In this document: piece by piece, positions 1 through 64,000 of the stretch
Position numbering within the stretch: position 1 is the stretch's first letter
Layout of the letters: each line of letters begins with the position of its first letter
NCBI RefSeq assembly: GCF_000002075.1
Contig: NW_004797827.1
Span: 352,964-416,963, forward strand
Reading direction: 5' to 3'
DNA from: Aplysia californica
Lineage: Eukaryota
Length of the DNA: 64,000 bases
Position numbers and translations under genes: made by a program
The notes under the pieces: generated by a model
The model's input: the letters and a program-made list of their open reading frames with translations, nothing else
Told to the model about the DNA's origin: nothing
The model's database searches: none

Positions 1-216
1 TGTGTGTGTGTGTGTGTGTGTGTGAGTCACACAGCTGGAACGCGTGGGAAGCTAGAGCTAGGGTTTCTCAGATACATGTCGTATATGATATGGAATGAAA
101 GCCTAGATGGGGAACCAAACCGCTAGATCGTTTTCTGCAAGGAGTAGAGATAACTGAAGTGTATTCAGGTGTGTCATCGTTAACCAACACAAGCCCGAAG
201 ACATGAGATTGAGAAC

Positions 217-390
217 TTAGTTTTAGTAAGAGTTTTACGGCACTTGCAACACAATAAGGTAATATAAGTGCCGAAGGTTAGAGGTGTTACATGAGAGTAA
301 CAAACACAAAAAAGGAGGAAGGGAGATAGAGACGATAGATTTTTTATAGGAAAGAAGGAGCAAACCACACCAGAGCCCCCCGCCAACCAT
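217..390 (-). mobile_element. ~180-bp short retroposon, family A
   Basis: Matches in-window consensus GGTGGTTGGCGGGTGCTCTGGTGTGG...GGCACTTATATGACCTTATTGTGTTGCAAGTGCCGTAAAACTCTTACTAAAAC. Confidence 0.85.
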
Positions 391-779
391 CTATTGAGAC
401 ATAAGAACAAATAAAATCGGGAAGACCAAGTGTACTATTATATTTTGATATGACTAAACGCTGTACTCGTAATAAAACTCGTGATTACAACAAACTTGAC
501 AATTTCACTCGTAGGATATTTATCAGTCATGATCTTCCACCATAACGAGTGTAATAAATTCTTATTTTATACCATTCATTCATTGTAGGATTGTTTTAGC
601 ATTGCACTTCCGATAGGCTTACGGCATCCTTATATTTCACATGTGAAATAATATAAAAACCTGACTGATATGTCACGCATGAAAAATCAGCCGTGATTTG
701 TGTAAACTATAGTGTCCATGAGAAAGTAGGCCTACGACTTATTTTCACAAATTAAAACGGGAAGACCAATAATTATTAA

Positions 780-1120
780 TGGTGGTTAGGCTACCGGACT
801 CGTAATCATGAGGTTGCGGGTTCGGGGGTTCGAGCCGCGGGCCCGACGTTGTGTCCTTGGGAAAGACACTTTCACGAATTTCCTCACTTCACCCTGATGG
901 GAATGGGTACCCAGCTATAGACAGTGAAAGAAGATCTTGTCAGGTTGTTAGTGTTTGAGCGCTTAACCAGCTGCTTGCACTGCATGCTTCCCGGGAAGCT
1001 GAGAAGAATATTTCTGAGTGTTCTATGGTCTGCTGGGGTAATAATATAGTGTAAAGCGCATAGAGCTTGCTTTCGAGTGGGGACATAAGCTATACAAATG
1101 CTATTTATTATTATTATTAC
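780..1120 (+). mobile_element. tRNA-derived SINE with L2-like tail
   Basis: A/B-box-like head (ggttcgagcc), gttgtgtccttggg core, 3' gtaaagcgc...(tat)n; second copy on minus strand at 63370-63562. Confidence 0.7.
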
Positions 1121-1145
1121 TATTTTGAAACTTCTAAACGCTGTA

Positions 1146-1330
1146 CTATCCCTGTGGTTTTATGCATCCCGCAAAATAGCAAAATTTGATCGTTGTTTTT
1201 TTTTTTCATAATTTCTTATTATTTTCCTTTATCATTCTTTGTTAAAATTAACAGAATCGCATAATTTCACATTTTGGGGGCTCAGTTTGCATAATTTCAG
1301 AATTTTGCTTCCATAAAGCGACGGGGACAG
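1146..1330. mobile_element. ~185-bp MITE with CTGTCCCCG termini
   Basis: Terminal inverted repeats (TIRs); other copies at 46352-46525, 48241-48412, 61227-61403 and a split copy at 20223/23583. Confidence 0.75.
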
Positions 1331-1394
1331 GCTGTACTATCTCCCCTACACCAGGACGGATTTGATACATTAATGACTCGTACTGATTCATTTA

Positions 1395-1660
1395 GAAGTG
1401 GAAATAGGACTAAGAAAGTGGCGATGGATGGGACGCACCAGCGGAAACATCACAAGACAGTCACTGCAATGGAACCCACAGGGAGCACGAGGCAGGGGTA
1501 GACCACGGGAAACATGGAGGAGATGTGTGGAAAGGGACATGAGAGAGATGAAGCTCACTTGGAACGAGCAAGGAAGGATGGCCCAGGACAGAGATAAATG
1601 GAAGGAGCTTGTTGTAGTATGTGGCCTCCTATACCCTGCCAGGGGTGAAAGGCATTGACG
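1395..1660 (+). mobile_element. RTE-clade LINE 3' fragment
   Basis: KWRWMG...LQWNPQGARGRGRPRETWRR motif of the RTE ORF C-terminus. Confidence 0.8.
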
Positions 1661-2750
1661 ATGAATGACTCATGTGCAGTTTCCCAGCTGTCCAGAATTT
1701 ACCGGGATTATCCTGGCATTGACAGTAGGGAATTTGAGAGGACCTATCTTTAGCTTTCCTAACCTTAAGTGTCCTAAGTGAAGTCTTCCCCAATTATTAC
1801 TTTCTATGGTCCTGCCTTTTTTTTTCTCAATAGAACAGTTTAAAATGAGTCATGGTGTTGTTTTCTAAATACAGTAACTTTAATATTTCAGCGCAGATTT
1901 CTTCCAAATTTTCACACAAGATAGATAAATGGACTGTCTTCGAAGACATGCACTAATGAGTAAAAAGAGTAGGTCAAAGTGACCTTGAGAGTGAGCACTG
2001 TTGACCTAATAACGAAATTTACATTACTCACTCACGTTGTTCATGATGAGCAGGGTCAAAATTGTCACATTGTTGAACTGTGGTAAGCCTTTGGGAATGG
2101 CCTCATAAAGACACTTCAGTCAGTAGCACCGCCCCGGGGGGGGTGCTCCATACACAGACCGGAATCCAAAAAGATAAAATTTAATAGAATAGCCTACATG
2201 TTCCAAAAACTATCAGAGAAGCAGAAAATTTAGAAATTTTAAAGAGAAGAAACTTAAAGCATTTCTATTTTCATCATATTTCGATTAGACAGAATCCATC
2301 CAAGCTGTAGATCGTTGTGAGTTTGTATGTGCGTATGTGCATATGTACGTATGTGTGTATGTATGTTTGTGTGGTGCGTGCGTGAGTGAATATGTGTTTG
2401 CACGAGTATGTAACACTATGTACCTTTAAAATTGATTTGTAAATCCATAATATGTATCATGTTAAGTGCATAGAGCATTGCATAAGTGGATATGCGCTAT
2501 ATAAATGCAATCCATTATTATTATTATTACAAGTTGTTGCTTAGCTTTTCATATTTCAGATATAAAGTAAAGAAAACAGAATTAAGGAAAATCTGTATGA
2601 ACAGCTAAGTTCTGTCTCAAAACAGCGAGCCTTCAAGCAATGTCGAATGACAAGAAGGAAGCGCCGTGTCTTCAATGAGATAACCATTACACCAGACACC
2701 AGTCAGAACTTCCATCATTGCCTCAGTGCAACAAGCCAAAAGATGTTTCA

Positions 2751-2925
2751 TGTTTTAGTAAGAGTTTTACGGCACTTGCAACACAATAAGGCCATATAAG
2801 TGCCGAAGAATAGAGGTGTTATAAGAGAGTAACTTACACAATAAAAGAAGGAGAAGAGGGAAGTACGATAGATGTTCGATAGGAACGAAAGACCAAACCA
2901 CATGAGAGCACCCGCAAACCCCCCA
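2751..2925 (-). mobile_element. Family A short retroposon
   Basis: Match to family A consensus. Confidence 0.8.
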
Positions 2926-4069
2926 CATGTCAAAAGAGAAGAGAGAGAAAAAAACCCAAAGAAACACTCAAATCAAATTCCCAATATATATATAACAACA
3001 AAGCAAAATAAAATCCAGACAATGGCAGTTGTATTTTCATTTTTCTTCTTGTTACAGTGAAACAATTAAAAAAAAAAAAAGGTTGCATCATCTGAAATGA
3101 CGAATGAAAAGAAAACATGTACATTATTTCTTCTTATTCTCCCACACAAATAGATAGCATGCACCCTGGACGAACATCCTCCAACTATGAATGAACATTC
3201 TTTCTCCACCATCCAACAACTATGATTACATTCAAACAAATACATAGTATTCAATTTCATTATGGCAAAAAAAAAAATACCAAAAAGTTCTCAATGTCCA
3301 ATGAACACTACACATGTACAACCTCTCGCCTCTCTCAGCTGACACACTTTCTCAGAGAAACAATGCGGGGAAATCATAACACAGTCGTTCCTCCATTACA
3401 TCATGCAGCACAAGTGCAAGGAAGTGAAAACAGACCAAAAAAATACAATACATACTTCTTCGCCTCACAACTCTCCCCTTCCACAGCTCAGAATATCCTC
3501 GCCGTCTCTCAACATTGTCGCAGGTCCAAATTTTAAAAATAAAATAAAAACCAAGTAGGCCTATAATATTGTTGTAGAGTTGGATGGGGTGCACCGATTG
3601 GTCCTTGTCTCGTTCCTCTTCTTAAAATCGTAAACATATTGACAAGAATTAACCAATCATCAGCCTCCAGAGCTCATAATTATAAACACCAAGTATTCAG
3701 GCTACAAAGTAGGCCATGCAAAAGATGAATTGGGGAGTCAACAAGGGAACCCTCAAAAACTATCTCAATAATTGAAAGATCTGGCCTACCATAGAAAACC
3801 GCATCTCCTCTTAAAACTTTACAGCAACAGAAAATGAAAAAGTAAAAAAAAGAAGAAGAAGAAATTAGATAATGTCCTACAGGAAATAAAATCGCTTTTT
3901 TTGCTTCTCCTGAAAACCTGACCATTTCGACATACGACAACGATGAACGACGGCGACAATATACGATTATATCACAGAGCTTCCTGCTGTACAGGCTAGG
4001 ACAAAAATTATATAAAGATTTACAGCTATGGCTATTACAACTATTATAAGTGTCAAAATCCTGTTTAAA

Positions 4070-4310
4070 CCCTATTCGTACGCCCTGGGGTCATTTTGTA
4101 CCTCTGTGGTTGTATTCTTCACATTTTAGAATACTTCTAGTAAGAAGATCTCTTTGAAACTTTCAGTATTTCTCAAAAATATCATTTTGATAGACTGCTA
4201 TACAAAGCGTACGGAACAGATTAACGAGTAAATATCCTCTATGGAGAATGGTGGCACAGAGTTCGCCACGTTGTATGGATACGACAGTAAAACACGACGT
4301 ACAGATAGGG
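4070..4310. mobile_element. piggyBac-like MITE
   Basis: CCCTATTCGTACG...CGTACAGATAGGG imperfect TIR next to TTAA. Confidence 0.5.
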
Positions 4311-7300
4311 TTAAACACAGGCAAATCATTTAATCCTTTGAGCGCCCAATCCCTTGAGCCTCACAGGTTCCGTCGCGCACCTCAGTGCCTAAGTTCTCTC
4401 GGGTCAATTGTCAGATTTACACCGCCACCACCCCCAGGCTTGAGTCGAGGCTTCGGAGAACAGATGGGGGAAAGTTTAGAGAGTACGCTAGGCGTGCACT
4501 TGGATCAGTGGGGGTCACAGGACAGATCTTTGATCTATACAAAATGGCCGTCTCCAGTGAAATTGAAACACAAAATGATGGTAAAAAAAACAAATGACCT
4601 GCCACTTTTGAGGAAAGTTCATAGTTCATTGAACCAAAATAAAATTTCATTTTAAAAACATCCACGCAGAAATATATGGCCAAAAAAAAAAAAAAAAAAG
4701 ACACAGAAGCAAGAAAAAAAAGAACTATACCGACTTAACAAAAATGGACGCAAATATGCCAGAAGCAAAGCTCCCAAACTAAGACCAAACTGTATTTACA
4801 TCAACTGGTCAACTACCCATTGCACAACACAGCTCTGAGGCAGTAGTTAGTCAAACATTTCACTCCATTCATCTCCATCACTGGATGTGGAAAAAATACA
4901 CTATCTACTCCAGCAGATGCAAAACAACACCTGGTGTCTAGATCAGTTACAGTTTTCATAAGAGTTCTACAACAGCACTTGCAACACAACTGGGTTAGTT
5001 TAGTCAATTGTAACTGTGAGCTCACTTTCCGTAACGACAAAGCCGTGTAGAGCTAAGTGTAAGCCTGAGTGTAAAGGATTATGCTTCTATCCATCTGCCA
5101 AATTCAGTTTTTGTTCTTTGGAAAGCCCTCTCTATGCATTTTAATTGTACAAAGAGCAGAGAACATTGACATAATACAGGTCATTTAGTGCCAGAAAAGA
5201 GAATGACAGAAAGACACCAAAAAAAAATTTAAGAATAACCCCCCCCCCTCCTCCTCCCCCCAAAAAAAATGAAAGAGTAAGCAAGTCAGACATGCCTGTA
5301 GAAAGAGTGCAGGCGGAGACACCAAACAAGTAAGCTCAACCAGATAAGGACAAAATGAAAGTGACAGAAGGGCCGTAGACGAGAATATTTCAGACAAAAA
5401 GGGCAGGCCAAAACCACTGTTGTAACTCAGCCAATGATAAATTTTGGCAACCCTGAGCAAGATGGGATGTGAAACGATAGAACATGAGTGAATGAAAAGT
5501 ATGTGGATATTTTCTTTCGAGTCTCTGGTTTATAATAAATCAACGCAATTGTCACAATCCACTGGTGGGTAGGTTTGCGGGTGGAAACAGTACAACACCC
5601 GTTGAGGTCAAGCACTTTCCTGAATTAAAAAATAAAAAAGAAAGCTATTTCTGATTCCGATTGTCGCAAATGAATATGTCGAAACCTACTTTAAAATTAT
5701 ACAACATCTGCATTAAGAGATTATTTCAGCGAAAAAACAAAAGCAGACTATGATTAAGCTATTATGTAACATCTAAAGTTAAAAGGTGGTAAAGAGCAAA
5801 TCACAACAACAAAAAGCAGCCATCGACAGTGACTGAAAAGAGTTCAACATGCCCGATAAAAGACAACAAACTAAAACCACGCCACAGACAGGGAGTTGGA
5901 AAAAGTTTTGAGTTCAAGAAAAGAAAAAGCACAAGATCACAATAACAATCATTTACTGCACAAATAAAAAAGCAAATGCAGACAGATACATGAGAGATAG
6001 AGAGAGAGAGAGAGAGAGAAAAAAAGAAAAAAAAAGAAGGAGCTACCAGCAGCATCCTCAAATAACCTGATCACTGAAAAGAGACCGAATGAGTGAGACA
6101 AATCAAGACACATGCTGAAGACACTCAAAAGTACTCTATAAAATATCCGGGCTTCCCAACAATTTTGCTTGAGAAAATCAAACCAGAAACAATCCCCAAA
6201 GAAACGAGCAGGTCAACCACGAAGTAAACTCTAGCTCTAAGCCAAGCCATCTCTCGTGATGAGGAAATAAAGCCTTGAGTTGTGAAAGACAAAACCGACA
6301 GGAGACCGGCACTGCCCGAAACTTCCGACATGCTGGAAAGCACCGAGCGAGAGGCAGACTCTTGTGTCACAGATATACACCATGCAGCGGCGGCGGCAAA
6401 GTATTTCAACTGTCATCCAGAAACGTATTTATTATATCACATTCTATCTACTCTGTGAAGTGCAGCCAGTTTGTGAGTGTTGTTACATGATATTCCGTGC
6501 AGAACACGAGAAAAAACTCAAGTGATAGTGGCAGGTTCATATTATAAGAGCTCAATACTGCAGCAGAAACATTCTTCCACCACTGTCATCCCGTGCTTGG
6601 CAAAAAGCATCCCTTAAAATCTCAATAAAAAGACGTCACTTGAGGCTACCGGTACACTCCTACTTCTGGCACAACACTTTGAAGCTACAAGTGAACGTGT
6701 CAATCGGATTATATAAGCCTGTGTGCCTTCAACAACAGGCAGGTCGAGCATCCATTTTATCACCGTCGGGAAATACTTCCCACCAAACACCACTGTTCAT
6801 GATATCTAAAAAAAAAAAAAGCATTTATCGTCATCATAAACTTCCGTAATGTACAGCACATACAAAGAAATAGGTTAAGATCACCAATCTACTGCAGTGA
6901 CAGAAATGTATACGTTGGTAAAACAACACCAGCATCACAATGATGAATGAGAGCCCACCAGTCAGTCGCCTCCTACATTTACATCACACACAACATGAAC
7001 ACACACACACACAAACAGTCAGTGCTACTGTCAGTCTACCATAGGGTGTGTGAGCTTCAAATGGAAGTAAGAAAAACAACAAGAGGACAAGATGAGACCA
7101 CTGCAGCTTCTCCCATCATCCAAAACGTAGGGCAGGAATGTGCGGTGCTTTCGTTCAGTCACTCCCTTACTATTACAAGTGGTTCTATCTGCTCCTGACG
7201 ATGACACTAACTTAGAGATAATCAGGGGAAAAATATTATCATACATTTACGCCATCTTATAAAATGCTACAAACACAGGCATGAGCATTATCAGACCATG

Positions 7301-8274
7301 ACCCTAATTTTATCCAATATTCCAGTGTACTGGGGCCTACATTTCTGTCCAAGAAAGTGGGAACCTTGTTGCAATCCGAACACAATCACTTTTGCTTATG
7401 AGGAAGCACAAGCAGAAATTACTAGACTGTAATAATACTACAGATTTTATACAAACTCGGAACGTAGAAATACAGTGACAGCACAACCTCTACCAGGCAT
7501 CTTCTAACCATAAATCTAGGTGCTCACGTCCCGACAGAAAAAGCCATTGGTTTGTGAGCTTGAGGCCGTAATAACAGCACACACACGGCTTATTTCCACG
7601 AGAAAAAAAACTTATGAAGAGCTCTAAAGATTAGCATGTAGAAAGATGATAACACATAGCAGAAATGATACCTTTCGAGCAGCCATAAACACACAGCCCT
7701 CGAGGGCCAGACACAACTTCCCCCATGAGACATGACTTTTCTTTTTTCTTTAGTTTTGAAACAAAAGCATCCCCCTCCTCCATCACCCATACGCATTGGG
7801 ACATTGCTTGTCAAACAAAATAGAAATCTGTGTAAAATAAACCGACTTCTTACACGAAGCCTGACAATAAATAATCCGTCATATTCTACATCATTCACAA
7901 CAGCCAGGCACAAAGATGAAAGAAAATAAATGAAAGGCCCATCACAAGCAATCAAAACCTCTCTTTAAATACATATATCGTTGCTGTCGCACGCTATCCA
8001 CCCAAGTCAAAATTTTGAGAATTTTTTATTTTTACACCCTCCCAAAGCTCCATCAATACATTGGAACATCACCAAAATAGCAATTTAATGCTACGGTCAA
8101 GGATCACAATTTTCTTGCTTTTTAAGAATCCTGAGAGGAACAGCACAAAAACTAGCTGTCTCTGAAGAAGAAAAAAACTACCCAAATGGACTAATGTGGA
8201 TTTCTTGCGACACAGACGTTAAACACCTGTTCTTTACTGATCATCCCAACGTTTCATTCCTAAAATGACAAATG

Positions 8275-8520
8275 GTCGCTTTTAAGGACAAGCGGGCTAA
8301 CCTAGATTTCGGGGGGTTTCCAGAAATCTTGACCTACACCAAAAGTGGACATTGCTCTACCTATAGGAGAAGTTTGGTTTCACTGGTGTGTACAATTGTT
8401 TGGTTATAGAGAAAACTCTCCTTGTCTTTTAAAAAAACTGAACAAGGGGCAAAAACTTTACCTTCGATTTTCTCAAAACAGTATTTTTCGGGATAGCCCC
8501 CCTTGTGCTTAAAAGGCGAC
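8275..8520. mobile_element. ~245-bp MITE (second copy 14008-14253)
   Basis: GTCGCTTTTAAG...CTTAAAA(G)GCGAC TIR; two highly similar copies in window. Confidence 0.75.
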
Positions 8521-9738
8521 TAAATAGTCATCAAGATTCCTGGTTTTATGCTGCAATCAAAGCACACAAAAATTGAAGTCAGAAAGTGCTTCTCCACAAA
8601 ACAGTGGTATATAAATCGAGACAGGTTCTGCATAAAAAGAGGTTTTCATTGCTCGTTGATATAATGACGCCTGTATATCTGTATATTCAACACTTTCACG
8701 CGTAAACACCCACACAAATTTCACTCGCTCAATAGTTACATAAAATTTACAATACAGGTATATATATAATATTCTCAAACTTTTTTTCCCTCTGTGCTCT
8801 CAAGCAATTCACACTGTCACCAGCTACACATCGACACTTCACCTCTGTTGACAGCTAGTCTCTCCACAAACATTCATACACACACACACTCACACTCAAA
8901 TATCCACACACACACACTATTCAACCATCCCTACGCAGACCTGCCAACCACTCTAAAACCCCCCAAAAAAGTTGTCTTCAGAATCCTCCCTAAAAATTAA
9001 ATTTGTATGTAGTAAGAAAAAAAACCCGTGTCCACAATCCCAATCGACTAACCATGCACTGTTAATGCAGCCAAATAAAAACAAGTGTATTTTCAGGCCA
9101 TTGCGACAAGTTGCTCCAATTTGATCTCTTAAAGCCATTTACAATAAACAGGGCTCCTGCCATTAACCCCCCACAAAATTCAAGTAGATTTCAAGGAGAA
9201 ATTTTTAAAATTCAAGGAAATTTGGTCAAGAGATTCATGCCGTTTTCAACAGCACGCCAAGAGCACTCCGACAAACAAAAATTTGAATGCTACTTCGAGG
9301 AGTTTTCAAGGACTCCTTGGATTCAAGGAGGCTGCAGGAACCCTGAATAAGTCAGGTAAATATCGTTAATCGACCTGAGTATTTAAAAAAAAAGATTTTA
9401 TGTAAATCCAAAGGGGTTTTTCGATGGGGTTAAAAAAAAAAATCAGAGGGTCCCAATTTCATCAGAGTACTTGGCAGGTCCGACTGTCCCTACTACACAT
9501 CAACTGGTAGAAAAAATACAAAAGCAGAGGGTGCAAAGGGAGGCTGAAACAACCACGGAGAAAATAATTCGGGAACTGGGTGGGGTGGGAGCTGTCCAGT
9601 AAAGACCATCAGTTTCTCACACACTCCACTTGAGGACAAACAGATAGTATTATTGTATTTACACAAGTATTTCTTCACACAGAACAGAGCTCGATGGAGA
9701 GGGAGGGGAAAAAAAGAAAAGAGAAAACCGGGCGCTCA

Positions 9739-9851
9739 TCATGACGTGTAGACTTTCTGCAGATTATCACACGAAGGAGTCGCCATGTCCACCGCCCGCT
9801 GATACAACTTGGCGTCCCCGTAATTCCGCGCCCTCCACATCATATTTTCCT
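9739..9851 (-). CDS. DNAJB12: DNAJB12 last coding exon
   Basis: [37 protein letters not shown] followed by TGA TGA. Confidence 0.92.
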
Positions 9852-12800
9852 CTGGTGAGAAAGAAAGTCACAAGAACATGCTGTAGATCACGGGCATGTG
9901 CAATGTTAACGTAATTATTAATATCTTCCATAGTAAAGAAGGTGCTTTCTCTGTAAAACTTGAAAAATTAAGCCAAAAAATTTTTTTTTAAATAAAATAA
10001 AGCAAACCTGACAAACGTTGAACATTTACTGTGTGAAGAAGAGTCTCAGAGCACAAATTGTGTTATCTAACATTCACTTGTTTGCAGTTGGTCAAAAAGT
10101 CTACAATTCCAGTTAAACCCTTTCAAAAGCTTTAGTATTAGCAAGAGTCATGTTTAGTTTTAGTAAGTAAGAGTTTTACGGCGCTGGCAACTGCATAAAG
10201 TCATAGGAGCGCGCTAGTAAGAGTCTAACAGCACTTGCAACACAATAAGGTCATATAAATGCCGAAGATTAGAGGTGTTACTAGCGAGTAACAAACACCA
10301 AAAAAAAATAACAGGAAAGATCAGGACAACTAATGTATGATAGGAAAGAATGAGCAAACAATACCAGAACACCGACCAACCACCCGTGCCGACTTACTGT
10401 AGTTTCGTTCCCTAAAACAGTTGTTCCGTAGCTGCCCGATATATTCCTCTTCCACAGCCCTTTCTATTCTGCGTAAATCGGATTTGAACTCCGCCCGAAA
10501 ATCGTCCTTCACGTAGTACGTCACTCGGAGGTTGGCAGTCGTCCTCTCAACTCTGTACTTCCTGCAGCCGCAAGCACAACACGAAATACATGATAGCAAC
10601 GACACTTATGCTAGACATTCAGGGCATTAAAAAAAACAAAAAGAAGAACACGAGTGTACAGCAACTTGTGCTGTGTTAATAAAAGCATATTTGTTCTTTT
10701 TTGTTTTAGTTGGCGTCTTACGGCACTTGCAACACAATAAGGTCATATAAGTGCCGAAGATTAGGTGTTAGAAGAGAGAAACAAACCAAAAAAGAAGGAG
10801 GAGAGATAAGGACGACAGATGTTTGATAAGAAAGAAGGAGCAAACTGCATCACAGCATCCCAGAACCTCCCACTCATAAATGATGTATAAAACAACTTTT
10901 GCTGTAATTTCTCCGGTAAATTAAATATCTTTCAGCTGGATTCAAAAGGTATAATTGAATAGACGATAAGAACGAAATAAAAATTAAATAAATGAAAGTA
11001 AACACAAAACGCACAAAACTACTGGATTAAAAGGGCAGGTCAACCCTCTGTGAATCCTAACACTGATTCTCTTCAAACTGTTCACTTTTTCTGTCCAACA
11101 TTGCACCAACACATAGAGTGGCCCTGTTGAATGTGCAGGCTCAGGGAATCAATCATGTTGGTTACAAATTAAACAAATAGAAGTAATATGAACAAAGTTA
11201 TATGTGAGGCATCTTGGTGAAATCAGGCGCTCGTCAAAATAATTAAATCCAAGAAATCAGCATTTTTCGGCCAGTTTGGGATTTTTTCCCGAATTTTAGT
11301 TTTTTTTAGCTCAACACCTTGTATGTCCATTCAAAACACTTTTATGTGTGGATTGTACTGAAATACAATAATCAAAGGAACAAAAAAAATGTAACTTGGC
11401 AGTTTCTAAGGGCTCTTAAGCTATGGAAATCGTCAAACTTTGGCGGCCATTTTTTAGCTAATTTTACTTCTCAAACCAGGTGACCCCACCCCTCTCAATC
11501 ACAAATATCTCGACCTCTATTCAAGATAATGGATTTTTTTTTTCTCATCAAAAGCAAGGCAAATGAACAACCTTTAAGATGATACCAATAGCTCCATAGC
11601 CCCAAAAATTGACGAGCGCCTGATTCCACTGCGTCATGAGACATATAATTGCTGAAGATAAGTGTTACTATGGAGTAACATACAAAGAAAAGAAGGAGGA
11701 GAGATGTTATCAATCTAGGAGGAGGAGGAGGAGGAGAGATAAGGATGATAGATAGATGAGTGATAGAAAAAGAGGATCAAACTGCACCAGAGCACCCGCC
11801 GACCACCTAACAAAGAGTACACTCACTCTGTTCTCTGGAGATTGAAGACGGCGTCGCTCACCAAGAAGCTACTCAACATAGACAAGACAACAAGGAGAAG
11901 AATGGGAGCCAACTGGAAAAACAAGGTGAGGCCACTCTGAAAAGAAAATTTTCAAAAGAAATAAATCAACGGCTGCAGTAATTAACAAAAAGCAATTTGT
12001 TCTAAACACTTTGTTCAAAATCCAAAAGCCCTGGTTTTTTAACTGACTTTTCCTCAGTAACAGTTTTACGGCACTTGCAACACAATAAAGTCATGTGAGC
12101 GCCAGAAGATTAGAGGAGTCACAAGAGAGTAACAAACATAAAAAAGAAGAAGGGGAGATAAGGACGATAGATGTTTGAGCGAGCAAACCACACCAGAGCA
12201 CCCGCCAACCTCCCATAGTAAGACTTTTACAACTCTCACAACACAATAAGGTCATATTTATAAATGCCGAAGATTAGAAGTGTAACAAGAGAATAACATA
12301 AACAAAAAAGGAGGAGGAGAGATAAGGGCAATAGATGTTTGACAGGAAAGAAGGAGCAAACCAAACCAGAGCACCCGCCAACCAACCACTAATTAAGAGT
12401 TTTACAGCTCTTGCAACACAATAAGGTCACATAAGCGTAAAAAATTAGAAGTGTTACAAGAGAGTAGCAAACACACAAAAAAAAAGAAGGAGGAAAAGAT
12501 AAGGATGATGGATGTTTGATAGGAAAGAAGGAGCAAACCACATCAGAGCACCGGCCAACCGCCCATTTTCCTGAATTGTAAAGTGACCTAATTTACAGTG
12601 CAAAATAGAAAGACAATTTCCAAATGAACTTTTAGAATGAGACTAAACATCAATGCCTGAGGTATTTTTTAAGTTTTAGTAAAAGTTTTACTGCACTTGC
12701 AACACAATAAGGTCATATAAGTGCCGAAGATTTTAGAGGTGTTACAAGAGAGTAACAAAAATTTAAAAAGAAGGAGGGGAGATGGAGACAATAGATTTTT

Positions 12801-15800
12801 TATGGGAAAGAAGGAGCAAACCACACCAGAGGACCCGCCAACCACCCATGCCTGTTGTACAATTGTCAGTGAATTTGGTGAACGCACAGGAAGAGAATTC
12901 TCCGTCTTCCTTTCCAAATACTTTCTTATTTAAGTAACCAATGAAGAATAACTGCCGCAACAAAAGTAAACAAACAATTTCCAGTTACAATTCCATTACA
13001 ATTTCCAGCTCAACTCTCCACCAACAAAGATCTTACTTCCAGCTCAACTCTCCACCAACAAAGATCTTACTTCTAGCTCAACTCTCCACCAACAAAGATC
13101 TTACTTCTAGCTCAACTCTCCACCAACAAAGACCTTACTTCTAGCTCAACTCTCCACCAACAAAGATCTTACTTCTGACTGCTGTGGCTCTCTGTACGTG
13201 TAGTACGTCCTCCGGGCGTGGTGGTGATGCTGACGCCTGTGTACATTGCCTGGCAGAACAGAAATTTTATACTGTTAACACATTACACCCTAAGGGCCTG
13301 GACGGGAAGTCCATCGTTAGATCCTAAGCAAGGGGAAAGAACCCACCTCCCGTGAATACAAGCCTTTAAAAAACACATTTTAAAAATACTAAACAAATTC
13401 CAAAAATCCTGAAAAAATAAAAGTTCAAAGGAAAACTGAATGTAGTTTCAGAAAAATATAACTTTATATATGCGCAAACTGTTGGAAATGTTGTAACTTT
13501 AGTTCAATCGGTGTGTCCGACTCGTCACTCTCACTCTCAGCCTCGCGGTCGGGCCCTAGATCTAAATTCTATAATTTCTCCGTCTGATCAATCGGAATCG
13601 CCCCTAACTCTTCCTACAACGTTTTCATCAAAATCTGAGCCATCTGATTTGTCACATGCTCGTTTTTGCTCAAATCCATCGTTATTTCCGTTTTCGAACT
13701 CAATTGTGTCGCTTATCAACAAGTCGAGGCACTTTCGAAGTGTCGGTAACGCCATCGCACTTCGATCAGCTCTAATATTAAAACTACTGGCCCGAAAAAT
13801 TTCGTTTCGGTATCAACGAAAGAAGAAACTTTTTGCTATACTATGCAAATCAAAATCCCGGCCCCAGAGTCTCGTCAAGGCGAGACTTTCGTTTCTAAAG
13901 ACGCTGGGTCGGCGCAGGTGGTTCCGGGCGAGTCAGGGTGGAGCGCGCAAGGGAATTCGCGGGCGATCTCGGGCGAGTTAGGGTGTAATGTGTTAAGTAT
14001 GCATTTTGTCGCTTTTAAGGATAAGCGGGCTAACCCGGATTTCGGGGGCTTCCAGAAATCTTGATCAACACCAATAGTGGACATTGCCCTACCTATAGGA
14101 AAAGTGTTAATTCATTGGTGTGTACATTTGTTTGGTTTATAGAGAAAACTCTCCTTGTCTTTTAAAGAAACTGAACATGGGGCAACACCTTTACCTTCGA
14201 TTTTCTCAAAACAGCATTTTTCGGGATAGCCCCCCTTGTGCTTAAAAGCGACCATATATCATCAACAAGCTGTTAAGAAGCCCAGAGAGCAAATTTTAAT
14301 CAAAATTTTGCTCACTCATAATATAAAATTTTTTCCCCCACTCTCCATTTTGAATTTCTGATCTGAGGTTTCTTATTCTTCCTTGTCCTCGATGACAGCA
14401 GCTAAACAGTCAGTCCGATGTCGCGCACAAACTGTGCAGTCCGCTTCAAATCTAAGAGACCGCCATCGAGCTTTCTCTCAAGAGGAGTCACATTCTGCCA
14501 CGTCTGTGTACGAAGGGTGGCATAGAGCGGGCAGTGCCAAAGGATATGGTTGGCATCCTCTTGGTCGTGTCCACATTCGCAGACCGCGGACTCTCCCACT
14601 TTTAATTTAATGTGCATATGGTGTTTGAGTCTGTTGTGGCCACAACGGCGTCAAAAGATTGTGACCTGGTCTGCTCTATTTAGCATGTAGTAGGGGTCAG
14701 TCTGTTGTGATTAGGGTGGGATTGTTTTTCAATATCAGACGTTATGATCCAAATGTACAATCTATGTGGAATGTATGTAAATAACTGAAACTTTTTCAAT
14801 ATTTTCCAATTCTATATTCATTCCTGGTTATTTTAATACATCATTTGACTAGGTGCAAAAATATTTTTTAAATTTTCACCAAAGATGATTAATCTGTAAT
14901 TTTCAAATTTCATCCCCATTCAAGCAAAATTGTGCTGCATAATAGCCTCTTACAGGAACCAAAGTTGAAAAATATACAAATAAATAAAATAGATGTATTC
15001 TACAAATCATACTGAAAACTTCAGTGTATAATATGTTGATATTTATACTAATCTGTGGCCCCAAAGCCCTATGAACTGCGCACTAGACATCACCTCATTT
15101 CGACCTCCCGAAAAAAATTAGTCCACAAGCGCCCAAAATAATGCGTAGCGAATGAGGTTTTTTTAAAAACTAACTCACCTGAGGGAAAGCCTCCACCAAA
15201 GAACATATTGAACAGTTCCTCTGGTGAGATGTCACCTGCAGAAGAAAGGACAAAACCAAGACACAGTCAAGTCCTGATCAAAATAAAATACCAGACAGCC
15301 AGTCACTTAAACCTTTCCAACGTGAAGGGAAAAATAGTTTTCTGCAAAGAACCGACCATTACAAAAAACAAACAAACGTGGGAACGTGTTAACAGTCCGT
15401 CAAATTGTGTCTCCTCAGTCATTGGATATAGGCAATACACAGTGTGTGTGTGAGTGTGTGTGTGAGTGTGTGAGTGCGTGTGTATGTGCGCGTGTGTATG
15501 CGTGCGCGCAGGTGCATGTGTACGTGTGTGTAAACCAAATTTCCCCACATGGATCAATTGAAGTGGAAGTAACATAGATTGTAAAGCACATAGAGGTTGC
15601 TGTTGAGAATGAATTTGGGATATACAAATTATTATTATCATTATTATCACGCTAAAATACTAATTTTAATCTGAAGCCAGAGTTATGGTCTCGTCAGTCT
15701 CAATACTACCCTGTAGACTTTGCATTGACCAAAATGACTCACAAACGGTCAGGAAGGTTACACAGTTCTTCAGTACTTAGGTACGGTCAAATCTGCTTTA

Positions 15801-18800
15801 ACTCTATCTCCATGGGGGGTAAGGTAAACCCACTATGCCGGTGCGTTTTTAGTACAAAATCTAAAATTGACATATATTTAGTTAGTTTTAGTAGAGGTTT
15901 TACGACGCTCGCAACTGCATAAGGTCATATGAGCGCCAGAAGATTAGAGGTGTTACAAGAGACTAACGAACATAAAAAAGAAGAAGGGGAGATAAGGACG
16001 TTAGATGCTTGATAGGAAAGAAGAAGCAAACCACACCAGAGCACCCGCCAACCGCCCACATTGACATATATATGTCACTAAACTGGTCATTAAATATAAA
16101 AACCTGAACCCATTTCGATAGTTCTTCATCTACTGAAAAATAGAAAAATAATTTGACGGCGAAGTCGTCGTAAAGGAATGCGCCCAAGCCGCTGACGGCT
16201 TACCGGCACGGCGGTTCCAAATACGAGCCGCTGGGAGCAGCTTGCCGGAGATAAAGAGTTAACGACCACCTGTCCTAGACAACCATCTGTACAAACAACC
16301 ACCTCCCATTAGCCTCCCTTGCATTTTCAAAATATACCGATATTGTCCAAGACATCCACCTATCTAAGACACAACCATTTTCCTCCTGTCTGAATAATGG
16401 GTAGCACGTCTGGGACAATTTCGACTGCACCCACCGTCAAAACCATGGGAGAAGTCGCCGTGGTCGTGGGAGGGTCTGCTCGGTTGCATCTCAGGACCGT
16501 AGAGGTCATACTGCCGCCTCTTCTCCTTGTCGCTGAGTATACTGTACGCCTTGCCAATGGCTGGTGAACACAATAATGCCAAATACTATAATTGTGTAGA
16601 TACACATCACGTGGAAAAAGACTGATGAAAGACTTCATTTGTGTATACATGGAAAAAGACTGAAAGACTTCATTTGTGTATTATTCCTTTCATATGCAGT
16701 TTGGATTTTAAACATGTGATTCATCTTCAATATTTTACATATTTTCTCATTCTTGGTAGCATAAAAATCTCCAGGGGTTCAATGCATGCCAACAGCTCCA
16801 AAAAAAAAAGTGAACTGAAACAAATATCTACTTTGTAACGGTCTAATGGAAGGAATTCGGGAAAATATTTGAGAGTATTTAGAATATACCCTAAATTCAC
16901 ATCTTATGTCTTCAATTCCAAAATACTTAATCTGGACTATATTTCAAAATACTACACCGTATGCCCTCCTTTGCAAATTATTATCAAAATTACGTAGAAG
17001 TATAAAGAGGGGTAACAAAACAGACTAATACTTGTACCAACCTTTGAAAGCTTCGGTAGCACCTGGAGCTTTATTCTTGTCAGGGTGCATCTGTAAGGCC
17101 AGTTTGCGATACGCCTTTTTCAACTCAGAGTCCGAGAACTCCTTGGAAAGCTCCAGAACTTCGTAGACATCCTTGCATTCATTGATTCTGAGAGAGAGAA
17201 CAGGCATATATATGTTAAAAGAAAGTTGATATGGAAGCAAATGTATTATGATGTGTGAAAAGAGGATCAAAGATGGTAGTTGCGCAAAGCAAAAAACTCA
17301 AACCATAGAAAAGAATAAGAGCAAAATACTACGTTGTTTACTTTTTTAGGAAGAGTTTTACGGCACCTGCAACACAATAAGGTCATATAAGGGTCGAAGA
17401 TAAGAGGTGTTACAAGTGAGTAACAAACACAAAATGAAGGTGATAAGGACGATAAACAGATGTCTGATAAAAAGAAAGACGGAGCAAACCACACCAGAGC
17501 ACCGCCAACCACTCAAATACTATGCTGTTGTGTACAAGAGAGTAATTAACACAAAAGAGGAGGAGATAAAGATGACAGATATTTGACAGAAGAGAAGGAG
17601 CAAACCACACCAGAGTACCCACCAACCACCCACTTAGCCTCTTAAAGATGGAAAAAGTGTGCACTAGCGACAAAAAGGTTGACAAGAGGTGATCTAAATC
17701 TTTTTAAAAGACACTGGCTATAACAGTCAGTAAGTGAAGATACTGGATTAAAGTAAAACAAGAACTGGTGAAGGATGATACAAGATAATAGTTGTTCTCC
17801 ATTATATAACCAAAAAAAGATTTTTTTTTAAAGAATCAAGTGGAAGAGAAGCCCACAGACATCATAACAACTGACTGCTGACAAAAGAAGGCTAGTTAGT
17901 TTTAGTAAGAGTTTTACGGCACTTGCAACACAATAAGGTCATATAAGTGCCGAAGATTAGAGGTGTTACAAGAGAGTAGAGTAACAAATACAAAAAAGAA
18001 GGAGAGATAACGACGATAGACGTTTGATAGGAAAGAAGTACAAGCAAACCACATCACAGCACCCGCCAACCACCCACAAGAAGGCTAGGCAGATGGACAA
18101 AAAAATAAAGGAGAGTAAAGACATTGTGTCATATATTATACCACCATTCAACCACTTGCAATTAAATATTAATTATACGCATTAATATATTTCAGAATAA
18201 ATCGAAAGTTAAAAGTGCTTGAAAAACAATTGCACAAAAGAATACAGATTATTTTACAAAGAAAAAGAAATGCAGCCAGCAAATAAAATCAGAAGTCTTT
18301 TTTACCACATTCATCCTTCCTTTCACCAAACCATTGGAAATACCAAACGTCTGCAAAAATTTATCAAAATGTTTTTTATCCGTATATAACTCACAATACT
18401 GAGAAACATGTTCCAAGTCTTCTATGTTTCAATACAATTTTAAGGCAAAGCAGAAAGGAAGTGGCACACATAAACACTAAAATTAAGAGACAATTTTCCA
18501 AGAGGGAGCACTGTGTATACCTTTTTACAGATGCCAGCTGATCAGCTGTATAATCCGCATGTTTGTTTTCCTTGTCAGCCTCGTCACCGCCTTTACTGTG
18601 GCTATGCTTTCTGTGCCTTGGCTGGGAAGATTCCGATTCTTTCTCCCTTTGAGCCTCTCCATTAGAAGAAAGTTTATCTAATGAATCAAGCAAATCTGAA
18701 AATAAAATAAGATGAATATAAATAATCATGCACTCACAATTGTCTATAATATTTTATATAATTAATTAAAAAAGAAAAAACAATAACAATGGAGAGGGAG

Positions 18801-21800
18801 ACACATACCCTAGATGCTGAGTATCGAGTTGCAAACTGAAGGTCATCTTTTATGTGCGACACAAGACACCTAAAAATAGGCACACACAGTAGCGTCTCCT
18901 GCTGCCGTGAACAATGTGTCAATGAATTTTGTTTGTAAACACTGTTAGATATAAAGTTTATTGGGTGGGTAAATAAAAGCTTTCACTTTCTTTCAAAGTC
19001 CACAAAAGTATTTAATTTAAGAGCAGTAAGCCCAATAGCGTTGCGAAAAATCAAATTTCTAAGAAAAAGATGTATTTCTATCTTTACCGGAAATCCAAAA
19101 GACCAAACTTCTGCCTTTCAATTCCATGATTGAATGCAAACTGACTTGACCTTTCACTTTCACCCACATATTTTGCTGTCTTGCCCATGACAAAATACTA
19201 AGGGAGGGGAACACAGTTTCATAGCAATGATGATTATTCATTTTGTGCCACTAGTTGTGGAAGCAGTAGTGCTAGTAGAACAACATTGGCACTGACAAAA
19301 ATGACAATTCACAATAATAACAGATTAGGGACAAATATGCTGTGGGTCGTTTTCAGAACTTTAAAAAAACAAAAAACAAAGGAGCCTAATTTGATAATTC
19401 AAAAAAAAAAAAAACGTAACACTTGAGATTTTCCTAGACATTCCAGTCCTAATGGTTGGCACCAAGGACAGGACACAACCCTGCCTGGGATTAACTCTGG
19501 CCCTGTGGATAAGCATTGGGTGCCAAGTTCCATTTTAGTAAGGTATAGTTCAGTTAAGTTTTAGTAAGGTTTCATGGCCCTCGCAGTTGTGGATGCCGCT
19601 GAAGGAAATGCTGATTTGGGGACATTTTGCCCACCGACAGCAACGACTCAACTTCCAGACCATCACAGAGCCTCCTAGACAATATCTCGCGATGAGTGCG
19701 AAAGGGCCTTTGATGTAGCAATTTCCGTCAGTGAGGATGTCTGCATGATCGGGCTCCAACCTGGTTTTGGAGACACCACCTCCGACATGATTATAATGAT
19801 GAAACAGGTTGTTCCTCCAGAAGACAGCACTCATGTACAATTGCGGTCATGTTTAAAGATACTGGTTTTGACCCTACCAACGATTACTTCTGGTTCTAAA
19901 CGATTACTTTTTGATGCGCGTGCCGATAGGCCTCTATGGAGAGATAGCCAAACAAACTAATTGTAAAATATGTAGCCCGATAATATATTTAGATCTAGAT
20001 CTAGCTGCTTCTCTGTAGGCTAAGCATTTTCCTGTGAACGGTCAATGAGATGAGAGGGGTCTTTCTGGGAGTGTATCTGGTGCTTTTTCGGTAGTTCCCA
20101 CCCCCCTTATTTGAGCCTAGATCTACATCTAATCTAGATCTATATGTTTCATGCGCGGCCAGCTAAGATATCAAACCTAACAACTGCAAAACATCAAATT
20201 CCTGAAACCACCTTATTTTTATCTGTCTCCGTGGTTTTATGCATGGAAATGGCTATTCTCATCCGGGGTGAGAATAGAAAAACGATCTACCTCTCACCCC
20301 GGGTGAGACTTGCCAGCGTAGGCTATTCTCACCCGGTGCGAAACAAGACCTGCTTTTCCTCATTTTGGAATACTGTCTATCGGTTTGGATGATCAAATTG
20401 ATAAAAGCCAAGAAAAAATTACGTTATAGCACAAACGCTGTGTCTACGTACACGGTAACCGTGTACATAGCCTCGGGGTCTACGTACACGGTAACCGTGT
20501 ACGTAGCCTCGGGGTCTACGTACAAGGTAACCGGGCCTGTAGCCTCAGGGTCTACGTACACGGTAACCGGAAGGTTCAAGAGATAGTTCACTCAGCCACT
20601 ATCTCTCTCTCTCTCTCTCTCTCTTCTCTCACTCTCTGTCTCAATCTCTCTCTCTATCTCTTTTATTTCCCCTCCCCCCCCTCTCTCTCTCTCTCTTCTC
20701 TCACTCTCTGTCTCAATCTCTTTCTCTCTGTCTCAATCTCTCTCTGTCTCAATCTCTCTCTCTCTCTCTTCTATCACTCTCTCTCNNNNNNNNNNNNNNN
20801 NNNNNNNNNNNNNNNNNNNNNNNNNNNNNNNNNNNNNNNNNNNNNNNNNNNNNNNNNNNNNNNNNNNNNNNNNNNNNNNNNNNNNNNNNNNNNNNNNNNN
20901 NNNNNNNNNNNNNNNNNNNNNNNNNNNNNNNNNNNNNNNNNNNNNNNNNNNNNNNNNNNNNNNTTCCCATCTCTCACTCTATCTCTTTTACTCCCCCCCC
21001 TCTCTCTCTATTCTCTCAATCTGTCTCAATCTGTCNNNNNNNNNNNNNNNNNNNNNNNNNNNNNNNNNNNNNNNNNNNNNNNNNNNNNNNNNNNNNNNNN
21101 NNNNNNNNNNNNNNNNNNNNNNNNNNNNNNNNNNNNNNNNNNNNNNNNNNNNNNNNNNNNNNNNNNNNNNNNNNNNNNNNNNNNNNNNNNNNNNNNNNNN
21201 NNNNNNNNNNNNNNNNNNNNNNNNNNNNNNNNNNNNNNNNNNNNNNNNNNNNNNNNNNNNNNNNNNNNNNNNNNNNNNNNNNNNNNNNNNNNNNNNNNNN
21301 NNNNNNNNNNNNNNNNNNNNNNNNNNNNNNNNNNNNNNNNNNNNNNNNNNNNNNNNNNNNNNNNNNNNNNNNNNNNNNNNNNNNNNNNNNNNNNNNNNNN
21401 NNNNNNNNNNNNNNNNNNNNNNNNNNNNNNNNNNNNNNNNNNNNNNNNNNNNNTGTAAGTGTGGTGTGTGTAAAGATAGTATTAGTGGGTGGTTGGTGGG
21501 TACTCTTGTGTGGTCTGCTCCTTCTTTCCTATTCAACATCTGTCATCCTTATCTTTCTTTTCCTTCTTTTTGTGTTTGTTACTCTCTTGTAACACTAACA
21601 CCTCTAATCTTCGGCACTTATATGAACTTATTGTGTTGCAAGTTCTAACTCTTACGAAAACAAAAGATAGCTTTTGGTATGAACATGGCGCTTTGGCGGC
21701 AAGCGTAAGTGTATGCCTGGTACCGAAGCTCGATCTAATTTCGCTTTCGTTACCATCCAGATAAATCATTGTCCTGTGCTTTCACTTGCTGAAAAAAAAA

Positions 21801-24588
21801 AGAAAGTTACACAAGCGTGTTGTCGGGCTCGACATCGTGACCGGTCAATGAACCTGTACCTTCGCATCACATTGTGAGTAGCAGTGATCGCATGGGGTCA
21901 CCAAAGTTCATTCAAAGTGTGCGCTGCGCGAAGTATAGGGTTCCGGAATGGGGGGAGATTATTGATTTTTTTAAAAGGTACAGTCGGGGGGGTGGGCTGA
22001 TCAAGTGCATACTTTTTAAAAAATCTCTCTCCCCCCCCCCCCCCCCCCCCGTCTCGCGTGTTTTCTGAAACCCGGTCCCCCGGGAAAAGAATAAAAGGAT
22101 TGTGAACATCTATATTTTAGCTTTCTGTTCCAGATTCGCAGATTTTGAATTTTGCCCCCCCCAAAGAAAAATAAAGGGGGGGGGGGTGGGGGGGGGGGGG
22201 CCCCGGGGGGGGGTTGGTCCTTTTCTTCTCATAAAAAATCTATGGGCCCCTAAACCCACCCCCTCTCTTTTTATAGGGTGTTAACCCCCCTGAAAAAACC
22301 TCCAAATTCTCTGGGGGGTTCTAATGACCTTATGCAGTTGCGAGTGCCGTAAAACCTTTCTGCTAAAACTAAACTAAACTAGGAAAGATGACGGGGAGTA
22401 GATTGGGATAATTTTCGTGGTTTTGGGACATAAAAAGCGGAGTGAAACAGGAAAAGGGTCAAGGTCACGAAGGGAGCGAAGCAGTTACCGTGCACCTAGC
22501 TCAAGCGCCCGCCCACAAAACAAAATGCCCGGTTACCGTGTACGTAGACACTGAGGCTATGCGCCCGGTTGCTGGTTACCGTGTACGTATTGAGGCTACA
22601 CGCCCGGTTACCGTGCGTGTGACATTGAGACTACACACCCGGTTACCGTGTACGTAGACCCCGAGGCTACGTATGCGCCCGGTTGCCGGTTACCATGTAC
22701 GTAGACACTGAGGCTAGCTTACGTGCCCGGTTACCGTGTACGTAGACCAGGAGGCTATGTGCCCGGTTACCGTGTACGTAGACCCCGAGGCTACGTACAC
22801 GGTAACCGTGTACGTAAACACTCCGTAGCACAAAAGTAAGCTAATTTGATAGTCTTCAAAGATGCTATAGCTATTTCACTGTTCGAATCGAGCCGAACTA
22901 TGCGGGTCGCCATTTTGTTTTGCCTGGAAGTTCTCGCAAGATCTACTCCTCCCCTCTCTCTCTCTCTGTCTCTTTCTGAATACTGTCTATCGGAGTGGAC
23001 GATCAAATTGACCTAAACAAAGTTAAAAAATTAAGTTAAAACACAAAAGTAAATTAATTTGGTTGTCTACAAAGATGCTACGGCTATTTAACTTTCCAAA
23101 TCGAGCCGAACTACGCGGGTCGCCATTTTGTTTTGACCGGAAGTTCTCGCGCTACTCCTCTCTCTCTTCTGCCCACAGACAATTCAAATTGTAGGCCTGC
23201 GCTTTTAGTAGGCTACAATACAGTTGTAATGGAACGTTTGTTCACGGCACAGAATTTTACAATTTTTCTGTTATCACAGTGTAGAATTCTGTGGTTTAGG
23301 GTGAACGCAAAATTTGTTGGCCTAGATCTAGGCTCTAGGCTAACGGTGAACGCGCACCGGGTGAGAATAGCCAAAAGACTCACCTGCACTATTCTCACCC
23401 CGGGTGAGAATAGAGGTGGCCTTTATGCATATAATTTAGCAAAATTTGATCATTTATTGCATTTCTTATTATTTTCCTTTATCATTCTTTGTGAAAATTA
23501 ACAGGATCGCATAATTCCACATTTTTAGGCTCAGTTTGCATAATTTCAGAATTAATTTTTTTTTCATAAAACCGCGGGGACAGTTTTATTAGGTCAGGGG
23601 GGCAAGCCCCCCCTGAAACCCCCCTTCTCTTGCGGCCAAAACTCACGAATAAAAATTGCGGGGTGGGAACTACCGAAAAAGCGCCGGTAAATTTTTACTT
23701 TCACTCCCGCACACAGATGCACTGTTTCAGGGGTCAAACTGCTGTACTGTTTGCTGCAGATCACACATAAAGCCACTAAAACTGTCGCAAATCAATTATT
23801 TTCAAGACAATTTCAAATCTAACTGTAAAATATCAAATTATGGGTGTAAAAACAGGGGGGCATGCCCCCCCTGTAACCCCTCAGATTTTCTTTTACCCCA
23901 GTGGGGCAGGCCCCCCTGGAACCCCCCGATTGGTCCAAAGCATGTCTATCTCGGTTAAAAACAATCAAATATTTCAAAAACCATTAATTTGCGACGGAAA
24001 TGAAGTTGATATTCGTGTTCAGCGCATCAATATTTAGTAGAAAATAGACAACTGGTAGCTGAGTGTGAGACGGGAGGGAAAGTAAAAAAATACCAAAGCG
24101 CCGTGTATCTGCGCCCGAGTGTTTCACACCTTAGGCTTGGCTTTGGGCTCATTTGCACGTCATGTTCAGTCAGGGGGGAGTGATGTCCCTGCGTGTGAGT
24201 GGCAAACTGCGACCAAAACACAAGGGTGCCACCCATACAAAACGGTGTAGATTTCTAGATCTAGATCTAGGCTTACTCAGTTTTACCCAGTTCTACTGGT
24301 TCCTAGAGAATTTTACTTTTACAGTTTACAGTACAGTTCTCTAGATCTCTAGCCTACACAGACACAGAGAGTCAGTCAAACAACGCCGGAGCCGGAGAAT
24401 AAAATGCGAACAAATCTATTCTGACGGCAGTGTTATTTACAATGTATAGACGTACCTGTTGCTTTTTTAGATGGGTAAAGTCTTTGGGCTTTAAGTAAAA
24501 ACCTATTGGCTTTCTCTTTGTCACCAGCTGACAGAGCTCTCAGTGCAATAGAAATGCACTTTTCACTCTCATCCTTGTTGCCGTCCAT
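9739..24588 (-). CDS. DNAJB12: DnaJ homolog subfamily B member 12/14 (ER J-domain co-chaperone), spliced CDS complement(join(9739..9851,10398..10561,11827..11936,13173..13249,15179..15235,16435..16560,17042..17187,18521..18695,24456..24588)), 366 aa
   Basis: N-terminus [11 protein letters not shown]; J-domain with HPD ([25 protein letters not shown]); [17 protein letters not shown] motif; TM segment; DUF1977-like C-terminus. All introns GT-AG, phases consistent, 1101 nt total. Confidence 0.95.
10153..10872 (-). mobile_element. Family A copies on both sides of DNAJB12 exon 8 (10153-10385, 10703-10872)
   Basis: Match to family A consensus. Confidence 0.8.
10398..10561 (-). CDS. DNAJB12: DNAJB12 coding exon 8
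   Basis: [21 protein letters not shown]...[18 protein letters not shown], tgcag| and |gtaagt. Confidence 0.93.
11202..11644. mobile_element. ~450-bp MITE with TGTG..GGTG(A/G)AATCAGGCGCTCGTCAA TIR
   Basis: Copies also at 28709-29164, 43544-43955, 57510-57955, 58492-58963; fragment 47395-47440. Confidence 0.8.
11827..11936 (-). CDS. DNAJB12: DNAJB12 coding exon 7 (transmembrane segment)
   Basis: [36 protein letters not shown], ttcag| and |gtgagt. Confidence 0.93.
12056..12848 (-). mobile_element. Cluster of four family A copies in DNAJB12 intron 6
   Basis: Head-to-tail copies at about 12056-12212, 12217-12388, 12393-12565, 12671-12848. Confidence 0.85.
13003..13175. repeat. 34-bp minisatellite x5 overlapping the DNAJB12 exon 6 donor
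   Basis: agctcaactc recurs at 13007, 13041, 13075, 13109, 13143. Confidence 0.95.
13173..13249 (-). CDS. DNAJB12: DNAJB12 coding exon 6
   Basis: [26 protein letters not shown], gccag| and |gtaaga; provides the needed phase 1 to phase 0 change. Confidence 0.85.
14008..14253. mobile_element. ~245-bp MITE (copy of 8275-8520)
   Basis: Shared TIR and internal sequence. Confidence 0.75.
14370..14720 (-). mobile_element. LINE ORF2 C-terminal CCHC fragment (I/Nimb/R1-like)
   Basis: [24 protein letters not shown] zinc knuckle; similar piece on + at 58070-58300 (TVEHLLLHCPNL). Confidence 0.7.
15179..15235 (-). CDS. DNAJB12: DNAJB12 coding exon 5
   Basis: [19 protein letters not shown], tgcag| and |gtgagt. 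Confidence 0.93.
15441..15531. repeat. (TG)n-type microsatellite
   Basis: Visible in sequence. Confidence 0.9.
15879..16059 (-). mobile_element. Family A copy with TSD attgacatatat
   Basis: Consensus match and flanking direct repeat. Confidence 0.85.
16435..16560 (-). CDS. DNAJB12: DNAJB12 coding exon 4
   Basis: [22 protein letters not shown]...FSHGFD, accag| and |gtgggt. Confidence 0.92.
17042..17187 (-). CDS. DNAJB12: DNAJB12 coding exon 3 (J-domain, HPD)
   Basis: [48 protein letters not shown], donor G|gttggt. Confidence 0.95.
17345..18076 (-). mobile_element. Three family A copies in DNAJB12 intron 2
   Basis: 17345-17512, 17535-17632 (partial), 17895-18076 (TSD aagaaggctag). Confidence 0.8.
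18521..18695 (-). CDS. DNAJB12: DNAJB12 coding exon 2
   Basis: ttcag| DLLDSLDKL...[12 protein letters not shown] |gtatac. Confidence 0.9.
19600..19930 (-). mobile_element. Degenerate Tc1/mariner transposase fragment
   Basis: GGSVMVW motif typical of Tc1 DDE domains; reading frame broken. Confidence 0.55.
20602..21035. repeat. (CT)n-rich microsatellite with assembly gaps
   Basis: Visible in sequence; N runs. Confidence 0.85.
21486..21661 (+). mobile_element. Family A copy inside the foldback element
   Basis: Consensus match; aaagatag repeated near both ends. Confidence 0.8.
23594..24027. mobile_element. Dispersed repeat, probably a DNA transposon derivative (second copy about 52035-52390)
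   Basis: Shared cggtaaatttttacttt...ggtcaaactgc...gcagatcacac...cgattggtccaaag...ttcagcgcat. Confidence 0.65.
24456..24588 (-). CDS. DNAJB12: DNAJB12 coding exon 1
   Basis: ATG at 24588, [44 protein letters not shown], donor AG|gtacgt. Confidence 0.93.
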
Positions 24589-25934
24589 TTTGATGACGGC
24601 TGTACATGAACCAACAACAGTTGTTGCAAGGGCGAATTTCATTGGCGAACTCTCAAGTAAGAATGAAATATGCTTTTAAACCGCATTTGCGTATTTGATG
24701 AGTTCTAGAAATTATTAACCTTATCAAGCATTTTATTTCCATTTAATATTTATGGAGAAAATCCTAGTATAATAGAAAAATACACAATAATCTAAATGCG
24801 AAAATAATTTTACACGTTTACAATGGCCATTCCATAGACTTGTACTATAGTAATTAGCCTATGGCGCACAAGTCTTGAACGACTCTGAGACCTCAGGTCA
24901 CTGGTTGGCTGGAGAAAAAGAAAAAAGAGCTCCACATAAATTGGGTTGCCATTGCTCCTGGCAGTCTAATAATGAAGGAAGACGTAATCAATTATTTTAT
25001 TATGCTCTGCGTTATTTCGGTATTTGTCATGTAACTTGTCTTCCCGTAATAACAATTATCTATAAATACGATATGAGAAATTGTTTCTGACGAGTTATGT
25101 CAAACTTTAGGCCTTTTTCAAAAGAAACTAAGTTTGAGTCAATTAAAATTGGGCAAGGGGTGTACAGGCTACATAAATGAAATTATTGTAAGGTCCATGA
25201 TAAGGCTGTATTACAAGTACAATTTTAAAGGGTAGGCCTATAATACTGACCTAGCGAAGCAATGAAGGGGGGGGGGGGGATTCATTTCCAATTCTGTGAC
25301 AAAAACCCTTTCGCTTTCAGGATAAAAGTTACATTTCCACAAATGGCTCGAGTTCTAGAACGCTCCGTTAATATATATCCAACTCAGCTAACGCTGTTTT
25401 GCGGGGGGGGGGGGGGGGGGGGGTTCTGAGACGCTCAATTAAATATTCAGATCATTTCATTAATAAATTAGCACACTCAAAGAAGACTTTTGTTAGTTTT
25501 AATACCATTTTAACGGCCCTTTGTAATACAGATAGGTCATTTGGTGATGTCTGTCCTGAAGATTTGAGGTACGTGTAATTGTGAGAGAGGAACGTACAAA
25601 GAAAAGAGGAGGGTTAACTATAGGACCATATTATTTTTACGATAGATTTAAAAAAAGACGGAGCAATTTTAAACCACCATATTATAATATATATTGCCAA
25701 ATACCCACGATGAAAGTAGATAGATGTACGTTATAGGACCTATACTGGAGCTTATATAAATAAAATATTATATTTTTTGTAGCAATCATAATTGACTGCT
25801 TTGCTACGTTGCAGGGATCCTCGATCATCGCAACACCACGAATGTTTTGTTCTTGAGTGCCCCCATATGACATACGATCGCAGGATATTTAGAGTGAAGT
25901 TGGGTTGTTGTTTTTTGTTTGGTTTTTTTTTAGG

Positions 25935-26140
25935 GAGGGGGCGATTTTTCACGCCCCCATCGACACAATTCAGCCCATTGAGGAGGTGGGCTTCAGAACT
26001 TGCCTGTCAGGGCAACCCGGTCTGAGAGGGATGATTTTAAACAGCCCTGCAGAAAGACCGTCGAGATACTCAATAAAAGTTTCTTCTCACCCGGGAATCG
26101 AACTCATGTGTCTAGGATTCGACAATGGAGCACCTAAATA
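25935..26140 (-). mobile_element. tRNA-derived SINE (related copy on + at about 56460-56660)
   Basis: B-box-like gagttcgattccc on minus strand; shared tgacaggca...gaagcccacctcct body. Confidence 0.55.
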
Positions 26141-27218
26141 GAACGGCAGACGTTGGTTTAAAGGGGAGATCTCGAGTATCTGCAGTTACAGTACCATCAG
26201 CTCTCATTATACAGAACTTCTCTTTTCTCGTCTTCTTCTTCTTCCAAGAAACATTTCGGAAAAGGCAAAAAAGAGCTTTATCTTTTTTTTATATAGCCCG
26301 CGGATCACTACAGACATTGGGGCACGCAAATAGATAGGTTCCAGAACCTTATATTTTTTTGTTTCAAATGTCATGTAGGTATTTTTAAGCCACCATCGAT
26401 ACAATTTAGATAATTTAGGAGGCTCGTTTCCTACTCTGCCTGACAGTGACGGGGCAATTCGGGCTGAATTAAGATCAGTTAACATCCTAGCAGAAAGACC
26501 GAGATTATAATTATGTACTCGACAAAGATTCTCATCACTCGATCTTGGGTCTCCTACGCGCGACAGCCAAACATATCTATACTGCTAACCGCAACACCAC
26601 GGACGCATTGTTCATGGTTTCAGGAAGCAGCATCCCTGCATTCCGGACATGTCCATTGATGCTCCGTTGCTCTCTCCAAAATGTCACCGAGGGTGTTTTT
26701 ACAACTGTAATTGTCCCAGTGTATATCTGGTTGAACGTTCTTCTGTTCTTTCCTGCAAGGATGCCATATTTTTCGCTTCCTTTTTGTATTCCCAAAAGCA
26801 TCATCCTCTCCACAGCAGTCCTGGCCCTGGCCTCTATCTTATTAACCAGCTGGTGAGAGAGACATTTCAGGATCTCGACCTTGTCTGGTTGAACTGTGCT
26901 GTCAAGTGTCAAACGAGGTGGCCTCACCAGCCAGTCTGTCTGCTTTTTCAGTTGAGATACCCGTCGTATAACAATAAACTAAATGCGGGACAAAGAGGTT
27001 GTAAGGTCTGCTTTGCCCCCCCCCCCCAACCGCCCCTTTCCCGATCTAGCGTACCTTGCTTCCAAAAGGATCTGGAGTTTTAGTCTTAGTACACGACATG
27101 TATTTAACAATAATTTAGAGTTATACCTGCTGCGCTTCACCCCCCCCCCCCCCCCACCTCTTCCCCTTCCACAAGACGTACCGGTACATGAGACGCTTGA
27201 GATCCACGCCCTCCTCCT

Positions 27219-28180
27219 GGGGTGGTTGACAGGTGCTCTGGTGTGGTTTGCTCCTTCTTTCCAATCAGAGATCAAGGTACATGGTCCTTTTATCTCTTCT
27301 ACATTTTTGTGCTTACTTGTTACTCTAGTAAAACCTCTAACTTTCGGCACTTATGACCTAATCGTATTGCAAGTGCCGCAGTAAAGCTCTGACTAAAATT
27401 CCTCCAACTGGCCAAGTTATATATGTTTATGATTTAATGGATATGGAAAGCCTACTTAACTCCCTAAGTAACCAACCCAAGCTCAGGAATGCCTTGTGCA
27501 CGTTGAGATTGTAACCAGAATCATCAGTACCATAATATTTCATATTTCAGTAAGAGTTTTACGGCACTTGCAATCACAATAAGGTCATATAAGACGTGCC
27601 GGAGATTAGAAGTGTTACAAGAGAGTAACAAACACAAAAAGAAGGAGGGGAAATAAAGACGATAGATGTCTGATAGGAATGATAGGAAAGAAGAAGCAAA
27701 CCACACCAGAGCACCCGTCAACCGCCCTTGTACCATAATATAATAGCACACACAGCGTGACATTGATAACAGATGAGCGAACATCTGGCTTGCGACTCAC
27801 GTTAGCAGCTTACATAATTGCCAACGAGACCACAATGTTTATCTTTTGTTTTAGTAAGCGTTTTACGGCACTTGCAACTTATTTAGGCCATGAGCTGAAG
27901 ATTAAAGGTGAGACATAAAAAACACAGAAAATTTTAAAAGAAGGAGAGACATGTCTTCAATATCAATCCGGAAGCATCAGGAATCTAAAAAAGTGTTTGT
28001 TTTAGTTAGATAGTAAGGTTTTACGACACGTGCAACATATTAAGGTCATACTATAGGCGCTGAAGATTAGAGGTGTTACAAGAGAGTAACACACAAACAC
28101 ACAAAAAGAAGTAAGAGAGATCAGGATAATAGATGTTTGATCAAAAAGAAGGTACAAATCACACCAGAGCACCCGCCAAC
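27219..28180. mobile_element. Four family A copies (27219-27398 +; 27548-27727, 27846-27950, 27998-28180 -)
   Basis: Consensus match; TSD-like gtaccataatat around the 27548-27727 copy. Confidence 0.8.
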
Positions 28181-28259
28181 TACATTTGTACCTGCTAAAA
28201 ATGTGTTTTGAGACAGTGTTTGTGATGTAATGTTTAGGCTCTTCCCCTGGGGAAGTTAA

Positions 28260-28598
28260 CCCTTCCAGCCCCAGCTATTTTAGTGCATTCGCTAACCCCA
28301 GTCCCAGCCAAATACAGCAGCATTTCACCAAAAGAGGGACACATTCTAAAAAGTGATGTAGATCTAGTATCTTTGCAATGAGGTTTAGATAATAACATAT
28401 TAACAATCTTTAAAACTAAATGAACAAATATTATGAAAATTACCGTTCAATTACTTTTGCTTATTTCGAAAAATTTGCAAATTTGCTAACCCCCCAACAT
28501 CCCTCTTCTCTTCTTCCCCCCAAACTGAGAATATACGCTCTTGGGACGGAGATAGGTACAAGTGCTACTGAAAATACACCCACATGGGGCTGGAAGGG
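28260..28598. mobile_element. piggyBac-type MITE
   Basis: TTAA-CCCTTCCAGCCCCA...TGGGGCTGGAAGGG-TTAA: perfect 14-bp TIR with TTAA TSD. Confidence 0.85.
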
Positions 28599-28708
28599 TT
28601 AATGTTATCGAGTATCTCCATCTCTCTGCTGGGACACTGTATCTCGGTCTGGGTTGATACTTACAGTACAGGCGACAGAGTCGAGGCAGCCTGTCTTCTA
28701 AAATAGTA

Positions 28709-29164
28709 TGTGTCGCGACGCGGTGGAATCAGACCCTCGTCAATTTTGGGGCATATGGAGTTATTGGTACCATCTTAAAGCCTGTCCTTTTGCCTTGCTT
28801 TTGATGTAAAAAATATTCATTCATCTCTAACAGATAAAAATACAAGTCGAGATATTGGCGATTGAAGGAAGTGGTAGTCGCTTACTTTCAGAGGTGAAAT
28901 TAGAGAGAAAATGGCCACCAAAGTTTAGTTATATTTCCTTAGCTTGAGAGTCTGTGGAAACTAAAAATTGACATCTTCTATGCCTTTAATCAACGTTTTT
29001 CAACAAAATCCAGACAGAAATGTGTTCTTTAAACTTTAAAGGGCTTGAAAGGTGTTGGGCCAAAAAACCAAAAATTCAATAAAAATTCCCAAACCTGTGG
29101 AAAAATGCTGTATTTTGACTTTCATTATTTTGACGAGCGCCTGATTTCACCACGCTGCCTCACA
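28709..29164. mobile_element. ~450-bp MITE (11202 family)
   Basis: TIR and internal similarity. Confidence 0.8.
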
Positions 29165-29517
29165 TATTGATACATGTATATATATATATATATGGGCTGA
29201 AACTGACAGAAGAATCTGGTGTCTGAGCATAACACTTTGTAGCCACACAGCCAGCAGTACAAAATACCCCATCTGGTCACCCTGCTATGAGAGTGACTGC
29301 AACGGACTTCTAGGGCCTGTCACAGAACTGCGTCAAGTGACCGGAATGGATTTATTATACTTTTCACCTTCACATTATTGTAGCAAAGTGACCGCAAAGT
29401 GTAAATGTGAAATACGATAGTACTAAAAGTAAAGTTAATGTGCTGAGAAGTCTTCAGTTTAGGAGAGATTTATGGTAACCTGCTGTATGCTCAAAAGCAC
29501 TGAACGCTCATAATTTT

Positions 29518-29694
29518 AGTTTTAGTAAGTGTTTTACGGCACTTGCAACACAATACGGTCATATGCGTGCCGAAGATTAGAGGTGTTACAAGAGAGGAAC
29601 AAACACAAAAAAGAAGGAGGAGATATATATAGGAAAACAGATGTTTGATAGGAAAGAAGAAGCAAACCACACTAGAGCACCCGCCAACCACCCA
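29518..29694 (-). mobile_element. Family A copy with TSD ctcataatttt
   Basis: Direct repeat at 29507-29517 and 29695-29705. Confidence 0.88.
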
Positions 29695-30145
29695 CTCATA
29701 ATTTTCAGGACCACATACAATAACCAAAGATGATAATTGTTAATTTCTCAAAGCTAAAAAATCATAAAAATGAGTAGTAAATTCACACAACAGTTTCAGT
29801 TACATAACTGAGAAAGTTTTTAATAATGAAATAATGAACCATCCAATATATCACAATCAATTTCAACATCTGATCATGACAACAAGAGTCCTGCTAGAAA
29901 CTTTCAATCCTTCCTCCATTTGCTCTTATTTAGTATTATTAACTTCCCATTACTAACCTTCGTATCACACATCTAGACAGCCATACATTTTATACACACT
30001 GCATACAAAATTCACAGATAAAATGACTTTCACAGATACAAAAATAATCTCACTCACATCACCAGCAGCACATCTTTTCAGCTCAAAGCTCGATTTTTCA
30101 AATATATATATATATTATAAACATACATGACACTGGTCTCTAGAA

Positions 30146-30508
30146 TCAGTCTCTCCCTAATCTGTAACCACCACCGCCCCCACTCCCTCCTTGAGGCCTT
30201 CTGTTGTTGCCGCTGCTGCTTCTATCAGAATCTCCAGCACCCCCACCAAAAATTCTCGTCACGGCCTCTGGTGCTCCGTGGGTGCTCCACCTGCTCACAG
30301 CAAACAGCACAACGCCAAAGATAAGTCCATGGATGCCGAAGAGAAGCAGAGCAGCGATGAAGCCGACTGTGACTAACGGCTCTATGACAATATTGCCCAG
30401 AGTCCACGGGGGGATCCCCATGGCCCTGAGTCTCTCGTTCAAGGAATGGAAAAGGTTCACAGGCTGGCCCCCCTGAGCAGCAGCCGGATCCTCATGACGC
30501 ACACTTCC
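30146..30508 (-). CDS. FAM241B: FAM241 coding exon 2
   Basis: cacag|GSVRHEDP...GYRLGRD*; in frame with ORF 30146..30502. Confidence 0.9.
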   Translation of the reverse strand, partial: GSVRHEDPAAAQGGQPVNLFHSLNERLRAMGIPPWTLGNIVIEPLVTVGFIAALLLFGIHGLIFGVVLFAVSRWSTHGAPEAVTRIFGGGAGDSDRSSSGNNRRPQGGSGGGGGYRLGRD

Positions 30509-30539
30509 CTGTGAACGTGAACAGAGGACACTGTTAAAA

Positions 30540-30580
<41 letters not shown>

Positions 30581-32150
30581 ATATGTGAGGCGTGCTGACA
30601 AAATGAGTAACTTCTCGTAATCCACAAAATGGAGATATTGGCCAAAAATCGACAAAAGGGTCATGTATATATGTAGAATTTTTATTAATGCCATATTCTC
30701 TAATTATAACAGGCCTTTTATTATCCCATACTAATAAATTATAAAAACCTCACTTATTTAAGCGTGATGGGCCTATAACTATATCTTTTTCTATAATTCT
30801 TGAATCCGAGAAGAAACTCATTTTGTCAGCACTTTTCACATATATATATACAATAAAACTGATTACAGCAGCACCCACTGCAGCGGGACCATCCTTACAG
30901 CGGGACATTACCGGAATCCCTTTTTTTTCTTCTGTGTTAAACTCAAATACCTGTGCTTGGGTTAAATGGGACAAGGAAAGGCCTGAACTTGGGTACAGCG
31001 GGAGCAATCGAGCAACTTTTACCTTGGGGGAAGGGGCTGTAGGTGGCTCCAAAAAGGCAATCAGCGGTACGGCCTTTTGATTGGCCAGTCCAGTGATGAG
31101 TGAGGTGGGGCAGGTGGTAAAGAGACATGGTGCGGACAGACGTGTTACATGAGCACTCCAAAAGTAATGTGCCATAGCCATAGATCTAGGCTAGGCTAAA
31201 AAGACAGTAAAAGAAGAGGAGAACGTGGAGTGTGTAATGTTTCGGTAATTCCCCTTGCATTCCTATAGCGGCAGCGGGAACTTGCCAATAGCGGGAACTT
31301 GCCAACAGTGGGATTTTTCTTCGGGACTTAAAGTCCCCCTATTGCCATGTTCTACCGTAATAGACTTTGAGAAGATTGTGAATGGGACAGGGCTATATAT
31401 AATAATACAAAGTTGTGGATGAGTTATGTCGTCAAGGGAGTGAAAAATAGATCAAGTCATCCGAAGTTCAACTTAAACGTTGGGAACTGTGAAAAAGTAG
31501 AGGTGCCGCGATTTGGCTGAATTGACCTTCAGTATCACTAGTATCAGTGGAAAAACTTTGAGGTAGAAATACTTAACTATACCATCAGAAAATGAATAAA
31601 TATCCAACACTAATAACATCTTCGGCACTTATCACTCCAATCCTTGAAATCCTGAAACTGAAAGTTAAAAAGTCTTCAAAAGAGCAAGCTAAATAAAAGG
31701 ACCACTGTCAATTGTTCGCATCCTTTATTTTTATCAAAGAGAAGGCGGTGGCGATGGATTGGAAATACTGTCAGGAAGTCAGGATGCTGTATAAAAAATA
31801 TAAAGTTTTAAATTTTATAGGAATCCACAGGGTAAGAGATCAAGGGGAAGACCGCGAGGAACCTGGAGAAAAATCACAGAAATTGATAGAAAAGTGGGAA
31901 GACATGGAATAACATCAAGAAGCAGGCCCAGGATAGAGAAAGGTGGAAAGTGTTTTTTCATGGCCTATACCCTGGTGCAGGGTGAGAAAGGCAATGATGA
32001 TATGCTTCCATTAGTTTACAAATTCTCAATGTACTGGCAACTTACACGCTGCTGAGTCGGAGGAGCACGAGCCTGTGGTCGACTTCTGTTCTGCTGTGCA
32101 CGTGGATCATCATCCGGCACTATGTCTCCATTGGCCAAGATTCGAACCAT
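30146..32150 (-). CDS. FAM241B: FAM241 family (C10orf35/C4orf32-like) small membrane protein, complement(join(30146..30508,32046..32150)), 155 aa
   Basis: N-terminus MVRILANGDIVPDDDPR resembles FAM241B as I recall it; exon 2 LNERLRAMGIPPWTLGNIVIEPLVTVGFIAALLLFGIHGLIFGVVLFAVS; phase-0 GT-AG intron. Confidence 0.9.
30584..30840. mobile_element. MITE with TGTGAGG.GTGCTGACAAAATGAG TIR (second copy 49325-49561)
   Basis: About 33-bp imperfect TIRs in both copies. Confidence 0.7.
31815..32000 (+). mobile_element. RTE LINE 3' fragment (same family as 1395-1660)
   Basis: ggaatccacaggg...ggcccaggatagaga...ggcctataccctg. Confidence 0.65.
32046..32150 (-). CDS. FAM241B: FAM241 coding exon 1 (exon acceptor probably at 32181)
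   Basis: MVRILANGDIVPDDDPRAQQNRSRPQARAPPTQQR|gtaagt; upstream tttcag acceptor implies a non-coding first exon. Confidence 0.88.
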
Positions 32151-32344
32151 ATTTGTATCGCGTCTCACCAACTACAGTAAGCTGAAAGTTAATTTTAAAA
32201 AAGAATTTTAAAAAATAAATTGGACAATGGCATGAATGAGCAGCAGCTATGATTGTACAAAACTGTAAACATAAAGTTAGAACTCTCAGCTGCTCAGTGT
32301 AAGTAAGACTTCGTCATTTACCATTTTTTTAAATGATCGAAAGT

Positions 32345-32785
32345 TTCTGGTGTTTGACTCTCATTCAATAGGTCCCTAGTTCGAATTCGGACAGCGATGG
32401 AAAATTTTCCTTTTTTAAATTTCTCCTTTGACCTCCTTTTACTGTTCTCTATGTTCTGTAGTCTTCTTTAATTTCCACGTTCTGCCCCCTCCCCTTGGCT
32501 CCTGACTCGTTCTGGAGCCTTTCTACTGCTCCTTGTCTTTTAACCACAGCCCTGATCTTAGGATAGGTAAGTTCGAACACCTAGCCTTCTCAGACAAAAA
32601 ATCTCGGAGGTCCCATGTAAAGATCCCTTCGTGGTCCTAAAATCAATGAGTCGGTTTCGGCCACCACAAGGGCAAAATTCTTAATTTCCTACCAGCTGAA
32701 AATTAGTGTCCAGCGCGCAAGACCTTTATGTTATGCAGAGTTGCGAGCGCCATAAAATACACATATATACCAACAAACAAAAAAA
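32345..32785 (+). mobile_element. Degenerate tRNA-headed SINE ending in a family-A-like 3' hairpin tail
   Basis: B-box-like agttcgaattc near 32378; 3' gacc...ttatgcagagttgcgagcgccataaaa. Confidence 0.45.
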
Positions 32786-35700
32786 TTCTTACACTACTAA
32801 GCAGTCATGAATATATATAGAATCTATTCCCATTACAATCGAGGCCCCCGTCCACCCAATCTCTCGTCCCCAAAAAAAGGATTGAAAAAGAAGTTACAAA
32901 GCAACTGACTATCTTTTACACATAAAAATTTAAATTTCAATATATATATGACATTCTACAAAATCGGACACCTAAGAGGCTAAATTTAACTTTGGTGGAC
33001 CCACCATGTTTATATGTGCACTAGCCATACAACAGTGGGAGGTTTCCGGGGGGCTAAGCAACAATAATTTTAAAAAACACACATATAGAAGCATAGATCT
33101 AGAATCTAGATCAAGCAACAACTAAGATTAAGAGAGCGGACTATTATTGCGCAGCAAGGCTCAACAAAAGTAGTTCGGACTGCGTTCAGTATTGACAGTT
33201 GGGTTCACCAAAGTTCAATCTTACCAATCTGTCACAAATAAATAGGCATGAAGTTCATAATTTAGCTTAAACATTCTCAAAAAGAAATCTCAACCACACT
33301 GCCTCACACAAAGTATAATAAGGGGACAGTTCTCACTCCAGTGTGCTGTGACCTGTGTATTTAATCTAATTTAGAATTTAGGCTGTGGGTAGGTACCGGT
33401 ACTGTTCACACTTTTGAACTTTGAAAAGTAAGCAATTTGATGAAGCCCCAATTGTGTTGATCTTGGCAAACCGCTATGGTGAAAATTAAGTTCAATCACC
33501 AAACACGCCACATTGAGTGCTGAGAGCTAGATATCTACCAGAGGAGTCTGTCACTGTCTGTCAGTGAGTTAGAACTTGTGCTACGTATAAAACAAAATAT
33601 AACCCATGACCCGGAAACCGGGTGCGGAAAAAAACCAGTAGCATTATCTATAAATCTAAACCAATAGCCTAACTCTTAAAATCTCATGAAACGCCATTAC
33701 TTGTAGCCTGAAAGTACATTCATGAATGTGAGAGAACGAAGGAGAATTCAGGCAGTTTCTTTCTTTTTGCGGATTCATGAAATCTTTACATTAGTTAAGT
33801 AAGTTTCAGGAAGAAAAACATGCTGTCGACACTTAGTCTTTTTATTGAATTACAGGCATTTTTCTTCTAATTCGGAAGAATTGTAGTGTAAATAGGCCTA
33901 CAAAGTGTACCGTACGTACTAATAACTACATTTTTATATGTACACAGTTATCTTTATAGGCTAGTGTAGAATTGAACAGCTTTATGATGATCTACTGAAA
34001 TTAACATTTTCGAATTTTAGCCTATATTAAATTCAAAATTTTAATGCAAAAATAAGCGTGCAATATAAAACTGATAATTGATTATACAACAAGTCACTGG
34101 CCTTAGTCAGAAGAAGCAGAAATTACGGATATCATATGCCAAGAAGGCTAAAGTTGATAATTGCCAATTAACACTTTTGATTTTCGCCATTTATATTCCT
34201 TTTCCGGAGATTTATGATAATCATTTATGATCATACAGAGAAAAGTAAAATGGAATTGAAAATAGAAAGAAAGTAGCCATATATACACATTTACCACGGT
34301 ACATTCTAAATGGGATTAACAATTACAAGAAAAGCTGGCCCATCTATGAAAAGGCGCAGCCATCAAGTGCTTGGCCGATACCATAGTTTTTGCATCGAGT
34401 CTAATATAAAGAGAAACGAGTACCCATTCCAAATTCCTATTTTAATACAACTTAAAGTTATAAGAGTTCTCATTTATTTATTTTTTCTGCTTGGTTTGTG
34501 AGATTCAAATAATATGTATGCGTGAGATAACTATGCTGTTACGACGTTACTTAATTCGATGACTATACATTGTAGAGGGGTGGGGTGGAGCGGGTTTTTC
34601 GTACTGTACATTATTTGTGAGTTGTCAAAAAATTAGTTGTCTTCCGTTTTGTGTCATTTTGTGTATTTTCTATTAAACAAAATATGTCTCATTATCAAGC
34701 CCGGGTTCAGCATTCTTTACCCCATTATTTTTTCTTTTTAATCTGGTTATCCCTGTTCTATCCATCATGATAATTGTCTTTTATTGCTGTGGCCATCGAC
34801 AGTGCTTGGACATAATAATCGTTGTTAACAAGTTGTTCTCCTTCTTTTCTGATTAATGCCAATTTTTTATCTTTTACATATTAATTTTTCCCTGCGACAC
34901 CCAAAGGGTAGGCCTATAAGGGGCAGATAAAAGTAAAGTAAAAATATTAATTTGAGGCTCAAAGGAAAAGCGAAAGATGATGTTTTAGATACTCCATAAC
35001 AGTTTGTCAGTACTGTAACCTCGATAAGCACATCTTGATGTCTTTGGGGTCGATTATCGCATATCGATACTTGTTTGTCTTAGTCGATGAAAGGAAAGAA
35101 AAGCTGAACCTCCTGAAACGTCAGGGTCTCAGCAAGTACAAGAAAAAGGTATTTTGGAGCTAATTGTAAACTCCTTTGTAAGCCACCGTGGTCTTTTATA
35201 GAACATTATTGTCCTTTTCATATAATGCTATCAAATTTATCATACTACACAAGGAAATAAATTATGGTGAGAAATCCCTCATGATCCACCCTCTTGCCTC
35301 TGCCTCTTTCACTTTCAGTGAATTCAGTCAGTATCAGCATCGGTCTCCTCTCTCTGAGTCTCTCAAGTTTTCAGCTTCTCATTATTTTCATTGAGAAATT
35401 GTACACACAAATGACAATAAATTAAAACCTAAAACCTGTAATCTCCCAATTTTTTTGGTGCCATACTGATTGGTAATGTCTTATTGAAATTTCTCCAAAT
35501 TTGGTCATTTAGCCGAGTTGGTTAGCATGGCCATGATTGACTCTTAATTGAGAGTAGGTGAGTAGGCTAATAAAAGTAAGATTTTTAGTGTCTTCCTCCA
35601 TCCTTTACTTTTTATATGTTTGGCTGGATTGTACTTTACCAGACCACCCGTCTCGGCCTGTGATTACTACGCACTCATCTTGTGTACTCTACTCTACGTG

Positions 35701-36057
35701 CGGACAAAAGGTAATTCCGCAGGCGACTTCGCACACACATAGCGCAAGCCAGCGGCGACTGGCGAGGCGAGGTGAGCGAGAGGTGTTGGCTGAGAGTGGG
35801 CAGGAGATTTAACTTTGGTGGACCACCATGTATCACACCAACAGGGGGGGGGTTCAGGGGGCTTGCCCCCCTGGAAATATTAAAGAAAAGGCACAAATGC
35901 AAAACACTAACATGAGCGGACAGTCGTGTTTACATAATGAAACAACAGTGGGGGGGAGGGGGGTGTTTCAGGAGGGCTACCTGGCAACAATAATTTAAAG
36001 ACACAAACACACACACACATAATAACATGAGCGGACAATCGTGGTAGAGGTACTCAC

Positions 36058-36417
36058 CAAGTCGCGAGCAGGGCTGAGGGGGTTGCAATTATGCAAATGA
36101 GCTCTCGTGCACATCTCTAGCCCTCCATTGTACTTTGCCGGACCAGGAGTAGGCCAAGCCAGCAGAGTCGCTGGCAAATAAGAATAGTGTACCACGTGAT
36201 TAGATTGACCAATTAGCTTAGCCTCAAGGTGTCAGGGTCGTGGGTCAAAGGGCAGGGTCGTGATGACTGAAAACCCGGTAAGAGACGTCAGTCGATTGTT
36301 GGCAGTCAAAGGGTGGGGGCGTAGAAAACTGAGCAGGAGACTGAGTAGGGGAGTTTGGAAACGAAGAATTGCGGGCCACTAGGCGCCATAGCGAAAGTAG
36401 TCCCGACCGGTGGTCCG
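36058..36417. promoter_or_regulatory. Probable bidirectional promoter and non-coding first exons of FAM241 (-) and UBE2I (+)
   Basis: GC/CpG-richer island between the divergent genes; minus donor TTG|gtgagt at 36058, plus donor CCG|gtaaag near 36417; ATGCAAAT (36091), CACGTG (36193), CCAAT and CRE-like motifs. Confidence 0.5.
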
Positions 36418-37007
36418 GTAAAGTAAAATATTACCATGTTTTAGTGAGTCACTTAAGTTTTTTTTATTCCTCCAGGTGGAAATCTAGATCTAATATTATT
36501 CTTGCTAATTTGAGTTTGTCAATTTAATCTGTCTTTGAATTTGTTGAACACCTTTTTACAGAACTACTTCATTTGTCATTTTGAATAATCCGAAATGATT
36601 GTGGCACTTCACACACTTGCTCATCTTCCAGTTTGGAATATTTTATTCATTTTAGATTAGAAAGCCTAGTCATTTTAAGTTCAATGTCAATGTGTTTCAT
36701 GGGTCTCAATATTCCGCTATTTAGCGGGAAAATACATAAAAGATCTCGAATATTATTTGAAAACAAAATCCGATAACGTCTTTGCCGGTCGCGATTGTGA
36801 TGTTAATTCGGCTTTTCCCGGTCTAAGAGTACGTTTCACGTGAACAGGCGGCTATGGCGGCAAGCGGAATTGTATGTGACACCGAGGCTCGACGGGAAAA
36901 TCAAGATCTCAGAAATTTATCTGTAAAAGTCTGAATACGCAACATTTGTAATATATATGCAGGTTCTGCATTACAAACGTGGTGTCGCCATGAAAATAAT
37001 GTTCGTC

Positions 37008-37465
37008 ACTGTGCTGTCGCTTGTGGTGGCAAAAAAAAAAGAAAGAAAAGAAAGTTATACAAGCGTCTTGTCGGGCTCGTCATTGTGACTGGTCAATGAA
37101 CCAGCGCGCGTTCTGAGCGCTGTGAAGTACAGGACTCCGGAATGGGGGGGGATTATTGATTTTTTTTAAAAAGATACACTCGAGGCAGGGGGAAGGGCTG
37201 GACGCAACACCAGAGGACAAAAAAAGAAAAGAAATTGGAAGCAAATTTTAATATTTAAAATATTGATTACTACTACAGCTCTCTGCAAAGTAAAGTGCGC
37301 GTTTGTGCATGCCTTGTGTATAATTGGGATCCGTCATAACTACTACTACTTGTAAGCGCGTTAATGAACTTAGGGCAGGGGCTTAAGTGTTCGCGTTTCA
37401 TTGGATGGGCGACTGTAAATTATGTCTCTATATTTTAGCTTTTTGTTCAAGATTCGCAGATTTTC
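37008..37465 (+). mobile_element. Internal core of the foldback element without subrepeat arms
   Basis: Similar to 21770-22150 and 50978-51225. Confidence 0.65.
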
Positions 37466-38141
37466 AGTGTCACTGCATCTTGCCCTCCCACAGTTCTTAC
37501 ACCTCTCACACTGAATAGGTTTACTTGAGCTCATTCAAGTAATTACTCTACTTTAAGTTTGAGCATTAATTTTGTCTTTCACGTTTATTATGTGAATCAT
37601 TACACTCAGACTGGTTCATGACAGTCGATATTCTGGTTCTAGGCCTTTTCCCAGGCTCAAAACAAGATTCATTTTTATATAGTTTATATATATGCAGGCG
37701 AATATGATGATGGTAAAATATATAAATAAGTCGCAGAAGACCACAGTGCGCCTCCACTTTCTGTACGTAATCAAGACTTACTTGAAATTATCTTCCAAAC
37801 CCTCAAACTGGTATGAAATAACCTTGCTTTGATAAATTGATGGTTTTTATTTCAACATTCTAGGGTCCAACAGTATAATAATAGTGCGTGTCTCGCGAAA
37901 ATGGGCTTCTGTCCCGATCACGCGGAAAGCTCCTCTTTTAAAAAAATTCTGAGTTGAGACCCATGTGTTTAGTTATATTATATATAGATCTAGTCTAGAC
38001 GTCTAGATCTATATAGGCTATAGTATAGTGCTATAGGAGGCGTAGATCTAATCTATATTGGTTTTTTTTACCTATATTTGTATATTGCAGGTTGCTCCGG
38101 TTGACTTGTGCTGAACTTCAAAAGGAAAATTTAAGCAAACT

Positions 38142-44092
<5,951 letters not shown>

Positions 44093-44393
44093 AATGTTCC
44101 TCAGGCTATACTCCGTGGGTTGGGAGGGTGATGATGGCACTGGGCATTTTTTGGGCAATGTTTATTTTCACAGCTCTCAGCTGTGCGTAGCAGCAAAAAC
44201 AGTAATTATATACACTGACTACTGTATCCATTATGTCTACAACAATGTGTAAGTCTTACTCTGCCGTTGGTGTACATGTGTGTGCGTGAGTGTGTGTGTG
44301 TGTGTGTGTGAATTGCTGTCGCCTGGTTATCGATGGTGTGTTTGTATTATTATGCTCCAACTGTGGAACTGGAAGAAATAGGTCAACTCGTCT

Positions 44394-45513
44394 GTGGGTG
44401 GTTGGCGGGTGCTCTGGTGTGGTTTGCTCCTTCCTTCCTATAAAAAATCTATTGTTGTTGCAAGTGCTGTAAAACTCTTACTAAAACTTTAAAAATCTTT
44501 GGCACTTATATGACTTTGTTGTGTTGCAAGTGCTGTAAAACTCTTACTAAAAACTTTTGAAAAATCTTCAGCACTTATAGATCTATGGCCTCATTGTGTT
44601 GCAAGTGCCGTAAAACTCTTACTAAAACTAAAACTAAGGACAGTCACACGGCTGGAGCATAACACCATGGGTATGAATTTCGAGTGTGTGTGTGTGTATT
44701 GGTGTGTTCTTTGCTGTTCGATCGGCGAGTCGGACCGGATCATTCATGATGTATGTTTGCCTTCAGAATCAGCACATTGATGGTCATCCTTCCTGAAACA
44801 ATGTCCGAAAGGTCTTTTGGTAATAGAACCGGTGTGTATGTGTGTGTGTGTGATCATGTGTTATTTGCTTCAAATGTCCACAGTCGCATTCATTTATCAA
44901 AAAAAAATATTGTAACCATCATCTCCCGTCATATCGGTTATATGTTGTTCTTGTCATTAAAGAGTCAAGTGAACTCAGTAATAATGAGTTTGGTTGTTGT
45001 TAGATTGGTAGCCTACTACTAACTACAGTTTTTGTATGATGGCACAACACACATTGGTGCTGGTGGTTGGAGAATGCTGCGTGGATGGTTGGCAGGTGCT
45101 CTGGTGTGGTTTGATCCTTCTTTCCTATCAAACATCTTCATCTATCGTCCTTGTCTCTCCTCCTTTTTTTTGTGTGTTTGTTACTCTCTAGTAACACCTC
45201 TAATCTTCTGCACTTATATGACCTTATTGTGTTGTGGTGCAAATGCCGTAAAACTCTCACTAAAACAACACACTCTGGTGCTGATGGTTGGAGAATGCAG
45301 CTTGTTAGTAGGTCTTGTTGCTTCTCTTTGGTCTTATTCTTTTCTCTTCCCCCTGGGTGGTTGGCGGGTGCTCAAGTGTGGTTTGCTCCTTCTCTCCTAT
45401 CCTAACATCTATCGTCCTTATCCTTTCTCTTTCTTTTTTGTGTATGTTACTTCCTTGTAATACTTCCATTCTTCGGCATTTCTATGACCTTAATGTGTTG
45501 CAAGTGCCGTAAA
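44394..45513 (+). mobile_element. Family A copies in the UBE2I 3' UTR (44394-44636 with tripled tail, 45081-45266, 45355-45513)
   Basis: Consensus match. Confidence 0.8.
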
Positions 45514-45632
45514 AAGTATTCTCTTCCCCTTGCTTTTGTCTGTCTTAGTTTTTCCCCAGCACTGAATGGAGTTCAATTTGGAGGTCCAACGTCTTTGATT
45601 TCATTTAAGTAAAAGTGCTTACAATGTGAACG

Positions 45633-45638
45633 AATAAA
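45633..45638 (+). promoter_or_regulatory. Candidate UBE2I polyadenylation signal
   Basis: First AATAAA I found after the UBE2I stop, about 1.55 kb downstream. Confidence 0.5.
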
Positions 45639-45920
45639 CAAAGTGTGTTCACCTTCACTCCGCCATCCACCAACTGTCTGAATTGTATGGTCCTTAATTT
45701 AACTAATTAATTCAGTATTCACCCCCGCCATACTACCAGAGGTACACACTGCACACAACACCCAACTGGTTGGCTACTGAATAATCTTTCTCTCACGAGA
45801 AATACATAGAAAGAGAGGAGACTCTCGACTCTGGGTCTGAGTGCATGTGCATACGTACTGTACATCACCCACAAAAGACGCTTTTCAAAATCAGATCGCA
45901 CAGTAAAATCATGTATTCCT

Positions 45921-46102
45921 TTAGTTTTAATAAGTGTTTTACGGCACTAGCAACACGATATGTCATATAAGTGCCGAAGATTAGAAGTGTTACAAGAGAG
46001 TAACAAACACACAAAAGAAGGAGGGGAGATGAAGACGATAGATTTTTTTGTAGGAAAGAATAAAAAAGGAGCAAACCACATCAGAGCACCCACCAACCAC
46101 CC
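45921..46102 (-). mobile_element. Family A copy (intergenic)
   Basis: Consensus match. Confidence 0.8.
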
Positions 46103-46742
46103 ACAAAGAGACAAGACTCTCGACTCTGAATGCATGGAATGTACATCGCCCACAAAAGACACTTTTCTTAAACTCAGATTGCACCGTAGAATCATGTAAT
46201 ATTCCTTGACATTGGGCAGTCAGCAAAGGCTATACTCATACTGTACAATACACCAGATGAACCCCGTTGAACCACCAGCCCCGCTGTTCTGCCAACTTCA
46301 TACGCGTCACAGGTGGCGGTACACAACCGAGATTTGACTGTAGACCTAAGTCTGTCCCCGTCGCTTTATGCAAGGAAAAATATCAAAATATGCAAACTGA
46401 GCCCAAAAAAATGTGAAATTATGCGATTCTGTTAATTTTAAAACAAAGAATGATAAAGAAAAATAATCAGAAATAATGCAAAAAATGGGTTGAATTATGA
46501 AGGGTGCATAAAACCACGGGGAAAGATAAGTATGGGTGGTGAGCATTGTAAAGTAAACCTCAAGATCACCTCATTTTGAGACTTTAACCTGGGTTATATC
46601 CATACCGCCGTCCAGCAAGTCACCAATTAATTGTTGTTATTGTTTTGTTTTGTTTTTTAAGAAAAGAAAAGCACATCGACACAAAGTCGTACATATGTAT
46701 CATTACAGTGCGAATGATTGATAAACAATAGAAACAACAGAG

Positions 46743-46934
46743 TGGGTGGTTGGTGGGTGCTCTGGTGTGGTCTGCTTCCTTTTTCCTATCAAACATCTAT
46801 CGTCTGTATCTCCCCTCCTTCTTTTTTGTGTTTGTTACTCTCTTGTAACACCTCTAATCTTCTGGCGCTCATATGACCTTATGCAGTTGCGAGTGCCGTA
46901 AAACCTGTACTAAAACTAAGCTAAAAAAAAAACA
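46743..46934 (+). mobile_element. Family A copy with TSD agaaacaacagag
   Basis: Direct repeat at 46730-46742 and 46935-46947. Confidence 0.88.
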
Positions 46935-47619
46935 AGAAACAACAGAGAGGAAGAAAAGAAGTAGGACCTACCAACTACCAGAGTGGCAACCACCACCCGC
47001 ACGTCATAAGATGACTTGATTTGAACAATGGGAGAAAACAACCCGCTTTGAAACATATATTATGCTGATGAGAGGAAGAACACATTAAATGGCCGCCAAA
47101 GTTTGGTAACTAGTCACGACACAGTACAGCAGGACTGTCCGCGAGTCACAACTCACTGGAAGTACTGGAAGTTCCCTCCGCGGTAGCAAGCGGGGGGGGG
47201 GGGGGGGGGCAAATCAAATCACAAGCCTGCTCGCAAGCCGTCCGCTGCTTTGCAAGCCTTCGAGCAGAATCCAGCCCTAGAACTTCAGCACATACATGTA
47301 GCTTAAGCAGTCCTTGAAAACTGCTTTTAAATAACCCCCCAAAAATGATTAAAATTGCGAAACTGGTGGGAAAATGCCTGTTTCTCCAAGCTTATTATTT
47401 TGACGAGCGCCTGATTACTCCACGATACCTCACACTCACAATTGCTTTACAAAACCTGAACATGAGACGGTATACGGTACATGTTGTGAAAGGAAAACAG
47501 TACTGTACTACTACTACATTTTGTCCCAGAAGAAATGCTGACTCATACAATGTGTGGAAATGAGGCTGGATACCATAATAAGAGAGGGACAAATTTTTCG
47601 ATAGTTTCAATTATTGTTA

Positions 47620-48124
47620 TACGGAGTGCCTGCTGGATCGGGTCGATTACCGAGTCGGGCGATCGGAGTGGCACCCCGTAGGCTATGTGCCCACTACAGC
47701 TTGATCGGGCCAATCATGTACTCTCCCGACTCGATCATGTTCTCGCCTGGTCCAATACGAGGTGCCCACGATATGCCTGAAACTAGTGAAACTGCGTTTG
47801 TTTGTGAGGCGACCCAGTCGGGCGATCGGCCCGATCCATCGATCCGATCCGGCTGTGATTGAGAGCGCTCACCGTCGCCAGTGTTGTCTATAATAATCGT
47901 CGATATACTAAGAATGCAATGACCACCACATGGAGATGGAGGAAAAAAAGAATCGCAAACAGGAACTACTTGTTCCCATAAATAACTCTTATAATACGGG
48001 GTGCCCACTACGGCTGGATCGGGCCGATCGCCTGAGAAACTGGAAACAAACACGTTTGTTTTTGAGGCGATCGAGTCAGGCGATCGGCCCGATCGGCCGA
48101 TCCCGTTCGTACTGGGCACCCCGT
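47620..48124. mobile_element. Cluster of small palindromic MITE-like units (TACGGGGTGCCCA...TGGGCACCCCGTA)
   Basis: Units at about 47620-47680, 47686-47860 and 47996-48124, rich in GATCGGGC/GCCCGATC. Confidence 0.6.
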
Positions 48125-49775
48125 ATTACCTTTCATTAAGTATATCCACCTTTTATTCCCCTTTGATATACTGGGGTCTGCCCATCTACTTAATTTCGTA
48201 CACATTTGTACTCAAGGATCGATCTACTAAACTGACAAGACTGTCCCCGTCGTTTTAAGCAAGAAAAATTCTGAGATTATGCAAACTGAGCCAAAAAATG
48301 TGAAATTATGCGATTTTGTTAATTTTAACAAAGAATGATAAAGGAAAAAAAAATTATGCAAAAAATGATCAAATGTTGCTAAATTATGCGGGGTGCATAA
48401 AACCACGGGGACAGGCTATTTCATTTCGCACACATTTGTACTCAAGGGTCGATCTACTAAACTGACAAGATCCCAACAGAAAAATAAACAACTTACGTAC
48501 GTTTGAGTTTTAGACAAAGCGAGGGGGATAAGGCACATAGAGAGTTACGGTGCAGAGACAAAGAAAGAGATGGACACCGTAGACAGCCAGATAAAAAGTT
48601 AGTTTTTGAGAGAGAGAGAGAGAGAGAGAGAGANNNNNNNNNNNNNNNNNNNNNNNNNNNNNNNNNNNNNNNNNNNNNNNNNNNNNNNNNNNNNNNNNNN
48701 NNNNNNNNNNNNNNNNNNNNNNNNNNNNNNNNNNNNNNNNNNNNNNNNNNNNNNNNNNNNNNNNNNNNNNNNNGGGGAGGTGTTGGGGGATATTGCACTT
48801 CTAATGAAAGTGAAAGAGGCGTGAAAGTATTTCAAAAAAAAAAAAAAATCATAAAGAATGGAAATCCTGATCCAGAAAGTTCTACGTGATTAGGCTACCG
48901 TGTAGATCTGTTCGTTCCTGAAGGGCTACAACATAAAGCTACATTAACTTGGTGGTACCTGTTTATATAATTTTATGTGCGCTGTACTATCCGCTTTGTG
49001 TTACGACTGTTCATGCATTGATTATCTGACCAAGAGCAAATGAATTTTAAGTATTATAGCCTACGCGTTGGGTTTTAAAGTAACAGAATGGTAAAAATAA
49101 TTATGAGTATATTAAGCTACTTTATGGTGTTGTCCTCGTGTCTTCATGGACGCAAAAAGTATTATTTATAGCTTGTTTAAAAATTCTATCTAAAAAATTC
49201 AATTCATCCTAGATCTATACTTAAACGAAAGTCGAAAAATCTAGGTGAGTAACAAGCAGTGGATTGACGAGATAGACAATAAACAAATTCTAGCTTAACA
49301 CCATTTGAGAAGGCGTAACAAACGTGAGGTGTGCTGACAAAATGAGTTACTTCTCGGGTTTCAGCCTTATGGAAATTGATACATCTACCTTTTTAGGTGA
49401 AGTTTGTACAATTTGTGAGCATGGAATAGTAAAAGACACAATAAACTTTAACAAAATGGCATCAATTGAAAATCTACAAATCTGACCCCAGTGTCAATTT
49501 TCAGCCGATATCTCCATTCTTGGATCGTGGGAAGTAACTCATTTTGTCACCACACCTCACAAATAATAATTAGTAATTAATTTTATTAATTGGGGATCGG
49601 TCCCGATTAGTATTCTTGGCTGCGACATCTTTTTTTGAGCAAAAATCTGGCCAAACAGGAAATAGTATCGACCCAGTGCCAACAAGGCTGCAAAGAAAAA
49701 TCTGGAGACAACTTTCGAAGCCGAAACGAAGCTGGAGCAGACACAGTGACACAAGAAGAGGAAGAGTGAGGCAAA

Positions 49776-50592
49776 ATGGCGAACGAAGTTACACATGCTC
49801 CCAATAAAACATGGGAATTGAGTTTATACGAGCTGCACAGAACGCCACAAGATGCAATTACGGATAACACAGAAATAGCAGTTTCACCGAGAAGTCTCCA
49901 TAGTGAGCTCATGTGCCCAATTTGTTTGGATATGTTGAAGAGTACAATGACAACAAAGGAATGTTTACACCGATTTTGCCAAGAGTGTATTATTACAGCC
50001 CTTCGTAGTGGAAATAAAGAGTGCCCTACGTGCAGGAAAAAACTTGTTTCGAAACGTTCATTGCGACCTGACCCTAATTTTGATGCACTGATATCTAAAA
50101 TTTACCCAAGCAGAGACGAATATGAAGCTCACCAGGAAAGATTGATGGCAAAACTCAACAAACACCACAACACAGCTGCCCTCACCAACAGTATTGAAGA
50201 AGGTTTGCGGCTTCAGGCCTTGAATCGGGCACAACGGGTGAGAAAACAAAATCAGAATACTGAAATGGGTGCTCGGAGAAATGATGACGATCCAAATGAT
50301 GATAATTTGTCAGAGTCTCAGGGTTTGGCAGATAACGATGAGATGTCAAATCAGTCGAACGATGCACTGCAGCACAAGCCAATAATGAAGCATCAGTTCT
50401 CAGATGATTCGAGTGCGGAAAACTCCACAGGTGAAGCTAGCATGTCAGAGCAACACTCAAGGGGTAGTCCAGAACCTGCCATACCCCAACTGATCAATGA
50501 GATTGAACTGATTTTCAAGCCCCATCCTCAAGACTGCGATGGTGATCCATCGTCACAGACCCGTTACATCAAGACCACAGGAAATGCCACTG
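49776..50592 (+). CDS. RNF2: RING1/RNF2 coding exon 1 (RING finger)
   Basis: Long ORF ending TGNAT G|gtacgt. Confidence 0.95.
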
Positions 50593-53500
50593 GTACGTAA
50601 TTTAGTAGTAGAATCTAGTAGTATTGAGTATTGTTAACACATTGTTTTTTGTAAGACAAGGTAACAAGGTTATGGGGAAGGATTTCCATAACGAGTGAAC
50701 ACCCCAACAAACACCCTAATCAGCTAATAATCCAAGCCCTTGTAGTGACTTGTAGCCCTAGCCCCAACCCTGACTCTCGAAAACTTAACCCTAGCCCTAG
50801 CCCTAGTGTCTACGTACACGGTAACCGGGCACCTAGTCTCAATATCTACGTACACGGTAACCGGGCACCTAGTCTCAGTTTCTATCATGTACACGGTAAC
50901 CGGGCACCTAGATCTAGACTTAGTCTCAGTATCTACGTACACGGTAAACCGGAATGAAAATAAATCAATATATTGTCTTGTGCTGTCACTTGCTGAAAAT
51001 AAAGAAAGTCATACAAGAAGCGTCTTGTCGGGCTCACCATCGTGACCGGTCAGTGAACCTGTGCGTGTGCATCACATTGTGAGTACCGGTTGGGGGTCAC
51101 CAAAGTTCATTCAAACCCTATGCGCTGCGAAGTATAGAGCTCCGGAATGGGGGGATTATTTATTTTTTTAAAGGTACAGTCGAGGGAGGGGTGGGGATGA
51201 AGGAAACACCGGATGACAAAAACTGAACTTTGAGTTTTGAACTGCCCGGTTACCGTACGTGACACTGAGACTACAGGCCCGGTTGCCGGTTACCGTGTAC
51301 GTAGATATTGAGGCTACATGCCCGGTTACCGTGTACATGACACTGAGACTACGTGCCCGGTTGCCGGTTACCGTAGACCCTCCATTTCTTGTATTCTCAA
51401 TCTTACTTTTACCGCTTCTCTTCTAGCCCTAACCCTAACCTTTAGATTCCATAGTGGTCACTTGTTACAGAATTTTATACCTCCCAAGGTGACGTAGACT
51501 AGGGTCTTTACTTTTACACTTTAAGTCGTTACTGTTACACCACAAAGTTGTTAACTATTGCTTCTTTACTCCAAGACCACAATTCAATGCTTTAATTATA
51601 TTTGCTCTGGTAACACTTTGGAGTTACACGCTGGTACTGAGAGGAAGGGCAGCCAATAGAGAATGGTTTCTGTGCCAAGTGCACTTTTCCATGTAAATGT
51701 TGTTGGGGTCAAGGCCAAGGGGTCAGCTACCTCTGTCATTTTTCTGGTTAAATTGATTGAAAATTCTTATAATATAATAAAACTTTTCAACATACTGTGA
51801 TCTCTGTAACTTTTGTTATTCAAACGTACCAGAGTCAATGATTCAAAATTCGGATTTTGAGATCTGATTATAAAAACTTTATCTTTACCCGAAGTGGGCT
51901 ATCTCTATGCTGCATGGTGATTTTTTTGTATAAAAGTTGTGAGGACAAAAATCAATTTGTAGAAAAATGATGCTTGAAAAAAACACAACCAAAGTGCATT
52001 GCATGGGTCTGAGTAGGAAATTCTCAGAAAAGCCAGAGCGGTAAATTTTTACTTTCCACTCCGGCACGCAGACGCACTGCTTTTGAGGTCAAACTGCAGT
52101 ATAGTATTTGCTGCAGATCACACACATAGCCACCAAAACTGTCGCCAATTAATTATTTTCAAGAAAATTTCAATCTTAACTATGCAAAACATCAAGTAAC
52201 TGGGGTGTATTCCCCTCTGTAACTTGTAACCCAGATTTTTTTTCTTACTTGAAACCCCACGATTGGTCCAAAGAGCAGAAATTTCTACACTATTGCCTGG
52301 TGTGGTAAGTTCCATCATAAACCGTCAAATATTTTTAAAACAATTACTTTGCGATGGAAATTAAGTCAATATAAATTGTTTTCAGCGCATTGTAGTTTTG
52401 ATTTCAGTCTCAGCACTAGTGGGTGGTTGACGGGTGCTCTGGTGTGGTTTGCTCCTTCTTTCCTATCAAAATACCTATCGTCTTTGTCTCTCCTCCTTTT
52501 TTGTGTATGTAAACTCTCTTGTAACACATATCTATTCTTCGTCACTTATATGACCTTATTGTGTTGCAAGTGCCGTAAAACTCTCGTTAAAACTAAACTA
52601 AGTCTCAGCACTAAACTAAACCCAATGTTTTACTGTTTCAGTTGACCATTTGTCCAAGTACCTGGCCATCCGTTTGTCGATAGACACTTCAAGTGACTGC
52701 GATGAAGGTATGATCATGATAATGATGTTTTTATTTTATATTATTATTAGACTCGAACTAATTTTAGGGGTATCCGTGTTTTGCGTTTTATTTTCTCTCT
52801 CTGTTTCTGTTTTTTTTTCCTTGTTACCTTTCGAAATTGCTTTTTATTGAAATGCAAGGTTATTTTTGGAGAACAAAAATTATTGTTGTATAGCTTGTTT
52901 TTTTAAAAATTCTTATAGAAAAGAGTAAAAAAAAAGTCTGATCAGGCTTGACATTTTAATCTTTTTTGATAAATTATAATTCATAAAAAAATGTGTTAGG
53001 TGTTATTGACTTTGTTGTTCTTTTGTAAAGCTTTTTTTCTTTAGTATTTTTAAGAGAAATGTATTAATTTCTACTGCTGTACTTTAAGGTGTATCTTTTT
53101 TGGAAATATCCTGCCTTGTCTTGTATCAAATTTTGTATACTAATTTAGACCTTTTACAAATTTGTTGACATTACGATAAAGACTCGGTGTTTGGTTTGTG
53201 GATGCTCTGGTGTGGTTTGCTTTCTTCTTTCCTATCAAAGATCTGTCTTTATCTCGCCTTCTTCTTTTTTGTGTTTGTTACTCTCTAGTAACACCTCTAA
53301 TCTTCTGGCGCTCATATGACCTTATGCAGTTGCGAGTGCCGTAAAACTCTTACTAAAACTATAACTCTAATCTTCGGCACTTATATGACCTTATTGTGTT
53401 GCAATAATCTTACGAAAAAGGAAAAAACCTCTTTAATGTCCAGGTCTTTCTCCTTCACCCACGGCCATCTGTGTAAAATGTCCAGGTCTTTCTCCTTCAC

Positions 53501-54465
53501 CCACGGCCATCTGTTTAAAATGTCCAGGTCTTTCTCCTTCACCCACGGCCATCTGTGTAAAATGTCCAGGTCTTTCTCCTTCACCCACGGCCATCTGTGT
53601 AAAATGTCCAGGTCTTTCTCCTTCACTCACGGCCATCTGTGTAAAATGTCCAGGTCTTTCTCCTTCACCCACGGCCATCTGTGTAAAATGTCCAGGTCTT
53701 TCTCCTTCACCCACGGCCATCTGTGTAAAATGTCCAGGTCTTTCTCCTTCACCCACGGCCATCTGTGTAAAATGTCCAGGTCTTTCTCCTTCACCCACGG
53801 CCATCTGTGTAAGTTGTTCTTGGTCTATCCCTGCCTCTTTAAATTTAAATTGTTGGTGGTTGGCGGGTGCTCTGATGTGGTTTGCTCCTTCTTTCCTATC
53901 AAACATCTATCGTCCTAAATCTCCCCTCCTTCTTTTTTATGTTTGTTACTCTCTTGTAACTCATATAAATAATCTTCTGGCGCTCATATGACCTTATGCA
54001 GTTGCGAGCGCCGTAAAACCTCTACTAAAACAAACAAAATTTTCATTTCTTTTTTTTTTTTTTCAAGCGAGAGCGAAGTTTTCAAGGCTTTTACTTTTTT
54101 ATGTCTAAGTTCAAGTAGTATTCCAGACGCTCTATTTGTCTCTTCCTAATTGTTTTTTAAATTTATTACTATTATTGGTGAGGGACCCACTCTGGCTTTA
54201 AATTTCAGCTTCTTCACATTCTATCTGCACTGATACCAAATTTGTTCCTTTTAAAAAATATTTTCCAGAGGAAGTGTCGTCTGGCAGTCGGTTTGACATC
54301 TTCGTCGCGTCACCTCCCGGCCATTTTGTTCTGCTGAGTGGAACCACAAATCTGGAGCATGTGAAAGACAAGTACTGGAAAGTGAACAAACCCCTCGAGA
54401 TCTTCTACTCGGTGCGCAAGTCAGCGTCGCAGTCGACTGTGAAGAAAATGCATCCAGACAAATGA
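49776..54465 (+). CDS. RNF2: Polycomb PRC1 E3 ubiquitin ligase RING1/RING2 (Sce), join(49776..50592,52642..52707,54269..54465), 359 aa
   Basis: [15 protein letters not shown]...[25 protein letters not shown]...[34 protein letters not shown] domain; RAWUL-like C-terminus ([43 protein letters not shown]). Confidence 0.95.
50805..51378. mobile_element. Shortened foldback element (20436 family) in RING1 intron 1
   Basis: Inverted CTACGTACACGGTAACCGGG arrays flanking the same internal core. Confidence 0.75.
52419..52600 (+). mobile_element. Family A copy with TSD agtctcagcacta
   Basis: Direct repeat at 52406-52418 and 52601-52613. Confidence 0.9.
52642..52707 (+). CDS. RNF2: RING1/RNF2 coding exon 2
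   Basis: ttcag|[22 protein letters not shown], donor |gtatga. Confidence 0.9.
53197..54035 (+). mobile_element. Family A copies on both sides of the minisatellite (53197-53415, 53864-54035)
   Basis: Consensus match. Confidence 0.8.
53435..53812. repeat. 42-bp minisatellite x9 in RING1 intron 2
   Basis: aatgtccaggtctttctccttcacccacggccatctgtgtaa, near-identical units. Confidence 0.95.
54269..54465 (+). CDS. RNF2: RING1/RNF2 last coding exon
   Basis: tccag|[48 protein letters not shown]...DK*. Confidence 0.9.
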
Positions 54466-55354
54466 GGGGCGCCTTCTTAATAACTCAAGTTTAAAAAAAA
54501 AATTTTTTTTTAATCTTAAAGTTTGACTGGCAAGAACAATATAAGCATCTTCACCTTTGTAGCCAGAACATTTGGTCCTGTTTTTGACCCCTCTATTTTC
54601 TTGGAGCTACCTTTGGTCACGTAATACGATGCTGATGAATGTACCGTGTAGCTACCCCCGTTTAAGTTAAAAGTGTATTCGTCAAGATGTATCAAGTGTT
54701 CATGCTGTCACACACTGGCTGGAGGCGCAGTGACTTGTTCCTTGATTGGGAGGTTGGCTGCATTGGGGAGGACTGATATATAAAGATTTGCAAGTCGTGT
54801 TCTTTCTTTCAACTTGTCTTTTTAGTTGTGATGGATGTTTTAGTAACCTAAACCGTTGTGATGGATACAACACAAAGACTCAAACTCTGTACAACTCGTA
54901 ACTAATAATGTGCCAGATGGTGTAGATATTTGTGCTTGTAGATACTCAGTTGGCGGACTCCAACAATTTTCACAGCTAGCTAATCGCGGGCAGTACTGCA
55001 TACAGGGGTATCTCAACGGCCTCCAAAAATGACTATCATCTGTATGCAATACTGCCCGCATAATAATGGTTATCGGCTTAGAGAGATATCTCTGTAAATA
55101 AACCCACTGCCATTGTAAATTTCACACTACCTTTGTAGAGTGGTGGCTGGTGACCTTGAAGCTTCTCCTTTATTGTAAGATTTTACAATTGAACGTTACT
55201 GTGGAGTCCTTGCAACCCCTTCCCTGCCTAGGGGAAGTAACATAGCTCTGCCAGGGTGCAGAAAAATGTTTATCAAGTTAAAGAACTAATACTGGTTTAA
55301 TTTCTTTTTTTCTACATTCTTCTTCTGAAACTGCACATTGTGTATGGAGTATTC

Positions 55355-55360
55355 AATAAA
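55355..55360 (+). promoter_or_regulatory. Candidate RING1/RNF2 polyadenylation signal
   Basis: AATAAA followed by T-rich sequence; alternatives near 55494 and 57212. Confidence 0.4.
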
Positions 55361-58300
55361 CATTCATTTGCAAGCAAAGGAAAACACTTCCACAACATAA
55401 TTTTTTTCTTCTTTTTTTTTTTTTGGATTCATACATGTTTTTTTGTTTTTTTAAAGTTCCCTTTTTTTTGGTGGTTTATTGAAGAATGTATTGAATAAAA
55501 ACAGTAGTAAAATGCCCCAAGCTTAGATTTCACCAGCGATGTCGTGGGTGTGATTCTCTCAGTGAACTAGTCTGTCACTCACTTTCCCATTTACAGCCAG
55601 TAGTGCTTCTTCGTGTGATTCGACTTGTAATTCTCTCCAAAATAAAGAGCAGACTTTGTCAATCAGGTGCATTGTCTCATGGTTTGTTTGTGTCTGGTTC
55701 CCTTTCTAATGCAGACGACACGAACCCTGCAGGCCCTGCTCTCTCTTTTTTTTCTTTTTGAGCAACCTTTTAAATTAAACTGAAAAGCAGGCTGAACGGA
55801 AGATATCTGGTGGACCCTCCCAGGGGGTGGGGGGGTTAAACGCCTTTGACAGACTATCTGACGAGTTCGGTGATTGGCAGGTGCGCTGGTGCGGTTTTCT
55901 CCTTCTTTCCTATCATACTCGATCCATCGTTCTTTTCTCCCCTCTTTTTCTTCTCTTGTAACACCTTCAGCATTAATTTAATTTATGTGATTTATGATGA
56001 CCTTATTGTTTTGCAAGTACCGCAAAACTTTGACTAAAACTAAAGACTCTCTGACTAGTGTCCCATCGCATAAGGGCTCAGATGTCACATGTACAGCTTC
56101 AGGTTGTGGTAACGGCAACTGAGGAAAAGATTCGACCACATGGACTTGTTTGGCTTTTAAAAAGTCTGAAGGAACTGTGGAACTGTAGTAAGCTTTAACG
56201 TCCTATCCCGATTCTTTGAACTGTGGTACAATTATGCAACCCGTCGCTAAGGGCCCTTAATTATATGCTTTGACTCTGGAGCGGACAGTGCAGATTTTAT
56301 TGTCTCTTTACAGTGTGCCAAATTTTTGTCACATGTTACATATTGTGAAGGAGGGGTCCGCTTAAACTACAGAAATCTGTGACTGTGAGGCTGCCAGATT
56401 TTCTTTAGTTTAGCCATTTTTTATTTTTTTTTAGCTACAAGTACAAGAGATGATTCACTGGCGTCTGTAGTGTACCCTGTGTAGCGGTTAAGTGCTTCGC
56501 TGTTGCATGCAGGAGACTTGAGTTCAATTCCTAAAAAGTGCTTTCTGCTGGGATGTTGTATTCCTCTCAGCCTGGTTCGGCTTTGACTTTGACAGGCAGG
56601 GTGGGAAGCCCACCTCCTAAATATTGTAAATAGTGTTAAAGGGGGTGTAAAACCCCTCCAACTTCCTACAATAATTAGAAATGGCTCAAATAGCGAAGAA
56701 AAAATTTGGGATACTATTTTGTTTCGGTTTACTGCTAAGGATTAACTCTGTTGTAAACGAACTCATCTGTATTTTTTATCCAGGCTGATAGCTTAAAAGT
56801 AGGACCTTTTCAGAAGATACGGTAGTGGGAGGGGAGTATTAGTTTTTGTTGGGCATGCACATGATAAGCTGTTCAAGCGGAGCAATTTCTTCATAACTTT
56901 CTTCACACGGTTAGCTTTATCAAAACCGTTGTGCTGACATTAAGTCTGTTTTTTTTTACCCCCAACTTGCTTGGAGCTACGGTACCTTGATTGTCAGTTA
57001 ATGTGATGCCCGTTGATATTGCCTTCTGTGTGTCTTTGAGAGAAAATTCTTAGAAAGCTCAAACATACTGGTAACATTTTGTGGTTGACTAGAGATTTGA
57101 GTCTTGGACATCAACATCATATTTTTCTCAACAGTCGCCTATCATTTAGTTGTAGTTTAAAGAACTGTCACTCACTTAATGAAGTAGTGTGTTAGTGTAT
57201 ATATCTATATAAATAAATTATATTATTATTTTCTTTTGTTTAAATTGTAGCATGGCAGAATCCATCTGAAATTAGTCCCTACCTTTTTTGTTTTTGTAAA
57301 GTTTGTAAAAAGGAATGGATGTTGTGGTGTCTTTGTTCTTTTTGTTGATTTTTTATTTTCTAAATTGTAACTTTTCTCTACTCGACGTGGGAAATGTGCA
57401 GCAGAGGTGCTGAGGTTTGCTTTCTTTCCACCAGTTATGTTGTTATGAGACGAAGATACCATGTACAGTCAGGCACGGGTTACTCAACATGTCAGGGGTT
57501 GTTGACAAATGTGAGGCAGCGTGGTCAAATCTTTTGGGCTCGTCAAAATAATGAAATTGAAAAAGAAACCGGCATTTTTCCCGCCTGCTTGGACTTTCCT
57601 TTTTTGGCCCAACTCCTTAAAAATTTTTAAAAATACACTTCCATTGTGTGGGTTTTACTAAAAATGTTGATCAAAGGACAATTTCCTCTCTAGCTTTTTT
57701 AACTCCATGTCTGACAGAACCCACTTTCTTCAATTGCAAATATCTGGGCTTCTATTCTAGTCAGAAAGGTACTTTTTCTTCATATGACAGACAAATGAAG
57801 AAGGTTTTACTTTAAGATGATACTGTTGATACCAATAACTCCATATCATCATCATCCAGTGCCAGATCTGCGACAGACATCGGCGATCATGGTTTTCCAT
57901 TCATTCCTTTGCTCGGATGTATATATGCCAAAAAATTGACGAGCGTTTTATTCCACACAAATGCGTTTGACTGTTCCATAATTTTGGTTTAACGATTTAG
58001 TGAAATATTAATACGGAGATATCAGTCGGGGAATGGCAACTTGTATGGTGCTATGTGTTTTTGACCCCATGTGGGAACCCCATTGCAGACACTGACTACC
58101 ACGAGGGGACCGTTGAACATCTTCTCCTCCACTGCCCAAACCTGGCAGTTCTTCGACGCAGGCTCCTACACACACCTACAGACTTACAAAGCCTGCTCTA
58201 CTCTGGCGCTGACCAGATGACAAGGACATGTGGTTACTTGAGGGAGGCATTACGCTGCCAAGAGCGAAATGCTCGCAGCTAAAGGGATTTGAAAACAACA

Positions 58301-58491
58301 ACAATATGTGATTTTGAGTTTCCTGTGTTCGTGTTGTCTGTGCCGGACTGTGTATGTGGATCTCTTGCAATAGTTTTTTCAGGTTCTTATTACTGTGTGT
58401 TCCAGATTTTGTTACTCACTCACTGTTCCATCTAATTATTCTAATAACGGAATGTTGTTTGATTTCATACCGAATAATGAATGACCATTAT

Positions 58492-58963
58492 TGTGAGGCA
58501 GTTTTGTGAAATCAGGCGCTCGTCAAAATAATGAAAGTGAAGAATCCAGTATCTTTTCGATCCGATTGGGCAATTTTTATAGAATTTTTGTTTTTTGGCT
58601 CAGCACCTTTTTATCATATTTTATTTCCATTCAAAAACACGTTTTTGAGTTAATTTTACTGAAAATGTTGATTAAAGCACACATAAATATAAATATTTAG
58701 TTTCCAAGGACTCTCAAGCTGCTAGTATGAAAAGTCAGCAAACTTTGGCCCCCATTTTCTCGTTAATTTTTCATTTTAAATCAGGCGACCCCGACCTTCT
58801 TCAGTAAATTAAGTTGCAAATATCTCGACTTTTGTCCAAGATAGATGGGTATTTTTTGCAACGAAAGCAAGACAAATAAATGAACAAGCTTAATTAAAGA
58901 TGATACCAATAACTCCACATGCCGAAAAATTGACGAGCGCCTGATTCCACCGCGCTGTGACAC
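58492..58963. mobile_element. ~470-bp MITE (11202 family)
   Basis: TIR and internal similarity. Confidence 0.8.
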
Positions 58964-59201
58964 ATTTTTTTAGGAATCTTGAAACATGAAACACCTGTCA
59001 GTGTCAGGCAATGGCCGTGATTTTGTGTTAAGATGAAAAAGCTCGGTCTATAGGCCGCTCTATTGCTACATGTATGTTTTCTCAAAGTTGATGAAGAATT
59101 TGGTAGAGGGTTACAGGAAGAGCTACAAAGAATAAAATCAATAATCATGTTCTGATTGTGACTTTCTTTGTTTTTGTTGAGTGTGTAAGTAAATTCTGTC
59201 G

Positions 59202-60900
59202 GTGGGTAGTTGGCAGGTGCTCTGGTGTGGTTTGCTCCTTCTTTCTTATCAAACATTTATCTTCCTTTCTCCTCCTTCCTTTTTGTGTTTGTTACACTCT
59301 CTCCACTCTCATGACACTTCTAATCTTTAGCACTTAGATCTATATGACCTTATTGTGTAGCAAGGGCTGTAAAACTTTTTCTACTAAAAATGTATTCTGT
59401 GAATTTGTCTTTAACTTTAGCTGTTCCTGCTTCTACTAAGTGGGTGGTTGGAGGGCGCCACTGGTAGGCCCTACTTCTTTACTTACCCCTCTGTTGTTTT
59501 TGTCTGTCTGTCTGTCTTACTTTAGTCCAGCTCTAAATGACCATCATAGTGTCGATGTGCTTCTCTTTACTCAAACTCAGTGGGCGGGTGGTGGGTGGGT
59601 GCTCTGGTGTGGTTTGCTCCTTTCCTATAAAAAAATCTATCGTCTCTATCTCCCCTCCTTCTTTTCGTGTTTGTTACTCTCTTGTAACACCTCTTATCTT
59701 CGGCACTAAAATGATCTTATTGTGTTGCAAGTGCCGTAAAACTCTTACCCCAAAAATAAACTAAACTTTACTCAAACTCAAACCAACAAAACGTTTACTA
59801 AAAGTCCGGCCACTGTGTTGTCTGTGAGAGCACTCAGATGACCTTTACGTGGTTGGGAAAAGTCTGATGGTCGTTTTAATTATGTTATCAATCATGTGCA
59901 GTCCGTGGGAGGTTGGCGGGCGCTCTTTTGTGTGGTTTGCTCCTTCTTTCCTATCAAATATCTATCGTCCTTATTTCCCCTAATTCTTCTTAGCGGGTGG
60001 TTGGAGGGCACCACTGGTACATGTACTCAACTGGTAGGTCCATTTTTATTTAGTAGAGGTTTTACGGCACTCACAACTGCATAAGGTCATATGACGATGA
60101 GCGCCAAGGGGTGGATGTCAACAGAGAAGTCTTTACAGAGAATCAGGCTTACTCTGCTCACCTCTAGCTTNNNNNNNNNNNNNNNNNNNNNNNNNNNNNN
60201 NNNNNNNNNNNNNNNNNNNNNNNNNNNNNNNNNNNNNNNNNNNNNNNNNNNNNNNNNNNNNNNNNNNNNNNNNNNNNNNNNNNNNNNNNNNNNNNNNNNN
60301 NNNNNNNNNNNNNNNNNNNNNNNNNNNNNNNNNNNNNNNNNNNNNNNNNNNNNNNNNNNNNNNNNNNNNNNNNNNNNNNNNNNNNNNNNNNNNNNNNNNN
60401 NNNNNNNNNNNNNNNNNNNNNNNNNNNNNNNNNNNNNTGTGTCTGGTTGGTCCTACTTCTTTACTTTTCCTCTGTTGTTTCTGTCTATCTGTCTTATTTT
60501 TTTCTCAGCACGAAATGACCAGTATTGTGTCGATGTGCTTCTATCTTGGTTTATTTTTAGTAAGGTATTTAATTACGGCGCTGGAATCTGCATGAGGTCA
60601 TATATGAGCGCCAAGGGGTGGATGTCAACAGAGAAGTCCAAAGTGGGTGGTTGGCGGGTGCTCTGGTGTGGTTTGCTTCTTCTTTCCTGTCAAAGCTCTG
60701 TCGTCCTTATCTCCCCTTTTTCTTTTTTATGTTTGTTACTCTCTTGTAACACCTCTAATCTTCTAGCGCTCATAATATGACCTTTTATGCAGTTGCGAGT
60801 GCCGTAAAACCTCTACTAAAACTAAAAGAAGTCCAAACGGAGAATCAAGCTTACTCGGCTCACCTCTCTAGCCTCAACAGCACAAGGTCTGCTTCGTGTC
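59202..60900. mobile_element. Dense cluster of family A, B and D short retroposons
   Basis: A: 59202-59388, 59590-59765, 59905-59985, 60643-60826; D: 59440-59562, 60440-60540; B (minus): 60045-60170, 60550-60900. Confidence 0.75.
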
Positions 60901-61777
60901 TCAGGGTGCAACCGTAGTGCGGCAGGCATTCTACCACAGGCTTACCCGCTACACAAAACAAGGGTCGCTTTGTGACTAAAGGGAAGTAATCGCAGTAATA
61001 AGTCTAATTTTAGTGACAACGTGGTTATTTCCCTTATTAATAGCAATTTTTGTTCCTTGCGTGAGCATGTTGAATTTTTCAATCCATCCATCAAAAATTG
61101 CTCTCATGTTTGCTGATGTTTCGTGTTTACCAGGTGTCCCTGGTTTTAGTGATGTGCCAGCTCCAGATCCAGACGTTTTTTTAAATTTCTGTTTTTTGTT
61201 TTTTAAAACATTTTTCTTGCCTCTATCTGTCCCCGTCGTTTTATGCAAGAAAAAATCTGAAATTATGCAAACTGAGCCCAAAAATGTGAAATTATGCGAT
61301 TCTGTTAATTTTCACAAAGAATGATAAAAGGAAATAATCAGAAATTATGCAAAAATGATCAAATTTTGCTTAATTATGCGGGGTGCATAAAGCCACGGGG
61401 ACAGCTCTATAAAGCTGAAAGTTACAGATAATTTATTTTGGTTTTTTTTTTTTGGACTGGTATGTATCCTTCCAAAAACAAAAACAAAAAAACCATACGG
61501 ATACTGATAGGTTCTGATTTCAATTCTTCCGTACATAGATCTAAAACAAGAAAAGTCTTGTTGAAAAAGTGCAAAACATGTCATGAATGGCGTTATGTCA
61601 ACTTGCATAATTTTTGCATAATTTTACATTTGTCTTGCATAATTTTCCCCATCTAAATTTGCATAATTCTGCGGGGATAGCCCAAGTGACGACTTGGAAC
61701 CTGCCACTGAGCACGCTCAGAGACTCAGAGGCAAACGTGAACAAAATTAATAAAACATTTTACCTTGTCTAGCGAAT

Positions 61778-62080
61778 ATGATGTCGCCTGAAGATGAATT
61801 TATGCTCATGGACAGTTCGTTATTGTTGAGGTCTGTGAAGAAGACAGGAGTCTATAATGTACACCAAATAAATAGAGAAAGACGGCAATTTGGTGAATAC
61901 CACCACCCTTTCTCTGAATTGAAAAAGGACCCTTTTAGATTTCTTGAAGACACAAGAATGTCTGAGGACAATTTCATATATCATATAGGTATTAAAGAAA
62001 ATTGAATCCCGCTATTAAAAAACTGGTATAATGTTCATGATCCAATATTGCCAGAGGAAAGGCTAGTTATTATTTTTAGG
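61778..62080 (+). pseudogene. Degenerate PIF/Harbinger-type transposase, N-terminal exon
   Basis: VHQINRERRQFGEYHHPFSELKKDPFRFLEDTRMSEDNF...PILPEERLVIIFR then |gtaagt; frameshifted. Confidence 0.6.
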
Positions 62081-62177
62081 TAAGTGGAAGTGCTATGTTA
62101 CTATTTTCCGTTTATTATTTTCTAAATCATTATAGTCATATCACTTATAATCATCACCCCTCATTCCGACCATTTCT

Positions 62178-62214
62178 ACCCCCCCTCTCTCTCTCCCTCC
62201 CTCTCTCTCTCCTT

Positions 62215-62267
<53 letters not shown>

Positions 62268-62282
62268 ACCCCCCCTCTCTTT
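62178..62282. repeat. (CT)n/pyrimidine microsatellite
   Basis: Visible in sequence. Confidence 0.9.
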
Positions 62283-63369
62283 CATATTTAACATCATTTA
62301 ACGAAATTAATACATGCTGACATGATTGCAACAGTTTGAACATGTGCAATGTGGGGCCGATGAGTAAGACACAAAACTATTAAAGTAAAACATTTAAACG
62401 AGAAAAGTTAATGATTGATCAATGAATTATTCGCTTTTTTGTTTCAGATATAAAGCAAAACATTCATGTCCGGGGTCGAATTTTTGCATAATAAAAAAAA
62501 AAAGAGCAATCGTCGCCAAGCCAAAAAGTATACTCACTATAACCAAAGATAGTAAATAACAAGATGGTCCACTCAGCCAAAAAAGTGTCCGCAGGAAGTC
62601 CGCTCTTTGCTTCAGATGGCGCTGCAGTCTGTTTTGAAGCTCTCTTTCGTTTTTCCAGAAGAAGAATAGGAATAGCACCTCCTTGCGTGCGCAGATCGAC
62701 TGCTGTTCATCAGCAGTTCGGGTTCGTTCAGTACGGAGTTTTAGCTTAAAATTTTTTTAATGACCTCTCGCCTTTCATTCTAAAGTCAAATTAAACGAAG
62801 AGAACAATCACCCTTTCCTCTGGAAGAGGTTTTTTGTCAGCGTAACCATTTTAAAAAAGCGTTCTTCCGAAATTCATTCAAAAACTTGCTAGTGTCACTT
62901 TGATTTTTTAAACTCAAGTAGGATAACTCTGTTCGCATAAGGTGCGCTTTTGTGAAGAGGGCGCCCCCGAATTTTGAGGACACTTTTTTAATTGGCTCAA
63001 AGAGAGAAGTGGCCCATCTTGTTATGTACTATCTTTGCTATAAACCAACATTCTTTTAACGAGGACACAATGAAGTAGGCTACAAAACGAATCCTTTTTT
63101 AAAATGCAAATCAACTTGATTAATAAAAAGATGAAATCCTCATTTTTACTTTTTAATACACGCGGTAATTGCCAAGAAATTCCAGTAAAATTGTCTGCGC
63201 GGGTTGCCCGCTATCAATCGCTGGTAACACGCNNNNNNNNNNNNNNNNNNNNNNNNNNNNNNNNNNNNNNNNNNNNNNNNNNNNNNNNNNNNNNNNNNNN
63301 NNNNNNNNNNNNNNNNNNNNNNNNNNNNNNNNNNNNNNNNNNNNNNNNNNNNNNNNNNNNNNNNNNNNN

Positions 63370-63562
63370 AGCGCAAATGCCCGCTCAACAGCAAGCTCTA
63401 CGCGCTTCACAACCTACACTATTACCCCAGTAGACCTGACAGCATTCTGAAACAACCTCAATTTCCTGGGAAGCATACAGTACAAGCTGCCATTTGTAGG
63501 CGCTAAAACAAACTAACATTCTGACAAGCAGATCTTCCGCTGTCTATGGCCGGGTACCCATT
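63370..63562 (-). mobile_element. 3' part of the 780-1120 SINE family
   Basis: Reverse complement resembles 900-1090. Confidence 0.65.
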
Positions 63563-63584
63563 CCAACGTGGGTCTTTACTTGAC

Positions 63585-64000
63585 TTAACTTTATCCGTCC
63601 TCTTGTACCTCTAGGGCGTCGAGGGGAGAAAGAGCTTCCTGTCTCTAGCAAGTTTGATGGCCTTGCTGGGTGGGATATTGAATGTTCTCAGGGTGGTATC
63701 TTTCACACTCTGGATCCAGGTCTTTCTTGGTCTTCCTCTTGTTTTGTACCCTGATACTTTCCTGTAGTAGGCTTTACTGGCAAGCTGGTGAGGTGTCATA
63801 TGTGTGAGATGTCCAAACCACCTGATGGCTTGCCTTCGAATGTAGGGGAGGACAGGTGTTGTTTCCGCTATTTCTCTGATCCTGTTGTTTCTGACCATGT
63901 CCCGTCTGGTTTTGTTGACGGCTCTCCTTAGACATCTCATCCCGCAGGTGGTTATCTTACGTTCCAGACTTTTGGTCAGGGTCCATGTCTGGCAGTGGTC
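63585..64000 (-). mobile_element. RTE-clade LINE 3' fragment running off the window edge
   Basis: MRCLRRAVNKTRRDMVRNNRIRE...IRWFGHLTHM...RGRPRKTW. Confidence 0.85.

Follow-up and report, generated by a model that had tools for sequence, protein, structure and literature searches.

The strand bias of family A, a short retroposon of Aplysia californica, is real. It was confirmed in the DNA where it had been noticed, a stretch of 64,000 nucleotides of contig NW_004797827.1 (positions 352,964 to 416,963, hereafter the window), and it extends beyond this stretch. In a sample of 84 gene spans outside the window, covering 875 kb, 173 copies were sense and 20 antisense (p = 1e-31), and the ratio was 151:19 when clusters were collapsed. 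The original prediction had set itself against a roughly 50:50 ratio; no such parity was found in these spans, and the sign of the bias is indeed opposite to the antisense bias of mammalian L1 and LTR elements.

The spans were divided into expression classes assigned by gene family, and the sense to antisense counts were 69:0 in housekeeping-type, 71:9 in motor, and 33:11 in tissue-restricted spans. Sense copies were the more numerous in 19 of 19 housekeeping genes with copies and in 22 of 23 motor genes. The sample left out P450 matches, mostly single-exon, and many kinesin, SLC6, and channel spans, and long spans entered it in part. The 236 kb of housekeeping-type spans contained the 69 sense copies at 2.93 per 10 kb, and 158 kb taken at arbitrary positions contained 14 copies on both strands, i.e., 0.44 per strand per 10 kb; the sense density is 6.6 times the random one. 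The same comparison for family C, a tRNA-headed SINE with the same tail, gave 0.30 versus 0.88 (Fisher p = 2e-5). Antisense A copies in housekeeping spans numbered zero, with 10.4 expected. The housekeeping sense copies are an excess, and not only what is left by antisense loss.

In the window, gene calls were checked by translation and Pfam. The DNAJB12-like gene has a coding span of nine exons on the minus strand (9740..24590; DnaJ and DUF1977), and its introns hold 12 directly inserted A copies or fragments, all minus and sense (10154..18077; a tail at 10154, then 10215, 10699, 11641, 12048, 12216, 12394, 12671, 15882, 17342, 17530, and 17896), where about 11 had first been counted. Two more, in DNAJB12 orientation, lie downstream of it (217..2926, minus; at 217 and 2751). 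The FAM241-like gene (30152..32171, minus; DUF4605) has two coding exons and an intron without an A copy, and downstream of it a lone plus copy (27220-27398) lies among five minus copies (25493..29695; at 25493, 27545, 27845, 27996, and 29515). The UBE2I-like transcription unit, including its 3' UTR and with an approximate 5' end (36400..45660, plus; UQ_con), carries eight sense A copies or fragments in introns and 3' UTR (40918..45515, plus; at 40918, 42537, 43006, 43356, 44394, 44563, 45081, and 45354), and an intron also contains a sense family B retroposon with an A2-type tail and no tRNA head (41883..42270, plus). In RNA data, UBE2I appears as a spliced contig, and its 3' UTR ends near 45.6 kb, with AATAAA at 45,633; among the listed runs holding the stretch, none is on record as RNA. 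About 290 bp past this signal, an A copy runs opposite to UBE2I (45920..46104, minus). The introns of the RING1/2-like gene (coding span 49776..54465, plus; RING and RAWUL) hold four sense A copies or fragments (52419..54034, plus; at 52419, 53192, 53365, and 53853), and downstream of its AATAAA cluster five A and two D copies are all in RING1 orientation (55869..60826, plus). This orientation is kept by 11 of 11 A and D copies, for about 10 kb past the AATAAA sites. Two family B pieces in that downstream interval are minus.

Collectively, the profile search placed 24 of 24 direct A insertions of DNAJB12, UBE2I, and RING1 in sense, or 12 of 12 when copies less than 300 bp apart were merged (p = 5e-4). 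It had been claimed that copies downstream of DNAJB12 were minus, those downstream of FAM241 mostly minus, and those in UBE2I and RING1 all plus, and each statement held (5:1 at FAM241, 8/8 at UBE2I, and 4/4 at RING1). The opposite-orientation copies reported as intergenic at 27219 and 45921 were recovered outside mapped transcripts, the FAM241 3' end being unmapped. When 79 candidate ORFs flanking the window were scanned against Pfam, the only match was a STELLO-like minus-strand ORF downstream. A possible plus-strand gene was seen at the left end of the window.

The two plus-strand exceptions in DNAJB12 had been attributed to a nested DNA transposon, and both were confirmed as its passengers. 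A non-autonomous, DNA-transposon-like element with approximate ends occupies part of intron 1 (20340..23170) and carries one A copy antisense to DNAJB12 (21485..21665, plus) and a second one (22194..22373, plus), degraded here and also present in four other transposon copies (L202-L205). A first look for further copies of the transposon gave 1546 candidates. Of 30 that were retrieved, the window's own included, 29 have the first passenger at one and the same internal position, with the same flanks where these were inspected. Antisense A delivered in this way is tolerated in DNAJB12 intron 1 and at a second locus (C916), whose exon is presumably TMTC-like; no Pfam or PDB match was found for that exon, and four free A/B copies at the locus are oriented opposite to the transposon-borne antisense A. 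Over 10 loci, passenger orientation was concordant in two, discordant in two, and mixed in two, and four loci were without markers.

The 178-bp profile of family A describes a retroposon that lacks a tRNA head and ends in a stem-loop tail common to a young LINE with endonuclease, reverse transcriptase, and RNase H (EN-RT-RNase H). It is short, non-coding, dispersed, and of high copy number, as the count at arbitrary positions and 2780 first-look candidates indicate. Variable target duplications of about 11 bp were found in 100 of 211 full-length copies, with a length of 11-13 bp in 68 of these 100; a full-length intergenic A2 copy with a 13-bp duplication served as the reference (46742..46919, plus). 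Pairing in the tail stem covaries among 127 tails (G-C/A-T, 54/33; C-G/T-A, 62/43). Size and copy number, variable duplications, and the LINE-shared 3' end identify family A as a LINE-mobilised short retroposon, a SINE in the broad sense. A canonical tRNA-derived Pol III SINE was rejected, since the tRNA A and B boxes present in the C, S2, S7, and S12 consensus sequences were absent from those of families A, B, and D, and a scan of the window gave no Rfam match on any A copy. A ribozyme, retrozyme, or snoRNA origin was discarded for want of an Rfam match on family A, ribozyme families included, and a Helitron or MITE because of the variable ~11-bp duplications, the LINE tail, and the 5'-truncated copies. 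The same scan returned two weak miRNA matches, both on simple repeats.

The candidate partner LINE (L283) was found by an endonuclease search, and its 3' end matches the A2/B/C tail. As this tail follows ORF2 in the LINE, the polarity of family A is set independently of genes. Three LINE families from an RNase H search were rejected as partners because their tails differ. L1 ORF2 is not known to carry RNase H, whereas the partner ORF2 has it. The ORFs of 501 and 1226 aa (PF14529/PF03372, PF00078, and PF00075) agree with the I superfamily, i.e., an ORF1 and an ORF2 with APE, RT, and RNase H, and the protein probably belongs to the Nimb/I group, the Nimb label being taken from PMC11481361. The LINE is young and intact, with 40 of 40 scored 3' ends 99-100% identical, and its fragments were sense in 5 of 5 cases in four genes, even though their sense strand is A-rich.

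In housekeeping and motor spans, headless families B and D share the bias (78:3; D 55:1, B 23:2), as do tail-only fragments (19:1). Outside tandem arrays, 20 tail-only fragments lay in these spans and 4 of them had a clear duplication, so the remainder may be eroded full copies. Family C, represented in the window at 32339..32760 (plus), served as the unbiased control, with 9:12 in the same genes. As 15 of its 31 full copies show the same 11-bp duplication mode and the tail is shared, the machinery alone is not strand-biased. A mild sense bias in the tRNA-headed S7 (45:19) and a weak one in S2 (26:22) indicate that the split by head is not absolute.

Age and sequence features were then compared with orientation. 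By rising divergence bin, family A gave 11:0, 40:2, 27:1, 27:1, and 3:2, with no age trend. The bias is already present in the least diverged bin (below 5%), which by the age test originally proposed favours targeting, but fast purifying selection is compatible with it as well. GTAAGA on the antisense strand was rejected as the explanation: copies without antisense GTAAG were equally biased (69:3, housekeeping and motor genes), and family C, whose antisense strand contains GTAAGT, a perfect donor, along with a stronger purine tract, gave 9:12. A target motif was rejected too, as base frequencies were flat across 74 duplications. Of the two mechanisms first suggested, selection against a purine-rich, GTAAGA-bearing antisense form was thus not supported, and strand-specific insertion appears the better supported. 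T-richness or composition is not required for the bias: when the T-richest 60 nt of a copy held T at less than 0.48, the counts were 68:5 for A, B, D, and tails and 4:10 for C, and family A gave 15:2 in the 18 spans nearly free of T/A skew. The ratio was 107:3 for spans of the two lowest CpG quartiles. Sense copies of housekeeping and motor spans showed an excess of A>G over T>C (64:125, expected share 0.20, p = 1e-5), as expected under germline transcription, and this excess was absent in tissue-restricted spans (11:44).

We give about even chances to strand-specific insertion coupled to germline transcription as the source of the sense copies. The LINE protein would bind the 3' stem-loop, and reverse transcription would be primed at a nick on the transcribed strand of germline-active genes, leaving a sense copy with a ~11-bp duplication; a possible contact of the RNase H domain is the nascent RNA:DNA hybrid. 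The headless RNAs (A, B, D, and the LINE) may be made by Pol II and thereby meet this template-strand route, and, as an extra assumption, the Pol III family C may be copied in another compartment or stage. A sense insertion is a template-strand insertion, and in human cells transcription-coupled repair removes such L1 insertions, according to the available text of Servant, Streva, and Deininger (2017, PMC5717806), which predicts the opposite sign to our proposal.

Alternatively, insertion into transcribed gene bodies may be strand-blind, with purifying selection removing antisense copies that bring an A-rich cleavage site, a cryptic exon, or a convergent Pol II promoter, a reading that we regard as possible but doubtful. 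In mammals, the bias is usually explained by selection against poly(A) signals (PMC1391917, as available), and strong selection may act without producing an age trend, as with ERV variants in the mouse (accessible part of PMC3446317). The A content of the richest 60-mers is highest in antisense A, B, and D, at 0.52-0.57 against 0.47 in C, and C is explained simply if harmless. At the internal A-run of antisense A, three runs gave 424, 396, and 495 reads with poly(T) loose ends, which may be real 3' ends; element reads in poly(A) runs came from both strands and many loci and were excluded from orientation counts. The non-SINE DNA of housekeeping spans likewise avoids A-rich 60-mers (56:376) and AATAAA (99:290) on the RNA strand, with the same gradient across gene classes as the bias. 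This background skew, however, has a mutational explanation, and those 99 AATAAA and 56 A-rich windows survive there, whereas antisense A contains neither AATAAA nor ATTAAA. On this reading, about 69 insertions must have been purged per 236 kb, and insertion must favour gene bodies in a way not seen for C; the reading also has to accommodate the equal bias of T-poor copies, headless tail fragments, and GTAAG-less copies, as well as the antisense passengers in DNAJB12 intron 1.

It is unlikely that insertion simply tracks replication-fork direction, with housekeeping genes co-oriented with forks from promoter-near origins. Orientation in the window does flip once near the divergent FAM241/UBE2I promoters, reaching intergenic DNA on both sides, and runs are long over 264 kb of the contig (16 runs for 59 copies versus 30 expected); a leading-strand preference is reported for human L1 (review PMC10030826, in the part available). 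Still, 69:0 over 19 genes would need near-perfect polarity in spans of 10-20 kb, and family C should be affected as well. Amplification of a modest initial sense preference through loss of inverted pairs, by double-stranded RNA or DNA instability, seems improbable: about three copies per 10 kb at a median divergence of 8% make such pairs likely, but such loss is itself directionless, and sense predominates in 41 of 42 housekeeping and motor genes. Moreover, antisense C persists although the ~55-nt tail duplex it offers equals that of a tail-only fragment, and the passengers persist among 12 opposite copies in DNAJB12. Least probable of all, sense copies might be positively retained as U-rich intronic elements aiding expression or splicing; their density climbs with gene T/A skew (rho 0.46), but copies decay across a broad divergence range, and tail-only and LINE fragments follow the rule without being U-rich.

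The proposed transcription-coupled, strand-specific insertion of family A can be set beside known systems. Human L1 is likewise a non-LTR element whose gene orientation depends on transcription and was proposed to arise during TPRT rather than by later selection; in the available text, it avoids sense, far more weakly, whereas A has sense copies in excess (PMC5717806). Mouse introns also hold strand-biased retroelements, with SINE variants enriched in housekeeping genes, but the sense shares given are 33% (ERV), 36-42% (LINE), and 43-45% (SINE) (PMC3446317, accessible part), versus 90% for A overall and 100% in housekeeping-type spans. The gastropod LP-SINEs (Matetovici 2016, PMC4758252), as described in the portion available, resemble A as short retroposons with TSDs, tandem-repeat tails shared with tRNA SINEs, and no tRNA head. 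Their head is homologous to the ~70-bp 5' end of a Nimb-17 type LINE, and an internal promoter used by Pol II is a further mark of LP-SINEs. A C-run resembling, by eye, that of the LP head in the supplement opens both family B and the partner LINE; no significant alignment was obtained between the A, B, and D heads and the 5' UTRs of the two local LINEs tested (z 0.4-2.9). The term 'orientation' is absent from the main text of that paper. Bivalve tRNA SINEs also share tails with Nimb (I superfamily) and are enriched in or near genes in some species, but they are tRNA-headed and their accumulation was explained as survival bias; no gene-strand analysis was found in the accessible part of the article (PMC11481361). 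The openly searchable literature, i.e., without subscription papers and Repbase, gave no report, judged by titles and the opening lines of abstracts, of a sense-biased mollusc SINE or of template-strand insertion by I-group LINEs.

Whether insertion or selection generates retroelement orientation bias is a long-running question, and most studies of it concern mammals, which show a mild antisense bias. The A. californica genome offers a near-absolute bias of opposite sign, together with built-in controls: an unbiased sister family with the same tail, tail-only copies, DNA-transposon passengers, and a young, intact partner LINE suited to assay. The question thus becomes directly testable. In practice, the orientation of A, D, and B copies indicates on which strand a broadly expressed gene lies and how far it extends.

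Translation and Pfam matches placed four genes in the window, DNAJB12-like and FAM241-like on the minus strand and UBE2I-like and RING1/2-like on the plus strand; UBE2I was represented by a spliced contig in the RNA data, with 3' UTR depth stopping at about 45.6 kb. The original prediction held that copies of family A, a short high-copy retroposon, lie almost always in the sense orientation of the host gene, and the counts bore this out: all 24 direct insertions in the three transcribed spans were sense (12 in DNAJB12, 8 in UBE2I and 4 in RING1), as were 12 of 12 clusters after the direct copies of these genes were collapsed (p = 5e-4). The two plus-strand copies in DNAJB12 intron 1 (21485 and 22194), previously set apart as lying inside a nested DNA transposon, are indeed its passengers; of 30 transposon copies fetched, 29 had the first at the same place, and the second was also present in 4 other copies. 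Beyond the RING1 AATAAA cluster, over about 10 kb, 11 of 11 copies of A or D followed RING1 orientation, up to a minus-strand STELLO-like ORF, and two pieces of B were opposite to it (B and D being other headless families). This ORF, which is 612 aa long and matches STELLO glycosyltransferase, is located about 5 kb past the right end of the window (fetched locus L191:5107-6942, minus strand).

Direct copies were concentrated in the 3' part of DNAJB12, UBE2I and RING1, and the promoter-proximal introns of these genes held none (18100-24500, 36400-40800 and 50600-52400, respectively). At 40905-41100, a copy sits at a UBE2I exon-intron junction, with the splice donor duplicated within the 11-bp target duplication and the element's own 5' end opening with a donor-like GT. 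At 60550-60906, A is nested in an oppositely oriented B, with a 10-bp duplication, and has the orientation of RING1 and not that of the host element. A direct duplication of about 33 bp accompanies the copy at 45081, and an unusually long, imperfect one of about 110 bp (45810-46207) encloses the antisense copy at 45920. Whole A copies, or tails by themselves, commonly formed head-to-tail arrays (12048-12848; fetched loci L102, L104 and L098), and a RING1 intron carries a 42-bp minisatellite of about nine units (53435-53812). At 2540-2700 (plus strand), an acceptor-like site with a short open frame may represent the terminal exon of a gene on that strand, in which case the copy at 217 would lie antisense to this gene.

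Gene spans elsewhere in the genome were delimited with colinear Pfam matches to exons and then fetched (84 spans, 875 kb without N), and their classes were fixed by gene family before counting: housekeeping-type (CCT, cullin, adaptin), motors (kinesin, myosin) and tissue-restricted type (SLC6, ENaC/DEG, ligand-gated channels). The even split that would speak against a bias did not appear in this sample, as sense:antisense counts of A were 69:0, 71:9 and 33:11 by class, or 59:0, 66:8 and 26:11 after cluster collapse. Sense copies were favoured by 19 of 19, 22 of 23 and 9 of 15 genes, and those of the last class came mostly from two SLC6 genes (17:2 and 11:0 in an earlier profile count). CpG depletion is a proxy for germline gene-body methylation, and when spans were ranked by it, A counts were 107:3 in the two quartiles with the lowest CpG and 34:12 in the quartile with the highest. 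Arbitrary positions (twenty 10-kb pieces of large contigs, in which genes may be included) held 0.88 copies per 10 kb over both strands; by comparison with this density, housekeeping spans showed sense copies at 6.6 times the random per-strand rate and an antisense deficit, 0 against 10.4 expected.

Family A is 178 bp long, with a sharp start at GTGGGTGG, a pyrimidine-rich body (40% T) and then a 3' stem-loop and ACTAA-type tail; compensatory changes in the stem distinguish the tail variants A1 and A2. Of 211 full copies, 100 had target duplications, with a mode of 11 bp, and no target motif was found at them. The candidate partner LINE, L283 (G000:C6:2729600-2736900), is 6.3 kb long, has a 501-aa ORF1, a 1226-aa APE-RT-RNase H ORF2 and its own duplication, and ends in the A2 tail; the 40 best-scoring 3' ends of this type were 99-100% identical. 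The tail of a second LINE is related to those of A1 and D. Because LINE 3' ends carry A-type tails, the polarity of A is fixed, and A is a LINE-mobilised retroposon. L283 and L231/L281/L282 represent two I-group LINE families, both young and apparently intact, with similar 5' starts and different 3' tails; in the L283 copy, a segment of the 5' UTR is duplicated. Extrapolation from 14 copies in 158 kb, with a genome size of 927 Mb, would put A at some tens of thousands of copies. B (387 bp) and C (512 bp) have the tail of A, and D (136 bp) has its head. Pol III boxes are present in the tRNA-headed C, S2, S7 and S12 and absent from A, B and D, and A does not qualify as a canonical tRNA-SINE. In molluscs, tails shared between SINEs and Nimb elements have been described, as have headless LP-SINEs (PMC4758252; PMC11481361; PMC11203168). 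A is a possible LP-SINE; its head gave no significant alignment to the 5' UTRs of two local LINEs.

In the housekeeping and motor spans, sense:antisense counts were 55:1 for D, 23:2 for B and 19:1 for tail-only copies, and 9:12 for C, 19:11 for S2, 27:9 for S7 and 3:6 for S12. C and A have the same tail and the same modal duplication length of 11 bp, and the lack of bias in C indicates that tail-binding machinery alone does not impose one. The contrast was kept after T-richness matching (68:5 against 4:10 for C, p = 6e-7); the three most T-rich C copies were all sense. As one option, selection against the antisense form, with its purine tract and GTAAGA, had been proposed, and neither feature was supported as the cause: copies of A without antisense GTAAG were equally biased, and the unbiased C has antisense GTAAGT and the strongest pyrimidine tract. 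The bias of A2 was as strong as that of A1. Early presence of the bias had been proposed as a sign of targeting, and divergence bins, taken against one consensus and confounded with subfamily, showed no trend. Partner-LINE fragments in the spans were sense in 5 of 5 cases, though that strand is A-rich.

The transposon of DNAJB12 intron 1 belongs to a DNA-transposon-like family with tandem-repeat ends (20340-23170, 36800-37460 and 50797-51383; fetched loci L201-L230), whose fixed internal copy spreads A passively. The versions in UBE2I and RING1 introns are shorter or older and lack A, and 4 of 5 gene-located copies are co-oriented with the gene. The flanks of 10 passenger loci were concordant in 2, discordant in 2, mixed in 2 and empty in 4.

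Non-SINE DNA of housekeeping spans showed a strong T skew on the RNA strand (A-rich 60-mers 56:376, AATAAA 99:290), which declines across the same gene classes as the bias of A; the 69:0 count is more extreme than this background ratio (p = 7e-5). An A>G excess was seen inside sense copies, which suggests that mutation accounts for at least part of the skew. In each of three sequencing runs, hundreds of poly(A) reads terminate in long stretches of T at the internal A-run on the antisense strand of A (46822); this may reflect oligo-dT priming or true cleavage.

As the origin of the bias we favour insertion that is primed on the template strand of genes transcribed in the germline, a reading to which we give about an even chance. 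RNA of A, B and D would then be made by Pol II, RNase H would participate in strand-specific insertion, and C would be handled at a different stage or compartment. The T skew of the background DNA, the read ends at the antisense A-run and the lack of bias in C count against this reading. Alternatively, strand-blind targeting of gene bodies might be followed by selection against antisense copies. Selection is able to remove these, but it cannot alone account for an excess of sense copies. Moreover, every feature suspected of harm (GTAAGA, purine tract, head promoter, tail) is either missing in at least one biased class or found in C, which shows no bias. Both points favour template-strand insertion, and selection seems a possible but rather unlikely account. 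It is improbable that replication-fork polarity sets the orientation, loss of inverted pairs is more doubtful still, and positive retention of sense copies is the least credible. Transcription-coupled repair in human cells is described as disfavouring sense L1 insertion (PMC5717806), a further point against the favoured reading. Transcription-linked targeting by other elements has also been described, there without orientation analysis (PMC7337890).

Retroelement orientation bias in genes as such is already known, but it is mild and antisense: the sense share is 33-45% in mouse (PMC3446317), and the bias is typically antisense in human (PMC1391917; PMC10030826), whereas that of A is sense. Our literature search found no report of this sense-orientation pattern. 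The orientation pattern of A is real, strong and unusual, and its mechanism, while only proposed, is testable.
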